Source: a virus. Taken from it: DNA of 64,000 nt. The translations under genes and the position numbers were made by a program. The notes beneath the pieces were generated by a model, which ran no database searches, had not been told where the DNA came from, and saw nothing but the letters and a program-made list of their open reading frames with translations. Within the stretch, counting starts at the first letter, position 1. Each line of letters starts with the position of its first letter. The stretch is taken from positions 40,159 through 104,158 of the IMG/VR virus record IMGVR_UViG_3300002026_000045, one strand, 5' to 3'. This document shows positions 1-64,000 of the stretch, piece after piece.

Positions 1-344
1 TCTCATGGTTGCCCAGCACGAACAAAAAATAAAAAATGGGCCATTCATCAAGACCATATTATTCCACTGTCAATATTGCGGCAAGGAAAAGTCGTAAATA
101 AATGGTATGAAAATCGTCCACTATTTAAATTTTTAAATAGTGGCATAAATTTAGTTAGTGTGACAGCAAAATTTAATATTGATAAAAGTGATTTTATAAC
201 AGTAAACGGCAAAAAAATTGCCGCAAGCACAATAAGAAATAATTATGACATTATTGCTCATCTTATTAAGACATTACTTAACATTGACCCAACTTTAATT
301 ATTCAAGAAGATCAAAGTTATATAAAAGAATATTTTAATTTAAC

Positions 345-1064
345 TTAGTTTTTTACTTCAACTGTCTGTATATGAGCGACCCACCGGATTGTTTTCCCAG
401 TTTCGCCTTTAACCCAAATGCGTAATGCACCAGTTGAAACGTCAACATCAGCAGTAACGTCCCATAGAGGTGTATCTTCAGTAACTATTGTTTTGTTAAG
501 CTTGCCTATTAGTGCTACACTAGAGACAAATGGTCCACGGTCAACACCGCCACGCAAATCATACACTGCACCCTCTGATCCTGAGTCTGTGCGTCGTCCA
601 ATAATTGATATAGAAAATGAAGTAGTTGAATTGGCTGGTATTAAAAGCCTAGCCATGCTGCTGTTAAGAAATAATTCAGTAAATGATTGGGTTGTAGTTA
701 TATTACGAGCCACATAGCTACCAATTTGCGCATCACCAGAGGCCGTAAACACTCCAGCACTTTGAACAACTGAGCCTGGCGCATGAGCATACGCTCCGTT
801 TCCTAATGCTATTGCATCTTGTGCCCCAGATACAGGAAGCACAGTTGGGTTCCCATTTTCTGCATATAACTTGAGTGCTACCGAACCGCCGCCACTTGTG
901 GGAATAAAAATTGGACGGCCGTGAGGTGTAACACCGTCGCTAATTCTTAATTCACCTGTATCTTCGTGATAAAACAATCTCCCCTGGTCACCAACATATT
1001 CAGTCGCTGGTTTTTTAACACGGCTACTGAATATTTGATGAGTTATGTTTGGATCGTTAAACAT
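345..1064 (-). CDS. Putative virion/tail-fibre-associated structural protein
   Basis: N-terminal RLFYHEDTGELRISDGVT motif typical of phage fibre N-terminal domains; beta-rich C-terminus ending IRWVAHI. Confidence 0.5.
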   Translation of the reverse strand: MFNDPNITHQIFSSRVKKPATEYVGDQGRLFYHEDTGELRISDGVTPHGRPIFIPTSGGGSVALKLYAENGNPTVLPVSGAQDAIALGNGAYAHAPGSVVQSAGVFTASGDAQIGSYVARNITTTQSFTELFLNSSMARLLIPANSTTSFSISIIGRRTDSGSEGAVYDLRGGVDRGPFVSSVALIGKLNKTIVTEDTPLWDVTADVDVSTGALRIWVKGETGKTIRWVAHIQTVEVKN

Positions 1065-1067
1065 AAA

Positions 1068-1400
1068 TTACTCATCCATCGGACCATCATCAAACATCTC
1101 TGACATTGTTAATTGTTTCTTTAACTCGTCTGCTTGTGATGGATCAGTGCGTTGAGCTGGGCCACCTTGTTCTTGAGATTGTGACAACGTCTCATCTTTA
1201 AGTGGCACCCCAGATAATTTCTTCATCATTTCAATTTTTGCTTGCAATGGTGGGACAAATACATCATCGCGATCCATCGGATTTTCGTCGTCAGTAGTAT
1301 TAATTTGCTCAGATTCTGAATTATTTTGAAGTTTAGCGTCAATTTTCTGATCAATGAAATCAGACAGGTAACGCAAAAATTCTACTTCCATTAATGCCAT
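1068..1400 (-). CDS. Hypothetical acidic phage protein
   Basis: 110 aa ORF with AGGAG Shine-Dalgarno. Confidence 0.6.
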   Translation of the reverse strand: MALMEVEFLRYLSDFIDQKIDAKLQNNSESEQINTTDDENPMDRDDVFVPPLQAKIEMMKKLSGVPLKDETLSQSQEQGGPAQRTDPSQADELKKQLTMSEMFDDGPMDE

Positions 1401-1444
1401 TTAAATCTCCTAATGCTTTTGTATATTTAGCGCAAATGAAAAAA

Positions 1445-1912
1445 CTAAACTTTAAACAGATCTTGAGTTTTAAACCAAATAGACTGACTGTACATTTCAC
1501 CAAGTGGTATTCCAAATTCAGCTAGACGATCTTTGAATTTGTAAAAATCCCCAGTATGCAACAAAATATTGTCAAGCGGAGCCTCTTGCTGCTCCTTGGT
1601 ACACGAAATCCATTGGTGCTGATGCGACATTTCGTGTGCCAATATAAGTATAAACCATTGTATACAGTATAGAGTGTTAGAGATTTTTATCTTACCAGCC
1701 CCGTCATCCAACGCATGAAACCATCCCCATTCATTCATTGTTCGTAGATTTATTGGTAATGAGGGCAAAGTATTGTCAAATACTGCCTCGTTAAGTAACT
1801 GAAAAATTTCAGTTATTTGGTTACGGGTTGGACGGTAATTACCTCTCCGTTGCACAGTTTTGCTTGGCAACGGAGTTTGCATTAAGGAGAGTAGGGTAAG
1901 TGCTGGCGTCAC
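1445..1912 (-). CDS. SprT-like zinc metalloprotease
   Basis: LNEAVFDNTLP, LAHEMSH (HExxH) and HTGDF motifs. Confidence 0.75.
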   Translation of the reverse strand: MTPALTLLSLMQTPLPSKTVQRRGNYRPTRNQITEIFQLLNEAVFDNTLPSLPINLRTMNEWGWFHALDDGAGKIKISNTLYCIQWFILILAHEMSHQHQWISCTKEQQEAPLDNILLHTGDFYKFKDRLAEFGIPLGEMYSQSIWFKTQDLFKV

Positions 1913-2152
1913 TCATTATTTATAGATTCTACGGCCCAATCATGTTCCTCGCACATGCCATGTTTCTTTTCAAAAAATACAATAGTGCCCGGTTGAGCAG
2001 CACACCCCCAACCTATAGTGTCACAAATTCGACTTTTATAAGCTGAATTTTTATTCCAAGGATGCCCAACTATTTTAACTTGGTTTTTGCAGTTACAGCA
2101 GCAACGCCCTTCACTGTTGCCGTCGCCACTTGCCCAGCCATCAAAACATTTG

Positions 2153-2929
2153 TCAGAATTTACCACAATCAACCTCGACCAATTCAGCAGTGCCAGCATC
2201 AAGGTCAGCCTTTACTCCCATAACATAATCTTTTACTGCCATACGTTCTTCGTCAGTGCCGTAGAACGACAATTCCCACATGATGCCTTCAATTGCTTCT
2301 TGAAAAGAATATTCTCTGTCGCAGCTAACAAGCATTTTCAATTCGGATATCTCTTTACCTTTGTTCCATTCTTCTTGTATTTCAAACTGTTGGTTAAGTT
2401 TAATTGGCAATCCAAGCAAAGACACCAAATCGCTAAAATCAAGTCCCCATTGAATACGGGTTCCTTTTTTATACATTACCCAGTCGCTGCCGTCTTCTGT
2501 TTTATCTTCCTTAAGAATAAACCCTTTTCCATGGAAATCAGGGCGTCCAAGACCACTAATTGTAGTAACCCCTTCATAAGTGAACAAGTCAGCACCCCAA
2601 TACAATTCCAAAAATTCAATACCATCAGGATCGTATTCTTGTGTGAGCTTAATTTCGGTTTGATCAATTTTAGCCCAGCTTTTCAACAGTTGACTCACAA
2701 AGCAATTAGTAAATATGATGTCACTTACTTCTTTAGTTTTGTTCAAAAACAAAAACACGTCATTGAGAGTTACATCGTCATCAAACGAAACTGTTTGATC
2801 ACGTTTGTGTATCCATTGATAATCAGTGATGTCATGCTGCACGTACTGCCCAACACCTGCTTCCTCATCATACACCCAGTCATTGTAAATTACAATGCCA
2901 CCTTTTTTAAATTCTAACGATGTGCTCAT
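2153..2929 (-). CDS. Hypothetical protein
   Basis: 258 aa ORF, AAGGA SD, packed in the minus-strand operon. Confidence 0.65.
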   Translation of the reverse strand: MSTSLEFKKGGIVIYNDWVYDEEAGVGQYVQHDITDYQWIHKRDQTVSFDDDVTLNDVFLFLNKTKEVSDIIFTNCFVSQLLKSWAKIDQTEIKLTQEYDPDGIEFLELYWGADLFTYEGVTTISGLGRPDFHGKGFILKEDKTEDGSDWVMYKKGTRIQWGLDFSDLVSLLGLPIKLNQQFEIQEEWNKGKEISELKMLVSCDREYSFQEAIEGIMWELSFYGTDEERMAVKDYVMGVKADLDAGTAELVEVDCGKF

Positions 2930-2938
2930 TTTGTTCCT

Positions 2939-3487
2939 TTATTTTTCTGGAAATTTAACTTGATTATTGATTACTGGGAGACCATAATTGTTCAATGGTA
3001 CATGCATACCATAATAAGATCCATAGATGCTTGACCGCATTTCGCCGTTTGTAATTGCTTCTTTAGCACAGTGTATGCATACATAATGCCCATTCCAAGA
3101 ACCGTGCGTACAAAATCTCATTTGGTCAATTACACCTTCTGACATTCTAATACTTTTAAACGAAACTACTTTTTCCTTACATATATCACATGTATTTTTG
3201 ATGTTATAATTATCTTTGCGCTGAAACCCAATGAAGTCTTTCTTCTCTTGAATTTTATCAAGACGTTTTACTAAACACGATGGGCATACACATTTGCCAT
3301 ACCCAACTCCAACAGATGGCTTGTTTGTTGTTTTGTCATTCCAAATATCAAAATATGAAAACGGTAATTTAACACCGCAGTCAATACAACGTGGGGGCGT
3401 AATATGATATTTGAAATAATTTGATACGTTATGCCACCTATACCTGTACAACCAATTTGGTATGTCAATTGTAAAATTTACTTTCAT
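2939..3487 (-). CDS. Hypothetical protein with four CxxC pairs (zinc-binding)
   Basis: CIDC, CPSC, CDIC, CIHC. Confidence 0.6.
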   Translation of the reverse strand: MKVNFTIDIPNWLYRYRWHNVSNYFKYHITPPRCIDCGVKLPFSYFDIWNDKTTNKPSVGVGYGKCVCPSCLVKRLDKIQEKKDFIGFQRKDNYNIKNTCDICKEKVVSFKSIRMSEGVIDQMRFCTHGSWNGHYVCIHCAKEAITNGEMRSSIYGSYYGMHVPLNNYGLPVINNQVKFPEK

Positions 3488-4066
3488 TTATTTCAACCAT
3501 TTTTGTGTGATGCGCAATGCTCTTAACATTTCTATGCTTCCAAAGCCAGTGTCTGGATCAACTAACACAATGTTGTCTTCCATGTACCCATGATCTTGAT
3601 TCCAAAATTTGCTTGTATGGTCCAAACTAATCCCAGAATCTGGGTCATCTAAAATCATAAATCGTTTGATTTCAGGATGCCTCATAATCCATTCGTGAAT
3701 TTCTGATGCTCTTGCACAAAATGGTGTATACCCTGAGCTATAACAACCGTAAGTATTCCCTGACATAACAATTGTCTTCCAATCCTTATGTAAGGTAAGT
3801 GGTAGTCCGTTTTGCTCAAACAAATCGTAAAAACACGATTCTTTAGAGTAGTATTTTCTCCAAGATGAACTAATTACTACTTCAAAATCTCGTGTCTCGT
3901 GCAGCAAAATCCACAAGTGCTTAAACCGCTCACACATGTGCCAGTACGATAATGATTCACCCATTTCAAAGTCACCAGGGTATGGTTTACGCTGACTTGG
4001 ATGATATTGAATAACTGCGTCAGGGAAAGCAGGGCCGTCTAAATCTAAAAAAATAATGTTTGTCAT
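3488..4066 (-). CDS. HAD-family phosphatase (Swiss-Army-knife RNA-repair-type HAD)
   Basis: IFLDLDG, VVISSSWR, RASEIHEW, FMILDD. Confidence 0.8.
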   Translation of the reverse strand: MTNIIFLDLDGPAFPDAVIQYHPSQRKPYPGDFEMGESLSYWHMCERFKHLWILLHETRDFEVVISSSWRKYYSKESCFYDLFEQNGLPLTLHKDWKTIVMSGNTYGCYSSGYTPFCARASEIHEWIMRHPEIKRFMILDDPDSGISLDHTSKFWNQDHGYMEDNIVLVDPDTGFGSIEMLRALRITQKWLK

Positions 4067-4096
4067 ACGTCAAGTATAGCATAAAATTTTGTAAAT

Positions 4097-7043
4097 TCAA
4101 AGCCAATTGAGTGAAAACCATGCAGCATCTTTCTCATTTGTAAATGCTGCATACATTTGGTCTGTCCCGCCTATTTCGTTAAATTCGTCGTTACCGTTAT
4201 TGTTCCATGTTCGATGAATGTCAGTTCTGTAATGCCTAATATCATTATCTTTCATCCATTCGTCTAACGTCGAGTGAAATTTCCGGTAATTTTCATTGAA
4301 CAATGTTCCGATCTTGCTATCATACGGGCATTTAACAATAACAGCATATCCAACATAAAAGTGTTTGATATCATTTGCCCTACGATGTACTCTAGTGTCA
4401 TACGCCCAATTATACTCTTGCTCAGTCTTGAATCCGCGAATTTGCCATTCCTTTTTACCTAACAAGCGAAGTATAATTGACAGCATTATGTAGCCAATGC
4501 TCCCCACATATCCAATTTTTCTTTTGCTGCTTCAGCGCGAGCAAACGCTCTGTTTTTCTCTGCACGGGCAGAATCTAAATCACGATTTAAATGCCTTACT
4601 TGCGAGTCTAATTTCTCAATATGAGATTGTGTGTCAGCCAACAATTGAATTACTGTTCTATTTTCAAGACGTGTAATTTCTTTTTGCATTTCGTCCATTG
4701 TTGCTTCATTTTCAGAAAGTTGCATTTCATTAGCGTCTAATCTTTCTTTAGCAACATCTAAATCGTCACCGAACACTAATCTATATGCCGCAGCATCCGC
4801 GGCCATATCTATTAGCCTTGCCACAATGGGATTAGAGTGTAAGTTGTTTATCCACAAATATTGTATAAATTCAGAATCTGACAATTTGCATTGACTCATT
4901 GACATGTTAGCTTCTCCATCGCAAGGTAGCTAGCGTTGCATCTGCTGGTGATCTAACAAACAAATTAACGTACCTGTGGCTAGTTACTAAGAAAGGAGTT
5001 TTGACTGCCCATTTCTTTTTACGCTTTTGGTTGTGCAGACCTTTTGGAATTGCTGGTCCGATATTGTCAACACACCAAGTGATTACGCGATCACGGCACT
5101 GATTGATAGACTCATCGTTCACTCTTACTTCTATTTTAATCATTAGTTGCAATCATTTTCTGTTAAAATCTAATTCCGTTGGTTCGCATTGCAGCAAATG
5201 TGAGTCAATTGGTGTAGGGTAATCCACTAAGTACACTCTAAGTCTATACCCAGACAACCCAACATGATCAACTGTATAGATATTTCCGTTGTATTGAACT
5301 TGCGTTCCAGGGCGAAATATTTGCATATACATTAGCGGGATCTTTCTGTCAGTGTTCATCTTTTGCGTACAAATAAAATACAGTTAAGTATTTATTGTAT
5401 GCTTCTGCAACAGCAGTGCTGATTTCACGAGCCTTAACATGTTTGTCGTGTTCTTCAACAATGGCTGACAATTGTTGAAGATTTGCGAGCGGCAACTCTG
5501 CTGACACAGTTGACGGCTCAGTTACAACGGCATGGTAAGAGCTCCCATACCCAGTTAAAACAGGCGTTGACTTAGGGTAAGATATATTTACGGAAATAAA
5601 GTATTTCCTGCAAAACTTGTCCACTGGTGGTTCAACGAGATGACTCATTTAATAATCCTGAAACTCTATTTGCAAAATCAATAACGCCATCCATGTTTTC
5701 AGCAATTGCATCATACCCATGCATGTATGCATTATTGTATGCTTGTTCATAGCAAAGCTTAAACAGATCAGGGCGCAACTCATTATACTCTAACAGCATA
5801 GAGTCAAACCATATAGTTGCGGCTGCCATCGCCAAAGATTCTTGCTCTTGCTTAAATTTTTCTGCTGCTTCTTCTGTAATAGGATCAGCAACTTTTTCAA
5901 ACATTTTAGAATGAAGTATTGCTTCTTCCTCAGACTCAAATCTAGTTGCTTGCCCATCTCTGTAAGCATACCATGAATATGATACAGGTGGGGGCTCAGC
6001 ACACTCGACATAGTTTGCTTTATTGCAAGCTTCTTCCCACGTAATCATTGACCTGCCCTAACTAACGCAAGTAGAATATCAAACTTCTCTTTTGCATCCT
6101 TTAACCCAGGATGATTATTGCAAAGTTCTGTCAGTTTAGCTTCTTCAACCATTTTTTCTTTAACCCACGCAATAGCAGCACGAGTATCAGCATCAAGTTG
6201 AACCATTTGTGATGTGGTGTAATTAGTTGATACCACACCAGTGTGATCAACTATTTTAACTGCGTTAATACTGCCATCCCACACCATTGTTCCAGACAAT
6301 GCCGGCAAGGTTGTATAAGTCGCATGCTCCATTCCTGCCCCAGTGATAATAGTGTTAATCATAGTTTGTTTGATCAATACGAGATGGAGAGAATTCCTGT
6401 TTGTAAAAATCTACAAACTCTTGCATTTCTTTAATAATAGTAACTACATCATTTTTTGTCAAAAATATTCGATTGCTAATCTTATCATCACCATCTACAT
6501 TAGCAAAATCAATATATGGCATATTTGTGCATGCCCATTTGATTCTAAACTCTCTGTCTTTACTTAGCTTAGTCATCATTATGTTCACACACTACTTCAA
6601 CTGTGCCGTCAAAAATGTAACCAACTCCGCGCAGCCATTCTTCAAATCGTGGCAGCAATTCATCCCATGTTTGCTCACCAACAATTGTGTGTTTAATTTC
6701 ACGACCTGGCCCAAAGTTATCTGTTTCGGTGTCAGTCATAATAAATTCGTATTTAATTGTCATTTGTGATCTCCGGTGTATTGCGCAATGCTTCCATAAT
6801 TCTAACTTCTTCCTCGTATTTTTCTTTGAGTGTTCGAACTACAATAAGCGCGTCCCTGGCTACGGTAGCACAAGAATCAGCACGACCATATTCTCCATAA
6901 AGCACAATGTCACCCAACGCATTGATTGCGTGGGCGACAGCTTCTTCAAGTGGGGGGCCTGTATTTTGCTCAGCTTCTTCTTCTGGAGTTTCTTGGTTCA
7001 TTTTCTCCAAGATATCCTTCATTTTATCTAGCATGTCACTCAT
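4097..7043 (-). other. Cluster of about 10 small hypothetical phage genes
   Basis: Tightly abutting minus-strand ORFs (4097-4507, 4486-4905, 4907-5152, 5153-5359, 5349-5648, 5632-6048, 6045-6377, 6355-6588, 6569-6763, 6753-7043). Confidence 0.6.
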
Positions 7044-7112
7044 TTTTTACCTTCCAGTGTAATAAACAATACACAGTATACGTTATATCTAAAGTAACTG
7101 CAACTTATTTGA

Positions 7113-7424
7113 TTAAACTTGGATGTTTACTATTGCACTTTGTTCTTGCTGTTGTTTAATAAAACGCTGCACATCTTTATATATTTGCAAGGATGCTTCA
7201 GATGGAATTTGAAGTTCAACTTCATGAGTTACCGAATTTGTGTACTTCATTACAGTAACCGGAGGGTCTTTACTCATTTCATAAGTTCTATTAATTTGAG
7301 CAGGCGACCGATTTATGTCAGGCGACACTTTTTCAACTGCCAACGTTGCTGGTGACAGTTTATTGATTATGTGATTAACTAATGTTGCTGCATTTGGTGC
7401 AGTAGGTATTTGGTTTAATTGCAT
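7113..7424 (-). CDS. flaG: FlaG-like flagellar protein
   Basis: VMKYTNSVTHEVELQIPSEASLQI resembles the FlaG core (VkvvD..TgEvIRQIP.Ee.l); lies directly downstream of flagellin; GGAGG SD. Confidence 0.7.
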   Translation of the reverse strand: MQLNQIPTAPNAATLVNHIINKLSPATLAVEKVSPDINRSPAQINRTYEMSKDPPVTVMKYTNSVTHEVELQIPSEASLQIYKDVQRFIKQQQEQSAIVNIQV

Positions 7425-7443
7425 GTTGCACCTCCATTAAATT

Positions 7444-7466
7444 AGTGGCCAGTAATACTGGCCACT
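7444..7466. terminator. Strong stem-loop between fliC and flaG
   Basis: AGTGGCCAGT-AAT-ACTGGCCACT, perfect 10 bp stem; no U tract on the minus strand. Confidence 0.5.
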
Positions 7467-7471
7467 TTTAC

Positions 7472-8293
7472 TTATCTAATTAAACTAAGCAAATATTGTG
7501 GGAATTGATTGACAATTCCTAACGTAGACGACATGAGTTGTTGCCTGCTTTGTAGCAATGACAATTGATTTGACAATTCTGCAACATCAGCGTCCTCAAT
7601 TGAAGAAATTGAACTCTTTAGTGAGAGCTGAGTTGTAGCAACATTTTCAGCAGTCTTTTTCAATCCTGAAATCTGAGAGCCAATAATTGCCTGGTTTGTT
7701 CCAACAGTAGCAGAGGCAGTGTCAAGAGCAGTCATTGCGGCAGCCGCTTTTGTCGCGTCAGTAAGATCGATTGTGGCAGCATCAATATTCAAAGTAGCGC
7801 CGTCTGATTTTGCAGTAGCAATTGTTCTTGTATCACCAGAGTTGATGCCAGTTTGAATGTCTACGGATGCAGCCGCAGCACCAATTAAATTTTGACCAAA
7901 CAATTTTGCACTGTTAGCAGTATTGTCTAATTGTTTTTGCAGTTCAGCAAAAGAACTTTGCAGTGCTGTGCGTTGATCTGCAGATAACAACGATGATGAT
8001 GCTTGCGTAGCCAAATCCTTCATCTGTGTAATGATAGACTGCTGGGAGTCTAATGCGCCGTCAGCAACAGACAATAACGATTGTCCTGCACTAATATTCT
8101 TAGTTACAGCATTGTAACTTGATTGCTGCATTTTAAGAGATGACAAGATAGCCATACCTGCAGGGTCGTCAGATGCAGACAAAATACGCTTGCCAGAACT
8201 AATCTGTGCAGATACTTTTTGTAATTGAGTAGCGTTGTCGTTTAAATTGCGAGCAATAGACGAAGCTAATGTGTTGGAGTTTAGTGATAACAT
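7472..8293 (-). CDS. fliC: Flagellin (minimal D0/D1 type, 273 aa)
   Basis: SSGKRILSASDDPAG, MKDLATQA, IQTGIN, IEDADVAE and NQFPQYLLSLIR flagellin N- and C-terminal signatures. Confidence 0.92.
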   Translation of the reverse strand: MLSLNSNTLASSIARNLNDNATQLQKVSAQISSGKRILSASDDPAGMAILSSLKMQQSSYNAVTKNISAGQSLLSVADGALDSQQSIITQMKDLATQASSSLLSADQRTALQSSFAELQKQLDNTANSAKLFGQNLIGAAAASVDIQTGINSGDTRTIATAKSDGATLNIDAATIDLTDATKAAAAMTALDTASATVGTNQAIIGSQISGLKKTAENVATTQLSLKSSISSIEDADVAELSNQLSLLQSRQQLMSSTLGIVNQFPQYLLSLIR

Positions 8294-8380
8294 GATGGTT
8301 CCTTTAATATAAGAAACCGCATAGTTAAATGTGGCGGATTATTACATCCTAATTGATAACAGAAGTTACTCTGTTAAAAA

Positions 8381-8388
8381 TATTTATC
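8381..8388 (-). promoter_or_regulatory. T4-like late promoter upstream of fliC
   Basis: GATAAATA overlapping the stop of the upstream gene; same motif precedes many late genes in the window. Confidence 0.55.
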
Positions 8389-8710
8389 CTTCTAATGACA
8401 ATACTGTAGAAATAAAACCAATTTCGTCATTAAAAGTTATTGGTGACTGATGAATTAACACTTTGGCAGTCGCTACCTTAACGAGCAACTTTGTAAAAAA
8501 TTTGCTGAATATTGCAAATTCATCTGGTGGCAATGATTCGTTTAAATTGTCGCATACATACTCTAATACCTCAGCAATGTTGGCTAATGACGACAATCTA
8601 ACTGCTTTGGAATTGGATGTAGTCTGAGCAATAAGCAAATGCTTTTTAATTCCAACAAACAATTGATTAGACAATTGTTGTTTGGACATTTGTTCTTGGT
8701 ACGCAATCAT
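8384..8710 (-). CDS. fliS: FliS-like flagellin chaperone (divergent)
   Basis: Helical 108 aa; AYQEQ...QLF.G..KHL..A...L.NI.EVL..V..NL...F...L..A...EI pattern fits FliS; adjacent to flagellin. Confidence 0.55.
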   Translation of the reverse strand: MIAYQEQMSKQQLSNQLFVGIKKHLLIAQTTSNSKAVRLSSLANIAEVLEYVCDNLNESLPPDEFAIFSKFFTKLLVKVATAKVLIHQSPITFNDEIGFISTVLSLEG

Positions 8711-9294
8711 AAATTTGCTTCTTCTTCTTGTGTTAAGTAATACCCTTTTTCTTCAGCATGGGTATCGCACAACGTTCGTATCCAGCCGCCGCCTCTACTA
8801 CGACCTACTGCGCCACAAATTTCGCAAGTCACAGATGACATTGATTCAGCCATTGAGATTAGCCCGTCAGTGAACTCGTTGCCACCGCTAACATAAAACC
8901 GCAATGCACCAAATTTCTCTTTGACTTGTGACACTACTACCTGCTCAACAACTGGTCTAATTTGTGTATCTGGCGCACGTAATAGTAGCTCTTTTTTATA
9001 TTTCTCTAACGTAGACGGAGGTAATGATAGGTCAGCATAATACTCATTAAATGGCCCCCAATCACCTGCTACCGCTGATGCTCTGCGATGCTCTGTTGCA
9101 AGATCATATGCGTTAGATTTTACACTTGAGTCAATGTGCCATTGAATATTGCTGCATAGCTTGTCAATGATATGATACCAACCATCTTCACAATCAAACC
9201 CCCAGCACATACACGTTTCTGTCATGTCTGCATGGCGATTTTTAAAAAGCAATGGATATTTTGTGCAAAGTTTATTATCTAATTCTGGGCTCAT
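8707..9294 (-). CDS. Conserved phage hypothetical protein
   Basis: GFDCEDGWY, QVKEKFGALRFY, CEICG motifs. Confidence 0.7.
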   Translation of the reverse strand: MSPELDNKLCTKYPLLFKNRHADMTETCMCWGFDCEDGWYHIIDKLCSNIQWHIDSSVKSNAYDLATEHRRASAVAGDWGPFNEYYADLSLPPSTLEKYKKELLLRAPDTQIRPVVEQVVVSQVKEKFGALRFYVSGGNEFTDGLISMAESMSSVTCEICGAVGRSRGGGWIRTLCDTHAEEKGYYLTQEEEANL

Positions 9295-9598
9295 ATTGTT
9301 TACCTGTTATTTACAGTTTAACTAATTGTGCAATAATTTGCAACTTATTCGAACTCATCTGGATACACAATAGCAGAGGGTAAGGCAAGTCTGAATAAAA
9401 TTGCAACATCTGGGTCTTTAATCCAAAACATATACATGTTACCGTATGCTTTTGCCCACCATTTCATAGAGGACTTATATGGCCAGGCTGGCGGCGATGA
9501 CCACAATTTCCCTTTGCCAATATTTTCACGCAACCATCTAGCGCCTTCCATGTACTGAATTAAACTATGCAGTATAATAGGCGGAATCTTTTTGGTAC

Positions 9599-9838
9599 TC
9601 ATAAAAATTTCTCATCTGGATCAGCGAACGGGCACTCAAACATAAACCCTTGGAACTTATCTCCCCAGCCAGCAGCCGTATGCTTTAAATCTGATTTAGT
9701 AGGATAGTGGCGCAAAAGTGACGCGGCACGATGCCTAATATGTTTAGGCAGTCCAGGCGTCACTTTAGAGTCTGCTAAGTTCTTTAAGAAAATTTCAGTC
9801 TCTATAACTGCATTTGATCGTTCAAACGGTAGAGTCAT
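9599..9838 (-). CDS. BPSL0761-like protein
   Basis: MTLPFERSNAV ... LLRHYP. Confidence 0.6.
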   Translation of the reverse strand: MTLPFERSNAVIETEIFLKNLADSKVTPGLPKHIRHRAASLLRHYPTKSDLKHTAAGWGDKFQGFMFECPFADPDEKFL

Positions 9839-10244
9839 ATCCCCACCCGTTGGCTTTTATTAGCTTAGACTTAACTCTGACATTAGGCTGCCTATGCTTT
9901 TTAGTGTCAGTAAATCCCATCATAACGCCAACCTCTGCGACTGCGCCGCTGCGGCACAACCCTGCGTGACAGTGCACGACGACATTCATGTCTTTTTCTA
10001 GTGCATGCTTCAGCAATCTCACAATCTCAACTGCTTGTGCATCTTGAATCTTTGTTTCGTCTGGAAATTCACACTCGTTTTCCGCGTCAAGAAATTCAAA
10101 GTGATGGACTTCCCTAAACTGGTTGTATGGATTAATTACCCACCCTGCTGGGTCGGTAATTTGAATAAGCATGCTATTATCACCAGCGTCTTTGTGACAA
10201 CCATTGGCAACATCTGCTGCCGCAACATTTTGTATCCAGGCCAT
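9822..10244 (-). CDS. Protein tyrosine/dual-specificity phosphatase
   Basis: VHCHAGLCRS (HCx5R) and FEFLD; start placed at MAWIQN. Confidence 0.85.
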   Translation of the reverse strand: MAWIQNVAAADVANGCHKDAGDNSMLIQITDPAGWVINPYNQFREVHHFEFLDAENECEFPDETKIQDAQAVEIVRLLKHALEKDMNVVVHCHAGLCRSGAVAEVGVMMGFTDTKKHRQPNVRVKSKLIKANGWGYDSTV

Positions 10245-10903
10245 TATGCAAACTCCACTTGTTGATCTGAGATAAGATTCCAAACTTCTAATTTATAATG
10301 CTCATCTGCCATTGCTGGAAAATCTGCTGCAAATAACTCGATACTGTAGTTATAGTTTCTCCCGTTACCGCTACCGCCACTACCAGTTTGTACAATTGTG
10401 CTGTCAAAGTAGTCAGAGCCACTACCATCGTATGGTCGAGGAACTTTGTGATCGCTATACCCTGCATCAATTTGAAACTTAATTTGCCCTCTCCAACCTG
10501 GGTAACCAGTTGGTGTACCAGGTGGTGAACGGCGAGGGTCCCAATTAGTTACCCCGTTTCGGGGGCATCTATGACTGTTGCTTACGCTGTCACTCCAATG
10601 CGCAGTTATAGCAATTGCTACTAATTTGTGGGCCGTGTCCCTTGCTTTACGCCATGTGTTATGCGCAGCACCATTTGCCGCAAACCATTTCCAGTTGTCT
10701 TTAATAAACTGCTCTAAGTTGGCAATACTTGTCACAGTGTTGCCCATATCAATCATAAACTGATTTCGTTCTGCGTTAACTTTTGCGATTTTTCGATCGT
10801 CAGAACGGAATTCAGCAAGTTTACGCAAGTGTTTTAGGTACTTGCTTTTATCTTCAAACAGTTTACCGTCTGTATCACTTTTCCAAACTAATACTTGGCT
10901 CAT
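10244..10903 (-). CDS. Hypothetical phage protein
   Basis: 219 aa ORF with SNSHRCP and GYPGWRG motifs. Confidence 0.65.
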   Translation of the reverse strand: MSQVLVWKSDTDGKLFEDKSKYLKHLRKLAEFRSDDRKIAKVNAERNQFMIDMGNTVTSIANLEQFIKDNWKWFAANGAAHNTWRKARDTAHKLVAIAITAHWSDSVSNSHRCPRNGVTNWDPRRSPPGTPTGYPGWRGQIKFQIDAGYSDHKVPRPYDGSGSDYFDSTIVQTGSGGSGNGRNYNYSIELFAADFPAMADEHYKLEVWNLISDQQVEFA

Positions 10904-11116
10904 AAACTTCCCACCTGTTATTTGTATAATCCCAATGCCTAGTATCGTACAGCTTTATTGATAGTTCGATTCCCAATGCACCCAATTGTAACTCTGCCCC
11001 TGCATGATCTCGTTTAAATGTCCACTCAAACGACAATTTAAAAACGGTCCCGCTAAATTTAATTGCCTCTACTTCAATTGCTTTAAACGAAGTAAGAATT
11101 ATAAAATTAGCATTAA

Positions 11117-11539
11117 TCATGATGCTGACACTCCCAACTTTCCTAGCTCAGTTAGGAAATTACTTTTGCGATTAAACGGAATAGTCACATGCACTGACTT
11201 ACCAAGTTCAGTTTCATCACACAAATCTTTTGCTTCTTTAAGCCCAAACCCAGTGTACTCACGCACTAACTTAATATATGGAATAAAATTGCCACTGTTA
11301 CCAGCATTACGAGTTGCAGATTTGTAAATTACTACATTACAGTCGCCATCACCAGTCATTAGGCGAAAAAATATTGCACCCTTCAGGTCATTGCCTAATG
11401 TGTCTGCAATCGTATCCCACAGTTCCAAACCAGTGGTCGCGCCGTAGGCTTCCGTGATAGACCGCATGAACTGCAACCCAGATAATACTACTGTATCCCG
11501 GGCTGCGTCTGACAACGATTCTAAATCTAGCGGTTTCAT
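11117..11539 (-). CDS. Protein with ribosomal protein L7/L12 C-terminal-like domain
   Basis: IKLVREYTGFGLKEAKDLCD matches the bL12 CTD consensus IK.VR..TGLGLKEAKD.V. Confidence 0.75.
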   Translation of the reverse strand: MKPLDLESLSDAARDTVVLSGLQFMRSITEAYGATTGLELWDTIADTLGNDLKGAIFFRLMTGDGDCNVVIYKSATRNAGNSGNFIPYIKLVREYTGFGLKEAKDLCDETELGKSVHVTIPFNRKSNFLTELGKLGVSAS

Positions 11540-11710
11540 TTAATCTGCGTATTCAGTGTCAACAACATCATCAGTATCTTCTTGTTCAACAATACGCACC
11601 TTGTGACCAGCGTCTTGCTGATCAGAAGCATAGTCAACAGCTTGTTGTTCAGTTTTAAAAACTTCGGAATCCAAAACTGCACCAGCGCACATTACCAAAA
11701 CTTTAAACAT
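11540..11710 (-). CDS. Small early hypothetical protein (not in ORF track)
   Basis: 56 aa MFKVLVMCAG...EYAD directly after a sigma70 promoter. Confidence 0.55.
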   Translation of the reverse strand: MFKVLVMCAGAVLDSEVFKTEQQAVDYASDQQDAGHKVRIVEQEDTDDVVDTEYAD

Positions 11711-11741
11711 ATTAAACTTCTTTCTTTGTTGCTAAGTGTAT

Positions 11742-11770
11742 ATTATACTGCTATCTTACCGAAATGTCAA
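11742..11770 (-). promoter_or_regulatory. sigma70-type early promoter
   Basis: TTGACA-N17-TATAAT. Confidence 0.85.
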
Positions 11771-12334
11771 CTGCTGTTTACATGCAGTGATAACGCTCAG
11801 TTCCGGGGTCACAGCATCCACCCAGCTCTGACTTGCGGATCATGCACTTTTTGCCAGTCAAGATGTTAACTGTTTCAACCATTGGGTTGTAGTAGAAATT
11901 GTATTGTTCGTGGGTCATAACCAAATAGCGCCCCACTGACTCTTTCAAGCCAAACATTGCGTCGACTACCCGTGAATTCAGCCGTGTGGCAGCAATCTTC
12001 GCGCCACGCTCAGTTGGGTAAGTCATGTCACGGCATTGTTTGCGGGCAATGTATCCAGTTAAGGTGTCATAAATTACAAACATGATATTTCCTTATTCAG
12101 TGATGCTAAGAACAGTTACTTCGTTTTCATCAAGCAGCAACGTGGTGCGTTCTGAACCGTAAATAATGATTGGGACGTCAAGTTTAACAGTGTGCTGAAC
12201 TTTGCCACCGTATTTGACACGGCTAGACTGTACCATCCCAGTAACTTGGAACAATCCCAAGTAATTGGACGTAACTGCTTGACCTTCTTTGTTCCAGCTC
12301 ATTCAATGCTCCGGTTGTTTTCTGCTATGTCACT

Positions 12335-12363
12335 ATTATAGCACCAAAATACTTGACTGTCAA
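12335..12363 (-). promoter_or_regulatory. sigma70 early promoter with TTGACAGTCAA palindrome
   Basis: TTGACA-N17-TATAAT. Confidence 0.9.
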
Positions 12364-12787
12364 TCAAATATACATGCTAGTTTCAGCATTTTGCCTAGCA
12401 GTTTCAGCTGCATCAAAATTATGATTGCGCCAGCAAAACGTATCCAGGTCCAACCGATGTGCCTTTTCCATACCGCGGTGACCCTTGTATGCCACGATAG
12501 TTACGCACTTGTCAGTGATCTTTGTGATTTCGCCGGTGTAGGACAGGTTATAACTGTCGTATTCAGCAACGTCGCCAACTACAAACGAAGCACCACGCTG
12601 AGTAGAACCATCACGTTCGTCAACATAAACAGTGATACTATTGTAACCAGACTTGGAAACGCCAGTGCATTCAACTTGATACTTTGTTTCAGACGCTGGG
12701 ATAGCACGGCCGTGGTATTTACGGGCTTTGGACATAACGCGGATTAAGTTGGCCATTTTAAGTTCCTTTGTTTCTTGCTATGTGTAT

Positions 12788-12816
12788 ATTATAACACCGA
12801 AATACTTGACTGTCAA
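12788..12816 (-). promoter_or_regulatory. sigma70 early promoter with TTGACAGTCAA palindrome
   Basis: TTGACA-N17-TATAAT. Confidence 0.9.
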
Positions 12817-13088
12817 CAACTATTTCTGGCTAAGAAACATTGCATATGAAGTGTTGCACACACGGCGACAGTCAGCCAACGTACGAATAAGCATACCGCC
12901 CTTGCCGCAAACACGAAAGAACACTACATTGCCAAGTTCGTCAGTGACAGTAAGTTGAACTGCATTGATTGGTTTTTTAATTTGACCCCAACGAGCATAA
13001 TAATCACCAGACGCTTCAATTGCGTTAACTGACTTATATTCTTTAGTGTATTTCATTTTGTGTTCCGGTCGTTTTCTGCTATGTCGTT

Positions 13089-13117
13089 ATTATAACGCCG
13101 AAAGGCTTGACTGTCAA
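13089..13117 (-). promoter_or_regulatory. sigma70 early promoter with TTGACAGTCAA palindrome
   Basis: TTGACA-N17-TATAAT. Confidence 0.9.
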
Positions 13118-13156
13118 CCATTAAAATATAAAAGTCGATGCTCGGATAAATAAAGT

Positions 13157-13732
13157 ATGAACAATTATTATACCTACGCTTATTTACGTGAAGATGGCAC
13201 TCCGTATTACATTGGGAAAGGCAAAGGACGTCGAGCCTGGTCTGGAAGACATCGCGTACATTTACCAGTGGACAGTTCCAGAATTGTGATCTTATCTGAA
13301 GGGTTAAGTGACGACGCTGCTAAGTTAATGGAGAAAGAACTTATCACAAAATATGGCAGAAAAGATTTAGGTACTGGTATTTTACAAAACCAAACTGACG
13401 GAGGTGATGGTGCCTGCCTCAAAGGGTCAAAAAATGGTATGCATGGGCGTACCCATACTCCGGAGGCAAGGGCAAAAATTAAAGCAGCAAGAGCCACTCA
13501 AATTATGAAACCATGCTCTGCTGAACAGAAGCAATTCCTTAGCGATAAATTTAAAGGCAGAAAGAAACCCGACGGATGCCCAGAATTCCACTCAGATGAA
13601 ACGAAAGCTAAGATTGCCGCCGCACATTTAGGCAAGCCGAAAAAGAAAGGTTATAAACAGTCCGATGAGCAAAAACAGAAAAAGTTAGAATCGTTTCGAG
13701 CCACAATGGCCGCTAAGAAGCAATCAAATTAA
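13157..13732 (+). mobile_element. GIY-YIG homing endonuclease with NUMOD3-type repeats
   Basis: YYTYAY...YYIGKG..RR, NQTDGGDG, HTPEARAKI/HSDETKAKI; opposite strand to neighbours; GATAAATA promoter. Confidence 0.85.
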
Positions 13733-13922
13733 TCAACTGCTGGTTAATAGCATTCATCTCATCCTGCTCTATATACCAATCTGTCCGAGGGTCATAATAT
13801 TGTCCTTCAATTGGATCGTAATACAAGACTCGACCAGAGAACGAAAACGGACCTTCTAATCCTTTACGTGGTCCATAATTGTCACGCATGTTATCCATAA
13901 CGCTTAACACCTTGTACCCCAT
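13713..13922 (-). CDS. Small conserved phage protein
   Basis: GLEGPF..GRVLYYDP.EGQYYDP motif. Confidence 0.65.
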   Translation of the reverse strand: MGYKVLSVMDNMRDNYGPRKGLEGPFSFSGRVLYYDPIEGQYYDPRTDWYIEQDEMNAINQQLINLIAS

Positions 13923-13948
13923 TTGACGCTCCTTGCTGGTAAGCTGGT

Positions 13949-13977
13949 ATTATAACACCAAAATGCTTGACCGTCAA
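13949..13977 (-). promoter_or_regulatory. sigma70 early promoter (TTGACGGTCAA variant)
   Basis: TTGACG-N17-TATAAT. Confidence 0.85.
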
Positions 13978-14395
13978 TCAGACTTATACGCTTCTCGGTT
14001 AAGTAATTTTGCGATTTCACTCGCTATATACTCGCTCTCACATGTGCATATAACCGTTCCATGTTTGTCAGTGACTACGTTGTCTCTAACACAAAACGGA
14101 ATAAGATAACTAATATACGCTAGCTTATATATTATTTTTTTCTTACTGTCCATTTTGAGGGTTCCATTTAAGTGTAAACATCGTTAGCTCAGCGTCTGTT
14201 TTGAACGCAAACGAGGTAGTGTTTACTCGTTTGCCGCACCCAGTGGCGCAACACCATTTATCAACATCATCGATAAAACTAAATTTTTTTGTGTTTAGCT
14301 TAATTTTAATATAATTTGGCGTTACTATTTTCTCTACTATCTCAATGTCGTTTGTCATTTTTGGGTCTTTTGCAAACTCGTATGCTGGCGCGAAC

Positions 14396-14950
14396 CTACT
14401 TTGTTTCATGATTGCCACGTAAATATTCCTTAAATAACTGTTGGAAATCGCTTTCCGTTAAATCGCCCACATCATGCCCCTCGGGCAGTAATACACGCTT
14501 ATCCCCGTATCTCGCAAGTTTCAGCCCTGCTTTATCGCCTTGAACACACGCAACTTTAGTTGATGGCAACGCCTTTAACCAACTAACCAGGTGGACTGGG
14601 TTATTAGACAAGACTGCTACTGCAGGTAAGCCATACAAGTGAAGCCGGCATGCGTCAAAAACTCCTTCAGTAAGGAAAAGAACTGGATCAGCCCAATGCA
14701 CTGATTCGAGCCCCCATACAGCAAGCTCGCCTGTCTTGCTTGCACAAGGCTTCGTAACCCATGTGTAATAACGGGCAAGACGCGGGTCGTCAACATGAAG
14801 CTTAGGCAAACTTGGATTATACGATTGAAATCCAACATATTGCCCTGACATGTTCCATAGTGGAAAAGTTACATAATCATCTGCGACGACGACGTTTGGA
14901 TACAGTGTTGTATCAAACCAACGGCCACGGAGATGTTCTTGCATGTTCAT
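14396..14950 (-). CDS. Toprim-domain (primase-like) protein
   Basis: TFPLWN..GQYVGFQ, LFLTEGVFDA, GHDVGD. Confidence 0.75.
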   Translation of the reverse strand: MNMQEHLRGRWFDTTLYPNVVVADDYVTFPLWNMSGQYVGFQSYNPSLPKLHVDDPRLARYYTWVTKPCASKTGELAVWGLESVHWADPVLFLTEGVFDACRLHLYGLPAVAVLSNNPVHLVSWLKALPSTKVACVQGDKAGLKLARYGDKRVLLPEGHDVGDLTESDFQQLFKEYLRGNHETK

Positions 14951-14980
14951 AATGCATTATAACACCAGCAGCATCGTAAG

Positions 14981-15667
14981 TCAATAGGTAGCAATTCTTC
15001 GATCAACAGACTTTAGCATACGTGCCTCCCAGTTGTCATAGCCTTCGACTGGCCATTGGCATCCAAATTGGTTCCCGTTGTGTTGAAATGAACTCAATTT
15101 TAAAGTTATTGTTTTGTTATTTTTTCTATCTTCAAGTAATGACTCTACAACCTCACCATCAATTTGAAAAATATCTATCACTTTGTTTTCTGTTTTGTCG
15201 AAAGGAAGGATATATGTATCTATACCTTTCGACAATCTAGTTTCCAATGTCATGTTACTGTGGAAACTCCCCTCAAAATGGCTAGTAATTGCCGATTTAC
15301 TTTTTTTATTTTCTAGATTCGTCGAATAATACAAGCCGCCACGTTGCCCGATTGCTAATTCGTCCTGGAATATCCCACTAATCTTACTTTCAATCGGGCG
15401 TGGATATACAAGATCTCTGCCATTTTTATAATAGTAAATATATCCGTCGGGCCCATTGGGTTCTATTGATGGCACTGCGCCAATTGCTGCGCATCCAATG
15501 ATATCTGCCCATTTTGAATATAACTCGGGCATTGACACATCGCGCCCAGTAAGGTTATCTTCCCAAAATCGAATATTGGTTAAATCTGTCGGCTGGCGTT
15601 TGAGCAGCTGGCTAACGATTCTTGCATTGTTATTTTTAGCAGACATCCACTGAGCGCGAGTCATCAT
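14981..15667 (-). CDS. Putative PD-(D/E)xK nuclease
   Basis: E...GPDG...IESK pattern; has its own TTGACA-N17-TACAAT promoter at 15693-15721. Confidence 0.45.
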   Translation of the reverse strand: MMTRAQWMSAKNNNARIVSQLLKRQPTDLTNIRFWEDNLTGRDVSMPELYSKWADIIGCAAIGAVPSIEPNGPDGYIYYYKNGRDLVYPRPIESKISGIFQDELAIGQRGGLYYSTNLENKKSKSAITSHFEGSFHSNMTLETRLSKGIDTYILPFDKTENKVIDIFQIDGEVVESLLEDRKNNKTITLKLSSFQHNGNQFGCQWPVEGYDNWEARMLKSVDRRIATY

Positions 15668-15723
15668 AATGCATACCTTAAATGAAAATTGTATTGTAAC
15701 AACGTTTATCTAAACTGTCAATC

Positions 15724-15752
15724 AAAAGGAGAGGGCCGAAGCCCTTCTTTTT
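15724..15752 (-). terminator. Rho-independent terminator (UUCG loop)
   Basis: AAGGGC-TTCG-GCCCTCTCCTTTT. Confidence 0.8.
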
Positions 15753-15852
15753 AGTACCTGTATGCGCCAGGATTACGCTTGTATCGCTCGTATCTTGCTT
15801 GTCCACATGCAGTAGCGAATGCCCAGTATGTGCTAAATATTCGCTTTAACAT
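15751..15852 (-). CDS. Small basic peptide (33 aa, not in ORF track)
   Basis: MLKRIFSTYWAFATACGQARYERYKRNPGAYRY; overlaps upstream stop and ends at the terminator. Confidence 0.45.
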   Translation of the reverse strand: MLKRIFSTYWAFATACGQARYERYKRNPGAYRY

Positions 15853-16013
15853 AGCGCCTTCCCTCTGCTAATAGTGTCAAATTTACGAGTGTAATATTCA
15901 ACATCATCCACAGTGTGTATATCTTGATTTTCAAGATATTGTTCAAGTTCAGATTTTTGTGGTTGCGACTTAAATAAGTTAGACAGCAACTCTATGGGAT
16001 TCCATAGCAACAC
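15846..16013 (-). CDS. Small DUF3563-like protein (55 aa, not in ORF track)
   Basis: ..ELEQYLENQDIHTVDDVEYYTRKFD.. Confidence 0.45.
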   Translation of the reverse strand: MLLWNPIELLSNLFKSQPQKSELEQYLENQDIHTVDDVEYYTRKFDTISRGKALC

Positions 16014-16015
16014 AA

Positions 16016-16249
16016 TTAAGCCTTAGCAGTCTGTTTGCACATTGCAGTAAATGAGCTAACAGCATTGTCAAATTGATCAGTGAAAAGTTCAACTGACGAA
16101 AAGTATGCACTAACTACTTTTTTAGTAGCATCTTTTGTTTCTTTGTGCGGAATAACTGCAATCATCGAGTCAGCAAATTGGCGATTCAATTCCAATACAC
16201 GAGTAGCAGTTGGGACTTCAAATTTTGGCAAGTTAGTAAAATTAAACAT
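16016..16249 (-). CDS. Phasin-like amphipathic helical protein
   Basis: 77 aa helical protein, AAGGAG SD, PhaR-like box upstream. Confidence 0.45.
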   Translation of the reverse strand: MFNFTNLPKFEVPTATRVLELNRQFADSMIAVIPHKETKDATKKVVSAYFSSVELFTDQFDNAVSSFTAMCKQTAKA

Positions 16250-16314
16250 TGTAAATCTCCTTATATAGCAAGTTTTAATTATGTAGGCCCTTATCAGCAC
16301 CTACACAATTATTT

Positions 16315-16331
16315 ATGCTGCACTGCAACAT
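16315..16331. promoter_or_regulatory. PhaR-type operator abutting an ATAAATA late promoter
   Basis: Near-palindrome ATGTTGCAGTGCAGCAT (TGC-N3-GCA core). Confidence 0.55.
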
Positions 16332-16399
16332 AGGAAATATTTATTGTTAATTAACTACGCCAAAATCCGCCCAATTTGCTCCGCCGATATAAATATAGT

Positions 16400-17134
16400 A
16401 TGAAACCTACATATCTATATATAAAACAACATAATAAAACAGGGCTTAAATATTTTGGTAAAACAACTCAAGATCCTGAAAAATATCTTGGGTCTGGAAT
16501 TAGATGGAGGAACCATCTTCGTGTGCATGGAAATGATATAACTACTACATGGACATTATATACAAACAAAGAAGAACTAATGGCAGCAGCACTACTTTTT
16601 TCGGAAACTAACAAAATTTCTGAATCTTCTGAGTGGGCAAATTTAAAACCAGAAAATGGGTTAGACGGCGGAGACCATGGAAAACTCACTGACGACGGTA
16701 GGAGACGCAAGTCCGAAGCAATGAAGAATAGAAAATTATCTGACGAAACTCGGAAAAAAATTTCTGAATCTAATAAAGGAAAAACACGAACACTTGAACA
16801 AAATGCGGCAAATTCAGAACGGCAAAAAGGAAAGCCTGGCTTACTTGGTCCTCAAAACGGGCAATACGGCAAAACACCTTGGAACAAAGGGTTATCTATA
16901 CCTAGTCCAAATAAAGGCAAAAAGTACAAATCGTCAGGGCCTAATCCAAACAAAAGTCATCCAGCTTGGAATAAAGGAATGACTATGCCAAATCCAAATA
17001 AAGGTAAAAAGTATGGCCCGTCTGGTCCAAGTGGCCCAATGACCAAATTAACTTGTCCGCACTGCAACAAAGAAGGCGGTGCGTCAATGATGAAGCGATA
17101 TCATTTTGATTTGTGCAAACTTATTCAACAATAG
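16400..17134 (+). mobile_element. GIY-YIG-like homing endonuclease with PWNKG repeats
   Basis: YLYIKQH..TGLKYFGKT, YLGSG, ENGLDGG, PWNKG/PNKG repeats, CPHC; TATAAATA at 16388. Confidence 0.85.
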
Positions 17135-18203
17135 GACCGTTGGCCCAATTTGCACCGCCTATTGACATCCAAAACATTGGCTTTCCATGATCTGGTCTTT
17201 CATTGAGAACAATAGTACCCTGTTTTGCTTCGTGACGTGGACGCTCATCTGAGCTTGTAATCTGTACTCCGCCAATCGTCAATTGTTCAATGCCCACTGA
17301 GCCATCTGGCTCCACAACAATGTTGTTTCTGCCATTGCTACTTACTACTAGACGTTGCGGGCGCATTGTACCAAAGATAGCAACATCTTTCCTCAATTTA
17401 CGTGTAACAACTTCACATTCTTCATCCCATACTGCTAGCGCGCCAGCTGGTGTTTCTGTGTTAACACCAACACGTTTGTTTACTACAGTAAGAGACCCTT
17501 TATTTAAAATAGCATCGCCATTGACAGTCAGTGAACGCAATTCACCTAGTTCTTGAATATTTGTTTCTGTTACAAACGAGCCAAGCTTGTTACCAGATAA
17601 AACAGTAGTTCCATTTATGGTAAGTTTAGTTAAGTCTAAACCATCTGCTTTAATTTTCTCAAAAACTTTATCAGCATACGCTAAGAAAAATTCTCCATCC
17701 ATGGACAATTTTAACAAGCCAGCACTGTGCTCAACTAAGTCTTTGTAAAACGGCGAGTCAGTTGGGATTTCTCCAAGTAACTTCAAATCACCCTCAACTG
17801 TTAAATTCCCTTTAATAGTAGCAGCAGATGTAACAAGTTGATTCTCAACTACTGTTGCCTGATCCATAATTGTGACTTGACATGTCGATGCATTATCTTG
17901 TATGCCTGTACTTCCAAAACTTTTTATTATCCCACTGATGACATTGTCACCAGACATTTTAAAATTTTGAAAGTTTATTGCTTCAGCAGGGATACTGCCT
18001 GCTGGGAAAGTAAGTTTTTTAACAAAGTCAGTGAGCTTTCTGTCAATGTAAAATTGAACTGTCTTGTTTATATCAATTTGCGCTAACTTTTGTGCTACAT
18101 CAGCTGCAACTTGTTTTGCAATTTGTTCATGTAATTGTTTAACAAATGCCTCGGTGATTTCTGACGCAATAGAGTCAATTTTATCTTTAGACATTAGTTT
18201 CAC
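17121..18203 (-). CDS. Hypothetical, probably structural, protein
   Basis: 360 aa; beta-rich C-terminal part (RVGVNTETP). Confidence 0.55.
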   Translation of the reverse strand: MKLMSKDKIDSIASEITEAFVKQLHEQIAKQVAADVAQKLAQIDINKTVQFYIDRKLTDFVKKLTFPAGSIPAEAINFQNFKMSGDNVISGIIKSFGSTGIQDNASTCQVTIMDQATVVENQLVTSAATIKGNLTVEGDLKLLGEIPTDSPFYKDLVEHSAGLLKLSMDGEFFLAYADKVFEKIKADGLDLTKLTINGTTVLSGNKLGSFVTETNIQELGELRSLTVNGDAILNKGSLTVVNKRVGVNTETPAGALAVWDEECEVVTRKLRKDVAIFGTMRPQRLVVSSNGRNNIVVEPDGSVGIEQLTIGGVQITSSDERPRHEAKQGTIVLNERPDHGKPMFWMSIGGANWANGPIVE

Positions 18204-18510
18204 CCTCAGTTAACCGAGCTAATAGAACATCGTAAAACGAATCTACCTCACCGTTAAACACTCCACGCAAGTGACTTATCCCCTCTACCACAGTCAAAAA
18301 ATCGCCTCGTTGCAACGCGTCAATTGTCGCTTTATGTAACCCAACTAGCCTAGATAAATCTTTAAGTTCATCAATTGAGATAGATTCTGGCGGCACAAGG
18401 CAGTAAGCAGTTACTGGACCGCGAATAGGTGCGTCAAAAGTTTCAAGCTCTAACAGCACGTGACGATTGCTCATTTCTTGAGCTACTTCTTTTCCAAAAA
18501 TAATTTGCAT
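18187..18510 (-). CDS. Conserved hypothetical phage protein
   Basis: 107 aa preceded by TATAAATA. Confidence 0.6.
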   Translation of the reverse strand: MQIIFGKEVAQEMSNRHVLLELETFDAPIRGPVTAYCLVPPESISIDELKDLSRLVGLHKATIDALQRGDFLTVVEGISHLRGVFNGEVDSFYDVLLARLTEGETNV

Positions 18511-18519
18511 AGTAAATAT

Positions 18520-19107
18520 TTATAGTTGACCAGTCTGAGATTTAAATTTCTGCATAAACAATTTATACGAAGTAATTGAATCTTTTGGTTGCTCAAATTG
18601 TTGTAATCGTTCCAATGAGACGTCTGGCATGTCGGGCCAATCTCTTCCACGAGACGGCATAAATGCGTGTGCTTCAATTTTCTGAGCAATTCTATCAGCC
18701 CGCTTAATAAGCTCTTCTTCTTCCTTACTTGGTGGTTCAATGTCAAAAGATGAATAGATTGCAGCCATTAATTTTGCTTCTAGTGCTTTAATGTGCGGGC
18801 GCAATTCTGGTATTCGCTTAATTGGACTAGGCAAATCTCCAGTATACACTTCAGCAGCATCATGCAATAATCCAAGCAATACAAGTCTGCATCTGTCTAT
18901 ACTTTGATCTTCAATCTCGGTGTTTAGTAACAACTCATCTGCAACGAAAATTGAGTGCTGTGCTACATTGTATGGTACTGCGGTAATAGTGTGACCACAA
19001 AAACGTGCCATTCTTGATAACCCCCACGCAATGTCTTCAATGAAGATTGAGTCTGGGTCAGGGTCAGACACGTCAACTAATCTGCCAGTAACAGTTTCTA
19101 AGAACAT
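18520..19107 (-). CDS. HD-domain 5'-deoxynucleotidase (YfbR-like)
   Basis: DIA..LS...RF.GH, YNVAQHS, LLHDAAEVYTGD. Confidence 0.85.
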   Translation of the reverse strand: MFLETVTGRLVDVSDPDPDSIFIEDIAWGLSRMARFCGHTITAVPYNVAQHSIFVADELLLNTEIEDQSIDRCRLVLLGLLHDAAEVYTGDLPSPIKRIPELRPHIKALEAKLMAAIYSSFDIEPPSKEEEELIKRADRIAQKIEAHAFMPSRGRDWPDMPDVSLERLQQFEQPKDSITSYKLFMQKFKSQTGQL

Positions 19108-19652
19108 TTTCGTACACCAAGTTGATGGAAAATATGTTGGACACCTACTGCTTGGGAATATGCATCAGCTAACGCATTATGCGCGTCTTTGTTGCCAGTT
19201 TTAGCTGAGTAGTCACCCATGTCGCCAATGGTACGGGAATCTCGTATTTGCCAATATTGCCAAGGTACGGGTTTACCCAACGTCTTATAAAAGTTTTCCA
19301 GTATGCAAATGTCAAACAACGGACCTTGAGCCCATATTTTGTCAACTCCCACCAAGTAGCGGCTAAGTTGGTTAGTAGCTTCGTCCATACTAACACGGTC
19401 GCCGTCGTCACCCATTGCTTCATCTTGTGACTCTTGGCTTTGTTTGCCCCACCATTCTACTGTTGAATCATCAACTGTGCGGCCACGCTCAGTTTGTTCG
19501 TCTACGTTTATTCTAAAGTAAAGTGGCGATGTAGGATCTTGCCTATCATACGGATTAAACTTTACTGCACCCAGCGTCAATACAACGCACCCATGAGTAA
19601 ACCCAAGGGTTTCAATATCAATCATGCAATGCATGTTAAACCACTGGCTCAA
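19098..19652 (-). CDS. DEDDh 3'-5' exonuclease
   Basis: MIDIETLG, FDI.IL, RDSRT, HNALADA. Confidence 0.85.
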   Translation of the reverse strand: MSQWFNMHCMIDIETLGFTHGCVVLTLGAVKFNPYDRQDPTSPLYFRINVDEQTERGRTVDDSTVEWWGKQSQESQDEAMGDDGDRVSMDEATNQLSRYLVGVDKIWAQGPLFDICILENFYKTLGKPVPWQYWQIRDSRTIGDMGDYSAKTGNKDAHNALADAYSQAVGVQHIFHQLGVRKCS

Positions 19653-19947
19653 GTCTGATTAATAGAGGAAATCCATTATTTCGAGCAAGGACTGTTGCCT
19701 CAACTCCTTTTTGCTCCGCCAATTCATATGGCAGCACTGCTACCACTGCCGATCCAAATTCGTGAACAGCAGTACACAATTTCATCGCGTCTTCTTCTGA
19801 GTGATTAAACACTTCAGTCAAACTTGCAATTACGAACTCCATTGTAGTCACGTCATCGTTCATGTAGATAACATTAAACATGCTTGGAGGCATAAGCCCT
19901 GTTTTAGGGACAATTTTTTCTTTTACAACTGGTTCTGCTGACGACAT
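19636..19947 (-). CDS. clpS: ATP-dependent Clp protease adaptor ClpS
   Basis: VIYMNDDVTTMEFV, VHEFGSAVV, GFPL. Confidence 0.92.
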   Translation of the reverse strand: MSSAEPVVKEKIVPKTGLMPPSMFNVIYMNDDVTTMEFVIASLTEVFNHSEEDAMKLCTAVHEFGSAVVAVLPYELAEQKGVEATVLARNNGFPLLIRLEPVV

Positions 19948-19996
19948 TTTATTTCCTATTTAATAGGGCAGAGAAGATCCCTGCCCTTACCCTACA

Positions 19997-20470
19997 TTAT
20001 ACTGTTATTTGCTTTGTAGTGCTACTCTGAATGGCAATCTTGCGGGGTTTTAATTCCTCAGGTACCACAATTTCGACACCAATAATTAGCAACCCGTTTT
20101 CAAACTTTGCATCTCGAACAACTACATGTTCCGCAAGACTTAAAGTTTTCGTAAACGATTTTGAGCTAATGCCGTGGTATAGATAATCACGCTCTGGCCT
20201 TGCCTTTTGCTCACCAGTAATCGTTAGCACATTGCTATCGAGCGAAATGGTTAACTCGTCCTCACTAAATCCAGCCGCAGCAAGCTCAATTGTATATTGC
20301 GTGTCACTGTGACGGACAATGTCGTGTGGTGGATAGTTAGTTGCGTTTGGTAAAACCGATGCAGTTCTATTTAATGTGTCAAACATTCTGTCGAACCCAA
20401 TGGTCGCGCGGTTTAAATGTGCCAGCAAAGATGGGAAATCTGTGGCGGTCGTAAGATAACGTTGATTCAT
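19997..20470 (-). CDS. Small heat-shock protein Hsp20/IbpA-like
   Basis: IGFDRMF, NYPPHDI, AAAGF, YLYHGIS, ENGLL, PEELKPRKI. Confidence 0.92.
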   Translation of the reverse strand: MNQRYLTTATDFPSLLAHLNRATIGFDRMFDTLNRTASVLPNATNYPPHDIVRHSDTQYTIELAAAGFSEDELTISLDSNVLTITGEQKARPERDYLYHGISSKSFTKTLSLAEHVVVRDAKFENGLLIIGVEIVVPEELKPRKIAIQSSTTKQITV

Positions 20471-20563
20471 AATTTTCTCCTTTAATAAGCAAGAATCATT
20501 GCAAAGCCCGATTATCGGCACCTTGCATAGTATTTATTATACAGAAAGGAGAATTAAAATAAA

Positions 20564-20944
20564 TTATTTTGGCTGATCTTGTTGAACAAAATAGTCAATT
20601 GGTTTTTCTAATCGTTGGTTGTTCATAAGAAAATTCTTCGGACCGTAGTACCATGATTTTTTATGCACAGCCAATTTATCCTTAAACCCGCTTTGACCGT
20701 TTTGCACTGTATTAACAATAATCGATGTAGATATATTTGAAACTTCTGACAACCATTCATTGTTGCCCATATCACTACGGTACAAATATACAGTGTAGAT
20801 GTTTGGCGACGTCTTTAAGTAAAACGCCAAATCTTCTATTTCTGACACTTCTGGGTCAATGATTACCACAGTGTGCGCAACAGTGTTGACTAAATCTGGT
20901 GGCGTGACTATATTACTAAACTGTTCTTTAGTGTCGATATCCAT
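20564..20944 (-). CDS. Hypothetical protein
   Basis: 126 aa ORF with SD. Confidence 0.6.
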   Translation of the reverse strand: MDIDTKEQFSNIVTPPDLVNTVAHTVVIIDPEVSEIEDLAFYLKTSPNIYTVYLYRSDMGNNEWLSEVSNISTSIIVNTVQNGQSGFKDKLAVHKKSWYYGPKNFLMNNQRLEKPIDYFVQQDQPK

Positions 20945-20958
20945 GTAAATTCCTTTAA

Positions 20959-23130
20959 TTAAGTTGATGTTTTGCGAAGATATTCAGCAATTTGCTCTTG
21001 CTCAGTAGGGTTAAGATCATCTATGTCATATTCCCCATTGCCTACTTTTTCTACTAACAACTTTATATATTCTTCGTCATACGCAAATGCGTCAGTATTG
21101 GTTTTATCAATTTCAATCCAACGTGTGCCTACCCACTTAAACAACTTGCTTGGCAAAAAGTCTACTCGTAAAAACAAATCTCCACGAATTGGGTTAGATG
21201 GAAATTGAGTCCCAAAACTTGCATTGCCACCCATTGGGAATGTGTCTACTTTTGCAGTAAAATCTGGTAAACTTACTGTTTTTTTGCTTGGTAGTAACGG
21301 ACCTGACGCAAGAACGTGTGGTGGCTGTACATGTGCAATAACCTTTTCTTCCATTGGTTCAACTGGCTGTTCTACCACTGGCGGTGCAATTTCTACCTCA
21401 TCAAATTGAGCAATAATTTCAGGTGGGGTAACTTCAACTGGTGGAAGTTCTACAACTTCTTCAATTACTTCTTCAATTATTGGCTCAACTACTGGCAAAA
21501 TTTCTTCTATTTCTGCTACAGCTTGTGCTTCTTGTTTAATGAAGTATTTTGGCTTATCGTAAAAATAAACTGCCTCGAACGCTTTTTTTGCCACTTCAGG
21601 ATTAGTTAATGTTCCACTCAGTGGCTGTTCTTCAATTATCAGCTCTACTACAGGTTCTACTACAGGAGCAACTTCTTCATTAACTTCAACTGGCGGGGCA
21701 ATTTCGGTAATAAAATCTGAATAATCAATGTCATCGCTACTTGCTGCGAATGCTGTATCTGCTATAGTAACAGTCACAGGCATAGCATCAAGTTTAGTTT
21801 TTTCTACCGTATTTGTTAATTCTGCAATGAGAGAGGTAAGTTGTGAAATAGTATTTGACGATGTTGCTAATTTACTATCAAGTTTTGCTATCGCAGCAGA
21901 CAACCCTTGCCGCTCCATTGTCGCAGTCTCTTTTGCTGACGCTAATTCTTGCTCAACTGTTGCCTTTAACGCTACTAACTCATCATACTCAGAAATAAGA
22001 ACTGCCAATTCTTTAGTTAGTGTTTCATTTTCAGATAAGTGCGCGGAGCATTCTTCTTCTATTGCTGATTTTTCTTTTGACAAATCGTCAGACAATTTTA
22101 ATATATCTGCAAGCACTAAATTAGCTGCCAATAACTCTTGTGTGGCTTTTTCTTTGGCAATAATTTGCTCTTGGATAATGGCGTCACGAAGTTTTTGCTC
22201 TGCCTCATTAGATTCAGCTGCAATAGCAGAGAACCTATTCCATTCATCTAGTTTAACTTTTTCGTACTCAGCAGCACATTCTGCTTTGGTTACTTCAATA
22301 GCATTGTGCACTTTTTGTTGAATATTTATTTCAAGCTCTGCTATATCTTCTTCTTCATCTATTCGTTTTCTATCAATTTTAGACCAGTCGATAGACGTAG
22401 TTGCAGCTAGGATAAGGACAATAGCAAGCGGGTCAAACACAAACACAATAATAATAATGACCCATCTTACTGCGTCTTCTAACATATTTTGATCGGCGTT
22501 GTTTCCATAAATTAACGCTGCTATGTATTTTATAGGTCCAACCTCTGCTTCAACTTTGCGATACTGACTAGCAATAGGTGCCCGTTTCTCTTGAAGGACT
22601 GCAATTTCTTTTTGTGCTAAATCTATGTCACCCTGTAACTTAGCTCGTTCCTTTTGCTGTGATCTACGAAGATTTGCTGCCTTAGTAGCTCCTGTTTCAT
22701 CAGTAGTACGCGCAAGTAATTGATCCACTGCGCCATCCATCTGCACTAATGCCTTGCGGGATGCATCAATATTATCTCGTTGCGTTTTTATTTTCTCATC
22801 AAACAATGATACTTGTGCTTGAATATCACCAGTTGGGGTTGCTTGATCTAAGTGAGCTTTACTTAGGTAACCAAAAATGCCCATGCTTGTAATTAGCATT
22901 AGCACACCAACCGCAGTAACAAGGTACGCTTTTATCTTATACGAAGCCCGATCCCAGTTATAGTGTAGCCACAATGTTGTCACTACTTTGCCTGCTTCCA
23001 ATACTGCACCCATGGTGACGATTGGCCAGAAGGCACCTGCGAAAATTGCAGTTAAACCTACTATGCTGTAATACGCTGCGATGCCAGATATGCAAAGAGC
23101 AGTGAGAAGAGTTGTAAAACCTAGAAACAT
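20959..23130 (-). CDS. Membrane-anchored coiled-coil protein with acidic Pro/Glu-rich stalk
   Basis: N-terminal transmembrane helices, EVGPIKY..FDPLA, long coiled coil, C-terminal FGTQFP..P..GDLFLRVD domain. Confidence 0.65.
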   Translation of the reverse strand: MFLGFTTLLTALCISGIAAYYSIVGLTAIFAGAFWPIVTMGAVLEAGKVVTTLWLHYNWDRASYKIKAYLVTAVGVLMLITSMGIFGYLSKAHLDQATPTGDIQAQVSLFDEKIKTQRDNIDASRKALVQMDGAVDQLLARTTDETGATKAANLRRSQQKERAKLQGDIDLAQKEIAVLQEKRAPIASQYRKVEAEVGPIKYIAALIYGNNADQNMLEDAVRWVIIIIVFVFDPLAIVLILAATTSIDWSKIDRKRIDEEEDIAELEINIQQKVHNAIEVTKAECAAEYEKVKLDEWNRFSAIAAESNEAEQKLRDAIIQEQIIAKEKATQELLAANLVLADILKLSDDLSKEKSAIEEECSAHLSENETLTKELAVLISEYDELVALKATVEQELASAKETATMERQGLSAAIAKLDSKLATSSNTISQLTSLIAELTNTVEKTKLDAMPVTVTIADTAFAASSDDIDYSDFITEIAPPVEVNEEVAPVVEPVVELIIEEQPLSGTLTNPEVAKKAFEAVYFYDKPKYFIKQEAQAVAEIEEILPVVEPIIEEVIEEVVELPPVEVTPPEIIAQFDEVEIAPPVVEQPVEPMEEKVIAHVQPPHVLASGPLLPSKKTVSLPDFTAKVDTFPMGGNASFGTQFPSNPIRGDLFLRVDFLPSKLFKWVGTRWIEIDKTNTDAFAYDEEYIKLLVEKVGNGEYDIDDLNPTEQEQIAEYLRKTST

Positions 23131-23196
23131 TGAATATTTATCCTTGCTAACTTAACATTTTAGCAAGAGATAACTTATAAATCAAATGCAATGAGT

Positions 23197-23364
23197 TTAT
23201 TTCCAAGGTCGACCTTGGATTGGTGACTTGAGCGAAGTGTCAAGAGTATGTAGTGGGCGGTAACCTGGTGTTCCTACTGCGCTTCGTTTTGTTTTAGCCA
23301 GCGCGAGTTTGGCTGCTTTACGAGCAGCCTTTGATGGTAATGTTGATATTCCGTTTTGCGACAT
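23197..23364 (-). CDS. Small basic late protein (55 aa, not in ORF track)
   Basis: MSQNGISTLPSKAARKAAKLALAK...GRPWK; AGGAG SD and ATAAATA promoter. Confidence 0.65.
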   Translation of the reverse strand: MSQNGISTLPSKAARKAAKLALAKTKRSAVGTPGYRPLHTLDTSLKSPIQGRPWK

Positions 23365-23426
23365 GTAGGTAATCTCCTACATGTATTTATTACTTTTTAA
23401 GTAACCACAACATTACTACAACCACG

Positions 23427-23726
23427 TTATCTTACCTTGTTAGCAAGAGTGGCATACATTAGACGCTTATCAACCTCATCAGCAAAATCTGGAAATATAG
23501 CAAACAGTTGAAATGCATCAACCTCTTTATACTTTGATTCTTTTGTGCGCTTTACCTTCATCAGTGAAAACTGGGAATCGTGCTTTTTAAAACTAATTGC
23601 TTTGCCACGTGCTCCCCAGCCAGCGTACCACGATCCGCCAGCTTTAAATGCGGCCCATACCTTATCGTGTTTGTGGCCAGCAACTTCTTCGTTGCACCAC
23701 CCAATATAATCAAAATCAATGCTCAC
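23427..23726 (-). CDS. Hypothetical protein (WGR-like)
   Basis: HDKVW...WGARG. Confidence 0.5.
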   Translation of the reverse strand: MSIDFDYIGWCNEEVAGHKHDKVWAAFKAGGSWYAGWGARGKAISFKKHDSQFSLMKVKRTKESKYKEVDAFQLFAIFPDFADEVDKRLMYATLANKVR

Positions 23727-24083
23727 TCTATCACCCCAATGTAAATTTCCGTAAGTATTCGCTGGCGTCTGACACGTCTAAGTCCGCATCCCAAATCTCG
23801 TTGTCTTGCGCATCCTGGATTAAAAAATCAGTGCCTGGATGCGTGTTAGCAAAAGTCGGCACTTTGGCAATAAGCCCAATGGATATCAAATATCCAAGCA
23901 ATTCTCTGTCTTTGTCATTCATTCTGTGTCCTCACTGAGCAACTCAAACAACCCAGCCAACGCTTCTTTCTCAGCAACAGTAGTTGAAAAATCAACGGCT
24001 GGACGACCAGAAATAAGTGATTGAACAATGGATTCAAATGCAGTCATAATATACTCCTTAATACCGTTTTATCTACAGTTCAT

Positions 24084-24112
24084 ATTATAATGCCATCTAA
24101 TCAAAAAGTCAA
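24084..24112 (-). promoter_or_regulatory. sigma70 early promoter
   Basis: TTGACT-N17-TATAAT. Confidence 0.75.
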
Positions 24113-25158
24113 CTATTTAATTCTTTGACTACAGTCTCAACTCTGTGCCCTTGCGGGCCAGATAGCAACGTGTATTTCGTATCAGTATATTGTAGCATTT
24201 TTACAACAAAATCATGCCCTTTTTGTCTAAACACTTCATCTTGCCGTGTGCCATCTTGCACCATCGGAAAGTCAGGAGCGCATACAAACACTTTATCATA
24301 GCGGGAAAATGACTCCATAGCCAAAAAACGCAATTCCTTAGACACAGAGGAAAACCATTCTTGTGAGTAAAACATAGTAGTTAACGCTGAGGAGTCGCAT
24401 AGCAGCGGAGTATCAACTCTGCCTAACGCTAATTCTCTTTCTTCACGAGCAATTTGTGATTCTGCAATAAACTGCATTTGCTCGTATTCTAAATGGTGAT
24501 CACAAAAATCATAATAATCTCTACCAAATTCGTATGCTGCGTTAGTAGATAGAAAATCAGTTAAGTATTTGATGATGGAAGTTTTTCCGGTTGATTCTCC
24601 ACCCAAAAACACAACTTTTTTCCTAAAAGATGGCAACACATACGACGGCAACATCTCTGTTATTAACTTAGTTTCAAAGTTTGATTCTCTTAATTGCGTC
24701 CCTGAAACATTAAATTCAGTTCTTTCTATATCAATTATAAGATGCTTTACACTAAACTCTTTATTGAACTTATTTGTAAAGTATGTTGACAGAAATTGAG
24801 CAAATCCTGGTATATAAGATTCAGACCCGAATACTATTTGTACACTAGTGTTTAACTCGTTAAACAAATAATCTGCACAGAATTGTCGGTGTGATAATTC
24901 TGAGTCATTGTCGTTAGGAATTTTAGTGGCTAATGGGTCAATTACAACTATTTTAACACGGTGTTCTACTTTGTGATGCTTAGTAAATTTTATCAGCCAG
25001 CTTTTTCGCTCATCTGCGCTGCACTTATCTACAATCAACGACGTGTAGCTCATCACAATAAGATTGTCGCAGACACCAAGGGCGTCAGACAATACTTTTT
25101 CGTGCCCTTTGTGAAATGGGGCAAATTTCCCTACAACTAATCCAGTATGGTAATTCAT
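24109..25158 (-). CDS. nadR: NadR-like bifunctional NMN adenylyltransferase / ribosylnicotinamide kinase
   Basis: GKFAPFHKGH, VSGT.LR, GGESTGKT, EFGRDY, QDGTR. Confidence 0.9.
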   Translation of the reverse strand: MNYHTGLVVGKFAPFHKGHEKVLSDALGVCDNLIVMSYTSLIVDKCSADERKSWLIKFTKHHKVEHRVKIVVIDPLATKIPNDNDSELSHRQFCADYLFNELNTSVQIVFGSESYIPGFAQFLSTYFTNKFNKEFSVKHLIIDIERTEFNVSGTQLRESNFETKLITEMLPSYVLPSFRKKVVFLGGESTGKTSIIKYLTDFLSTNAAYEFGRDYYDFCDHHLEYEQMQFIAESQIAREERELALGRVDTPLLCDSSALTTMFYSQEWFSSVSKELRFLAMESFSRYDKVFVCAPDFPMVQDGTRQDEVFRQKGHDFVVKMLQYTDTKYTLLSGPQGHRVETVVKELNS

Positions 25159-25554
25159 GCCATCATTGTAGTACATTGCGAGGAAATCCGCAATCACCAA
25201 TTAAATCATTTATTTTCTATTTTAGCAATTAGTTCGCGCATTTGTGTAATTGCTATTGCTGCATCCTCGAGAAGGTCAGCAATTCTGTCTGGCTTTCCCT
25301 CTTGCACAGACTTTCGTGTAGAGATTTGCCGACGAATTTCAGCTCGCTTGTTCAAGCGGTAAACAATATCGTTTTCATCCATATTCAAGTAATATTTTTA
25401 AAATAAAGATAAAATACATACATCCACGCAATGCCCACTAGGCTACCAAATGCGAGGAATATAAATTGTGATAAGGATAAATCAAACATATTTTATGTAA
25501 TGTTATAATAACTGCTATTGTAGCATTACAATGTGTAAAAATCAAATAATTTGA

Positions 25555-26514
25555 TTAGAATGTAATTGTCCAAGTGCCTGGTGTAAGCCATTGGTAAATC
25601 TTATTACCACCGACATTGGTAATCGTTGGAGATCCTGTTACACTCACTGGATCTTTGTATGTATTGGGATAGGTAATAATAACAATTCCAGACCCTCCAT
25701 TACCGCCAACGTTCTGACCGTATCCAGCACCTCCACCACTACCGGTGTTGGCAGATCCTGGTAAGCCATTATACCCCCCACTAGTATAGGCTATGCCCCA
25801 CCCTACTCCATAAAACCCAGCACCACCTGCAGCATAATACACAACTGACCCTGTTATAGTTAGTTCTAAACTTTCACCACCATTGCCTCCACCTACTCCG
25901 TACACTGTACTAGTTCCTGCTGTTTTAGCTCCACCGCCTCCACCACCACCACCCGCAGATGATCCCCCACCTCCACCATATCCTTGGCCAGAACTACCTG
26001 TGCCACCTACACTGCCGGCACCACGTCCGCCGCCACCAGAACCACCTGCCGCACCATTATTAGATACTGTAGTATAACAGCCACCCCCACCCCCACCAAT
26101 GCATTCTATAGTAACATGGTTCCCAGACAATAAAGAGTTGGCCCCGTTATCCCCTCGCGCCGCCTGGTTACCATTTTTCCCAGCACCGCCGCCCCCAACA
26201 GTTACAGTATAAGCAATGCCAGCAACAATATTTGACATAGTGCCTTGTAAAAGACCTCCTGCCCCACCACCTCCACCGCTAGTACCAGAAGGACTTCCAC
26301 CACCCCCACCCCCACCCCCAGCAACTACTAAGTAATTTATAGAAGGTGTGGCCATTGATTTTCCATGCCCATTGCTCATAGAAATAGCGCCACTGGCTAT
26401 CCCAAACAGAGTACGGACATTTGTTTGATTTAACGAAATTGCTGTAGTTGATGCTAGTCCAAGTTCTGTGTTTACTTGTGATAATGAAATTGATCCTGAT
26501 GCTGGTAACGCCAT
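25555..26514 (-). CDS. Glycine-rich virion/adhesin-like protein
   Basis: MALPASGSISLSQVNTELG N-terminus; YLVVAGGGGGG...ANTGSGGG...GGSGIVII glycine-rich domain. Confidence 0.7.
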   Translation of the reverse strand: MALPASGSISLSQVNTELGLASTTAISLNQTNVRTLFGIASGAISMSNGHGKSMATPSINYLVVAGGGGGGGGSPSGTSGGGGGAGGLLQGTMSNIVAGIAYTVTVGGGGAGKNGNQAARGDNGANSLLSGNHVTIECIGGGGGGCYTTVSNNGAAGGSGGGGRGAGSVGGTGSSGQGYGGGGGSSAGGGGGGGGAKTAGTSTVYGVGGGNGGESLELTITGSVVYYAAGGAGFYGVGWGIAYTSGGYNGLPGSANTGSGGGAGYGQNVGGNGGSGIVIITYPNTYKDPVSVTGSPTITNVGGNKIYQWLTPGTWTITF

Positions 26515-27430
26515 ATGATATCCTTTTGGTCACCAGTATTTATTTGATCATTCATTTATAGCTCGTGTCCACAATGTGGACATTTATTTCTCTTTCCTTG
26601 CAACAGCTTTTTCAATTTCCTGCAATCTGATACGAGATCTTTTATAATCTTCCTTGACCTATCTTTTTTAGATTTTTGCAGTTCTTGCTTTAGTTTATCC
26701 TTCATTTTAGCAAGCTTAGTTTCAAAGATTTGTATGTAACCAGTTAAATCGCTCATGCAGTTTCCTTAATTTTTTGCCATACTTTATACAACACCCTCAT
26801 TGAGATAGCGTCTGGATGTTCAGGTGAATGGTCTACACTATCACAATATATTGGCTCCCATGAATACTGCCAAAGCTTAAAGTGATTCCTAATGTGGGCG
26901 CACAAAGAAAAATGATAGTCGTGCAAATCTTTAAACGACGAATTCTTAAATACAATTTGCTCATCGACTGTTGCTTCGTCTAACCACTTCAAGACTTCAA
27001 CAACCATTTCGTCATCTGTTGGTCTACTCATTATTAATGCCAAGTGTGTCAGGCGAATGGTCAAGCAAGGTGACGCCTTCACTGATGTAAAAAGCCGCAT
27101 CTTCATCACAAATCGTTACTGTTAAATCAGAGTGAAGCAAATCATAGTCAATAAACGACTTGTCATCATCTGAATATACACGAAAACGATATTTACCGTC
27201 CATACAGTAAATTAGTTGTCCGGTGGCTCCATTTGCAGTTTCAATTTTCATTTTTATCTCCACAATCCATACGCCATGGGCAAGTTGATAAAGCTTGCGT
27301 AGAGCAGTCATCTAACCCGTAGCAATGTGGAGGCTCAGTGCCTCTAATCTCAATAATTTGCTTGACAATCATTGCTCGCGTGTTACCCAACGTTGCTTCT
27401 GTATCAAGTAGAGTTTGCATAACATCCATC

Positions 27431-28015
27431 TTATTCTCCGTATTCCGCAAAAAATCTCTCTATATTTGCTTTTGCTTTTGCTTCAACATGCGTCCGCATA
27501 AAATCAGTGTGGTAAATGTGCTCGCGGCAATGGAGGAAGTTAACCAGAAAATTAGCGCACTTTTTTCTGTCCTCGTTAATGTTACCGCCGTATTCTTTGA
27601 TGATGTTGTCCTGGTGCCTAATAAAGTCATCCCAAGGATCAGCTAGCCTGCACAGGTCAGAGTCTAGCAGTGTAGCAATATCACCACGTAATGGCAATGA
27701 GTTTAAGTGCGTCTCAATCGTTGTGTATTCAATTAACTGGCAGGCTCGTGCAATTACATTACGGCTAATGTTAAACCGTGCTGAATCATTTTTAAGTGCG
27801 GCAGATGAACAATACTCATTTGCACCGCAGTTTGCACCTGGAATGTAAATTGCATCGTGCCAGTGTGCAGCTAAACAAAGTTCATCCGTCACTGTGTCAA
27901 TCTTTAGTGCATTGCGATACACATCCACCGCATGATCCCAGTTGTGGTAAGGGCGGTAATTAAAATTATACCAACGCTCTGCAACCATGCAAAGCTGTTC
28001 AATTTCTTTGTTCAT
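27431..28015 (-). CDS. HD-superfamily phosphohydrolase
   Basis: RPYHNWDH, AHWHDAIY, NEYCS, LDSDL. Confidence 0.8.
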   Translation of the reverse strand: MNKEIEQLCMVAERWYNFNYRPYHNWDHAVDVYRNALKIDTVTDELCLAAHWHDAIYIPGANCGANEYCSSAALKNDSARFNISRNVIARACQLIEYTTIETHLNSLPLRGDIATLLDSDLCRLADPWDDFIRHQDNIIKEYGGNINEDRKKCANFLVNFLHCREHIYHTDFMRTHVEAKAKANIERFFAEYGE

Positions 28016-28621
28016 ATTATTTCAGGTAACTCCCATTTTCCACTTTTAACAATACCATCTAAGATATGCGGCAACGGTAGCCGTTTTCGTTTTTTGCAGC
28101 ACCACACGATTGGACCATACATCTCATCTTTGGCATAATGGTCATACAGGTCTTGAAGATCCTCGTAGTTAATACTTTCTGCATCTGCACACCTGTCAAA
28201 CGTATCGTTACAATTTACTGCAATAGCAAACGTTTTTTGAGCGTCAGTTGGCCAACTTTCTTTCCACCAATGTTCATTTAAAATGATAACTTCATTTGCA
28301 AGAAGAATTGCTAGAGCATTAGTTTCTTCAAATATAAGTTCACTATCTGGTTTGTCTGGGTATAACCGTGTACCATCCGCTTTGCAGCGAGACCAATCCA
28401 TTGCAAAATACGCAGACTTTATACTAGTATTCATTACTTATAATCCTTTGGAATTGGTACGCCAATTATTTTGCATTTTTGATCTCGTGGTAAAGATTTT
28501 TCACATTCTGCGATAGCGTTATTATACACATTTCTTGTTGACGTTGGCACGTATTCTGACAATGTGGCAGCGCCAACAAAACCAGCAAGAATACCCCAAC
28601 AAAATATTAAAAATCCATCTC

Positions 28622-29227
28622 TCATTTTAATTTCCACGTAGTTAATTGTTCAGCATACAACCGTTTCCAGTGCTGCATAGACACAATAGCGTTAATCCAA
28701 AACGCACCATACAAGATGGAAGTCAAATACAATTCCCTTGACCAAAATAGCGGAACAGACAACGTGTTAACTAAAATCCAAATCTTCCATGTTTGAGCAC
28801 TACGCGACATAAGCAATAACTGTGCTACTACAGAAAATGCCAAAACGGTTGAGTCTACCCATGGCGCATACGCATTAGTAAATTTAGATAACAAGAAACC
28901 ATATACAACTGTCACAAGCAATGCTACTGCAATATATATTGCCATTGTTTTAGTTGGCGCATAATTGATTGGCAACGACTTTCGACTATTGCTATCTTCA
29001 TACCCGTATAGCCACTTTACCCAGCCAAGCACACCAGTGACAAGAAAGAAAATTTGCAATGTAGCGTCTGCATACAATTGCACATTGTAAAACATAATCC
29101 CATATAAAATGCATCCCACAATACCAGTCCACCAAGTGTGGATATTGTTGCGACCTGCAAGAACAATGCAAACAACTGTAAAAAAGTTTGCAGCAAGTTC
29201 TAGTGGTGTCCAAGTAAACCAGTTCAT
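28622..29227 (-). CDS. pnuC: Nicotinamide riboside transporter PnuC
   Basis: Multi-TM protein with LYADATLQIFF, GW..W, PWVDS, VAQLL, WILVN. Confidence 0.9.
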   Translation of the reverse strand: MNWFTWTPLELAANFFTVVCIVLAGRNNIHTWWTGIVGCILYGIMFYNVQLYADATLQIFFLVTGVLGWVKWLYGYEDSNSRKSLPINYAPTKTMAIYIAVALLVTVVYGFLLSKFTNAYAPWVDSTVLAFSVVAQLLLMSRSAQTWKIWILVNTLSVPLFWSRELYLTSILYGAFWINAIVSMQHWKRLYAEQLTTWKLK

Positions 29228-29229
29228 AG

Positions 29230-31807
29230 TCAATCCTTAATTCTTTCAAATTTACTAACATACCCCGCATACTCAGACGCTGGTATACGATACGAATCTG
29301 CATCTTTGCAAATGTTAACACATTCAGCAATAATTAATTTTGCAAACTGATTAGCAAACTCATACGGGATATACATACGGTCCATGTCTCCGTCTGGATC
29401 AGGACCATTCATGGCGTCACACATTGCTTTTGCCATTATAGATTTAATTTTTTTGTTCATTTTGTTTTACACACCGCCGGAGTTTGATTAAACAATACAT
29501 CAACAGTTGTGGATACCCCAACTGCAAATATAATTAGCATTAGCGCCGTGCCAACTCCTTTGGCAAAATAAGGAATTATGGTTCTGTCCATTGTTTTTTC
29601 TCCTCTGGACAATAATCAATTACTGGACACTGGTCACAAGTCCACACGTTGCCCAACTTAGCTGCTGACAACATACACCCCCACGCTCGGTCTGATTCTT
29701 TGCTAGGTGACGAATCGCATACTCGAGTACACAATTCTTGCAACTTCTTCTCTGCATACAATGCTCTTGCGAGTTTTGCATTTACGAGTGATTGATACTC
29801 GTCTTCATTTAAAATGTATTGCATATTACAGTTTACTCTTAATGCAACGGTATTTTTCAGTAGGTATGGCTAAGGTGCGGGCCGCATCTTCACACAGAAC
29901 TTTTGATGAAGTGTATCCTGGAGCACCAGTAAATTCTCCCATTGGCCGCCAATCATAATTTTTGTTATACTGGCCACTTACTGCCACTACTGTCCAAATT
30001 ACCAAAATATAACTACCCATTATTTTTTACTCCATACGCTGTATGCCGGTTTAAATTTACTTGCTTGCAAAATTTTAAGCGGAACTCTACGATAGTCATA
30101 CCAATCGTTGTTGTCAAGCATAGGATGTGGATGCGCCTTGTTAATTAACTGGTTGTTAATTATATACGCATGCGCAGCCAATGGGTTAGCAAATTGAACT
30201 AGCCGCTTGCCATCAGTTACAAGTCGCAAATCTTTAGTAAACATAACACGAATACAAAATGACATGATAATCTCTTTTCACAGTGAGTTAATTAATGCAA
30301 TCAGTTCAGCTTTGTCTGCGTCGGTAACTTCACACATATGACCATAACCATTCTTCATGCCAGCGAACTTTTGTTCAACTGCGCTAACAATTGAATTTTT
30401 ACGTTGACGTTCAACATTTGCCGCTTTTTCAGCATACACATATTTTGCTTCAACCAGTCGCATTCCGCTGTATGATTTGCCAGCAGTGCGTTTGCTACCA
30501 TGCTTGTCATACACATCGCCGTTGTCAAGATAAATGTGGCCGTGGCCGTTGATTTTTGTGACTTTGCAGATGTTAGCTGACAAGTAGCTATGCGAACTAG
30601 ACCAAACAGTACCAACTTCATCGCCAACTTTAACTGCAAACATGTAAACTCCAATAATTTCTGTGTATGCGAGTATTATACAGCCAAAAGGCTTGACTGT
30701 CAAGCAACGATGTTGCTGAAATACTACTATTCTAATTCGTTAATCGTCTCAAACCCAACTGTTTGCACTAGTTGATAACTTGAAATTATTCGTTCATCAA
30801 GCAACCGCTCACCCATCGTGAGCAACAATTCTCGATTGTCCTCTGTTGCTGCAACTGCTCTACTACCAGTGTTCATAAGAACTTGATTAGTAGAACCAGG
30901 GTATGTGATAATTAAGTAATATTTCATAATTTAAGGTTATACATTGGTCAAAATGTATAAAGTTTCATTTATAGTTGAATCAAATGCAATTCTTACTGGC
31001 ATTGGCATTTCCAGATATCGTTCAAACCGTACGCCAGCAGGTGTAATATGAATTACTTTTTCAAAAAACGAATCCAAATCTAAATCCATTGACGTTCGTA
31101 AAATCCACGTAATACCAGTGGTATGATCATAACACTGAGTTTCAACTGCCGCCGTAAAACCATCATTTTGTACTAATACAGGATTGGTAGCTTCAAATTT
31201 ACGCTGATTAACCAGCATGCCAGAATTGATCATCATAATTTAATCCTCACTTTCATACACTGCATTAATGCTCATCTCAGCAATGGCAACAATTCTGTCA
31301 ATAGAACCGCAAAACATAGCATCAATTTCTTCTTCAGTCCTTGAAGGGAATGCCTTCATTATAAGTTCTTTTGACTCTTCAAGTTTCCAGATTGCTTGCT
31401 GCAAATCTGATATCATTTGTTGTCTTACTGTTGCCATTATAGTCCAAGCAAAGTACGCTCTTCGCTGTTAAGTTTCGCAAGTGCAGCGGTGCGAACATTA
31501 GCTCTGCGCTGTGCTTCTTCTTTTTCTGCATTAGCATATCGCAGGAAACCCTCTACCCGCTCCATGTCATATTGCACTTCCCACACTGGATTAGCTGGCG
31601 CAGTTGTTTTGAGCACTACTGATTCGTAATCATATCTAAACTCATACGTTTCAGCATCAAGTTTGGTGACTGAAAACTCAGGATTGCTAACCATTTCATA
31701 CATCAATGCAGCAAATCGAGTTGGGTACTCTGCTGAAAACAGAGCCCAATCTGCAAATTTTTCAGCATATTCACGCGCTTGGCGTTGTGCTTTTGTTTCT
31801 TTTGCCA
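29230..31807 (-). other. Cluster of small early hypothetical genes
   Basis: Abutting short ORFs with promoters at 30675-30703 and 31839-31867. Confidence 0.55.
30675..30703 (-). promoter_or_regulatory. sigma70 early promoter with TTGACAGTCAA palindrome
   Basis: TTGACA-N17-TATAAT. Confidence 0.9.
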
Positions 31808-31838
31808 TATAAATCCTTAAAATTCCACTGATGCATGC

Positions 31839-31867
31839 ATTATACAGCCAAATAAGTGAAATGTCAA
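31839..31867 (-). promoter_or_regulatory. sigma70 early promoter
   Basis: TTGACA-N17-TATAAT. Confidence 0.85.
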
Positions 31868-31870
31868 TCA

Positions 31871-31902
31871 AAAGAATGCCCTGTAATTTCAGGGCATTCT
31901 TT
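31871..31902 (-). terminator. Terminator after rIIB
   Basis: AAAGAATGCCCTG-loop-CAGGGCATTCTTT. Confidence 0.75.
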
Positions 31903-31908
31903 GTCAAA

Positions 31909-32841
31909 TTACACTTTTGGCAGCGGCCACGGTTTCCATTGCTGCTTCATTGCGCCGCTGCCTGCTGCGGCGCGTTTAGCAGCACGTTGAGCACGTTTAC
32001 GAATGGCATTTGGTGTCATTGACAATGAGTTACCGTTTTTGTCATAATCTTGAGTCGTCGCCGCAGCTACGACTGGGCCGCGATTTACTTCAGGTGCTAC
32101 GCTACCAACTGCTGTCACTTGCACTGGCTTATCAAAAGCATCCTGCGGCGCAACTGCAAGCTCGCTGATTACTTCGTACTTACATGCTCGGCCCTTGGCG
32201 TCGTTGTAGTCACTTGGAATAGAGACCACGTCACGTGGATTAATCTTAAGGATCATTGTCCTGTCGCCACCAAAACTTGACAAATAACTAATGCTGCAAA
32301 AATGCAAACCCGCAGAGCAAGTACGATCTTTGTCGTCATCAACTGCATTCCGTTCCATTGACAGCACTTTACCAACGCTATTATCCATCGTGCCAGAGTG
32401 GCAATCAAAATAGTTAGCGCGAACTTTTTTGTACGCCAAAAAGTGACCATCAGGAGTGATAGGCAAATTGCTCTTTTCCAAGAAAGGATACAACTCAGTT
32501 ACTGCTCGTTTGCTTGGGTTTTGCATCAAGTTTTCCATAAATGCAACCATTGGGTCAATTGAAAAACCTTCTTTGAGCATTTCAATCATTCTACGAGCAA
32601 GCGAAGTATCAAACACTTCACCTTTCCAGTAAAAGGTATCGCCGTCAATGGTAACATTGCCAGCACCAAATTTCACAACTGCCTTCTTAGGTTCAATCAA
32701 ATCTTTGACCAAATCCCAGTCGTTAGTTTTAATAGCATCCACTAACCGTTGATAAGTTGGGTGGCTCTTGCCAAATGTATGCGGCACGTTATCAATTACT
32801 ACGACAACATTACCACCTTGCACAATATACGGGTATGACAT
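31909..32841 (-). CDS. rIIB: rIIB lysis-inhibition protein
   Basis: NPS...ELY.FL, ITPDGHFLAYK, CSAGLH, INPRDVVSIP, GRACKYEV. Confidence 0.93.
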   Translation of the reverse strand: MSYPYIVQGGNVVVVIDNVPHTFGKSHPTYQRLVDAIKTNDWDLVKDLIEPKKAVVKFGAGNVTIDGDTFYWKGEVFDTSLARRMIEMLKEGFSIDPMVAFMENLMQNPSKRAVTELYPFLEKSNLPITPDGHFLAYKKVRANYFDCHSGTMDNSVGKVLSMERNAVDDDKDRTCSAGLHFCSISYLSSFGGDRTMILKINPRDVVSIPSDYNDAKGRACKYEVISELAVAPQDAFDKPVQVTAVGSVAPEVNRGPVVAAATTQDYDKNGNSLSMTPNAIRKRAQRAAKRAAAGSGAMKQQWKPWPLPKV

Positions 32842-32880
32842 TTTAAATCCTTAAAGTTAAGTTACTACAATAAAATTATT

Positions 32881-35094
32881 TTACGCTTCTTTTGCCACGG
32901 AGTCTACTAAATTGATGTAATCAGCGATTGTCTGTGTATGATATGTCATTGTATTGCTGCTAAGAATGCTTAGTAACGGATAATTTGACAGTACATGTTT
33001 AAATTCTTTAGTTAACTCATTTGTCACGTTGGTAACAGTAGTAAACAAATCTGTCGAATTATTTTTCTTATACCTAGACAAAAGCCAGCGCATAGCTGTT
33101 TCATCAACGTCTGATTTAACTGCACCAGTCAACTTAGCTAAGAACGAGCCGCAAACTCCATCTTGTGCAATAAGAAATGGGAGGACTGAACTATGATTCT
33201 TAATAATCCCGCACATTGCGTCAATTCGTAGTAGCGAGTTAAATGCCATTTTGATAACGCTTTTGTCATCAATAGCAGCCAATCGTTTTTCAATTTCATA
33301 TTCTAAGTTAATCCAATTTGGCAATTTTTTAACTGCTTCCAAATCATTTTTACGGACTCCGTATATAGTATCTGTCAAAATTTTAGAAGAACGCAACTGG
33401 TCAGTCAACGTTGTCATATCACTGATATGAACTTTAGTAACTGGTGTAAATCCAGAAAGTGGCAAGTAGTAATATTTTGCACTACTGTCAAAGTCAGACA
33501 CTGTCCCAGCGTCACGCCATACCATTTTATGACCACCGAGACGGTTATGATATGACTGAGATTCATCTTTGCGTCGAGATTGTAAGATAGTTACGTTTTT
33601 TGCACGTTCAGCACCATCACGCTCACGCTTTTCAAGTTTGTCAGCAGTCAAAATGTGAGACTCCGGAGGAGTCATCAGCAATTTGAAAAAACTTTTCGTG
33701 TCAACAGGTTTCTTTTTATCTGCTGCATCAATGACATACACTGAATTATGATGACTACGTTGAGCAGCAATATCCTTGTTTGTCCGCCAGTGATGTTTGG
33801 CACGTGACAGAGCACCTACTTTTAACGTGTTAACAACAAAGTATGTGTCCATACTTGGACTAATGTCATAAAATGTATCTGCTACTTTGCCCTGTGAATC
33901 ATATGTATTTCGAGGGGAAATAGTTTTGCCAGTGGATGCGTTGTATATTTTAGAAAATGCACTCAACTTTATATTGTATTTTGACGCAAGAACCGCAACA
34001 TCAAGTTTAAATGAGACATATGAGACATATGATGTCGAAAGAGTAGTACGAGTAATTAGAGGAAATTCAGTATCAACTATATATTTCGTGACTGCTGGCC
34101 GCCACAGAGCAGTATTTCTTTTACCGAATAAATAATGGGCACGTTCCCACAGATTATCAATTTTATTTGCTTCGTCAGCAATATGCACAGCAAGTTGAGC
34201 GTTCAGTTGTTCCAACTTAGATTTAATTGCTTGCACAGTTTGCGGAATATAAGATAGCCCCTCCCGTGATGCTTGAAAATCAAGCTCACCAATGCCAAAG
34301 TTCATCTCCAACCCACAATCAAGCAATGCACGAAGTTCTCCCAGCGACTTGTCGCTTTGTGGAATTTCAATTGGGTACGCAATATTGCCCATAATTGCGG
34401 TACTTAGGTGGCCACCAATATGGCTTACGCCAGGAATAATATTCTCTGTTTCGTAAGTACGTGTTCGAATCTCAAAATTGTTAACACCAGTGACAACTGG
34501 ACGCAAAGAAAAATATTGATATACTGCTGATGCTTCTTGCTTAAACTTTCCGAAATCTGAATAATCGTTTACAGAAAACTTAACTTCAACTCCTGACGGC
34601 TCATCAGTCTTCCCATCAGTCATCAACGCGATGCTTGGCACACCGCTTTCATTAATGAACGCTGTATAAATACCGCGAACGCCATCTTTGATAGCTGTTA
34701 CAGTAAAATTGTCAGTGTATGAGAATGGAGATTTTGATCCAAGACCCAACGCACCAATGTATTCATTGCTGTCTGTTTTCGTAGATTCAAAATAGGTTGT
34801 GTAAATGTTAGTTACTTGATCATGTGACAACCCAGTGCCATAATCACGGATTGAGAACCAGGGCTCGAGTTGGGATGGCAGATGAACGTCAAACGGTGTA
34901 CCTTGCTTACCAGCTGCAATATGTGAGTCCACGGCATTGCAACTTAGCTCACGCACAATTGCCTTGACCTTGTTAGCATACAGGCCAGAGCTTAGAATAT
35001 TGAACGCTTTGGCAGAGTTACGAATACGGAATTCGCCAACTGCACCAACATTGGAAAGAATTGCTTCGTTTTGGGGAGTAGAGTTTAAAATCAT
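32881..35094 (-). CDS. rIIA: rIIA protein (GHKL ATPase N-terminus)
   Basis: LSSGLY, RELSCNAVDSH, IRDYGTGL, STK, GALGLGSKSPF, SREGL. Confidence 0.93.
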   Translation of the reverse strand: MILNSTPQNEAILSNVGAVGEFRIRNSAKAFNILSSGLYANKVKAIVRELSCNAVDSHIAAGKQGTPFDVHLPSQLEPWFSIRDYGTGLSHDQVTNIYTTYFESTKTDSNEYIGALGLGSKSPFSYTDNFTVTAIKDGVRGIYTAFINESGVPSIALMTDGKTDEPSGVEVKFSVNDYSDFGKFKQEASAVYQYFSLRPVVTGVNNFEIRTRTYETENIIPGVSHIGGHLSTAIMGNIAYPIEIPQSDKSLGELRALLDCGLEMNFGIGELDFQASREGLSYIPQTVQAIKSKLEQLNAQLAVHIADEANKIDNLWERAHYLFGKRNTALWRPAVTKYIVDTEFPLITRTTLSTSYVSYVSFKLDVAVLASKYNIKLSAFSKIYNASTGKTISPRNTYDSQGKVADTFYDISPSMDTYFVVNTLKVGALSRAKHHWRTNKDIAAQRSHHNSVYVIDAADKKKPVDTKSFFKLLMTPPESHILTADKLEKRERDGAERAKNVTILQSRRKDESQSYHNRLGGHKMVWRDAGTVSDFDSSAKYYYLPLSGFTPVTKVHISDMTTLTDQLRSSKILTDTIYGVRKNDLEAVKKLPNWINLEYEIEKRLAAIDDKSVIKMAFNSLLRIDAMCGIIKNHSSVLPFLIAQDGVCGSFLAKLTGAVKSDVDETAMRWLLSRYKKNNSTDLFTTVTNVTNELTKEFKHVLSNYPLLSILSSNTMTYHTQTIADYINLVDSVAKEA

Positions 35095-35121
35095 CAGTAA
35101 GTCTTTCTACGCTAAAATTGT

Positions 35122-35275
35122 ATTATAACATCATTATCTTAAAGAGTCAACTAGAAGAATGCTCGTATGTGTCGGCAATTTAGTTAAATTCCGCAAGTTA
35201 TTTTAACGATTTCAGCTCGGAAAGTCAATGATTCTGGTGAACCACGTTGACTTCATTGAGGAAATACGTTATAAT
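35122..35275. promoter_or_regulatory. Divergent sigma70 promoters
   Basis: TTGACT-N17-TATAAT on minus (35122-35150) and on plus (35247-35275). Confidence 0.8.
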
Positions 35276-35281
35276 ACATGC

Positions 35282-35623
35282 ATGGAACAAAACAACACTA
35301 CCGTCAAACGCAAAGCACGTACAGATCGCAACCATGCTATCTACGTTATCACTTGCGAAGTTACTGGCGAGCAGTACGTTGGTATTACAGTTGCTTCTGG
35401 CAACATTAAGATGCGTCTCAAAGTCCGTATGCAAAAGCATGCTGAACGTGCACGTAACGAAAGCAAAAACTGGGGCTTGTGCAATGCACTCCGTACACAC
35501 GGCCCAGCTAACTTTACATACGGGTTGTTGGAAGTTGTGCGCGGTAAGCTTGCTGCTCACCAACGTGAAAACGACATTATCCGTGCTTATGTCCCAGCAT
35601 TGAATACCGCTTACTACATTTAA
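35282..35623 (+). CDS. Small GIY-YIG nuclease
   Basis: AIYVI..TGEQYVGIT..R..KH..RE..I...LN. Confidence 0.75.
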   Translation: MEQNNTTVKRKARTDRNHAIYVITCEVTGEQYVGITVASGNIKMRLKVRMQKHAERARNESKNWGLCNALRTHGPANFTYGLLEVVRGKLAAHQRENDIIRAYVPALNTAYYI

Positions 35624-35635
35624 GGGCTATACATT

Positions 35636-35872
35636 ATGATGATGGAACTCAAGGTAGTTAACTGCATTGGCGATATTATGTTTATTGCCCAAGTTAGCGA
35701 CATTTACGTTAACGCATTTATGCCACATGTAACTGCTTTTGTTAAAGACGTGCGCAAAGTTGAAGCGGGCACGGGCAACAGCGGCAAAAACAACGAGTAT
35801 GAAACAACGTATTCAGGCAATGCAATTAAGTATCCAGAATTTGTTAAGTTAATGAACAATATCGAGCTGTAG
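35636..35872 (+). CDS. Hypothetical protein
   Basis: 78 aa ORF. Confidence 0.5.
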   Translation: MMMELKVVNCIGDIMFIAQVSDIYVNAFMPHVTAFVKDVRKVEAGTGNSGKNNEYETTYSGNAIKYPEFVKLMNNIEL

Positions 35873-35939
35873 TACGCACATCGTTAATGTGAGCATGGTA
35901 AATTAAAACAGGCATAAATACTCAAAAGAGAGTATTATT

Positions 35940-36314
35940 ATGGCGTTAGTATTAATTGTTGATGATAATCCCGTAATAAGGAAGTTTATTTACGAGATTT
36001 TAATCAAAGACTTTAACGTAATTGAAGCTTCAAACGGCAAAGATGCCATAAACATTGCTACATTGCGAAAGCCAGACGTTATGGTTCTTGATGTAACCAT
36101 GCCTGGTGGTCCTGACGGGATCAAAGTATTAGAGACTATCAAATCTGACCCGGTGCTCACGCGCATAAAAGTGATAATGGTAACTGGGCAAGACTTTTTT
36201 GAAATATCACACTGCATTAGCAAAGGTGCAGTTGATTTTTTTACAAAACCATTTAAACCACAACATCTAATCAAATCAATTAGGAAAGCATTACAAGAAG
36301 AATGCGTGAGCTAG
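35940..36314 (+). CDS. Stand-alone CheY-like response-regulator receiver
   Basis: VLIVDD, VLDVTMP (phospho-Asp), MVTG, FTKPF. Confidence 0.92.
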   Translation: MALVLIVDDNPVIRKFIYEILIKDFNVIEASNGKDAINIATLRKPDVMVLDVTMPGGPDGIKVLETIKSDPVLTRIKVIMVTGQDFFEISHCISKGAVDFFTKPFKPQHLIKSIRKALQEECVS

Positions 36315-36757
36315 ACTTAAACCCACAATTTGTAATTGTTATAGGCGGAGCAGGTTCTGGTAAAAATTATTTTATAGAACATGACTCGCAGTTATCAACG
36401 TATAAGCTTGTTGATGTGGATGCAATCAAAGGCGAGATAGGTGTGTCTGCTGCAATTACAGCAATTAAACCTATGTTGCTGTCAGCATTTGCAAATAAAG
36501 AAAACGTAGTCCATCCTACAACTGCATCAAATCTAACTGCACAAAAGAATAAAATTAATGCTGCAAAATCAGCTGGATACACTGTAACGCTAATACTGCG
36601 AGATACGCCAGTTGATCAAGCTCTTGCTCAAGTTCGTAAACGAGTCACTGGTGGCGGGCACGATGTTGATATAAGCAAAATTGTGTCGTCTAACACTGCT
36701 GCAAGAAATAATTTTAATTTGTTATCGCCACTTGTAGACGCATCCAAAATCGTTTAA
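36302..36757 (+). CDS. P-loop kinase (zeta-toxin/AAA_33-like)
   Basis: GGAGSGKN, VDVD, RV..GGH.V. Confidence 0.75.
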   Translation: MRELDLNPQFVIVIGGAGSGKNYFIEHDSQLSTYKLVDVDAIKGEIGVSAAITAIKPMLLSAFANKENVVHPTTASNLTAQKNKINAAKSAGYTVTLILRDTPVDQALAQVRKRVTGGGHDVDISKIVSSNTAARNNFNLLSPLVDASKIV

Positions 36758-37018
36758 TGCAATTTATGAGTTACATAAGTTGTTGGGTCGCCAATTTCTA
36801 AAAGTTGAAATATTTTAGCAATCACTGGCGGGACAGACATAATTTCTGCCGGCATAATTAACGCTTTTATGTCCCCTGCTCCGTCAAGGATAAACCCGTA
36901 GTCTGACTCATTTAAATCAAAGTCAAAGTTACTAGTCTCCTCCTCAGGAGAGGGCTCATCGCTAACGAGTTGTGCAATTTTGTCTAATTCTTTTCTGATT
37001 TTAGACGTCAGTTTCTTT

Positions 37019-37678
37019 TTAGATTTTGGCATGTAATTTAGATGATAGGTTTTCGAAATACTTTACTGAATATCCTACTAGATGGTTTAGCACAATGTGA
37101 TTTGCACCAAACGCATCCAAGTAAGTTTTAAATACTTGTGACTCAGCAATGTGCTTGCTGTACAACTTCTTAGGAAAATGCTTTAAGTAAACTTCTGTAG
37201 CAATACTGTAGCCATATGCTTCAATTTCATCAGGGTTTCCTAAGTATTCTTGCAATTCTCGTCTCTCAGCATCATCACTCTTAGAGCCAAACACAATTGG
37301 CGATACATCAAAATTTCTTGATCTGTACTGCGTTTGATGAATAATTTCATGCCCAACGCACTCAATTAGATCAATGCATAATTGATACCAATCAATATCA
37401 GTAATTCTAACTATTTTTTGCTGCGGATTATAATTTACATACACTGTAATTGATGGCAGCCCGTCCTCGTCGTCATCACGATCGTACATACCACTAATTA
37501 TAATTTGATCCAAATCTACGTTAGCATCGCGTGATGTTTTTAACCTAATATCATTAGATCCAACAAAATTTCGTAAAAATTTAGTAAACTCACTAACTGT
37601 GAAAGAACTGGAGTTTGGCGCTTTTGCAAACGCCACCATTTGCGTGAACAAATCTTTGGTAGTTAGTGTAGTTTCCAC
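37019..37678 (-). CDS. HExxH metalloprotease-like protein
   Basis: GHEIIHQTQ, YLGNPDEIEAY. Confidence 0.65.
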   Translation of the reverse strand: METTLTTKDLFTQMVAFAKAPNSSSFTVSEFTKFLRNFVGSNDIRLKTSRDANVDLDQIIISGMYDRDDDEDGLPSITVYVNYNPQQKIVRITDIDWYQLCIDLIECVGHEIIHQTQYRSRNFDVSPIVFGSKSDDAERRELQEYLGNPDEIEAYGYSIATEVYLKHFPKKLYSKHIAESQVFKTYLDAFGANHIVLNHLVGYSVKYFENLSSKLHAKI

Positions 37679-38290
37679 TTATGAATGCTTATAAAAAATA
37701 TGGTTATCGATTTTAGTTACCAACCGCAATGTCTTAGCCCATGGTGGTTTTACATAATCTGCATGATAGTTAGTTGCACCTTCAGTGATGTCAACAATGG
37801 TATCTTGCTTAAACAACAATTCGCTTGCTGCTTTCATACTCTGTGCCCACATAGACCCGCCTTTGTCTATATTTAATCTGTCAGCGCAAGTCCAACTAAA
37901 TTGACATGTCGAAGTTTTTGTGTTTTGACTTCCATCATAAATTACACCGCAAATAGTATTTGGGTATCCATTTGCTCTAGTGCGGTTTATAACCACTTGG
38001 CCAACTGCTAATTTTCCAACGTAGCTTTGATTTCCAGCTTCGTAGTAAATATTTTCAGCCATGCACTGTAAATCGTCCTTAGGGATAACTGCTTTCGGTG
38101 AAGCAGGCAACAGTGCATTTACTGCCATTGCTTTAGCATTAGTGTATGCTGTGGGCAAGTTTAAAAATGATAAGTTTAATTTGTTTTCAAAGTTTTTAAA
38201 TGATTGACTAATATTGCCGGTATATAATGTTACGGCCATCCATAAAAAAACTGCAAATGATAACTTGTTTAGGAAAAAATTTCTTTCCAT
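37679..38290 (-). CDS. SleB-like cell wall hydrolase (Hydrolase_2)
   Basis: CMAENIYYEA, VGQVVINR, CQFSW, GATNYHADYV.P.W, HIFY. Confidence 0.92.
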   Translation of the reverse strand: MERNFFLNKLSFAVFLWMAVTLYTGNISQSFKNFENKLNLSFLNLPTAYTNAKAMAVNALLPASPKAVIPKDDLQCMAENIYYEAGNQSYVGKLAVGQVVINRTRANGYPNTICGVIYDGSQNTKTSTCQFSWTCADRLNIDKGGSMWAQSMKAASELLFKQDTIVDITEGATNYHADYVKPPWAKTLRLVTKIDNHIFYKHS

Positions 38291-38415
38291 AATATGGGTC
38301 TCCTTGTTTGCAATTAACACAGGCTCGATTAACGAGCCTGTTACTTATTTAACATAAATGCGTCAGTGTATATAATAACACACTACCAGGGGTAAATCAA
38401 ATATTTTGAATACCA

Positions 38416-38748
38416 TTAATCCCCTGCAAATACAGTTGGGGAACCTGCCCCTGCTGTATCTTCACAATCTATAGCATCCCCAATTCTATGCACATTTTTA
38501 AAATTTGCAAAAACTGTTTTTGACCCTCCTGATGCTCTACCATCATGGCATGGTGGGGGTGGGGGTGGTTCTTCTTCAGAAAGTGGGTCAGGCGGAGGTG
38601 GTCCACAGCAATGTTCAGGATAATAATCACCAATTCGTGTAATGCTAATTAAATCAGCAAATACATCAGGAGATCCTGTTGATGCAGGGCGCGGCTCAAA
38701 ACAGTGGCCTGCACTATCATCAACACCAACTCTAGTAAGTCCTGGCAT
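38416..38748 (-). CDS. PAAR spike-tip protein (gp5.4-like) with proline-rich insertion
   Basis: TRVG.D..GH, GS..VF, RIGD repeats. Confidence 0.85.
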   Translation of the reverse strand: MPGLTRVGVDDSAGHCFEPRPASTGSPDVFADLISITRIGDYYPEHCCGPPPPDPLSEEEPPPPPPCHDGRASGGSKTVFANFKNVHRIGDAIDCEDTAGAGSPTVFAGD

Positions 38749-39335
38749 TAGTTACTCCTATGTGTTAATTCACGCAGAATTTTATTTTGCGAAGCCCAGT
38801 CGTACACTATGTTTAACTCAAGCCACACAGATTCGCCTCTATCAAAATGAATTTTGATCATTGGTCTTAAAAATTGCTCTTTTGGAGCAACAAACTTCAC
38901 TAGCTCAGCGGTAGATGGAAAATTTTTAGCTAAACTTGATAGGCTAGAGGCAACTGTATGCATTTCTAAATCTTCAGTGATATATGATACGCTCATTCCA
39001 AATAAAGCAGATACATTTCCCTTAACCCAAACTGTATTGCCAGAATGGTAAAAGAATAAATCATCAAGATCCCTAACAAAATCTGGGATTATCATTGCTT
39101 TAATAAAATTAGGCGCAAGACTTGGGTTGCAATACGGGTTAGGAGGATCTACCCAGCCTTCAATGGGGATTGGCCCGTCACTTTGATCTGCTTCTGATAA
39201 AATAGGGTTAAACGGCAGTGGCGGTGGTGGAGGTTTTAGTAGCTCTCCATCATCGCCATACGGCCATGGGTCAGGCTGCATAAACGGGACAATAAAAATA
39301 GACGCAGACTCTGCGTCTGTTAAAATCTCAGCCAT
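38748..39335 (-). CDS. Hypothetical proline-rich protein
   Basis: 195 aa, coupled to the PAAR gene. Confidence 0.55.
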   Translation of the reverse strand: MAEILTDAESASIFIVPFMQPDPWPYGDDGELLKPPPPPLPFNPILSEADQSDGPIPIEGWVDPPNPYCNPSLAPNFIKAMIIPDFVRDLDDLFFYHSGNTVWVKGNVSALFGMSVSYITEDLEMHTVASSLSSLAKNFPSTAELVKFVAPKEQFLRPMIKIHFDRGESVWLELNIVYDWASQNKILRELTHRSN

Positions 39336-39652
39336 TAAACAATAATCCGAGTTTCGTTCCGAACAGTTTTAATCCCAGTTGTTAGCTCACGATAGTGGTC
39401 AGCAATTTGGTCAGCAGTTTTGCAATGAAGCATAACGTGTGACTTCTCTAATTTAAAATCAGATTTTGGATCAACTGAAAACATTGACTGCATAAGCCCA
39501 ATTCCTTTTTGTGATGGCATAACTGACATGGGCTGAGAAATACCGTACGAGTCTGGATGGTCGTATACTATACGGCCAACTAACTCATCACCATTTAAAA
39601 TTTTAAACGACACGATATCGTTTACGTCATATCGTTTTGTTTCAACTAGCAT
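39335..39652 (-). CDS. Conserved T4-like hypothetical protein (Sm-like)
   Basis: KILNGDELVG motif. Confidence 0.55.
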   Translation of the reverse strand: MLVETKRYDVNDIVSFKILNGDELVGRIVYDHPDSYGISQPMSVMPSQKGIGLMQSMFSVDPKSDFKLEKSHVMLHCKTADQIADHYRELTTGIKTVRNETRIIV

Positions 39653-39905
39653 AATGCATATCCTTTTCTAATGCGTCTAGGCGTGCTGGGTCTACATTTA
39701 GCAATCCAATAAACCCACCTACCGCAAATACTTTACTACCCTCGTAAATTTGCGGGACAGTGCGATGGCCTTCTTGTTTAATAAAATCCATTGCATCTTT
39801 GTCCTCGTCAATTTTGATTTCTGTGAACGCGATGTGTCGCTTATTTAAAAACTCTTTTGCTTGAGTGCAATAAGAACAATTGTTTTTAGAGTAAATAGTT
39901 AGCAT
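39642..39905 (-). CDS. Glutaredoxin
   Basis: CSYC, RTVPQI, GGF. Confidence 0.92.
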   Translation of the reverse strand: MLTIYSKNNCSYCTQAKEFLNKRHIAFTEIKIDEDKDAMDFIKQEGHRTVPQIYEGSKVFAVGGFIGLLNVDPARLDALEKDMHYAS

Positions 39906-39922
39906 TTTGTTTCCTTAGTTAA

Positions 39923-41803
39923 TTAAATTTCGCACCCACCTGCTGCGCATGACAACATTTGGGCACCTTCAACATTGTCGGTTGCTTCTATAAATTCGTC
40001 CCACATAATGTCAGGCATTTGAGCAAGCAATGCATTGTATTTTTCTTCAGTTACTTCTTGATATGGTGCTTGGCGATAGCTGTGATCACTGTGCGGTAAG
40101 AAGGACACACCACCAATGTCATCAAAATTCTTATAAACCCAAGAACCCACTTCTAACCACTCTTTTTCTCTTACATATACAGTAATAGAGGGGTTATGCT
40201 CACACCAGTTCTTTTTGTACACCAAATAGTGCTCTAATTGCTCGATTGCTGTCATATCATTGCGAAAAACAGCAGTTTCTGGCGCTTTTTGTGGGAAAGA
40301 GAACACCCAAGTTGACTCAGGCTTCATTACATCGTCTTCACACGGAACACCTGCGTCTTTAAGAAACTTGCCTAATGGATCCTTTTTATCTTGACGCACA
40401 GTACGAATATAATATTGCGAATAACGTGCATGAATGCCAGATGCTGAGTCAACTAACTGCGACACAGTGCCTGATGGCTTAATTGTTGTAATGGCAACGG
40501 ACTGGTTAATGCCTAATTTCTCTGCCCATTCCTTGTTAGTGTCAATTGCAACTTGGCGTAAAATGTTTAACCAATCTGCAAGTTTAACATTGCCCTCGCG
40601 ACCACTCATTACAACGTGGTCCATAATACCAGTAAGCGACACGCCCAACAATCTTTCTTCTTCGCAATTCTTTTTCCAAATGTTACGGATGTATTTAAAA
40701 TCCACCAATGTAGCTTGGAATGTTCCAAGAATCGTAGCATACTTAACTTTTTCTTTAAGACGCTCTAAAGAATCGCCGTTACGAATAACTACTTCGCTAA
40801 GATTGCAAAATTCATTTGGGCGCAATAAAATCTCGCCACATGGATTAGTGCCAAATTCAATACCTTCAATTTCACGACGTCCAGTAATTTTTGCTTGTTT
40901 ATTTGCTGACACACGATTAAAAATTCCACGCTCACCAGACTTGCTTTCGTATAATGCCAACCATTCCTTCATGAACACGCCAATTTCTGGCTTTTCTGTG
41001 TATGCTACACTGTTGTTAGCAAGAGAACGATGAGCAAAATCTTCCCACCATTGGCCAGTTTTTGCTCCACGCATACGTTCATCTGACAAGTTAGACAACG
41101 AAATTAATGCACTACGACGAACACCGCCAACTACTACAATTTCTCCAATCTTGCACATAATGTCATGGCATTCAAGAGAATTTAGCTTACGGCCCGCTGC
41201 TTTTCTAATAACAGAGATCACAAACATAAACAAGTCGTTAAGTGGGATTGGGCCTGAGCTACGACCACCAAATGTTTTGAGTCTTGCACCAGCAGGGCGC
41301 AATTTAGACAAGTCCCAACGTGGAATTTTACCTTGATACAGCAAAGTAACTAATTCGTGTAATGATGTTGCCCACCCTAACTTGCTGTCTTTAACAAAAA
41401 TTGTTGTGTCAGTTTCGTAAAAATCTTCAGCCACAATTGGTAGTTGGTTTACATATTGGCGTTCCACAGAAAACCCTAGCCCAGTGCCATTCATCAAAAT
41501 GTACAATGCTTCGCTAAACGATTTAAGGTTGTCAATTGCAATATATGAACAATTATATCCAGAGATGTTGTCACGCTCTAACGCTGGTCCAGCAGTCATT
41601 AGTGACCGCATAGATGGCATAACTTCCATGTCTAAGATATTTGAGCGAATACCATTCCCCAACACTGATGCATAATCTGGGAATTTATGACTGTAAAAAT
41701 CTATTAGTCGTTGAACTGTTTCATCCCAGTTTTCTCGTCTTGATTTTTCATCAATAAACCTTGCATAACGTGACTTGTGAATGTATTTGCGATAATTGTC
41801 CAT
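39923..41803 (-). CDS. nrdJ: Class II (adenosylcobalamin-dependent) ribonucleotide reductase
   Basis: PSMR.L, YNC, GGVRRSALISLS, TNPCGEI, CNLSE, TIKPSGTVS, EHNPS, APYQE, C-terminal CAAGGC. Confidence 0.88.
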   Translation of the reverse strand: MDNYRKYIHKSRYARFIDEKSRRENWDETVQRLIDFYSHKFPDYASVLGNGIRSNILDMEVMPSMRSLMTAGPALERDNISGYNCSYIAIDNLKSFSEALYILMNGTGLGFSVERQYVNQLPIVAEDFYETDTTIFVKDSKLGWATSLHELVTLLYQGKIPRWDLSKLRPAGARLKTFGGRSSGPIPLNDLFMFVISVIRKAAGRKLNSLECHDIMCKIGEIVVVGGVRRSALISLSNLSDERMRGAKTGQWWEDFAHRSLANNSVAYTEKPEIGVFMKEWLALYESKSGERGIFNRVSANKQAKITGRREIEGIEFGTNPCGEILLRPNEFCNLSEVVIRNGDSLERLKEKVKYATILGTFQATLVDFKYIRNIWKKNCEEERLLGVSLTGIMDHVVMSGREGNVKLADWLNILRQVAIDTNKEWAEKLGINQSVAITTIKPSGTVSQLVDSASGIHARYSQYYIRTVRQDKKDPLGKFLKDAGVPCEDDVMKPESTWVFSFPQKAPETAVFRNDMTAIEQLEHYLVYKKNWCEHNPSITVYVREKEWLEVGSWVYKNFDDIGGVSFLPHSDHSYRQAPYQEVTEEKYNALLAQMPDIMWDEFIEATDNVEGAQMLSCAAGGCEI

Positions 41804-41894
41804 TTTATATTTCCTTCTTGTAATGTTTAAATCGTGAGCGTAACTTATTTACCAGTGGTGGGTGTCCCCAAAAGTATTTGTGACCGTTTTGTGT

Positions 41895-42344
41895 TTAGTA
41901 TTTTCCTAATTGCAGATCGGAATCTGAATATGATTGAATGACTTCTACCTCTGTATCAATCTGTGTTTTACTTATTACCTCGTCAAAGGTGTAATTAAGT
42001 ATATATTTCTCATCGTCGATCGAGACTAAATTGTAATTTTCAAGTCCAGAACTTGCTTTTACTTTTAGAAGTTTAAATTTATGGCTTGCGCCATGTTTTG
42101 ATAAATGAAGGGTATAGAGCATACCTAATGCTTTGGCTACATCATCATAGTTATTGTCAGACAATAATTCCCATGGTGTCGGCCAATCTTTTGGTTCGCT
42201 ATGATCCAAATAATGATTTATAAACGGAGCATAACTCCACAAGTGTACAGTTTTTGCAACTGCTTCGTCAAATGGAAGATCCCCAATCATTTTGCGAAAG
42301 GCCTTCCACTCTTTAAGACGATCGTCAGATCGTAAAGTCCACAT
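41895..42344 (-). CDS. Conserved hypothetical phage protein
   Basis: 149 aa with WPTPWEL. Confidence 0.6.
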   Translation of the reverse strand: MWTLRSDDRLKEWKAFRKMIGDLPFDEAVAKTVHLWSYAPFINHYLDHSEPKDWPTPWELLSDNNYDDVAKALGMLYTLHLSKHGASHKFKLLKVKASSGLENYNLVSIDDEKYILNYTFDEVISKTQIDTEVEVIQSYSDSDLQLGKY

Positions 42345-42394
42345 TTAAGATATGATTAAAATTGGTTAAAATTACCAAAACTTTGTGATATTAT

Positions 42395-42634
42395 TTACAA
42401 AGTAGGGGTTATGCTATTTGAAACAATTGATTCTGGCCCGTCGCCAGTGGAATTAGTCGCATGAACTGTAAATGTATACGAAGTTCCATTTGTTAATCCA
42501 GTGACTGTAATAGGTGATGCGGGTCCAGTGGCAGTAATTCCCTCAGGGTCACTTGTTACAGTGTAGCTAGTGACTACTGATCCGCCATCACTAAGTGGCG
42601 GATCAAATGAAACTGTAGACTGTTGACTAGCCAT
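42395..42634 (-). CDS. Fibronectin type III protein lacking strand A (putative cap)
   Basis: TVSFDPP.SDGGS.VTSYTV...TGLTNGTSYTFTVHATN. Confidence 0.85.
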   Translation of the reverse strand: MASQQSTVSFDPPLSDGGSVVTSYTVTSDPEGITATGPASPITVTGLTNGTSYTFTVHATNSTGDGPESIVSNSITPTL

Positions 42635-42646
42635 AACTTAGCCTAG

Positions 42647-42937
42647 TTAAACTGCTACTACGTTAGTTGGTGCGCCTGGTACATCAGCAGTCGGAGTTAC
42701 TGCATTAGATGGAGCAGATTCTGCACTGTTTCCAGCTGAGTTAGTTGCGTGGACTGTAAATGTGTATGATACACCGTTTGTTAATCCAGTCACAGTAATA
42801 GGGGATGCAGCGCCAGACATTGTCGTAGATGCAACTGTTGCGTTGCCCTCAAATGCTGATACTGTGTATTCTGTAATAGGGGATCCTCCATCATTCACTG
42901 GTGCGTCAAATGATACTGTTGCTTGTGCGTTTGCCAT
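42647..42937 (-). CDS. Permuted fibronectin type III protein (strands B-G, then A)
   Basis: Starts at AQATVSFDAP and ends VPGAPTNVVAV; own TATAAATA promoter and AAGGA SD. Confidence 0.88.
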   Translation of the reverse strand: MANAQATVSFDAPVNDGGSPITEYTVSAFEGNATVASTTMSGAASPITVTGLTNGVSYTFTVHATNSAGNSAESAPSNAVTPTADVPGAPTNVVAV

Positions 42938-42981
42938 TGTAATTTCCTTAAAATATTTATATAAAAAGTAACTGTTACTTT

Positions 42982-44811
42982 CTATACTGCTAACACGTTA
43001 GTAGGACTGTCAGGACGTCCTACTGAAATTGCCACTACATTCGTAGGGCTGTCTGGTCGGCTTATTGAAATAGCCACTACGTTAGTAGGAACGTCTGGCA
43101 CTGCGATTGGCAGTGCAGTTGGTGCCCTATCACCTACTAAAGTTCTGCTAGTTAATTTTAGCACAGCATGCTTATGTAGTAACGTAGTTTTATATTTTAA
43201 TTCTACCGTATTAGTATTTAGCGTCGGTAGTAAAGTAACCCCAACATCATTAGTTTCTACATAATCATCTGAAAAGATAACTGTTGATCCAATTGTAGAA
43301 ATATGAATAGTGCCATTACGTTGCTCATCACCACGCAGAATTGAGTATTCTAAAATAGTAGGGTAGTCCGCAAAACCAACTACACTAGCTAACGTAGATG
43401 TAGATAAGTTGTCAGACAATTGAATGTCAACTCCACCAACTGAGTACTGTTTACCTAGCATAGTTCTGCCGTCTGACAGAGTTGCAAAACTTGCTCTACC
43501 GTTTAACTTAATCGCCGGAACAGTTGATGCAGCAGATCTGTCAACCATGTCGCCAATGCTATAGCAATTATTTCCACCTAAACTAACAATAGGAGTTACA
43601 TCTACGTTTGTAGATAATCCCTTGCCAACATTTGTAAAAGTGTTAAATGCGCTTACAACGTGAGACACCCCACCATAAAAACTTGCCTCGCCATAGATTG
43701 CTTCAGCTGCAATATTAGAAAATGTTGATCCAGTTACTTTGATTGAAGTTGGGAATGGAGCACCATCATTGCTTTGACCTAAATTTAACCCTCGATACAA
43801 TCTATCAAACGAGCAATTAGCAAACGTAACATTCTCAACTTTGCTGTCAGCATAATATGCGTACACCTTACCAGAAAAATCACATTCTGTAAACACTAAT
43901 CTTTCTGAAGAAACAGCATTGGTTTGTGACGACGCCATGCGAACACAAGTTTGTGGATTTGGACTAGCACCAACTGACGTTGGACTAGCTGTATCAGATC
44001 CGTAAAAACCAACTCGGGTAAACCTTACATCAGTAACAGTGTTAAGATACATGATGTCTTTGTTGTTAATATTAACTAACGACAAATCTTCTATCTCTGC
44101 ATACCCTGGCATTATTGCAGGTGGGCTACCAGAGCCAACTATATTTGAATCTATTGTAGTTGCGTTAACAAAATCGTAAGTAAACCCAGTATGCAACTTT
44201 GAATCACATGAACTGATCAGGCACGGTTGAGTAGAATCAACTTGAATCAAAAATGTCGAGTTTTTGCCATCACCTTTAAGGCGTACATACGGCATCAATC
44301 GTATGAAATCACCAAATATTAAATAAGTACCTGCAGGAATATGTATTGTTCTGCGTGTTCTAGCTTCAGTGCCAAGTAACGATGCTTTATACAGCTCAAT
44401 AATTGCACGGTTAATAGATCGAACTTCAAGAAGTCCATCACCTTCACCATTGCCTGATGTATCATGTAACTTGCTATCCCCTATCCCACCAAAATCACGT
44501 AAATTAGCAAAGTCATCAAACTTATCTTGCATTGACCGTGTAGTAGGAGACAACGTGCTTAGACCAGTCAGTGCAATGTAACCAGCAGCCAGTCCTTTAA
44601 ACGTGTAAACACCACTTAGACTAAAAATATCGCTGTATTGAGTTAAGATTTCAGTATTACCAAGGCTTGGAGCACCTTCTTCCGTAGTACCATTGCCAAT
44701 GTATAACTTTCGAGTATCTATTGCCCAGCCTAATTCAGCACTTGCTAACTGCGGTAGGTCTTCTTGTAGTCCTCTACGGTGTTGTATGCGTGAGATTTGA
44801 ATTATCGCCAA
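42982..44811 (-). CDS. Virion structural protein with beta-helix (pectate-lyase-like) region and three C-terminal FN3 strand-A repeats
   Basis: ISRIQHRRG..LPQLASAELGW; NLRDFGGIGD, IPAGTY, L.GDG; C-terminal P.PTNV.A x3. Confidence 0.75.
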   Translation of the reverse strand: MAIIQISRIQHRRGLQEDLPQLASAELGWAIDTRKLYIGNGTTEEGAPSLGNTEILTQYSDIFSLSGVYTFKGLAAGYIALTGLSTLSPTTRSMQDKFDDFANLRDFGGIGDSKLHDTSGNGEGDGLLEVRSINRAIIELYKASLLGTEARTRRTIHIPAGTYLIFGDFIRLMPYVRLKGDGKNSTFLIQVDSTQPCLISSCDSKLHTGFTYDFVNATTIDSNIVGSGSPPAIMPGYAEIEDLSLVNINNKDIMYLNTVTDVRFTRVGFYGSDTASPTSVGASPNPQTCVRMASSQTNAVSSERLVFTECDFSGKVYAYYADSKVENVTFANCSFDRLYRGLNLGQSNDGAPFPTSIKVTGSTFSNIAAEAIYGEASFYGGVSHVVSAFNTFTNVGKGLSTNVDVTPIVSLGGNNCYSIGDMVDRSAASTVPAIKLNGRASFATLSDGRTMLGKQYSVGGVDIQLSDNLSTSTLASVVGFADYPTILEYSILRGDEQRNGTIHISTIGSTVIFSDDYVETNDVGVTLLPTLNTNTVELKYKTTLLHKHAVLKLTSRTLVGDRAPTALPIAVPDVPTNVVAISISRPDSPTNVVAISVGRPDSPTNVLAV

Positions 44812-44830
44812 TTTGCTCTTCCTTGATCTA

Positions 44831-45511
44831 TTATGTATTTATGCGGTAATATCTTTCTACTCGGTCCCACCATTGGTTAGTCCAGTACTCAAAATCAGCG
44901 CCCTCTACTACGAACTCTTGATATTCGCATGCCCTACTACACATTAACACCACGCCTTGCTGAATGTTGGTGCCATGTACATAGTTATGTGCTGCGGCGT
45001 AGGCCGCAAGTTGAATTTTGTAATCCTCAATCCATTCTTCTTTTTTAGGCTTGTTAGTTTGTTTAAAGTCTAAAATTGATTCCTTATTCTTCCACACACC
45101 TGCTAAGTCTGTAGTCCCTGCATACAATCCTGGATAATATAATGGAAGTTCAGTGCCCCAAACTTCATTCATGTGCACTAACCCGTTTTGAATAATCTGC
45201 TGAGCCATTGGGTGTGCTATTTTTTGCACGTTGTTTGTGCCTGGAGGTTTTGCTTTACCTAAGCAATGCTCTTCTAGCATTTTGTGCATTACTGTGCCAA
45301 CGCCTGCCGCTTCAGTGGTAATGACTTGAGCATTTGCATGCCCAACTCTATTGCGCCAATTCATTAACGCATCTATTTTGTCTTGAGGTTTAGTTTTATC
45401 GAGGATAGACGTCACACTAGGCAACTTGCGGCCATCCGGAGTTAAATATTTCCTCACTCCATCTTCATTTGCTCTAGACAGGGCCGCATATATGAATTTT
45501 TTAGTTACCAC
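44831..45511 (-). CDS. PD-(D/E)xK exonuclease (Cas4/RecB-like)
   Basis: PSVTSIL, GT.MH, YAGTTD, ILDFK, QLAAY. Confidence 0.85.
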   Translation of the reverse strand: MVTKKFIYAALSRANEDGVRKYLTPDGRKLPSVTSILDKTKPQDKIDALMNWRNRVGHANAQVITTEAAGVGTVMHKMLEEHCLGKAKPPGTNNVQKIAHPMAQQIIQNGLVHMNEVWGTELPLYYPGLYAGTTDLAGVWKNKESILDFKQTNKPKKEEWIEDYKIQLAAYAAAHNYVHGTNIQQGVVLMCSRACEYQEFVVEGADFEYWTNQWWDRVERYYRINT

Positions 45512-46256
45512 TTAGTTTCTTAGCCTTATATTCAGTTGTGTTAAGTGCCGTAGCGGCTGCTTTAATTGATTCGTACGTCGTCTCATTTATAGTTATTGGC
45601 TTACTATTAGGAGGAGGCAGCATACTTTTCTTTCGACGAATTTCATCTGCCATTTCTTTCCCGTAAATTTCTTCATTTGTTTTCCCTATTCTCCAAGATT
45701 TACTTAGTATAGCAGATTGAGACTGCTTTAGTCTAGTATCAGCAGTAACTATTTTTCCGGTATGAGTTCGTTTTGCTGCTTCTCGCATCTTATCTGTTAC
45801 TACTCTACTTCCAGATTGATATGCATTGCACAACGATTCGGCACGGACTTTCCTTTCAGCGTCTGATTGTACTCGACCCTTGTTAATCGTATTACCTAGC
45901 ATCATAATTCTATATTTTTCTCTTCTGGCAGGTGAAAATATTGCCTTAGCCCGTTGAATGTTTATACCAAGTCCTGTTTCAATTTGATGATTTGCCCAAT
46001 CCCTTGAGTTAACAATGTCGTGCGACCTAGAAAACGCCGTTGCTTCCTCAAATAACTCATCTTTGTCAGTAAACAAGTGACACCAAATAGTAGTAACATT
46101 ATTTCCGTGCTTTTGTAGATGACTAAGCCAATGGACACCAGACCCTTTATACTTAGAAGGGTTATCACTAACAGTTTTCCCAAAATACATTAACCCAGTA
46201 TCGATATGTTTTTTAATGTAAAGCCAAGTTGGTTTGAAATTAGCGTATTTGTTCAT
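45501..46256 (-). mobile_element. GIY-YIG-like homing endonuclease
   Basis: WLYIKKH..TGLMYFGKT, YKGSG, WAN..ETG; paralog of 16400-17134. Confidence 0.82.
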
Positions 46257-46349
46257 GCCATCGTTTCCTGTTACTACTATATTTAGTAAAACTAAATTTT
46301 AGTTAAAGAAAAAGATGCATGGTGCATCGTTTTCAGATTGACGCAAATA

Positions 46350-46745
46350 CTACATGCGTTTGTTTGTTGCCCGTTTAGCCATTTGATCAACTGTATCCTC
46401 TGGATTTTGCGCAACATTAGATTCATCACCATGCATTTCATTGTCATCATCTGTATCAAAATCTGATTTAAGGATGACTTCATTTTCATTGAAACTTTTA
46501 ATTAGTTCTTTAACTGCTTCATCAGACTCATGTGCCGCAACTAACGTCTCATAATCAAAGGTAACATCACCAGCGTTTTTAACAAGGCGAATTAAACTGT
46601 CAGTTCTAAGCTTAGGGGTTAGTTCTTTGTCTTCACTTCTGTTTCGCAAAAACATTAGCACAGGAACTAAATTTGCAGAAAGAGATGAGCTAGACAATTG
46701 CTCGCTAGCACTTACATCTTCGTTAATGATTTCACTTATTTTCAT
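46350..46745 (-). CDS. Putative capsid-internal protein
   Basis: MKISEIINE N-terminus; paralog of 46745-47185. Confidence 0.55.
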   Translation of the reverse strand: MKISEIINEDVSASEQLSSSSLSANLVPVLMFLRNRSEDKELTPKLRTDSLIRLVKNAGDVTFDYETLVAAHESDEAVKELIKSFNENEVILKSDFDTDDDNEMHGDESNVAQNPEDTVDQMAKRATNKRM

Positions 46746-47185
46746 TATACTCCGCGGCTGCGGCCCGCTGCTCGTCCTGCCATTGCGCCAACGGTTGCAT
46801 CTTTTTTGTCAGCTGCTTTATTTGGGTCTTCATTTTTAACTGACATATTTTTAAACTTAACTTTTTTCTCGTCAATACTGTCAATCATACTTTGAATTTC
46901 TTGTGACTTTTTGTTAATAGCAATTAAGTCAGCTAAGTTAACAGGCTTTCCAGCAATTTCAATTACTTTAGTTAAGAACGGCAGCAATTCAACTTGAGCG
47001 TGTCCTTGCCCTTTGTACATGTCACAAACTTTTTTAACTGCATTGATCATCTTAGTATCAGCGTTGGAAGATAATTCCATCTCTAATTCTTTATCACCTG
47101 CCCAGTCCGAATCCATTCCATCGTGACCCATCACGCCGTGATCAAAATCACGGAATCCTTCAGTAATAATTTCATTTATTTTCAT
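46745..47185 (-). CDS. Putative capsid-internal protein
   Basis: MKINEIITE N-terminus. Confidence 0.55.
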   Translation of the reverse strand: MKINEIITEGFRDFDHGVMGHDGMDSDWAGDKELEMELSSNADTKMINAVKKVCDMYKGQGHAQVELLPFLTKVIEIAGKPVNLADLIAINKKSQEIQSMIDSIDEKKVKFKNMSVKNEDPNKAADKKDATVGAMAGRAAGRSRGV

Positions 47186-47186
47186 A

Positions 47187-47909
47187 TTAACGACGTTCCC
47201 GTCCCAATTCTTCAGTGCCACCAGCTGCTGCGTCTGCACCGCCAAATTCATCAGGAGGAGCCTCTGCGCCTAAATCATCCATGCCGCCATCATCTAATGC
47301 AGGGTCAGCAGGTACATCACCCATCTCACCACCTGGGACTGGACCACCTGGCATTGGCATTGCTGCATCCTGTTCTCCAGTCAATGCACGGGCGCCACTG
47401 TCTAACGATTCGCGTCCTTGACCAAGCTGTTGAGACAATGTAGTTAACGCCATGCCTACAGAATTTTTAAATGCATCAGCTTGTGCGCTACCAATTTGGT
47501 CACGAATAGAGTCAATTAATGCTGGCAATTGCTCATTTTGCATTTTGCCAACTTTCTCAATCATATCCTGCACTGTGTCAACCATGTCTTTTGCAGCTAA
47601 GATTGCCTCAGCCTGCCCTAACTCACCTTCTTTTAATTTACGACGTGTTTGCTGCTCTTTATAAGCATCAATCCAACGCGACAGCCCTTCATATACAACA
47701 AGCATTTCTAAATACTTAGGATTTTTCTCTGCTGTATGTACTGCACTGCTATTGCGGATACTGGTAACAGTTTCATAAATTTTGCTTCTCATTGCCTGGG
47801 CTTTTGGCAAAGTAATTGAATTATAATCAATATTAACTCCGAATCTAGATTCGGCAATTTTGTTAAGTTTTTGTAAAGATGGTTTGCGGATCATGTTTGA
47901 TAATTTCAT
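47187..47909 (-). CDS. Putative prohead core/scaffold-like protein
   Basis: Helical, LKE site, AAKDMVD..Q, acidic tail ending LGRERR. Confidence 0.5.
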   Translation of the reverse strand: MKLSNMIRKPSLQKLNKIAESRFGVNIDYNSITLPKAQAMRSKIYETVTSIRNSSAVHTAEKNPKYLEMLVVYEGLSRWIDAYKEQQTRRKLKEGELGQAEAILAAKDMVDTVQDMIEKVGKMQNEQLPALIDSIRDQIGSAQADAFKNSVGMALTTLSQQLGQGRESLDSGARALTGEQDAAMPMPGGPVPGGEMGDVPADPALDDGGMDDLGAEAPPDEFGGADAAAGGTEELGRERR

Positions 47910-47919
47910 TGTCTATTCC

Positions 47920-49047
47920 TCAAGAGTTGACTTGTATATATTTAGCCGTTGTAATAATTTTTTCCAAATCTTTTTTAGCTGCGGCTAAATTACGTTTTGA
48001 TTCGTCAAACCGACTTTGTAATAAGTCAATTCTAAAATTGTCACGTTTCTCATGTGCAGCGTCTAATCGAGATCTAAAAATTGTTTTGTCTATGTCAAAT
48101 TTTGACACACGCTGATCAATAGCATACATTGCATCTGCTTCCTTAATCATGCATCGATGCTTTAGTGCACAATAAAAAATTGCACTACGTTTGTCAGCAA
48201 ATTCCTTATCACCAACTCTCCATACAGTTTGCGCTAATTTTTCAACCAAATACGTCGCGACCTTGTAACCGCCATTGCTAAGAGGCACTACAATAGGCAG
48301 TTTGCTTGATTGTTGTAAGTCAGTTAACTCAGCGTGAGCCCAGTTTACTACATACCGCAATCCTTCATCTACGATAGAGTTTAAAATCTTATCGGATTTT
48401 TTTCGCAAAGGTAAGTTTACCTTCACTGTTTTTGGTGCGTTTAAGGACATCTTTAGTTACCAGGTTATTAGCCAGCAGTTGTTCCCTAGGATCTAGGTCT
48501 GCTTTAAGTATAACACCACCCTCGTTAAACTTACTAAGAATTGACGCTTCTTCGTTAGTTAAGGGGATGCTGATATTGTTAAGGAGTTCTACTATTTTCA
48601 TTTAAATATTTATCAAAATTTAAGTTGTTCAAAGTATATGTTTTTATGCGGCCCAGTGACAACAAAAATAGGCTGTGGTATAATTGTTGTCTCGTCTAAC
48701 CCAGTGATGATTGGCACATTAATAAAATCGCTCTCTAATGTACCATGTGAACTATTTTGATTTGCAAAAACTGCTTCCTGCTCTACGCCAAAGGTAAATG
48801 ACCAAACTTTATGCTTGCCTTTATATGCTACACCAAAATTAGTTGTAGCAGTGTCAACTTCCTTCATATCTGGTGTGCTTAGTGTTATTAACTGTGCACG
48901 AAGACCTAATACCTGCACCAAAGTCTCCCAATTCCGTTGTTGATGGCGGGCTTTGTTGTTTGCTATTCCAGATACCTCGTTGGTTTTAGTTATGTCGATC
49001 AACGTGTATCCTATAGAAAGACGCAATGTTGATGAAGAGTCGTTCAT
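47920..49047 (-). other. Three late hypothetical genes (47920-48450, 48389-48601, 48613-49047)
   Basis: ORFs; ATAAATA promoters precede 48601 and 49047. Confidence 0.55.
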
Positions 49048-49080
49048 GCAGTATTTATAAACACGAGTTTTCAGTCATAA

Positions 49081-49106
49081 AAATAGGGACCTAAGTCCCT
49101 ATTTTT
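49081..49106. terminator. Terminator
   Basis: AAATAGGGAC-CTAA-GTCCCTATTT. Confidence 0.75.
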
Positions 49107-49123
49107 AAGTTAAAATTTAACTA

Positions 49124-49486
49124 TTAAGCAAGTTTCAAGCCACCAGCTGAAGTTACAGTTGTACCTGCACCTAAAACCAATACCATTGCTGCTTCTAAGT
49201 CAGCATCAACCCAGCCAGTTGCGTCAACAACAATGCTCAATTGTGCGTCATCAACTTGGTAAGCCAATGTAGATGCTGCGATTTGCAATGTGCGAATTGC
49301 TGTTTCAACTTTACCACCAACGCCCATCTCAGCTACCAACGATGCTGGTGCTACGATTTTGTATGCGGTTGGGTGACGGCCAATACCATTGCTGATAATT
49401 TTACCAACTGAAGATACGCCATGAATGCTAATGTCATAATTAACGATACCATTTGCATCGCCATTTACTCGTGCTACGTTTGCCAT
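49124..49486 (-). CDS. Probable abundant virion protein
   Basis: AGGAG SD, late promoter, own terminator, Ala/Gly/Val-rich. Confidence 0.55.
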   Translation of the reverse strand: MANVARVNGDANGIVNYDISIHGVSSVGKIISNGIGRHPTAYKIVAPASLVAEMGVGGKVETAIRTLQIAASTLAYQVDDAQLSIVVDATGWVDADLEAAMVLVLGAGTTVTSAGGLKLA

Positions 49487-49565
49487 TTTAAATACTCCTA
49501 ATAATGTTACAAGACACTTTGTTCCTGCATATATTTATTTATACAGGTTGCTAAAAATTAGCAAA

Positions 49566-49955
49566 TTACTTGCTGTGATCCTTTTGCGACCAAAACTGTT
49601 TCCCCATGCTTGTCTGTAACTTAGAAGGGGCAATGTCGTTACCTAATTCACGTGCCATTTTATACATTTCAGTTGCAATACCTTTTCTGCGATGAGCTGG
49701 CTGTATAGACAAGTCCAATGCTTCCAACTTGCCATCGTGCACTTCAAAGTTTACCCAGCCACACTCTACACCTTTTTCTGTGCGGGCAGTAATACGAAAC
49801 TGGTCGCTCTTATGTGAGTTTTTAGAGCCATACGACACATACCCAGCAGTGGCAGTTAACGTATAAGCACCATTCAAGATAGGTTTCTTTTGATTAAAGT
49901 CTGTGTAAAAGACTTTATCATTTACTTTTTCATCTACAATTTCAGTTGCTCGCAT
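49566..49955 (-). CDS. GNAT acetyltransferase with capsid-targeting-like N-terminus
   Basis: IQPAHRRKGIATEMY; MRATEIVDE. Confidence 0.8.
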   Translation of the reverse strand: MRATEIVDEKVNDKVFYTDFNQKKPILNGAYTLTATAGYVSYGSKNSHKSDQFRITARTEKGVECGWVNFEVHDGKLEALDLSIQPAHRRKGIATEMYKMARELGNDIAPSKLQTSMGKQFWSQKDHSK

Positions 49956-49956
49956 A

Positions 49957-50367
49957 TTATTTTTTAGAACTTATCAATGATTGCAAGATAAACATTAAAA
50001 ATCTCCCTAGATTTAACGCTAAGTTTTTTAACGCATTATCTCTGTCACGCTGCGGTATACTACGCCATCTTTCAACAAACGCCCTAGCAAAATAAGTTAA
50101 ATATGGTACTATTTTTTCAATGACAGTTCGATTAGCTTCTGCCGCCTCCGCCGCCAATCGTTTAGCACGTTCACCTTCCATAAATTTTGCAACTAGTATT
50201 GCAGCAACATCATCTGGTAAATTTGTTGGTGCTCTTTTTCGTGCCATCTCAATATCCATCGGCCTTGGTTTTGGCACATTTAAAAAATCATCTATTTTTT
50301 TAAATATATAATCGCCTAACCCTTCTGAGATAATCTCAGACTCATTAATAAATTCTATTGATTTCAT
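49957..50367 (-). CDS. Hypothetical protein with capsid-targeting-like N-terminus
   Basis: MKSIEFINE. Confidence 0.6.
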   Translation of the reverse strand: MKSIEFINESEIISEGLGDYIFKKIDDFLNVPKPRPMDIEMARKRAPTNLPDDVAAILVAKFMEGERAKRLAAEAAEANRTVIEKIVPYLTYFARAFVERWRSIPQRDRDNALKNLALNLGRFLMFILQSLISSKK

Positions 50368-50368
50368 T

Positions 50369-52036
50369 TTATTTCTCCGCAAACCAAGGATCAACAATCA
50401 CTAACTGACCGTTACTGCGTTGCATTACATTTTCTGTATGTAAATCCCACCACATGTCATTAATTTTACCTGTTGCAAAAAGCATTTGCATCACATTAAA
50501 TAAAATACCATAAGTGGAGTTAAACTTAGGATTAGTTGCCATTTTCTTAATAACAGTCCCAAAGTCATCGAGTTCTATACCAGGAAAATCATTCCAAAAT
50601 GGTGACCACGACATTCTCGAAACTGCATTTTCCCATCTGTCTATAGTATCATCAGCTGCCAAGTCTGATAACGCCCACACTAGTTTCTCTTCAATTGACC
50701 CACTTTTAATATGTGATAGCCGTTCCATTGCAATCTGCCTATATTGTGTGTTCCCAATTGTGAACGGTGCATGGTGTAATCCCTGCACCTCTCTAAATTT
50801 TGGCAAGCATGGGACATTTTGATGAGCCATGCAAAACTCGTAAAATCCTAGGAAAATACGCTCTGCTTCACCTACTGATGGATCGTTGGGCATGAGTATC
50901 TTAATAACTGTTGCTTCGTCCTTGGCCCACACTGTAGCATCAGCACCGCTGCCCAATTTTTTATATCCTAGCGCCTTAAGTTTAGCGTATATTATTTTTG
51001 CATTTGGAGTACCAACCTCTGATTCGTCAACAGGCTCTTCTTTCATTAGGTGCTCTGCATCACCTCTTTTCCGCCATGATCTCCACATGTTTCTACCATC
51101 AGGTAATTGATGCCCACTGGGTTCAATAGTATTGCCTAACATTCTAGCATACGCATACATAGTAGACGCTATACCTTGCCGTTGATAGAGCGGGTCAACA
51201 GAGGTTAATGCACTGATCAATGATTCTCCGTATGCAGAGTAAAACTGAGCTTCACCAACTTTGGTTTCTCCGTCAAAGCATCGCACAATAAGTTGCGGTG
51301 TTTTGCTATAACCAGCAACTTGCATGTGGGCCGTATATCGATAATCCCCAATCTCCTGCTCGTCCTTAAATCGTGGATCAAGAATGTCAGGGTTAATTTC
51401 TTCCTTCATTAACTTAGTAACACGCGGTTTAAACAACTGCACATCGCCTTTGTTTGTTTTTAACACTGGCTGATTGTGCTTATCTTTCTTAAAGCCTTTG
51501 ATCTCTGCGGGAGAGTTTTTAAACTTGCCCTTGAGAATTTTATCCCCAACTTCAAGTGATGGAGGCTGATAGGTTTCACTCTCAGCAACACCTAGTGTTT
51601 TGTTATCCCAATGTTTATCCCATGCTTTACCAACTAAGTCTTCTTCTTTAGCCCAAGTGCCCAATGGTTTCCACCCTGCAGATGGCCCATACCGCTTTTC
51701 ATTTTCGTTTGGTTCTTTGTCGCGATGATATTTGTATGCTTGCACAACTTTAGTGCCACCATACGAGAATGTAAACTCTACCATAATTAGTGGACGAATT
51801 TTTCCTTCAGCAGTTCTATGTATTTCAGGAAAAAACGAGAATACATCAACCTTAGTAAACCCAACACTTGACACTCCATGCTTATAAGCGTGGTGATAGT
51901 TGCGATACTCTTGGAACCACGGATGTTTAATTAAGGAATTCATTTTGCCTTTTCCTAGCAATTTCTGTAACTCTTGGTCAGTACATTGCGTCATTGGCTT
52001 CTCAGCACCTTCAGTAATAAATTGTTTTGATCTCAT
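50369..52036 (-). CDS. Multidomain protein: unknown domains + GNAT + Ser/Thr-kinase-like
   Basis: VDPLYQRQGIASTMY; LGSGADATV, VIKI, MERL, DLHTENVM, IVDP. Confidence 0.8.
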   Translation of the reverse strand: MRSKQFITEGAEKPMTQCTDQELQKLLGKGKMNSLIKHPWFQEYRNYHHAYKHGVSSVGFTKVDVFSFFPEIHRTAEGKIRPLIMVEFTFSYGGTKVVQAYKYHRDKEPNENEKRYGPSAGWKPLGTWAKEEDLVGKAWDKHWDNKTLGVAESETYQPPSLEVGDKILKGKFKNSPAEIKGFKKDKHNQPVLKTNKGDVQLFKPRVTKLMKEEINPDILDPRFKDEQEIGDYRYTAHMQVAGYSKTPQLIVRCFDGETKVGEAQFYSAYGESLISALTSVDPLYQRQGIASTMYAYARMLGNTIEPSGHQLPDGRNMWRSWRKRGDAEHLMKEEPVDESEVGTPNAKIIYAKLKALGYKKLGSGADATVWAKDEATVIKILMPNDPSVGEAERIFLGFYEFCMAHQNVPCLPKFREVQGLHHAPFTIGNTQYRQIAMERLSHIKSGSIEEKLVWALSDLAADDTIDRWENAVSRMSWSPFWNDFPGIELDDFGTVIKKMATNPKFNSTYGILFNVMQMLFATGKINDMWWDLHTENVMQRSNGQLVIVDPWFAEK

Positions 52037-52746
52037 TCAATCCACCTTGCTAGCATTGATGTTCTCCATAATCCACCTATTGGGCTATAACTGTTGTGAT
52101 ACACGTCAATACTGTTTTTAATTGTAGCTGCTAACTCTTGCTTAGTGACCTTCAACGGAAAGATAAACCAATGCTTGTCTTTGAACTTCCCTTGATAATC
52201 GCACCCAATTGACATAAGGTCGTTAACAATCTTGCCCACTTTGTCATTATGCTTCTTTTTAACTGCTGGGCTTTCCTGTGGCTTAGGGTCAGTAAAGTGC
52301 CAATCGCCAATTTCTAATGCTCCTACTACTTCACACCCTGGGATCTTAGATAAACTAACCCAGTTCCGCCTACCGTCTGGAGTCTGTGAGCTACCAGATT
52401 GTAAATTCATGCGTTTAACTGTCAATGCAATACCGTAAAGTGCTTTAGCAAGTCCACGCCCACGGTAATCTTCGTCTACTGTAATAACACCAACTGAATA
52501 AGTGTTAGGTAGAAAAAAGTTACGAACTTTATGCAAAATCAACTTACCAACAACTTTATTCGTGTCAACAATGTAAATTGTAAGATCCCCATGCATATTA
52601 CTGTAAAAACCATATACTAAACCACTCCCACCTGGAAGCGGGTATGTTTTAGTAGGCTTCCCATCATGCCGTAAACTTTGCTTGCCACCCTCATAATCGT
52701 ACGAGTTTAATCGCTCTATTTCTGTAATAAATTGAGTTGAAAGCAT
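52033..52746 (-). CDS. GNAT acetyltransferase with capsid-targeting-like N-terminus
   Basis: VDEDYRGRGLAKALY, QTPDGRRNW; MLSTQFITE. Confidence 0.8.
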   Translation of the reverse strand: MLSTQFITEIERLNSYDYEGGKQSLRHDGKPTKTYPLPGGSGLVYGFYSNMHGDLTIYIVDTNKVVGKLILHKVRNFFLPNTYSVGVITVDEDYRGRGLAKALYGIALTVKRMNLQSGSSQTPDGRRNWVSLSKIPGCEVVGALEIGDWHFTDPKPQESPAVKKKHNDKVGKIVNDLMSIGCDYQGKFKDKHWFIFPLKVTKQELAATIKNSIDVYHNSYSPIGGLWRTSMLARWIE

Positions 52747-52747
52747 C

Positions 52748-53194
52748 CTATACCTTTATAATAGAAAAATAATCATCAGATGATCCATGATCAGTAATGA
52801 CTGAATGTGTATACCCTGGAACTTTGATTTTAGACAGCATACGCTTATACAACTTTGTTCTATTACCGTCTGCTTTGTGCGAGCTAAATGTAATTTCGTC
52901 AGGTGAAAATCGAGCAATAAGCTCATTGATTGACGCTATAGCAAATGAAAACACTTGCATTTCTCCACCGCTGCCAGTTTTAGCAAAAGTAGCGCCAGGA
53001 TGATCTTTAGCTTTTTCTGAAAAATCAACTTCCCAAATTGTCCTGCCATTGTTATCACTATAACTAGCACAATTTACAGTTATAAACCTACCATTTATTT
53101 CTGCTCGTGTCGTAAACAAGTCGCTACTAGAGCGAACAATTTGCATTGGTACTTGACTTGAAAACGACTCTAATATAAATTCAAGTGATCTCAT
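52748..53194 (-). CDS. Hypothetical protein with capsid-targeting-like N-terminus
   Basis: MRSLEFILE; TGSGG..VF, R.KLY.RM. Confidence 0.6.
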   Translation of the reverse strand: MRSLEFILESFSSQVPMQIVRSSSDLFTTRAEINGRFITVNCASYSDNNGRTIWEVDFSEKAKDHPGATFAKTGSGGEMQVFSFAIASINELIARFSPDEITFSSHKADGNRTKLYKRMLSKIKVPGYTHSVITDHGSSDDYFSIIKV

Positions 53195-53805
53195 TGCATT
53201 GCCTGCGTTAATATTTCAATGTAATCATAAGTTTTTACTTGAAGTAAGTAGTATTTTTCACATTTAACCATTATTTCATGCTGTGCGTTAATTGCTGCTT
53301 GAAGGTCAGTAACACGAAAATCGCCATCTTCTAAAATTTTAATTATAGCTGGTGCTCGCTCACTTGAGTCAAGAGGAATATCTTTTACTCTTGGTACTGC
53401 GTCAGTTAAATCTTTGATTTTAGGAGACCAACAAAAAGAAAAATTACCAATGGGAACAAACCGATGTAAATCACCATACGATCCTGCAGACTTAAAGTTA
53501 CCAGAACAAAATGCAACTCTATCGCTTCTAAATGCAATACCAAATTTTTGTTTAAACCAAGCATCAACGACTTGCTGATCTGGCTTGTAAGAGTCCAATG
53601 GCTCTCTATATGATCTAGTAGTCCCTATTTTAACACGCGGAGTTACTTCAAATAAAGGAGTACCATAGCCAACACCTCGGTACAAAGAGTCAGAGGACCC
53701 TCGCATCTCTGTCAAAAACGGCTGGCAATGTTGTTTCAACATTACTGCTATCTCGTTGATTTGGTCGTCCAACCTATTTTCAAGTAAAATCTCATTTATT
53801 CTCAT
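53191..53805 (-). CDS. ADP-ribosyltransferase-like protein (paralog 1)
   Basis: LYRG, AFCS, SYG, FCWSP, HEIM; MRINEILLE. Confidence 0.5.
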   Translation of the reverse strand: MRINEILLENRLDDQINEIAVMLKQHCQPFLTEMRGSSDSLYRGVGYGTPLFEVTPRVKIGTTRSYREPLDSYKPDQQVVDAWFKQKFGIAFRSDRVAFCSGNFKSAGSYGDLHRFVPIGNFSFCWSPKIKDLTDAVPRVKDIPLDSSERAPAIIKILEDGDFRVTDLQAAINAQHEIMVKCEKYYLLQVKTYDYIEILTQAMQ

Positions 53806-53824
53806 CGAGTATTTATTACAGATA

Positions 53825-53850
53825 AGAAAAGCGACAAAAGTCGCTTTTCT
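53825..53850. terminator. Bidirectional terminator
   Basis: AGAAAAGCGAC-AAAA-GTCGCTTTTCT. Confidence 0.75.
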
Positions 53851-53869
53851 AAGTTCAATCTATTGGTTC

Positions 53870-54331
53870 TTAGAACGAATATTTTGCACCAATGGACACT
53901 GTGTTTCCACTGTATTCAGTGACACGTTGTTGACCAATCTTATAAGCATAATCTGCCACTAAGCTGACTTGCTTAGTAATAGGCAACGATGCCCCAACGC
54001 CTACTGTCAATGCATAACCGTTAACGCCAACAGTTGGATCAATAAATGAGCCGCCAACTTTAGCTGCAAACGTAGTGCCATACCCGGTAGCGACTGGGTA
54101 AGACCCAGTTAACGAGTATTCGCTAACTGATGTAGCACCAACCATTGCGCGGTCGTATGCAAGTTCAGCGCCAAAAGCACCAAGCTTAGTGCCCAACGTT
54201 ACACCAGTTGCAGTGATGCCAGCATTGTTTGGCTCATGACCGCCGCTGCGGCTAACGCGAAGCCCAATGTCTGTTGCTGATGCTGCCATTGTAGCAGTAG
54301 CCAATAATGCAATAATTGCTAATTTCTTCAT
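53870..54331 (-). CDS. Outer-membrane beta-barrel protein (OmpA/Ail-like)
   Basis: Signal peptide MKKLAIIALL..ASA, amphipathic strands, C-terminal GAKYSF. Confidence 0.85.
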   Translation of the reverse strand: MKKLAIIALLATATMAASATDIGLRVSRSGGHEPNNAGITATGVTLGTKLGAFGAELAYDRAMVGATSVSEYSLTGSYPVATGYGTTFAAKVGGSFIDPTVGVNGYALTVGVGASLPITKQVSLVADYAYKIGQQRVTEYSGNTVSIGAKYSF

Positions 54332-54420
54332 AAGTTTTCCTTTGTTTTAAAATAAGCTCCTTAAAGAAGCCAGAATAATATTTACCTCACCAAACTGGTT
54401 TAGTTATATTATGTTATCGA

Positions 54421-54449
54421 AAAAGATAGGGCCGAAGCCCTATACTTTT
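54421..54449 (-). terminator. tmRNA terminator (UUCG loop)
   Basis: TAGGGC-TTCG-GCCCTA-TCTTTT. Confidence 0.85.
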
Positions 54450-54850
54450 GATTATGTTGGTTTACAAGGCCTTTTCTGCCCCGCTGGTTTCGCTGTTTAG
54501 GCGAAAGCTGCTTCAGTTGCAGCAACTTTGGAACCGCCGAAACGGAAGCCTTTAGCTACTGTCATCTTCACACCAGATGTTACATTTGCGTTTGCATTTG
54601 CTTTGGTTTTGCTTTTTCGACTAGGTTACCCCAATCCTACGGCTTTCACATTGCCGAGCGATAAAATCCGTACTTAGTGTTTGGGCGATTCCGGATGTGC
54701 CCCATCAAAAACACACTGCCAATTAGTCTTTCGACATTATCTGAAACGACCTGGCATATGACCCCCAGGCTCAATGTGTTGTTGGTGGAGCACAGGAGAT
54801 TCGAACTCCTTTGTCAACCACTGTTCTCTATTTTACTTTACGCTGTTACT
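54450..54850 (-). ncRNA. ssrA: Circularly permuted (two-piece) tmRNA
   Basis: T arm GGAGTTCGAATCTCC plus GTGCTCC-ACCA (ends 54783) precedes the 5' strand GGGGCAC (starts 54703); G3.U70 pair; tag ORF 54595-54497; directly after smpB. Outer ends approximate. Confidence 0.88.
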
Positions 54851-54856
54851 AACTAT

Positions 54857-55282
54857 TTATGCTATCTTTTGGCTCTTCACAATTCTTCTGTTATCTAGGT
54901 CAATATCACGATTCTTTGTTGTCTCGCGTTTATCATATTCCTTTTTGCCTCGGGCAACCCCAATTGACAATTTAAACTTGCCGTTCTTTTGGTAAATACG
55001 TAACGGAACTAAGGTTAACCCTTTCTCTTTCACTTTACCAACTAACCGTGCAATTTCTTTCTTATGCAGCAACAACGTTCGTGACCGTTGCATGTCATTA
55101 TCTGACGACCCAATGTTTGCCCCAACTAATATTACTACATCGTCTTTAATTATACAATGCGATCCTGCGATAGAGCAAGAGTTCTGAGCAATCGCTTTAA
55201 CTTCCCAAGCCTCAAGTTTCATGCCGCTCTCATATTCTTCAATAATTTCATAATCAAAAAATGCTTTTTTATTGGATATCAT
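54857..55282 (-). CDS. smpB: SsrA-binding protein SmpB
   Basis: NKKAFFDY, ESGM.L..WEVKAI, R.R.LLLHKKEI, GLTLVPL, ARGKKEYDKRE. Confidence 0.95.
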   Translation of the reverse strand: MISNKKAFFDYEIIEEYESGMKLEAWEVKAIAQNSCSIAGSHCIIKDDVVILVGANIGSSDNDMQRSRTLLLHKKEIARLVGKVKEKGLTLVPLRIYQKNGKFKLSIGVARGKKEYDKRETTKNRDIDLDNRRIVKSQKIA

Positions 55283-55325
55283 GCAGTATGATAACACGGT
55301 CAAAGCCCACCTGCAACTATTTTGA

Positions 55326-55826
55326 TTAAGTAGTGGTCAATTTCTTCCACCCAACATACAGACCAAGAGTGCCAGTTAGTAAAGCAATCAATTTAGTTAA
55401 ATTTTCAAGGAATGAGCTACTATTCACCACAACTGTCTTGCTTTGAATTTCCCCTGCCTCGTTGTACACTAAAGTAACTGTCTCATTTTTAGTTGCTGCA
55501 ACTGCTGACGTCATAACTGCGTCAGTAACTTTTTTGGCCACTTTAGACATAGTATACACAGGCTTAGAAGCTGGGGGTACACTAGTTATTGGTCTTGCCT
55601 TAATATCCCCACCGTAAGTTAAGGTACCAATTGTTGTTTCATCCAATGGCATAAATGCAAAAGCTGGTGGTACTGACGACATTCCCGGAGTACGATCACG
55701 GATAGCTTCTTCTGCTAAGTTAACAGGAACCTCTGTCACTACTGGAGGTTCTGACATAACAGGCATCGTAACTGAGGCACACCCTGCCAATACAGTTACA
55801 TAGCTAAGTAATAAAATTTTAATCAT
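55326..55826 (-). CDS. Lipoprotein with C-terminal TM helix (unimolecular-spanin-like)
   Basis: Lipobox VLAGC; C-terminal LIALLTGTLGLYVGW-KK. Confidence 0.55.
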   Translation of the reverse strand: MIKILLLSYVTVLAGCASVTMPVMSEPPVVTEVPVNLAEEAIRDRTPGMSSVPPAFAFMPLDETTIGTLTYGGDIKARPITSVPPASKPVYTMSKVAKKVTDAVMTSAVAATKNETVTLVYNEAGEIQSKTVVVNSSSFLENLTKLIALLTGTLGLYVGWKKLTTT

Positions 55827-57117
55827 GTTGGTGCTCTAACGTTAATTCATCATTCTCCATGTTACTCTCGTAGTCAGATAGTAAATCAAAATATCCATTG
55901 TTACGAACTGCTTTGTATGCTAAATTCTCAACGCTAAACTCCCCGCCGCTCTCTAACCCAGATTTTCTCATCTTCTTCAAATGATCCCAAATCTTAGCTA
56001 TCTCTGCTGGAGTAGCATCATTATCACGTATAATTGAGTCAATGTGATGCATGATGCTTTCTGCTTTAGCACTTACTGCATTGTCATCAGTTTGCACATT
56101 AGTATGCTGCGGTTCTTTAATCCACTTATCTTGCAGCAATGAGTATATACCAGTGGCAACTAACTTTGAATCCGGATTATTTAAATCTTCAGCATACAAC
56201 TCAACGTCAAACCCTTTGACTGTTATATCGTGTTCTGAATTCCATAATGATTTTTTGGCTCGCAGAAACGGATCAAGTAACGGAGTATCGTCCAACATTG
56301 ACGCATCCACTAATACGTGCAAATCAATGTCTGACTGAGAAGTATAGTTATACGCACAATTACTACCTGTAATAATGTAATCAACTATTTGAATCTCATG
56401 GACGTCCACAAAATCAGAAAATCGATTTGCAATCTTTGATAATGCTTTTTTAACGTCTAACCGTAACTCTGTGCCATCCCACAACGCTGGATTTAACTCA
56501 TTGTGATACGACAATTTCGTATCAATGCTTTCACCAATGGATTCTTTAATTCTAAAATTGGCACGATACCATTGGAATATGTCAGCAGAGGATGAAGAAC
56601 TATTCATTTCTCTACGCAGTAGGTTGTCAATTTGGATTTTAGATGCACGATTTAAATTTTCCCAGTCCCCAACATCTCTACGCAATTGCCTCATTACTCC
56701 ACTGCTATACGCTTTCAAATAATCCTCTAACCTGTAGAAAAATTGGCAATCTTCATTGTGACTGCGTATACTTCCTGAACGCACTGATGACAAATAGCGG
56801 TTAATTTGAAACATTGGTACCGAAATACTTTTGTTTACTTTAATGTTATCTTTAAATGTATTCTGAAAATTCAACACCGCAAGCAAATTTGCTAAATCAG
56901 TGCCAGCATAATGCATATTTTCATATGGACTATACCGCATTGTGTCCTCTGCGTAGTGAGCAGCAAAACTTGGATTTATATATCTGCTAACCTCCAATGC
57001 CATAACCATTACATAAACAATCTGTGCAAGATCGTCAGCAGACTTATTTTTCAGATCAGTTGGCTTCTGAAAAAGTCGTGCTTCGGTTAATTCTTGGAGG
57101 AAAGGAAAGTTTTTCAT
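55819..57117 (-). CDS. Two-domain protein with Pol-beta-like nucleotidyltransferase
   Basis: ITGS..YNY...SDIDLH, VELY, GEFSVENL..K..R. Confidence 0.8.
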   Translation of the reverse strand: MKNFPFLQELTEARLFQKPTDLKNKSADDLAQIVYVMVMALEVSRYINPSFAAHYAEDTMRYSPYENMHYAGTDLANLLAVLNFQNTFKDNIKVNKSISVPMFQINRYLSSVRSGSIRSHNEDCQFFYRLEDYLKAYSSGVMRQLRRDVGDWENLNRASKIQIDNLLRREMNSSSSSADIFQWYRANFRIKESIGESIDTKLSYHNELNPALWDGTELRLDVKKALSKIANRFSDFVDVHEIQIVDYIITGSNCAYNYTSQSDIDLHVLVDASMLDDTPLLDPFLRAKKSLWNSEHDITVKGFDVELYAEDLNNPDSKLVATGIYSLLQDKWIKEPQHTNVQTDDNAVSAKAESIMHHIDSIIRDNDATPAEIAKIWDHLKKMRKSGLESGGEFSVENLAYKAVRNNGYFDLLSDYESNMENDELTLEHQHD

Positions 57118-57734
57118 TTAATGGCCTTGCAATTATCAAAATGCCACCGTGCCATATTTGCAAGATTGCCTGTCTTATTGCAATGAGGGCAAACCGCAGA
57201 TGGGTGCGGATGTGGACGACCCATGAGAATTTCTGAATGTTTTCTCTTCCATTCTTCTGTATGTGGCTTGCGAGGGATGCCTCGCTGTGCTGCTCCAATT
57301 TTTTCTTTATGATCGTCAGAATGGGGGCCACGCTTCAATCCAAGCTGCGAGGCTGAATTTTTTGCTCGTCGCTCTGCTGTATGTGGGCCAAGTACCTTGC
57401 CTTTGTTGCTACCCTTGTTGCGAATTTTCTTTATCCCATCAAATTGATAATTTGCATTTAGCAACAGTGGATTATGCCAATTATCCCTAATCAATGATTG
57501 TTCAAAAACCCATGCGTCATCTCCATTAAAAAATTCTGCTAAAATAGTCCAATCAAAATTTTCAAATTGTTGTCTTACAAGTTTTGACGATGTTTTATAT
57601 TTTGGAAAATCATCCGTGGACGGTCGATTGCGTTTTACATTTGCTTCTCTATAGCCAATATAAAATTCGCCAGTAACCTTGTCTACACATTGGTAGACGT
57701 ATGGCATAGCACGAGTTGATGAAAAGTTTCCCAT
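57114..57734 (-). mobile_element. GIY-YIG homing endonuclease with NUMOD3-type repeats
   Basis: PYVY..TGEFYIGYR, YKTSS, HTAERR/HSDDHK/HTEEWK, CPHC. Confidence 0.82.
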
Positions 57735-57749
57735 CAACTATTTATCACA

Positions 57750-58898
57750 TTAGCCGTTGGCTGCAAAATTGGCTTGGCTAAATCCTAGTCTGTTTACTAG
57801 TTTTATTGGCCCACCATTATCTGTTGAGACATAGCCTTCTCCACCGCGTTGTCCTGCTACGTGAGCAATAACTGGTCCTTCATGTGCGTCTAACTGCTGT
57901 ATAACATCTAATTTAAGGTTGGATACCCCGTCAAACACATCAAACACTGCTTTTAGCCCGACTTGATTTGCCTTAACATAATCGCTTACTTTTTGTATCA
58001 TCACTTTAGACATTTTTGGATTAGATACTAACCATGGCATGAACCGTTCAAACAGCAATGATAAATCTTGTGTCTTAGTTTGTGCGTTTACATACGTGTA
58101 AAGTACATCTGGAAAACCAGTCATTTTAAGTTCAGATAATGTAACTGCATCAAGCAAACTATCTATTGATTTAGCATGTTTTTTAATAAATTGTATCATG
58201 CTTTTTGCTTTAACTTTATCTTGTTGCAATGGTGCTTCGTTCTTAATTTCTGGACCTAGAACACATAAATTGCTGTTGACGTTCAATCCTGCTGTATCAC
58301 GCAATGCTTGCCCTTCTGCTCCATGCTCTGCAAAAAAAGTATGGACTGCTACGCCTGCTTTACCCTGGCCAACTCGATGCCCTAATGTTGAACTTTTTTC
58401 TACTTCATACGTCACTGTATTTGGAGTAAAGACATAGCGTTTACCATTATCTTTAACTTCACCAGGAAACCACATAATGTCTCCGAGAATAAATCCCCTA
58501 TACGCCGACGGAGTTGCCGCTTCAAAGATTGGCCACACGCTAGCTATTTTTGCTAGATATCCTTCATCTCCACCTTTACTTTGTTTCTGCTTAATAAATT
58601 CTTTTGCTGATTTGTAAAGTCCATTGTACCCCTTGGCTCCCCAGCCAGCCTTATCTGTAAAGATAAACTGACCATCCGCGCCACGACCAAAAACAACTGC
58701 TGGCCTACCATCCCATTTAATGGACAACGTATCTCTATTCTTATGTAACCCGACAATATTGTTTACTGCACGAATTGCGCCTGCACTACCCTCAAAGAAG
58801 ACCAAGTCTTCTGCGTGAGCAATTCGTGCGCCCTCAGTGAGTGCAATTGATGTTTGCTTATGCTTGTAAGACTCGCTGATTATTTCATGTATTTTCAT
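57750..58898 (-). CDS. RNA-ligase-like (KxDG) protein
   Basis: H.EDL, SIKWDGRPA, GD, PNT..Y, GEGYV, KLVNR..FS.ANF; MKIHEIISE. Confidence 0.65.
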   Translation of the reverse strand: MKIHEIISESYKHKQTSIALTEGARIAHAEDLVFFEGSAGAIRAVNNIVGLHKNRDTLSIKWDGRPAVVFGRGADGQFIFTDKAGWGAKGYNGLYKSAKEFIKQKQSKGGDEGYLAKIASVWPIFEAATPSAYRGFILGDIMWFPGEVKDNGKRYVFTPNTVTYEVEKSSTLGHRVGQGKAGVAVHTFFAEHGAEGQALRDTAGLNVNSNLCVLGPEIKNEAPLQQDKVKAKSMIQFIKKHAKSIDSLLDAVTLSELKMTGFPDVLYTYVNAQTKTQDLSLLFERFMPWLVSNPKMSKVMIQKVSDYVKANQVGLKAVFDVFDGVSNLKLDVIQQLDAHEGPVIAHVAGQRGGEGYVSTDNGGPIKLVNRLGFSQANFAANG

Positions 58899-58918
58899 TT
58901 ATATATTTAACCAATAAA

Positions 58919-59506
58919 TTACCTACGACCTTTGACAACGTCAAGCACGTCATGGTACATATCTACGTCAAGCATGTAGTATTGTTTACATGCAATCATA
59001 ATTTCACTGTCACTGGCAATAGCCCCAGCTAAATCAGTAGTCTGATATTCCGCTGCTTCCATTTTATCTATTAAAATCTGTTCAATTTCAGGTGTAATAG
59101 GTTTATTATTTACATCGCTAACCTCAATAAACATGTCGCGAACTAAAGGGGACCAGCAAAACGTAAAATCACCAATTGGGAATACTGCATAAAGATTTCC
59201 ATAACTTGCTGCTACATTTGGGTCTCCAACTGCAAAAATGGCATTTGATCTAAACTTAGTGCCGCAGTTTTTCAAAAACCAATTATCTAATATTGCACTA
59301 ATTTTTGGATTAGTAGTTACTGGTTTGCGTCCACCAAAATTTTGATACAATTCAAATGATTTTAGCGTATGCTCCACACCACGATATAATGTTTCGTGCC
59401 ATCCTGCTTGCGCAAAAAATGGTTTGCAATTTTGTTGCAATAGCATTGCTGCATGTTCAGGTGATGCCATCTTTGTGGATTCTGTTAAAAATTCAATACT
59501 TTTCAT
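58919..59506 (-). CDS. ADP-ribosyltransferase-like protein (paralog 2)
   Basis: LYRG, SYG, FCWSP, SEIM; MKSIEFLTE. Confidence 0.5.
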   Translation of the reverse strand: MKSIEFLTESTKMASPEHAAMLLQQNCKPFFAQAGWHETLYRGVEHTLKSFELYQNFGGRKPVTTNPKISAILDNWFLKNCGTKFRSNAIFAVGDPNVAASYGNLYAVFPIGDFTFCWSPLVRDMFIEVSDVNNKPITPEIEQILIDKMEAAEYQTTDLAGAIASDSEIMIACKQYYMLDVDMYHDVLDVVKGRR

Positions 59507-59525
59507 CTATATATTTACCCCATTG

Positions 59526-60144
59526 TTATGTGGCCAATGGTTGTCCACGCCGCTCAAGTATCCGAGGAACAATATTCTTTGTATAAAACGATTCTGTAAA
59601 TGCGTAAAATTCCAATGTTGAATAATCATCTGGATACAGCATAATTTCATGGTTGGACAAAATTGCAGCTTCAACTATACCTGTCCCAGCAACATACTTA
59701 CCTTCTATAAATTTTTTTCTAACTACTTTTTCTAACGCTGGATCTGCATCACCCTGCGAAACATGCAATGCATTACATATCTGCATATACCGGAGAGTAA
59801 CACGCTATGTATCCATTGCACGGCACAATAATATTAGCTCTACCATACTCTGACGCTGTACTCATGCTACCAGTGCACATAACCCCACTTCTAAAAGGAA
59901 ATTTTACAGTCGATGCAAGCAAGTCATTTACTATGCTATGCACTATTTCATCTGTATCTACTGGCTGCCTTCCTTCTATTACATTTCGTGTATTTTTTAA
60001 GAAATTGTCAACGCTTAAATATTTTCTATCCCCACGATACATTGTATTGTGTGGATTTTTAATATGCGAGAAATATTCAGTTGTATCTGCAAAAAATTGA
60101 GCGAAAGCATCAGTGTTCTCTTTAAGAAATTCAAAAGATTTCAT
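59526..60144 (-). pseudogene. Frameshifted ADP-ribosyltransferase-like paralog 3
   Basis: N-half (MYRG...CYSPVYADM*) and C-half (...AAILSNHEIML) lie in different frames, junction near 59775. Confidence 0.65.
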
Positions 60145-60150
60145 TTAAAT

Positions 60151-60750
60151 TTACCAAACAAATTCCATAACTTGATCTGCATACTGCGCGTCTAGTAGAT
60201 AATATTCGTCACAATGAATCATAATTTCATGACTAGATTTTATTGCTCGTTTTAAATCAGTAGTTTGATACATAGCATGATTTATCTCATCTACTATCAT
60301 CTTATCTACTTCATCTTCAGCAGTTTGGTATACATTTATTGCATCCATTATTGAGTCTGATATGTCAAGAGTAAAATCTGCAATCATTGGTGACCAGCAA
60401 AACTTAAAGTTACCAACTGGGAAAGCAGCAAACATATTACCATACGATCTTGCTTGTCTAGCAGAACCAGTCGCAAACATTGCATCTTCTCGATAATTTA
60501 CACCAAAAGTTTCAACAAACCAAGCACCAGCCACATTGTGGACATTAACGTTGGTGTCTCGTGGCTTTCTACCACGTGGGCAAGGGTGTTTACTAAATGG
60601 AGGCAGTGTTGCTCCTATCCCTATTCCACGCCACATTAAATTTTTAGTTAAGCTAAAGTATGGAGAACAATTGGCACGAAGAGTATCGGCCCACATTTTA
60701 AGTTGGGCCGATTGCTCATTACTAGACGAATCTATTTCGTATAGTCTCAT
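60151..60750 (-). CDS. ADP-ribosyltransferase-like protein (paralog 4)
   Basis: MWRG, FATG, SYG, FCWSP, HEIM. Confidence 0.5.
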   Translation of the reverse strand: MRLYEIDSSSNEQSAQLKMWADTLRANCSPYFSLTKNLMWRGIGIGATLPPFSKHPCPRGRKPRDTNVNVHNVAGAWFVETFGVNYREDAMFATGSARQARSYGNMFAAFPVGNFKFCWSPMIADFTLDISDSIMDAINVYQTAEDEVDKMIVDEINHAMYQTTDLKRAIKSSHEIMIHCDEYYLLDAQYADQVMEFVW

Positions 60751-60751
60751 G

Positions 60752-62165
60752 TTACCATGTAGTATTAAGTAACGTTCGTGTCCAAATATCAGTTAACCCG
60801 TCAACATACGTTGCAGTACAGACATACAAGTAAGTTGCATCAACAGCTACCATTCCAACGGTGTCACCTTCAGCGCCAATTGCTGATGCAGGTGCTGCTC
60901 TCAACCCTGTTCCTGGAATTCCTTGCGCTCCTTGAACACCTTGTGGTCCCATTGGGCCAATTTCCCCTTGAATTCCTTGCAATCCTTGTGGACCTTGTGG
61001 ACCTGTGTCACCAGTTAAACCTTGCAAGCCTTGTGGACCAGCAACCGTTGATGCTTCTCCCTGTGGTCCTTGTGGGCCTGCTGGGCCAGTGTCACCTTGA
61101 ATACCTTGTGGACCAGCAACCGTTGATGCTTCGCCTTGAGGTCCTTGTGGTCCTGCTGGGCCAATGTCACCTTGAATACCCTGAATCCCTTGTGGTCCAG
61201 CGTCTCCTTGGATCCCCTGTGGTCCCATTGGACCTACTTCACCTTGTGGACCAGCAACTGTTGATGCTTCTCCCTGAGGTCCTTGTGGTCCCATTGGACC
61301 TACTTCACCTTGTGGACCAGCAACTGTTGATGCTTCTCCCTGAGGTCCTGCTGGGCCAGTAAGTCCTTGTGGACCCATTGGACCTACTTCACCTTGAATA
61401 CCTTGAAGCCCCTGTGGACCTGCTGGTCCTTGAAGCCCCTGTGGACCTGCAACTGTTGAATCTGCGCCGGCAGGTCCTGCTGCTCCCTGTGGTCCCGCTG
61501 GACCCATTTCACCTTGGGCTCCACGCAATGCAGTTAACGCACCAGGAATCCATTCTGTCCATACACCTGGGGAAACATATAACCAAATTGTTTGAGTATC
61601 GTTAACAAAGTATGCATCGCCAAGTGTAAATCCACCGCCTGCTGGTAATCCACTAAGTGAAGATATCGTAGCTAGTAAATTAATTCCCTTAACTCCCTGA
61701 GGGCCCATTGGACCTTCTGGACCTTGTGGACCAGCTGGGCCCATTGGACCTTCTGGACCACCAGCTGGACCTTGATCTCCCACTAATCCTTGTGGACCTT
61801 GATCTCCCACTAATCCCTTATCGCCTGGTTCGCCCTTGTCACCCGTTGGTCCCTTGTCACCAACTGGCCCTTGCACCCCAGTTGGACCTTGTACACCTGC
61901 TGGACCTTGAACTCCAGCAATACCTTGCGGCCCTTGCAACCCTACGTCACCAGTAGCACCTTTGTCACCAGTAGCACCTTTGTCACCAGTAGCACCTTTG
62001 TCACCAGTAGCACCTTTGTCACCAAAATCTAATCACTGGACGATTAAGTACCGGTAATGTAGTTGTATTTGAAGGCCCAACGTCTACTCCGTCAAATTGA
62101 TTTGATTGAGCATCTGTCAAGACATCGAATCCGTTAAACCCAGTTGGTTGAAATGCATTTGCCAT
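60752..62165 (-). CDS. Collagen-like fibre protein, split by a frameshift near 62025
   Basis: Long Gly-X-Y repeats and C-terminal G..GD.G..A.D..YLYVC...W.R domain; the SD-led 48 aa N-terminal ORF (62165-62019) is out of frame with the collagen frame (62032-60752). Confidence 0.75.
61947..62024. repeat. Perfect 18-bp tandem repeat x4.3 (encodes GDKGAT)
   Basis: tcaccagtagcacctttg repeated. Confidence 0.9.
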
Positions 62166-62183
62166 ATTATTTCCTTTATATTG

Positions 62184-63740
62184 TTATGTTATTAAATTAC
62201 TCATGGTCCTAAACCATATTGCCGACCCAGGAGTAGCTGATTCAGGTAAATTAATTAGCCCTTTTTTAGCATCTTCCCTTGCTTGTGCCAACTTAGCTTC
62301 TTTATTTGGATCGTTAGCTAAAGCTCGCATAATTGTTTTAACTGATGCCAAATCTGCAGATGTTGCTTGTGGCCCAATTAAAATTTTTGCTACATCATCT
62401 TTATTATCAGCAACTAGTTTGTTTGTCGTCCTGTCAACTAATTTACCTTCAAATGGGCTAAATTTTAACCCAAGTGCTTTTGCCAATGACGAGTACATTA
62501 TAAATAACTGCCCTCCTTTAAATTCTGGATCAGCATACTGTCCAGGAAGGTTGTTTTTAAAATCTCCATGTTGATGAAAAGGTGCAACTCGCTGTGCGTC
62601 AGGAATTACCATAACGTCAACTTGAACAAAAGTTCCGCCAGGCACTGGCATCCTTACATGCACATTTCTACCAGATAACGCGCATTGATACCCTTTTGCT
62701 TCAATATATTTTTTTAATTCTACTTTGGCAACTTTGTCATCTTTTGCTTTAAAATACTCTGCAATTAATGCAGCATCAACAAACACATCCATATCACCTG
62801 ACTGTACTTTAAACCCAGCACTGCCAATATGGGGAATAATTTTAATTCCAGGTGGCATTAATTTTTGGATTGTTGTTATTATTCCCGGCACATATTCTTT
62901 TTTAATTGCCGTTACGTCATCAAAAACGTTCCCGCCCTCTGCAAGAATAGATTCTATTAGTTTGTGAGTTTGCGCATTAATAGATTCTGTCGTTTTCCCA
63001 GTTGCTGCTCGTTGCGCTCTAGCGGCGGCAATAAGATCCAATGTCTTTTTGTCACCAGATTTTGTAGCTTGATTGAACGCTGGAGTAAGATCATCTTGCA
63101 CTGTGCTAGTTGATGTGCCTGAGTCAGGGGAAGCAGGAGTTGTGTTACTAATTGACCATCCATTTTGCAACCATGATTGAACTGTAGACGAATGCACATA
63201 GCGGTATTGAGTTTCTAACCCATTGCGTTTCAATTCAATTGTTTCAAACCCTGCCGGGGGGCCAGTTAAATTAGAATGCTTTGGCACTATAACGTCGTCT
63301 GGTGAAGGTGAAGGGCCAGGTGAAGGGCCAGGTGAAGGTGAAGGGCCAGGTGAAGGTGAAGGTGTTGACCCACCATTGGTTACAGTGATCCCTAACGATT
63401 TAAGTCGGTCAGACAAAGTAAACGTCAAATCACGATGCTTTTGCATAGTAGAACTGCGTAACAACTTACTTACTGCATCATAAATATCAGATAATTCAAT
63501 TGAATTTCCATTTCGTGTAGCTTTAGATACCAAAACTTGTTGCAATCTCTTTACCTTAGGAGAATCTTCAAACGGAGTCGGAAACTTATATGGAGAAAAT
63601 GCGTTTCCTCCTGTGCGAGGAGCTAAGTTATCTTGAGAATTGTTTGCTGAAGCTTTTAATTGGTTAGCAAAATTTGTCGCGCCTAGGCCAGCCGCAAGGC
63701 TATCCCAAAATCCCTCAGTAACAACTTCGTTAATTTTCAT
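62184..63740 (-). CDS. Multidomain protein with C-terminal nucleotidyltransferase
   Basis: MKINEVVTE; PSPSPG linker; EGGNVF, IGSAG...SGDMDV, VQVDVM, KG. Confidence 0.75.
   Translation of the reverse strand: MKINEVVTEGFWDSLAAGLGATNFANQLKASANNSQDNLAPRTGGNAFSPYKFPTPFEDSPKVKRLQQVLVSKATRNGNSIELSDIYDAVSKLLRSSTMQKHRDLTFTLSDRLKSLGITVTNGGSTPSPSPGPSPSPGPSPGPSPSPDDVIVPKHSNLTGPPAGFETIELKRNGLETQYRYVHSSTVQSWLQNGWSISNTTPASPDSGTSTSTVQDDLTPAFNQATKSGDKKTLDLIAAARAQRAATGKTTESINAQTHKLIESILAEGGNVFDDVTAIKKEYVPGIITTIQKLMPPGIKIIPHIGSAGFKVQSGDMDVFVDAALIAEYFKAKDDKVAKVELKKYIEAKGYQCALSGRNVHVRMPVPGGTFVQVDVMVIPDAQRVAPFHQHGDFKNNLPGQYADPEFKGGQLFIMYSSLAKALGLKFSPFEGKLVDRTTNKLVADNKDDVAKILIGPQATSADLASVKTIMRALANDPNKEAKLAQAREDAKKGLINLPESATPGSAIWFRTMSNLIT
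63301..63363. repeat. 6/12-bp tandem repeats encoding a Pro-Ser/Gly linker
   Basis: ggtgaa/gggcca units. Confidence 0.85.
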
Positions 63741-63978
63741 TTTTTAATTTACGGATACCTCGCACAAATTTAGCAGTATCCTGGCCCTTAATGCTATTTA
63801 TTAGTCTTCGCTCTAATTCAGAAGCAGTCTCAGCATCATAGTTTTCCCGCAATGTGTTTATTAAATTTATAGCACCTTGTATAATATGAGTTGCTCTTGA
63901 TTCTATTAAATGTTCCTTATCGCGATGGATAAGAAAACTATCTAATTCATCAAGTATTGACCGTGTTTTCTTCTGCAA
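63730..63978 (-). CDS. Conserved hypothetical phage protein
   Basis: MQKKTRSILDEL...IESRA..II..AINL. Confidence 0.65.
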   Translation of the reverse strand: MQKKTRSILDELDSFLIHRDKEHLIESRATHIIQGAINLINTLRENYDAETASELERRLINSIKGQDTAKFVRGIRKLKNEN

Positions 63979-64000
63979 TTTGTTACTCCAATGTGCATTA

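Follow-up and report, generated by a model that had tools for sequence, protein, structure and literature searches.

Besides their part in motility, flagella serve as major receptors, both for phages and for immune systems. The only comparable phage flagellin in print is that of FRphi, the Enterobacter Flagellin Remodeling prophage (tldR-fliC_P; Walker et al., Nat Microbiol 2026), which revealed that a phage flagellin can replace the host flagellin in the filament (PMC13418256). FRphi is a temperate siphovirus in which the TnpB-derived, RNA-guided repressor TldR silences host fliC, and the paper names no phage FliS (PMC13418256). Flagellar genes of Nitrosospira phages are listed in one preprint. 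On the bacterial side, FliS-type chaperones bring flagellin to FlhA, and Salmonella FliS cannot dock there without Tyr10, an absolutely conserved residue in its N-terminal segment that is inserted into FlhA-C (PMC5932034); Campylobacter FlaG binds FlhA, antagonizes the docking of FliS-flagellin there, and is itself secreted (PMC11536152). The locus described below carries a flagellin between a FliS-shaped protein and a FlaG-like one; no description of this flagellin lineage was found in the searchable literature.

The window, as we call the whole 64-kb stretch of DNA analyzed here, is the last part of a 104,158-bp IMG/VR virus record with a CheckV completeness of 55%, which derives from an uncultured phage in a sample of the microbial mat type. 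The minus strand carries nearly all of its genes, including the three co-directional ORFs reported by the initial annotation, which were found exactly where it had put them. They are read in the order chaperone candidate (108 amino acids [aa], 8384..8710), flagellin (273 aa, 7472..8293), and FlaG-like protein (103 aa, 7113..7424). The start of the first gene does overlap the upstream phage gene, as had been claimed: its ATG shares the sequence ATGA with the stop codon of a 195-aa gene. The record encodes rIIA, a class I ribonucleotide reductase (RNR), a NadR-like enzyme, and a collagen-like tail fiber; its rIIA is 37 to 44% identical to those of T4-like and jumbo myoviruses, and by its gene content the record appears to be that of a large T4-like or jumbo phage of the lytic type. 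FRphi, by comparison, is temperate and uses TldR, whereas neither a match to Phage_integrase nor a TnpB/TldR-type domain (Cas12f1-like_TNB) was found in the 104-kb record, itself 55% complete. That the cassette sits among phage genes without other flagellar genes was confirmed and now extends from the window to the whole 104-kb record, which gave no match to the Flg_bb_rod, Flg_bbr_C, FliD_N, FliD_C, FliS, FliW, and CsrA models; cap (FliD), FlgL, and FlgK-like genes were not found in this incomplete (55%) record. ARAGORN called a permuted tmRNA at positions 54406-54876, which was set aside as it had no Rfam support.

The central protein of the cassette is, on its sequence, certainly a full-length flagellin. 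Both terminal Pfam domains score above their gathering thresholds, namely Flagellin_N (PF00669; E 7.7e-27, residues 5 to 137, 94.5 bits against 26.6) and Flagellin_C (PF00700; E 8.6e-12, residues 187 to 272, 45.7 bits against 23). The best 60 matches among PDB sequences are all called flagellin, with flagella or FliC in a few rows. As the initial annotation had noted, the large variable outer domain is absent and the protein consists of D0/D1 only, which sets this minimal flagellin from a phage-only clade apart from the FRphi flagellin with its large variable domain. Its closest solved relatives by sequence are FljK/L/M/N of Caulobacter crescentus (273 aa; cryo-EM filaments 9CEM, 8UXK, and 6XKY), which have the same length, the same D0/D1-only plan, and the same replacements at three arginine sites, yet the similarity is low: residues 3 to 272 of the phage protein align to residues 4 to 271 of FljL with an E value of ~1e-21 and 80 bits, the best obtained. 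This Caulobacter-like character might hint at an alphaproteobacterial host for the phage. The match to the FlgL model TIGR02550 is mostly to the N terminus (residues 6 to 129 in the best stretch) and stays below that model's cut-off; among NCBIfam flagellin models, the top score of 116.5 bits falls short of the 347 required. The phage flagellin is a member of the superfamily only, outside every named NCBIfam equivalog or subfamily.

The three arginine sites deserve comment since the initial annotation had taken the loss of conserved arginines as a mark of an aberrant, possibly “poison” flagellin. The three motif changes it quoted are present in the sequence; the argument built on them is not supported, for FljL, which forms filaments and has been solved, carries the same kinds of residue at the three aligned sites (K for R, G-T-S-S-V-G, and no S-R-I). 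The occurrence of the same substitutions in functional Caulobacter flagellins argues that the lost arginines are not signs of decay or defect, and the replacements characterize a whole group of flagellins that work. Conservation across the flagellin family spans the whole length of the protein. For the flagellin, dN/dS was 0.17 in an unsaturated pair and ~0.10 between the window and locus L010; the cassette genes are under purifying selection.

More than 110 relatives of the flagellin were found, all metagenomic, 271 to 275 aa long and 45 to 100% identical; beyond them, similarity does not exceed 40%. The family is present in none of 50,697 GenBank phage records; the cassette region had no megablast match among GenBank phages, nor did tblastn with the chaperone candidate or with the FlgK-like protein described below find one there. 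When 185,579 bacterial species genomes were scanned with a single pattern, no close relative of the flagellin emerged (best identity, 28 to 35%), and the best identity among 401 evenly sampled Pseudomonadota genomes was 34 to 37%. In a maximum-likelihood tree, the window and all context-verified loci form a clade of 24 rows (support, 96/95), and a branch with support of 98/92 separates the phage clade from the sampled bacterial flagellins. The comparison with bacterial flagellins that had been proposed for this protein sets the phage clade apart, and the clade is not nested within the sampled bacterial sequences.

Every family locus with enough flanking DNA has a phage context. Its neighbors at these loci include genes for DNA ligase, ClpP, an RNA ligase with a PHA02142 OB-fold domain, dCMP deaminase, both RNR subunits, an exonuclease PHROG, and an S74 tail fiber, and several of the loci have additional genes in common with the window's record. 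Flagellin genes are typically host genes, and the four database matches to the flagellin labeled “phage” are short contigs without annotation, possibly host contaminants. Both facts would suit the idea that host DNA was misjoined to a phage contig, or was picked up recently from a host and is nonfunctional. That idea is hardly credible in view of the rest of the data. The GC content of the cassette is comparable to that of the phage core, and GC3 is 0.25 to 0.31 in the cassette genes and 0.33 to 0.34 in rIIA and RNR. Contigs from four samples of one microbial mat study bridge both cassette junctions at an even depth of 5 to 10x, so the chimeric host insert, against which the initial annotation had asked for a check, is not borne out. 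The overlap of the chaperone candidate gene with the upstream phage gene, the recurrence of the module in at least 14 IMG/VR contigs, the distance from the sampled Pseudomonadota and from the scanned species genomes, and a dN/dS ratio of ~0.1 to 0.17 likewise speak against a host origin of this kind. The segment is a long-resident phage module, neither a host insert nor an assembly chimera.

The 14 IMG/VR contigs with family members, the largest of which are 318 and 328 kb, were also searched for the partner genes. Using HMMs built from the alignments of this analysis, we detected a chaperone-like gene directly upstream of the flagellin in 13 of them (E 1e-17 to 1e-40). The third gene varies among the relatives and encodes a compact FlgK-like protein, a FlaG-like protein, or nothing recognizable. 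The FlgK-like protein, of ~340 aa, combines Flg_bb_rod and Flg_bbr_C (TIGR02492, 3.3e-29), and its gene follows the flagellin at loci L002-4, L011, L012, L016-19, L061, L062, and L068. A FlaG-like third gene is found in the window and at L063, and more weakly at L015/L067. Since the chaperone-like gene is upstream in 13 of the 14 contigs and the third gene is variable, the conserved core of the module consists of the chaperone-like gene and flagellin, with a putative gate regulator or hook-filament junction protein as the accessory. At L011, the FlgK-like gene is itself followed by a 901-aa tail-fiber-like gene with collagen, phage tail repeat, and S74 chaperone domains.

The 108-aa protein had been called FliS-like. 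No Pfam, PHROG, or NCBIfam model matches it, and the FliS model (PF02561) gives no match at E≤1 in the protein or in the whole record. An exhaustive profile search of 1.84 billion representative proteins yielded 29 relatives, nearly all of 96 to 120 aa; profile expansion from this family across the same set reached no recognized FliS, and profile searches of PDB sequences returned matches at chance level only. Structure prediction tells more. The AlphaFold2 model obtained with the 29-row alignment is a four-helix bundle with a pLDDT of 92.3, for which Foldseek ranks FliS chains first (Bacillus subtilis 6gow_E, TM 0.75, rmsd 2.5 Å over 105 columns), followed by cytochrome b562-type bundles at a TM of ~0.53 and an rmsd of ~6 Å. 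With VIA-align against 48,161 PDB representatives, the top five matches are FliS (Z 14.6, 11.8, 10.6, 10.2, and 9.7), of which only the first exceeds the caution line of Z ~13 for helical bundles, and designed bundles come next at Z 9.6. Four-helix bundles are a common fold, which limits the weight of the FliS match. The ESM Atlas clusters nearest to the protein carry FliS, with scores of 0.82 to 0.78, which serves as a lead only.

What the protein has in common with FliS (PF02561; 5XEF, 3IQC, 1ORJ/1ORY, 5MAW/6GOW, 6CH3) is a size near ~110 to 130 aa, an antiparallel four-helix bundle, a flexible N-terminal segment with a tyrosine, and a gene that adjoins the flagellin. It differs in being only 8 to 13% identical in structural alignments and in lacking an HMM match, and its binding to flagellin and FlhA is a prediction. 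The N-terminal tail is otherwise variable, but a tyrosine is present in 26 of the 29 family rows, and two of the three others have a tyrosine at position 2; we infer that this residue is the equivalent of FliS Tyr10. Prediction of the complex of the 108-aa protein with the flagellin scored 0.21, against a mark of 0.32, and was given no weight for or against binding. The chaperone-like gene keeps its place beside the flagellin even though its own identity drops to ~20 to 30%. Thus, the earlier designation as FliS-like gains a four-helix FliS fold and a conserved place next to flagellin and lacks a match at the level of sequence, and we read the 108-aa protein as a FliS-fold chaperone that is predicted to still address the export gate. 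Such a private, FliS-shaped chaperone, together with a FlaG-like third gene (or, in sister phages, a FlgK-like one), sets this cassette apart from FRphi as published.

For the 103-aa protein, the signal of FlaG kinship is weak and consistent. Pfam FlaG (PF03646) matches the window's protein with an E value of 0.009 and 16.6 bits, below the cut-off of 23.8, and the same region is matched in 11 of its 13 relatives, with a best E value of 3.5e-4. One of the relatives bears the JGI name FlaG/YvyC, and FlaG accounts for 24 of the 30 ESM Atlas clusters nearest to the protein (score, 0.92). Profile searches of PDB sequences with this family gave chance-level matches only; the AlphaFold2 model (pLDDT 57.8) is of too low quality for fold comparison. 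Like FlaG, which regulates filament length in polar flagellates, the protein is ~100 to 120 aa in size, adjoins the flagellin, and has its HMM match, a weak one, over the conserved C-terminal beta-alpha region; unlike FlaG, it falls below the family threshold and has an unrelated N-terminal half. A FlaG-type function is putative. The protein that the initial annotation called FlaG-like is probably a distant FlaG.

The known behavior of FlaG and FliS allows more than one reading of the three proteins. By analogy, all three could plausibly act at a single site in the host, the FlhA ring of the export gate. With FlhA as a plausible meeting point of all three, the phage might flood it with chaperone-flagellin and a FlaG-like antagonist, stop the export of host flagellin, and shut down motility, which would save energy or proton-motive force or silence a costly organelle. 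The antagonism of FlaG to FliS-flagellin docking at FlhA (PMC11536152) is in favor of such jamming. We regard it as unlikely, though, because a blocker would need neither full-length D0/D1 polymerization segments kept under purifying selection across a deep clade, nor a docking tyrosine retained in the chaperone, nor the FlgK-like junction protein of the sister phages, which is useful only for assembly. Parsimony favors a reading in which phage flagellin is fed into the host's flagellum and the phage modulates the gate.

The noncoding parts of the cassette bear on when the flagellin might be made. Its leader is 90 nt long (8294..8383, minus strand) and comprises a GATAAATA motif, an extra hairpin, two conserved hairpins, and a strong AAAGGA ribosome-binding site. 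It is conserved among the closer relatives, and compensatory changes affect 4 of the 11 pairs of the two conserved hairpins. At loci L010, L012, and L011, a motif of the ATAAATA type lies just upstream of the conserved leader; we take it to resemble the core of T4 late promoters. The GATAAATA motif of the window, at positions 8381-8388, lies ~30 nt further upstream than its counterparts in the relatives, behind the extra hairpin. Neither TATAAATA nor GATAAATA is overrepresented in the window, so it is the recurrence of the motif upstream of the relatives' flagellin genes that makes late transcription of the flagellin plausible. No RNA data set is among the listed sequencing runs that carry the cassette. 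Downstream, a perfect 10-bp stem-loop (7444..7466, minus strand) begins 3 nt and ends 25 nt past the flagellin stop codon and precedes the GGAGG ribosome-binding site of the FlaG-like gene, which starts 47 nt downstream of that stop codon. A clean T-run is absent after the stem-loop on the coding strand, so the element may be an attenuator or an mRNA-stabilizing hairpin.

A T4-late-like ATAAATA motif upstream of the gene would also be expected if the flagellin-like protein and a small helical protein were to form a filament or whisker of the phage particle, or an intracellular scaffold, with no involvement of host export, and the tail-fiber-like 901-aa gene that follows the FlgK-like gene at L011 could be cited for the same idea. 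We nevertheless judge a fiber of this sort very improbable. The cassette is placed amid small nonstructural genes, far from the structural modules. Moreover, the FliS-, FlaG-, and FlgK-like partners are all tied to type III export, and a chaperone that keeps the export gate tyrosine fits a virion component poorly. Known flagellins polymerize only at the distal tip of the filament, after export.

We favor, as moderately probable, that the cassette is a flagellar filament module that belongs to the phage and acts on the flagellar type III export gate of the host. Because of its fold, its tyrosine, and its place in the gene order, the 108-aa protein would work like FliS and, in the cytoplasm, hold the phage flagellin by its C-terminal helix, and the pair would dock on the FlhA ring through the conserved N-terminal tyrosine. 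The flagellin, whose D0/D1 segments are intact, conserved, and under purifying selection, would for these reasons be expected to be exported and to polymerize either at the end of the host's filament or on one that is growing back, so that the flagellum of the infected cell would become wholly or partly viral in composition. The weak homology of the 103-aa protein to FlaG suggests that it may bind FlhA and tune or restrict flagellin delivery, as Campylobacter FlaG does. In sister phages, the FlgK-like hook-filament junction protein encoded by the third gene points to assembly on the host hook. Synthesis of the flagellin would probably be late and in bulk, given that its gene has a separate leader bearing an ATAAATA motif of the T4 late type. 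FRphi and this module would then be alike in that each encodes a flagellin that is exported by the host's system, joins the host filament, and alters the properties of that filament.

Entry of phage flagellin into the host filament could bring two kinds of benefit. The infected cell could stay motile after host shut-off, and the surface of the filament could be altered such that flagellum-binding phages, including the phage's own progeny, no longer adsorb. The roles put forward by the initial annotation, namely recoating, exclusion of flagellotropic phages, and altered motility, are likewise conjectural. It is tempting to carry this further and to picture a takeover in which the phage FlaG-like protein bars host FliS-flagellin at FlhA, the phage pair is exempt, and the filament is rebuilt as a viral one; the resulting swap of receptor would protect against competitor phages that bind flagella or keep progeny off doomed cells, and sister phages would achieve the same with their own FlgK-like junction. 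We put this fuller version forward as a tentative and rather doubtful one. The simpler proposal, delivery of a phage flagellin by its private chaperone through the host gate, is the one we retain.

The cassette lineage adds to phage-driven flagellar remodeling a deep, phage-restricted flagellin with a putative private chaperone and interchangeable FlaG-like or FlgK-like partners, found in what appear to be large lytic-type phages. If the proposed action is true, manipulation of the host flagellar export gate would be a recurrent viral strategy in environmental bacteria. The family also offers a natural set of minimal flagellins and FliS-fold chaperones without sequence similarity to FliS, with which the requirements for recognition at the export gate could be probed, and it may serve as a model for virus-driven change of motility or receptor identity in microbial mats.

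The flagellin gene is preceded by a 5' leader that folds into two hairpins (window 8294-8352, minus strand) and is conserved in L010, L003/L004 and L011, other phage-context contigs carrying members of the flagellin family, with compensatory changes. The sequence at the first hairpin is A-(A/G)-GGATGT in both the window and L011 and resembles the CsrA SELEX consensus; in L010 and L003 this site has GAG. A second GGA in the window leader lies within the flagellin ribosome-binding site, AAAGGA.

Upstream of the module, the window encodes a 153-aa protein with an HCxxGxxRS phosphatase signature (9822-10283, minus strand; Pfam Tc-R-P, 2.7e-6; DSPc, 3.5e-5). In L010, the gene immediately preceding the chaperone-flagellin pair encodes a protein with 61% identity to this one, and the phosphatase-signature gene may be a recurrent neighbor of the module. 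In a 140-aa phage protein (11117-11539, minus strand), a short stretch matches the C-terminal domain of ribosomal protein L7/L12, barely over the cut-off (2.1e-6, 28.4 bits). ARAGORN also called a permuted tmRNA of 471 nt with a tag of 32 residues (54406-54876, minus strand), which is probably false because an Rfam search of the entire window at gathering thresholds returned no match.

Gene order diverges around L071:3830-4530, in a 328-kb IMG/VR contig, since no chaperone-family gene was detected upstream of its flagellin, and the second of two 116-aa genes downstream matches the chaperone family weakly (E 4.6e-4).

Among the relatives with FlgK-type modules, L011 carries directly 3' of its FlgK-like gene a gene for a 901-aa tail-fibre-like protein (5534-8239) with collagen, phage tail repeat, 7-bladed propeller and S74 intramolecular chaperone regions, an arrangement seen in this one relative. 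L003 encodes, two genes ahead of the ribonucleotide reductase (RNR) small subunit, a 359-aa protein (110-1189) with a weak FliD_N match (E 0.014) that could be a diverged filament cap. Both L018 and L019 have a FlgK-like gene after long flagellins of 405-406 aa (L018:642-1862; L019:162-1379), whose termini are as in the rest of the family (49-56% identity) and whose middle contains an extra ~130 aa, which suggests that the phage flagellin has gained an outer domain in these two contigs.

Follow-up and report, generated by a model that had tools for sequence, protein, structure and literature searches.

Three neighbouring minus-strand genes of an uncultured T4-like phage probably encode one FN3 module that has been cut genetically at its A–B turn and that reassembles noncovalently. 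They lie in the window, the whole 64,000-nt stretch of a 104-kb record that was analysed here. A tailspike-like protein, the anchor, ends in three orphan copies of strand A; a 96-aa protein, the extender, runs from strand B to a C-terminal strand A; and a 79-aa protein, the cap, likewise begins with strand B but lacks a donor strand. This three-part anatomy had been proposed in a sequence-only reading of the window, and the open reading frames, Pfam matches and alignments bear it out. Most likely, the parts clip together in the style of a pilus into a chain of beads. Donor-strand complementation in trans is well supported as a prediction because the layout of about 90 residues is conserved, the anchor tail and the FN3 gene co-occur, no fused form was found among the relatives searched, and a predicted three-copy fold places the donor strand at an interface.

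Gene Layout and Sequence Anatomy

In the order of the minus strand, the features are as follows.

42982–44811, minus: anchor, 609 aa, tailspike-like; Mtd_N at the N-terminus, then a parallel beta-helix and, at the C-terminus, a beta domain
42985–43134, minus: anchor C-terminal tail, residues 560–609, with three orphan strand-A copies
43069–43098, 43027–43056 and 42985–43014, minus: the orphan strand-A copies on the anchor tail, from sequence
42938–42981, minus: intergenic region between anchor and extender, 44 nt, out of frame, with a T4-late-promoter-like TATAAATA and AAGGA
42954–42961, minus: putative T4-late-promoter-like box TATAAATA upstream of the 96-aa ATG
42944–42948, minus: AAGGA ribosome-binding site of the 96-aa gene
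42647–42937, minus: extender, FN3 protein of 96 aa, beginning with strand B (open groove) and with donor strand A at the C-terminus
42650–42682, minus: extender donor strand A, VPGAPTNVVAV
42635–42646, minus: in-frame 12-nt spacer CTA GGC TAA GTT between the extender TAA stop and the cap ATG
42395–42634, minus: cap, FN3 protein of 79 aa, likewise beginning with strand B, without a donor strand
41895–42344, minus: 149-aa protein, usually encoded next downstream of anchor-family genes, given for context and outside the FN3 system

The anchor and FN3 genes are placed among nucleotide-metabolism genes and not in a structural module, which counts against the reading proposed here.

The terminal strand-A series of the anchor reads PDVPTNVVAISISR, PDSPTNVVAISVGR and PDSPTNVLAV. 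In the DNA it is a 42-nt tandem repeat of 2.5 copies, and the donor strands are spaced 14 residues apart. The 96-aa protein terminates in its VPGAPTNVVAV, and the 79-aa protein in ...SITPTL. Both small proteins match Pfam fn3 (PF00041) above its gathering cut-off of 25 bits, the larger over profile positions 15–83 of 84 (E 4.4e-13, 49.7 bits) and the smaller over positions 14–81 of 84 (E 2.1e-12, 47.5 bits). Since the matches begin only at positions 15 and 14, strand A is absent from both N-termini. A seven-strand FN3 including strand A is not present within the single chain of either protein; strand A sits C-terminally, on another chain or on the same chain. Aligned with conventional tandem FN3 proteins, the cut falls exactly in the A–B turn, between ...PTNVTAV and AGNAQATVSF. 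The cap is 62% identical to the extender. Both sequences open with M-A-N/S-x-Q at strand B, and neither has a signal peptide, a lipobox or a prosegment. In structural alignment the 96-aa model has the canonical FN3 fold, with Z of 10–11 to solved single FN3 domains, and it begins at about residue 18 of those domains. The sequences show the donor-strand pattern: one subunit lacks an edge strand, and its partner bears an orphan copy of it.

Two further samples of the same microbial-mat study gave contigs that run across both junctions without a single difference, so the stop codons at the junctions are not assembly errors. A manual reading found no alternative upstream start for the 96-aa gene; there is an in-frame TAA at 42998–43000 and then no start codon before the ATG. 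The 96-aa gene had been credited with its own promoter and a strong ribosome-binding site, and the 79-aa gene with a weak one. The difference in ribosome-binding sites holds, AAGGA against a sole AGG for the cap gene, which comes after TAA CTA GGC TAA GTT. As for the promoter, the box TATAAATA is in place, and all five of its minus-strand copies sit 5–50 nt upstream of minus-strand ORF starts, but it is not enriched across the window (8 found against 5.2 expected).

The junctions might instead be points of recoding, with read-through, ribosome hopping or frameshifting producing one continuous anchor-FN3-FN3 protein. The second junction is in frame (GTT TAA CTA GGC TAA GTT ATG), with the same codon preceding the first stop and the ATG, and the junction of a related locus, L003, is in frame with one TAA. 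However, two stops lie in the second junction of the window, and the first junction, 44 nt in length, breaks the frame and contains the promoter-like box and the ribosome-binding site. No suppressor was found, as the 104-kb record yielded no tRNA gene. Other loci have stop/start overlaps of 1–4 nt, and in the extender family described below 26 of 26 members keep the initiator Met. We consider recoding extremely unlikely.

The Anchor and Its Relatives

By model and Pfam together, the anchor follows the tailspike pattern of a right-handed parallel beta-helix with an N-terminal virion-attachment domain (Mtd_N). The Mtd_N match (E 4.2e-8) is above the Pfam cut-off, and a pectate-lyase-like match (E 1.6e-4) is below it. 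The AF2 model has a pLDDT of 85.2 and is folded to about residue 558; the tail is coil, with pLDDT dropping from 57 to 38. The best Foldseek matches in the PDB are the phage tailspike depolymerases 6c72, 8oq0 and 6f7k (E ~1e-10, probability 1.0), with low TM-scores of 0.16–0.34.

Relatives of the anchor carry one to four strand-A copies or none. Of 79 complete IMG/VR anchor loci, 78 are without the tail and without an adjacent FN3 gene, and one, L003, has both. A further 27 tail-less anchor loci, two of which are contigs already counted, are likewise without FN3, so that among about 105 IMG/VR anchor relatives a tail and an adjacent FN3 gene are found in the window and L003 only. Five tail-bearing anchors each match an extender in the exact bp size of the contig (4537, 145207, 25846, 400338 and 9265), which is an indirect pairing. 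In L003, four donor strands are accompanied by an FN3 gene of the cap type alone, which encodes a 77-aa protein. That protein is one counterpart of the cap; the other is P0101, paired indirectly with extender P0007 through contigs of equal bp size. The sequence-only reading had suggested a search for the same three-gene layout: L003 pairs a tail with an FN3 gene of the cap type only, and at least 26 clusters of extenders exist.

In about 100 loci, tail-less ones included, tblastn places the 149-aa gene immediately behind that of the anchor. Since it adjoins the anchor even there, the FN3 genes are an insertion between the two. The 149-aa protein was also considered as a system-specific chaperone; this was ruled out, as it adjoins tail-less anchors too.

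The Extender Family and Recurrence of the Cut

The layout of the 96-aa protein is common to at least 26 protein clusters of 87–96 aa, 61–76% identical to it. All 26 start M-x-x-x-x-A-x-V-S-F and stop right after APTNVVAx, and A89, P90, T91 and A95 are invariant, as is the initiator Met. The same cut between strands A and B also occurs between unrelated fibre proteins. In L089, a 90-aa extender is followed by a 1518-aa fibre beginning at strand B, and in L088 a 90-aa extender is followed by a 105-aa protein. In L144, a 136-aa protein ending PDAPTGVHAA overlaps an 873-aa protein beginning MSNGYATVSF, and in L190 a 265-aa protein ending PGPPTDVVAS overlaps a 1647-aa protein beginning MGNQSANITF. 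A point against the proposed assembly is that the available fragments of L088 and L089 showed no donor strand to fill the groove of the extender itself. Nor was an anchor homolog found in the records of L088, L089, L144 and L132, all of which are fragments. Cultured phages gave no match in a DNA search and only generic FN3 in Streptomyces phages in a protein search. A scan of IMG/VR for the APTNVVAx-stop pattern returned nothing but the L089 contig and two matches that are apparently due to chance. The metagenome pattern scan returned, among the matches listed, mostly ordinary FN3 proteins plus L190, and that of genome contigs nothing relevant.

These comparisons bear on a second alternative, nonfunctional gene fission, in which a former multi-FN3 tailspike extension was broken, the small ORFs are decaying or self-sufficient as six-stranded domains, and the terminal PTNVVAV sequences are leftovers. 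The FN3 bodies are indeed about 60% identical to ordinary tandem FN3 domains and have the same linker, and, of the three junctions seen in the window and L003, two keep the reading frame. However, the 26 clusters begin and end alike and never vary at APT...A in the tail; every piece is equipped with an ATG and a ribosome-binding site of its own; and the same cut is found in unrelated protein pairs, where the stop codon of one gene overlaps the start codon of the next. A tail is never gained without an FN3 gene, nor an FN3 gene without a tail. A continuous multi-FN3 frame in relatives, which the sequence-only reading had named as evidence against itself, did not turn up: Pfam fn3 is found in 0 of the 120 best anchor homologs, and there is no fused anchor-FN3 form among these and the roughly 105 loci. 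Because at least 26 clusters keep the layout, the tail and FN3 gene co-occur, no fused form was found and the cut recurs, the split does not look like debris, and we hold fission to be quite improbable.

Predicted Structure and Predicted Interface in Trans

An ESMFold2 fold of three copies of the 96-aa protein, made with a custom alignment of 26 rows, gave an ipSAE of 0.74 against 0.00 for the best of three controls, a score that for three copies and a custom alignment is outside the calibration of the tool and that may partly reflect the model's memory of solved tandem FN3 structures, since the predicted complex rebuilds the canonical FN3 fold. Of 30 proteins solved as pairs of one chain, 20 reach this mark; of 23 solved as single chains, 1 does. 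Three runs share at least 95% of contacts, with a partner pLDDT of at least 90. The interface sets residues 83–96 of copy 2 against residues 6–19, 21, 24, 45 and 58–80 of copy 3, so that the donor residues meet strand B and strands F/G of the copy that follows. The predicted chain is open and linear because copy 3's own tail lies outside the interface. Head-to-tail insertion of strand A, expected of such a multi-copy fold when the arrangement was proposed, is thus what the model predicts.

The AF2 monomer of the 96-aa protein has pLDDT 52–57 over its last 16 residues and below 50 at residues 86–90, and so shows no confident self-complemented fold, the outcome that would have spoken for a stable monomer. 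By alignment, the linker after strand G is 2–8 residues, equal to the linkers of tandem arrays. In the established FN3 topology, strands A and G each extend from one pole of the domain to the other. Given that topology, a linker of 2–8 residues should be too short for strand A of the extender to return to its own groove.

Proposed Assembly

The flexible anchor tail would offer its three strand-A copies. The extender would act as an FN3 body with an empty strand-A groove, the usual interdomain linker and a strand A of its own, and the cap as a body with the groove only. Strand A of the anchor or an extender would pair beside strand B of the next body and pack on its F/G face, giving an ordinary tandem FN3 array with the backbone nicked once per domain. 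In rebuilding such an array, extenders could therefore join one another head to tail until a cap closed the chain. This would most likely yield a short rod or string of FN3 beads on the distal tip of the tailspike, plausibly for weak surface adhesion. Its length might be set by the extender:cap ratio, with the late promoter presumably supplying extender in excess. Actual binding, polymer length and location on the virion are points that we infer. Three chains may be nucleated per anchor; at a donor spacing of 14 residues, neighbouring bodies on a tail might collide, as might the chains that grow from them.

A more limited docking would also use the split. Bodies without strand A would occupy the three sites of the anchor tail as beads, and the extender's strand would recruit at most one more body, giving neither an open-ended filament nor a length set by stoichiometry. 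L003, with four donor strands and only the cap-type FN3 gene, indicates that the core needs no polymer; the split is a one-to-one joint of two proteins in L089, L144 and L190; and the 14-residue donor spacing would fit one body per site. However, the extender has both a groove and a donor, and because these are nearly identical to those of its partners, nothing visible would stop it from adding to itself. The three-copy fold is predicted as a confident head-to-tail chain, and the fragments of L088 and L089 are without another donor for the extender groove. We regard this limited docking as rather unlikely.

The donor-strand filament of the sequence-only reading is supported in its A/B split and, as a prediction, in its completion in trans, but polymerisation is not necessarily part of the conserved core. 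Because L003 has only a cap-type FN3, that core is the orphan-strand tail with a strand-A-less FN3. A fuller proposal is that the 96-aa protein is a chaperone-free, self-polymerising subunit, forming on the tailspike an open-ended Ig-type fibre that is nucleated by the anchor donors, ended by the cap and set in length by their ratio. It would be a virus counterpart of the bacterial and archaeal donor-strand pili, within a wider split-FN3 connector system for mixing fibre parts. This we put forward tentatively, as possible but in doubt.

Comparison with Known Systems

Type V pili of Bacteroidota (FimA/Mfa1) assemble by protease-mediated strand exchange (PMC13655056). They likewise have a groove at an absent N-terminal strand that is filled by the C-terminal strand of a neighbour, as predicted here from sequence and fold, and they form head-to-tail polymers with anchor and tip subunits and without a periplasmic chaperone-usher pair, as proposed for the phage parts. 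They differ in that a protease acting on a lipoprotein precursor opens the groove, whereas here the gene starts at strand B. The fold there is that of type V pilin and here FN3, and with a phage as producer assembly would here need to be cytoplasmic.

Chaperone-usher pili (Fim, Pap, Caf1) use donor-strand complementation and exchange and need PapD-like chaperones and an usher. Their Ig-like subunits are also short of one strand that a neighbour completes, and they also have dedicated adaptor and terminator subunits. There, however, the C-terminal G strand is missing and the donor is N-terminal, and here the N-terminal A strand is missing and the donor is C-terminal. The 104-kb record, about 55% complete, gave no match to a PapD-like chaperone or usher (PF00345, PF00577), and controls matched.

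In the baseplate of Lactococcus phage Tuc2009, the C-terminal hairpin of BppU completes the beta-sandwich of BppA domain 2 (PMC4742702). This composite Ig-like domain is the closest solved case: a C-terminal extension of a virion protein completes the domain of another, giving a titin-like domain that docks an accessory adhesion protein. It differs in using a two-strand hairpin at a single joint, with no tandem donors, no self-propagating subunit and no FN3 A–B cut.

The Ig-like and FN3 decoration domains of phages, such as T4 Hoc, are complete and a covalent part of the structural protein, sometimes via a frameshift. They are of the same domain class and likely have the same role, weak accessory adhesion displayed on structural proteins, but here separate gene products would be joined by a shared strand. 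Fraser et al. reportedly described, in 2006, Ig-like domains added to phage tail proteins. Among the structural neighbours of the 96-aa model is PDB 5fm5 (myomesin/obscurin-like-1). In that pair, the linker beside an FN3 domain lends a strand in trans to an Ig-type fold that is incomplete by itself. The supply of a strand in trans would be alike; unlike the phage genes, this is a eukaryotic muscle protein pair with a single joint and no polymer.

Literature searches for a published donor-strand or strand-exchange FN3 joint in phages found nothing relevant, in line with the sequence-only reading, which knew of no such description.

Implications

If the parts bind as predicted, this would be a phage version of the donor-strand principle of bacterial and archaeal pili, made from the commonest Ig-type domain, with assembly encoded directly by the positions of gene starts and stops. 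On the fuller, tentative proposal, a 291-nt gene would suffice for an open-ended Ig-type fibre. Orphan strand pairs with an open groove would serve as an annotation rule for fibre parts, and a cysteine-free, self-assembling FN3 connector of about 90 residues with a 10-residue tag would be a tool for protein engineering. For the phages themselves, the split would account for many small orphan FN3 genes and PTNV-ending tails in uncultured genomes. It would let many adhesion domains be displayed for little coding sequence and receptor-binding parts be swapped without gene fusion.

The split genes and their setting

The viral record that holds the window is 104 kb long, estimated to be 55% complete (IMG/VR), and comes from a microbial-mat metagenome. 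The sequence-only reading had proposed a split FN3 trio in the window, and three consecutive minus-strand ORFs match it:

42982-44811, minus strand, ORF call of 609 aa (the anchor)
42647-42937, minus strand, ORF call of 96 aa (the extender)
42395-42634, minus strand, ORF call of 79 aa (the cap)

The T4-like genes of the window are rIIA, an exonuclease, and a ribonucleotide reductase (RNR) beside a glutaredoxin-like gene. In a relative, L004 (6726-9556), the RNR gene downstream of the tailspike-like gene is spread over two ORFs: one closes with an intein-like N-part (CLTGNTNIE...) and the next opens with an intein-like C-part (...VLVHNC), a pattern suggestive of an intein that is split or disrupted. 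Within the phage record, at window 54406-54876 (minus strand), ARAGORN predicts a tmRNA gene of the permuted type whose tag peptide is long. A collagen-like repeat protein of 395 aa (window 60752-61939, minus strand) matches many tail-fibre PHROGs, with E down to 7.5e-67; therefore, this phage has a separate fibre gene.

Position of the cut in the FN3 fold

The Pfam fn3 profile matches the 96-aa and 79-aa proteins well over its cut-off, but the matched part of this 84-position profile begins at position 15 or 14. The AF2 model of the 96-aa protein matches solved FN3 domains at Z 10-11, with the alignment running from about residue 18 of single-domain entries. These starting points bear out the earlier claim that both small proteins begin at strand B. 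The C-terminus of the 96-aa protein, VPGAPTNVVAV, corresponds in ordinary tandem FN3 proteins to the linker and the first strand, A, of the following domain, and alignment with such proteins puts the cut exactly between ...PTNVTAV and AGNAQATVSF. The linker after strand G is 2-8 residues, identical in length to tandem-array linkers. Strands A and G of FN3 both run pole to pole, and a linker of 2-8 residues presumably cannot bring strand A back to its own groove.

Relatives of the 96-aa protein were sought in 5.8 billion proteins, giving a family of 87-96-aa proteins with 61-76% identity to it. All 26 aligned relatives have a Met at strand B as the start and a stop directly after APTNVVAx, and A89, P90, T91 and A95 are invariant. 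Decay of a former anchor-FN3 fusion fits the data poorly and is very unlikely, given that the same start and end are kept in every one of these relatives. The extender tail is conserved though it is of low confidence in the AF2 monomer model, which argues for a binding role.

The junctions are also a poor fit to recoding into one continuous product, which we consider very improbable. The anchor/extender junction is 44 nt, out of frame, and contains TATAAATA and an AAGGA ribosome-binding site. The extender/cap junction, TAA CTA GGC TAA GTT ATG, is in frame with two stops, and no tRNA gene was found in the whole 104-kb record. Both junctions are also covered, with zero differences, by contigs from two further samples of the study that yielded the record.

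The anchor and its tail

In the AF2 model of the anchor (116 homologs, pLDDT 85) the folded part extends to about residue 558; from 560 to 609 the chain is coil, and pLDDT drops there from 57 to 38. Its best PDB matches by Foldseek are phage tailspike depolymerases (E about 1e-10), and its N-terminus is Mtd_N (Pfam). Together these point to a tailspike-like beta-helix protein whose tail is flexible and built from orphan first strands. The tail consists of three 14-residue units, PDxPTNVVAISxxR, the last truncated, which at the DNA level form a 42-nt tandem repeat.

The anchor family has 1723 matches, and the fn3 domain occurs in 0 of the 120 best. Members mostly end ...SRTL without a tail, and about nine relatives bear 1-4 strand-A copies at the extreme C-terminus. 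Tail and adjacent FN3 gene are both absent from 78 of the 79 complete IMG/VR anchor loci. The one exception, L003, has an anchor 47% identical to that of the window; its four strand-A copies are followed by TAA, 15 nt with an AAGGA site, and a 77-aa FN3 protein starting at strand B. FN3 is likewise absent from 27 further tail-less loci (2 of them contigs already counted). Five tail-bearing anchors lie on contigs of exactly the same length as that of a 90-aa family member, and one extender on a contig of the same length as that of a cap-type protein.

Next downstream of the anchor gene there is usually a gene for a 149-aa protein (window 41895-42344, minus strand; also L003 5449-5898) with no Pfam or PHROG match. 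It comes directly after the gene for the tailspike-like protein in nearly all relatives (about 100 related loci), tailed or tail-less; the two genes are a conserved module, and the 149-aa protein may help the spike to assemble. In the window and L003 the FN3 genes are inserted between the two, so tail and FN3 genes have the look of a cassette that was acquired as a whole.

The same split between other proteins

The split between strands A and B recurs as a link between other proteins:

L089: 90-aa extender, 3 nt gap, then 1518-aa fibre starting at strand B
L088: 90-aa extender, then 105-aa protein
L144: 136-aa protein ending PDAPTGVHAA overlaps 873-aa protein starting MSNGYATVSF
L190: 265-aa protein ending PGPPTDVVAS overlaps 1647-aa protein starting MGNQSANITF

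As read from these termini, the cut appears to be a general joint. Small proteins that begin MAYAS(R/K)S.RARTS and contain a CxxC motif occur at L144 4594-5004, L190 3642-4439 and L132 3998-4995; they carry strand A at their end and overlap large fibre genes that begin at strand B. Two adjoining proteins of L132 have another C-terminal motif in common, FYLE(D/N)G.DFLTLEDG.TLFEQE.GP, possibly a docking peptide of a second type. In L088, a 139-kb phage fragment, the gene for the cap-type FN3 protein (5292-5609) lies just ahead of that for a LamG-like fibre protein of 1136 aa. This cap-type protein is extended by a tail of some 25 additional residues (SSSQSYSSVELILNSVQLAVDINNISLTLG), which may be another docking element.

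Proposed assembly and known systems

Three copies of the 96-aa protein were folded with ESMFold2 on a purpose-made 26-row alignment and scored 0.74 (best of 3 controls, 0.00). Of proteins whose solved structures are pairs of one chain, 20 of 30 attain this mark, and of those solved as single chains, 1 of 23, though a job of this design differs from the tool's calibration, and as it rebuilds a fold abundant among solved structures, the score may in part reflect structures that the model has memorised. Contact agreement between runs was at least 95% and partner pLDDT at least 90. The predicted interface sets residues 83-96 of one copy against two stretches of its neighbour, 6-19 (strand B) and 58-80 (strands F and G). 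The tail of the accepting copy stays free, and the modeled chain is therefore open and head-to-tail. What the prediction supports is the compatibility of such joining rather than binding as such.

The closest strand topology is that of type V pili (PMC13655056), but their fold differs and their protease step is not implied here. Chaperone-usher pili differ in the missing strand and in donor polarity, and need a chaperone and an usher, genes for neither of which were found in the record. Among solved phage structures the nearest case is Tuc2009, in which the BppU C-terminal hairpin completes a sheet of BppA, forming a composite domain that is titin-like (PMC4742702). In literature searches, no account came up of phage FN3 domains assembling through donor strands.

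The most likely explanation, and a reasonably probable one, is a tandem FN3 array that is nicked at the genetic level and put back together by donor-strand complementation. First strands would come from the anchor tail, the extender would propagate the chain and the cap would terminate it. Either long filaments or just a few beads on the anchor tail may be the product; as L003 shows, the conserved core needs no polymer.

Follow-up and report, generated by a model that had tools for sequence, protein, structure and literature searches.

The 64,000-nucleotide window analysed here (positions 40,159 to 104,158 of the IMG/VR virus record IMGVR_UViG_3300002026_000045) contains a series of genes whose products begin with nearly the same nine residues and continue into proteins of different kinds, which raises the question of what so short a shared N-terminus does. 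The initial annotation had read it as a capsid-targeting sequence of the type known from T4, fused to enzymes that are injected with the DNA. Our analysis most favours an enlarged version of the T4 system, in which the tag directs proteins into the head and is then removed.

Distribution and specificity of the N-terminal tag

The 15 N-termini quoted in the initial annotation were all confirmed at minus-strand ORF starts (15/15; Table 1), though the count of 15 shared sequences was somewhat overstated, as three of them are degenerate. The motif M-[KR]-x-x-E-[FI]-[ILV]-x-E opens 12 minus-strand ORFs within 46350-63740 and three further ORFs carry degenerate forms, giving a tally for the window of 12 robust and three weak tags. 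Eight more tagged ORFs form a second cluster (cluster A) just upstream of the window and beside a ClpP gene, at 31595-38909 of the genome (1.2-8.5 kb ahead of the window). When the whole 104,158-bp contig was searched in six frames with the regular expression, the motif was confined to these two blocks, bar two trivial exceptions. The density of tagged genes is therefore about 23 in 104 kb, with 19 of the 23 tags conforming to the motif; the degenerate ones are MKIVELLNN, MKNFPFLQELTE and MRLYEIDSS in the window and MRAEQFVE..LLSE outside it.

The specificity of the tag was evaluated with a 9-residue position-specific scoring matrix (PSSM) built from the tags and used at a cut-off of at least 9 bits. 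In the scan of the contig, which the initial annotation had proposed, 21 of the 914 Met positions scored were matches and all 21 were tagged ORF starts; under leave-one-out scoring, 19/23 tags kept at least 7.7 bits. The controls were nearly empty: phage CBB gave no match at 3444 Met positions, 57 rIIA-flanking loci gave 1/9375, and in two complete genomes of phages lacking an S77 protease no match fell on the start of an ORF, roughly 0-1 matches per ~15,000 positions in total. The exact peptide MKxxEFITE was found on at least 119 IMG/VR contigs, frequently as arrays.

Table 1. Tagged ORFs of the window, all on the minus strand, with leave-one-out PSSM scores, assignments and promoter-like motifs.
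Start	Span	Length (aa)	N-terminus	Score (bits)	Cargo and matches	Motif ahead of ATG
46745	46350..46745	131	MKISEIINE	15.9	acidic; no match in Pfam, PHROG or NCBIfam	
47185	46745..47185	146	MKINEIITE (start 1 nt past the stop of the upstream gene)	22.0	no family in Pfam, PHROG or NCBIfam	
48601	48389..48601	70	MKIVELLNN (degenerate)	0.8	phrog_16215 'virion structural protein', E 4.5e-5	ATAAATA, 5 nt ahead; motif at 48607-48612
49955	49566..49955	129	MRATEIVDE		GNAT-like; Pfam GNAT models, E 2e-4 to 8e-4, under model cut-offs	
50367	49957..50367	136	MKSIEFINE	20.5	no family in Pfam, PHROG or NCBIfam	
52036	50369..52036	555	MRSKQFITE		GNAT-like middle and kinase-like C-terminus; residues 343-550 match phrog_15752 (T7 0.7-type protein kinase), E 7e-7	
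52746	52033..52746	237	MLSTQFITE		GNAT acetyltransferase; PF00583, 25.7 bits, over the 20.7 cut-off	
53194	52748..53194	148	MRSLEFILE		phage family without a named function; phrog_6387, phrog_16075	
53805	53191..53805	204	MRINEILLE		ART-like family member	AATAAATA, 4 nt ahead, behind a hairpin; motif at 53810-53815
57117	55819..57117	432	MKNFPFLQELTE (longer variant)		Pol-beta-type nucleotidyltransferase-like C-terminal part; phrog_36119, E 1.5e-57; GS..DxD motif	
58898	57750..58898	382	MKIHEIISE		DUF6267, KWDG motif (ligase or nucleotidyltransferase-like); PF19782, E 2.5e-36, domain begins at residue 26	TAAATA, 58904-58909
59506	58919..59506	195	MKSIEFLTE		ART-like family, modelled member	TAAATA, 59512-59517
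60144	59526..60144	123 + 86	MKSFEFLKE		ART-like paralogue, broken into two ORFs	
60750	60151..60750	199	MRLYEIDSS (decayed)	-4.3	ART-like paralogue	
63740	62184..63740	518	MKINEVVTE	12.7	P/S/G-rich linker, nucleotidyltransferase-like C-terminal domain; GS..DxD motif	

Cargo of the tagged genes

Within one phage, the tag is common to otherwise unrelated proteins of the GNAT, Nudix, amidoligase, DUF6267, ART-like, nucleotidyltransferase-like and kinase-like types, of which the Nudix and amidoligase proteins lie outside the window, in cluster A. The initial description of this cargo as unrelated was correct in that several different folds and families are tagged, but went too far, as five tagged proteins are paralogues (an ART-like family with five members) and GNAT and kinase-like domains recur. 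The individual cargo assignments hold as leads, resting on Pfam for GNAT, PHROG for the kinase-like domain, fold for the ART-like family, and motif for the nucleotidyltransferase and KxDG proteins. The 555-aa protein, which has D-L-H-x-x-N and V-D-P-W motifs, shares a 40-residue block with the 129-aa GNAT-like protein and has a tagged paralogue of 222 aa in cluster A. Part of the Atlas neighbours of the 432-aa protein carry NTP_transf_2, and the leader of this protein is also found on the ART-like protein P0109; the Atlas structural neighbours of the 518-aa protein include NTP_transf_2 and DUF6267 clusters. The split of the MKSFEFLKE paralogue into two ORFs is caused by a frame-breaking deletion relative to an intact 216-aa relative, P0010. 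The homologue of the 148-aa protein in the cultured phage PA5oct begins MHLFELFD.

That the arrangement is one of modular tag plus cargo, as had been proposed, was borne out by the presence of the same tag on different folds and by untagged homologues of its Nudix and DUF6267 cargo in other phages. The tagged extension of the Nudix protein, ~22 residues long, is missing from the homologues in PA5oct, CBB and two further relatives (G2 and G6, below), and the DUF6267 homologue examined, from cyanophage P-HM1, is untagged. The kinase-like domain follows the tag directly in one protein and stands behind other domains in another.

An AlphaFold2 model of the 195-aa ART-like protein was confident (mean pLDDT 91.8), with residues 1-7 below 50; in this model of one cargo, the tag is unstructured. 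VIA-align returned mostly folds of the ART superfamily (Arr, diphtheria toxin, exotoxin A, DarT and PARPs; Z only 3.0-4.7), the top match being 2aua, which has no assigned function (Z 6.8), and Foldseek gave no match at E <= 0.001. The family has no match in Pfam and none to PDB sequences, and R42, R86, S119 and E168 are invariant in its alignment. It comprises ~7000 clusters at 50% identity and retains the tag across metagenomes.

Likeness to T4, head genes of relatives and competing explanations

Read from the T4 record, the N-termini MKTYQEFIAE (IPII and IPIII), MAKINELLRE (gp24) and MLKEQLIAE (gp22) align with the tag. In T4, the capsid-targeting sequence (CTS) is carried by IPI, IPII and IPIII, with related propeptides on gp24, gp22 and the ADP-ribosyltransferase Alt, all removed by the protease gp21 (PMC9026906, PMC3012670, PMC5694885); there, the positions that count in targeting are residues 4 and 7, and those that count in processing are residues 8 and 10 (PMC9026906). 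In the tag, F/I6, I/L7 and E9 are invariant and align with T4 F7, I8 and E10. Both systems place a short peptide after the Met that ends in a hydrophobic pair and x-Glu (..EFIAE in T4, ..EFITE here), on otherwise unrelated carriers and in agreement with the (L/I)-x-E cleavage rule. However, the tag is one residue shorter than the T4 CTS and has no conserved counterpart of the targeting residue Tyr4. It marks ~23 genes per 104 kb rather than a handful, and its cargo is mostly enzyme-sized (130-718 aa, predicted pI 4.5-9.6), whereas the T4 internal proteins are small and basic.

The 104-kb fragment (~55% complete according to CheckV) yielded no protease, scaffold or capsid gene, and the presence of the protease in this phage is accordingly extrapolated from its relatives. 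Looser relatives (G1, G2 and G3) were picked via rIIA, and G6 is a complete tag-bearing genome; the relatives share only 17-32 of the 142 contig ORFs, at 36-40% identity. The phage belongs to a lineage of PA5oct-like jumbo phages. Peptidase_S77 is present in G1, G2, G3, G6 and PA5oct, and tagged ORFs number five in G1, five in G2, eight in G6 and two in PA5oct; the two complete genomes without S77 contained no genuine tags. Phage CBB, with an S77 protease and none of the tags, shows that having the protease does not entail having the tag. The head module of G2 runs portal, small proteins, protease, a 372-aa protein and major capsid protein, with proteins beginning MKISEIMEG and MAKKIDEILSE, and the tag-like head-core proteins of the relatives sit between portal and protease. 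Their major capsid proteins have A-L-x-E-G in common near the N-terminus. Among the tag-like head-core proteins, PA5oct gp333 begins MKINDIITEG, and its record marks detection in the virion by ESI-MS/MS; for gp213, the second tagged ORF, the record bears no mass-spectrometry note. The alignment with T4 at the mapped positions, the modular cargo, the co-occurrence with S77 and the tagged head-core proteins all favour the capsid-targeting reading.

These results suggest that the shared N-terminus is, with fair probability, a T4-type capsid-targeting sequence that the prohead protease removes as a propeptide. Since the tag closely resembles the T4 head-loading tag, the virus particle probably contains the tagged enzymes and delivers them together with its DNA. 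The course from core binding to injection, including tag removal, packaging and what the cargo does, is inferred as follows. The tagged genes would be expressed late, alongside the head genes, and the tag would bind the scaffolding core during prohead assembly. A gp21-type (Peptidase S77) prohead protease would then cleave after Glu9, at the (I/L/V)-x-E site, leaving the mature enzymes in the head beside the DNA; these could enter the next host with the genome, able to act before phage gene expression.

A docking or regulatory peptide unrelated to the capsid, either a docking handle for a chaperone of the phage or for a common host target, or a degron read by host ClpX or ClpA with the phage ClpP, is an unlikely explanation that has some local context in its favour: a bona fide ClpP gene (PF00574, 251 bits) lies directly upstream of cluster A, the tagged gp213 of PA5oct has the ClpP orthologue (48% identity) as its neighbour, and genes for tmRNA and SmpB are found within cluster B. 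It does not account for an invariant Glu with I/L/V two residues earlier, which is the T4 gp21 cleavage rule, nor for the same peptide at the start of the relatives' head-core proteins or the co-occurrence of tags with S77 proteases. To our knowledge, the tag resembles no ClpX or ClpA N-terminal recognition signal.

Conservation might instead lie in the nucleic acid, as a translation element of late, near-leaderless mRNAs or a homology patch for cassette recombination, with the peptide itself functionless. TAAATA or TAAATT does stand 3-5 nt ahead of the ATG in six tagged genes, and codons 2-3 are strongly A-rich (AAA/AGA at codon 2, ATA/TCA/GCA at codon 3), which may mean that translation initiation explains some of the conservation. 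However, most tagged genes are translationally coupled in operons and motif-free, and the peptide is kept in thousands of diverged homologues. The codons for E5, F6, I7 and E9 vary synonymously as codon usage in the genome would predict, and position 7 switches between I, L and V codons; from the fit of the E5, F6 and E9 codons to that usage we conclude that selection acts on the peptide. We consider the nucleic-acid explanation very improbable. We give even less credence to the idea that the tagged proteins are members of a single large group of rapidly diverging paralogues and keep the tag as their ancestral N-terminus, so that it would be shared by descent and would not be a portable signal. 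The five clear paralogues, the repeated GNAT and kinase-like domains and the persistence of the tag in the ART-like family are what common descent would predict, but the tagged proteins have different folds, and Nudix and DUF6267 homologues elsewhere are untagged.

Systems for comparison and late-promoter-like motifs

Several known systems offer points of comparison for the capsid-targeting reading. At the polymorphic internal-protein loci of T-even phages, diverse proteins share just the CTS, an arrangement interpreted as a toolkit for the arms race with the defences of the host (PMC3012670, PMC9026906). A conserved tag with variable cargo is common to both, but those loci encode a few small inhibitor-type proteins, whereas here there are long arrays of predicted modifying enzymes. 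In SPN3US, phiKZ and 201phi2-1, many proteins are packed in the head and ejected, and a protease homologue processes them by cleaving behind Glu (PMC5694885, PMC10052503). Processing after Glu would be shared with these giants, packaging and ejection being predicted here from sequence; their sites are (S/A/G)-x-E behind long propeptides, with no common 9-residue tag and variable processing of ejection proteins. The cultured Agrobacterium jumbo phage Atu_ph07 has an S77 protease and 10 ORFs beginning M-[KR]-W-x-Q-L-[TNI]-E, of which nine form a tandem array; our literature search found no description of it. Some of these ORFs are homologous to the ART-like family, but the tag sequence is another one and, in that array, marks a single paralogous family. 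For phage P1, the Dar antirestriction proteins are described as loaded in the capsid and injected (PMC9024508, PMC12810830); the putative delivery of defence-countering proteins would be shared, while head type, loading hierarchy and signals differ.

Should the tag function as it does in T4, proteins injected ahead of phage gene expression could be listed from sequence, a class that is hard to find and that includes anti-restriction (T4 IPI*) and host-modifying (T4 Alt) proteins. As a natural signal, the tag could also serve to package proteins in phages other than T4. The scale (23 tagged genes in half a genome), together with the MKxxEFITE contigs and the many ART-like clusters, suggests that large T4-type phages commonly rely on arsenals of enzymes packaged in advance. 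More tentatively, and at somewhat less than an even chance in our estimation, the nine-residue tag may be a portable address label across much of the T4-type and jumbo phages, marking hundreds of capsid-preloaded, DNA-delivered families and, in this phage, a kit of more than 20 enzymes for host takeover or counter-defence. Such a kit, with its ART-like proteins, acetyltransferases, kinases, nucleotidyltransferases and Nudix protein, would far exceed the few internal proteins of T4.

Sigma-70-type sites occurred at chance-level frequency. ATAAATA, the core of the T4 late-promoter box, was strand-biased (29 sense versus 8 antisense) and precedes structural genes, both tag clusters and the head genes of the relatives.

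The N-terminal tag and its specificity

The initial annotation quoted 15 similar N-termini, and all 15 were found to be starts of minus-strand ORFs, lying between 46745 and 63740. In a six-frame regular-expression scan, the only other site of the motif (M-[KR]-x-x-E-[FI]-[ILV]-x-E) in the contig was a block just before the window, at genome positions 31595-38909, where eight further tagged ORFs lie directly downstream of a ClpP gene. Building a motif and scanning the genome, as had been proposed, bore out the tag: a nine-residue PSSM made from the contig's tags gave 21 matches at or above the threshold of 9 bits among 914 Met positions, every one of them a tagged ORF start. With leave-one-out scoring, 19 of the 23 tags reached at least 7.7 bits. 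Within the window, MKIVELLNN, MKNFPFLQELTE and MRLYEIDSS are degenerate tags; outside it, MRAEQFVE..LLSE is.

The PSSM had essentially no false positives in independent DNA. None of 3444 Met positions matched in phage CBB, and the single match among 9375 positions in 57 rIIA-flanking loci was a real tag in G2, a complete genome of a relative. Two complete phage genomes without Peptidase_S77 (S77), the T4 gp21-type prohead protease, had zero PSSM matches at ORF starts. Exact matching of MKxxEFITE in IMG/VR found at least 119 contigs; among the matches listed, 188 of 200 PSSM matches were at ORF starts and 38 loci carried two to seven tagged ORFs. The lone MKxxEFITE matches in the two complete S77-less genomes were internal and in frame, or outside any ORF of at least 45 aa, and were set aside as chance.

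Cargo families

The list of cargo in the initial annotation was broadly right, but its description of the cargo as unrelated was overstated, since BLAST of tag-stripped cargo joins three groups and only three: a five-member family, a kinase-like pair and a GNAT block. Most cargo had no named family in Pfam, PHROGs and NCBIfam searches, and nothing useful came from searching PDB sequences with four of the cargo proteins and with a profile of the ART family. One GNAT cargo protein passes the Pfam cut-off and another falls short of it, a kinase-like C-terminus of T7 0.7 type occurs among the cargo, and the DUF6267 cargo bears a KWDG motif. Two cargo proteins have GS..DxD motifs, with NTP_transf_2 found on part of their Atlas neighbours. 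The cargo of the neighbouring cluster includes a Nudix protein and an amidoligase.

The five-member, ART-like (ADP-ribosyltransferase-like) family comprises the proteins starting at 53805, 59506, 60144 and 60750 and one member in the neighbouring cluster, and had no match in Pfam or in a PDB sequence search. Its AlphaFold model is a confident one (pLDDT 91.8), residues 1-7 lying below 50. No PDB entry matched this model in Foldseek at E ≤ 0.001, and an all-against-representatives structural search returned mostly ADP-ribosyltransferase-fold matches (Arr, diphtheria toxin, exotoxin A, cholix, DarT and PARPs). Since these have low scores (Z 3-4.7), below that of the top match, the uncharacterised protein 2aua (Z 6.8), we take "ART-like" as a lead suggested by the model rather than as membership. 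At E ≤ 0.001 the family spans 7044 representative clusters; 58 of the best 143 of these reach 9 bits or more on the tag PSSM, and offset variants are seen in many of the rest. The giant metagenomic proteins P0019 (2645 aa), P0048, P0056 and P0059 carry the ART-like domain in two to five copies, recalling the "polyvalent proteins" of phages and conjugative elements. One paralogue in the window is split by a short out-of-frame deletion relative to the metagenomic homologue P0010, and represents a pseudogene or else an artefact of the assembly.

Head modules of relatives and comparison with T4

Neither a megablast search with the 18-kb region nor a tblastn search with the 518-aa protein matched any of 50,697 phage records, and a related-locus search of viral contigs with the ART-like protein gave zero relatives. 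Relatives were instead retrieved via rIIA (57 IMG/VR loci, 43-89% identity). Three of the five long rIIA contigs encode S77, one of them being G2 (362,810 bp), whose head module runs portal, two small proteins, a 343-aa protein, protease, a 372-aa protein and major capsid protein; this capsid protein and its counterpart in PA5oct, a cultured jumbo phage, share 77% identity. The PSSM found five tagged ORFs in each of the relatives G1 and G2 and eight in G6, all outside its training set; G6 is a complete genome and encodes S77. Tag-like starts also occur on head-core proteins, namely MKISEIMEG and MAKKIDEILSE in G2, MKINDL.. in G6 and MKINDIITEG in PA5oct gp333. The gp333 gene lies between portal and protease, a position corresponding to that of T4 genes 67 and 68, and its record marks virion detection by ESI-MS/MS. 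Capsid proteins of the relatives have A-L-x-E-G in common about 18 residues from the start. The 70-aa MKIVELLNN protein was considered as a homologue of gp333, and no homology was found.

The window takes up bases 40159-104158 of a single linear IMG/VR virus contig of 104,158 bp, ~55% complete (CheckV), on which genes for capsid, portal, scaffold and prohead protease were not found. Because kinship to the relatives is loose (17-32 of 142 ORFs in common, at 36-40% identity), an S77 protease in this phage is something we infer from them. Phage CBB encodes S77 and a tag of the present type was not found there, which makes the tag a feature of some lineages only. In Atu_ph07, a cultured jumbo phage that has S77, ten ORFs start M[KR]WxQL[TNI]E, this phage's variant of an L-x-E-ending tag.

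In the T4 record, IPII and IPIII start with MKTYQEFIAE, gp24 with MAKINELLRE and the scaffold gp22 with MLKEQLIAE. Ten residues from the N-terminus of IPIII are enough for encapsidation; within the capsid-targeting sequence (CTS), positions 4 and 7 are important for targeting and positions 8 and 10 for processing (PMC9026906). The injected ART Alt is cleaved at ITE-6 (PMC5694885), and T-even internal proteins are diverse defence proteins with only the CTS in common (PMC3012670). With a one-residue shift, the tag's invariant F/I6, I/L7 and E9 align with T4 F7, I8 and E10; a conserved counterpart of Tyr4 is absent. The best-supported reading, which we consider probable, is that the array is an expanded T4-type system in which cargo is loaded into the head and the tag clipped off. 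By analogy with T4 IPI* and Alt, a further inference is that the cargo may be injected and act in host takeover or counter-defence. The mechanism is already known from T4, and the literature anticipates that CTS-tagged proteins are varied; different here are the PA5oct-like jumbo-phage lineage, the slightly altered tag, how many genes carry it and the fact that predicted modifying enzymes predominate among the cargo. Literature searches found no paper describing such tagged arrays.

Other explanations are weaker. An mRNA-level or recombination element would place the conservation in the nucleic acid, but codon proportions at E5, F6 and E9 match genome-wide usage (GAA:GAG at E9 is 13:6 versus 71:29 overall) and position 7 alternates between I, L and V codons, which together point to the peptide as the conserved entity. 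Codons 2-3 of tagged genes are unusually A-rich and may serve translation initiation as well. Plain paralogy as the source of the shared tag is likewise weaker. The Nudix homologues in G2, G6, PA5oct and CBB have untagged starts and that of the present phage a tagged extension of about 22 residues; a DUF6267 homologue in cyanophage P-HM1 is without a tag; and the leader of the window's 432-aa protein, MK.LPF.QELTEARLF, recurs on a metagenomic protein of 649 aa that has an ART-like domain instead.

That the tag is a peptide for docking unrelated to the capsid, or a degron linked to ClpP, is also a weaker reading than head loading; it is prompted by the adjacency of ClpP to tagged genes both in this contig and in PA5oct. 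The contig's ClpP is 48% identical to PA5oct gp212, which adjoins the tagged gp213 and is itself annotated as a virion protein (ESI-MS/MS). Processing of the tags by ClpP instead of S77 ranks low.

Gene neighbourhood and promoter-like boxes

Nearly all genes of the contig are on the minus strand, and they include rIIA, rIIB, T4-type RNA ligase 1, a PAAR protein, ribonucleotide reductase and ClpP, as well as tail-fibre-like and collagen-like proteins. Tagged genes in the window are closely packed in runs, often with translational coupling (53805 to 49566 and 47185 to 46350 are examples), and untagged genes break these up. Among these, the OMP-like and lipoprotein-like genes sit either side of tmRNA and SmpB, the homing-endonuclease-like gene has 4 nt in common with the start of the 432-aa gene, and the collagen-repeat gene lies in a patch of higher G+C (0.46). 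The tmRNA, SmpB and phage ClpP look like a phage-borne trans-translation and degradation set.

Features of the contig and of phage Atu_ph07 (window positions unless marked)
Feature	Position	Strand	Remarks
ClpP, cellular-type	genome 38947-39531	minus	PF00574, 251 bits; 627 bases before window start
Structural protein, 609 aa	42982-44811	minus	Mtd-type N-terminal domain and pectate-lyase-like beta-helix
OMP-beta-barrel-like protein with signal peptide, and lipoprotein-like protein	53870-54331 and 55326-55826	minus	untagged
Permuted (two-piece) tmRNA	54406-54876	minus	ARAGORN; mid tag array
SmpB	54857-55303	minus	PF01668, 147 bits; immediately upstream of tmRNA
Homing-endonuclease-like gene	57114-57737	minus	phrog_314, NUMOD3 motif; between two tagged genes
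Split ART-like paralogue	59526-60144	minus	ORFs of 123 aa and 86 aa; intact relative P0010, 216 aa
Collagen-triple-helix repeat protein, 395 aa	60752-61939	minus	tail-fibre-like PHROGs; inside tag array
T4-late-promoter-like TAAATA/TAAATT boxes	48607-48612, 53810-53815, 58904-58909, 59512-59517, 60148-60153, 63746-63751		
Atu_ph07 tag array	Atu_ph07 43293-49507; 304780		nine tandem paralogues; one distant ORF

Six tagged genes have TAAATA or TAAATT 3-5 nt ahead of the ATG, and several untagged genes show the same spacing; late mRNAs would then have little or no leader. Sites of sigma-70 type are at chance level (49 observed versus 49.1 in shuffled sequence). The contig as a whole has 29 copies of ATAAATA in sense and 8 in antisense orientation, and fibre and structural genes are also preceded by this motif. 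Given its Mtd-type domain and pectate-lyase-like beta-helix, the 609-aa protein is likely a receptor-binding or depolymerase fibre; its gene, just upstream of the tag array, has a TAAATA box in front.
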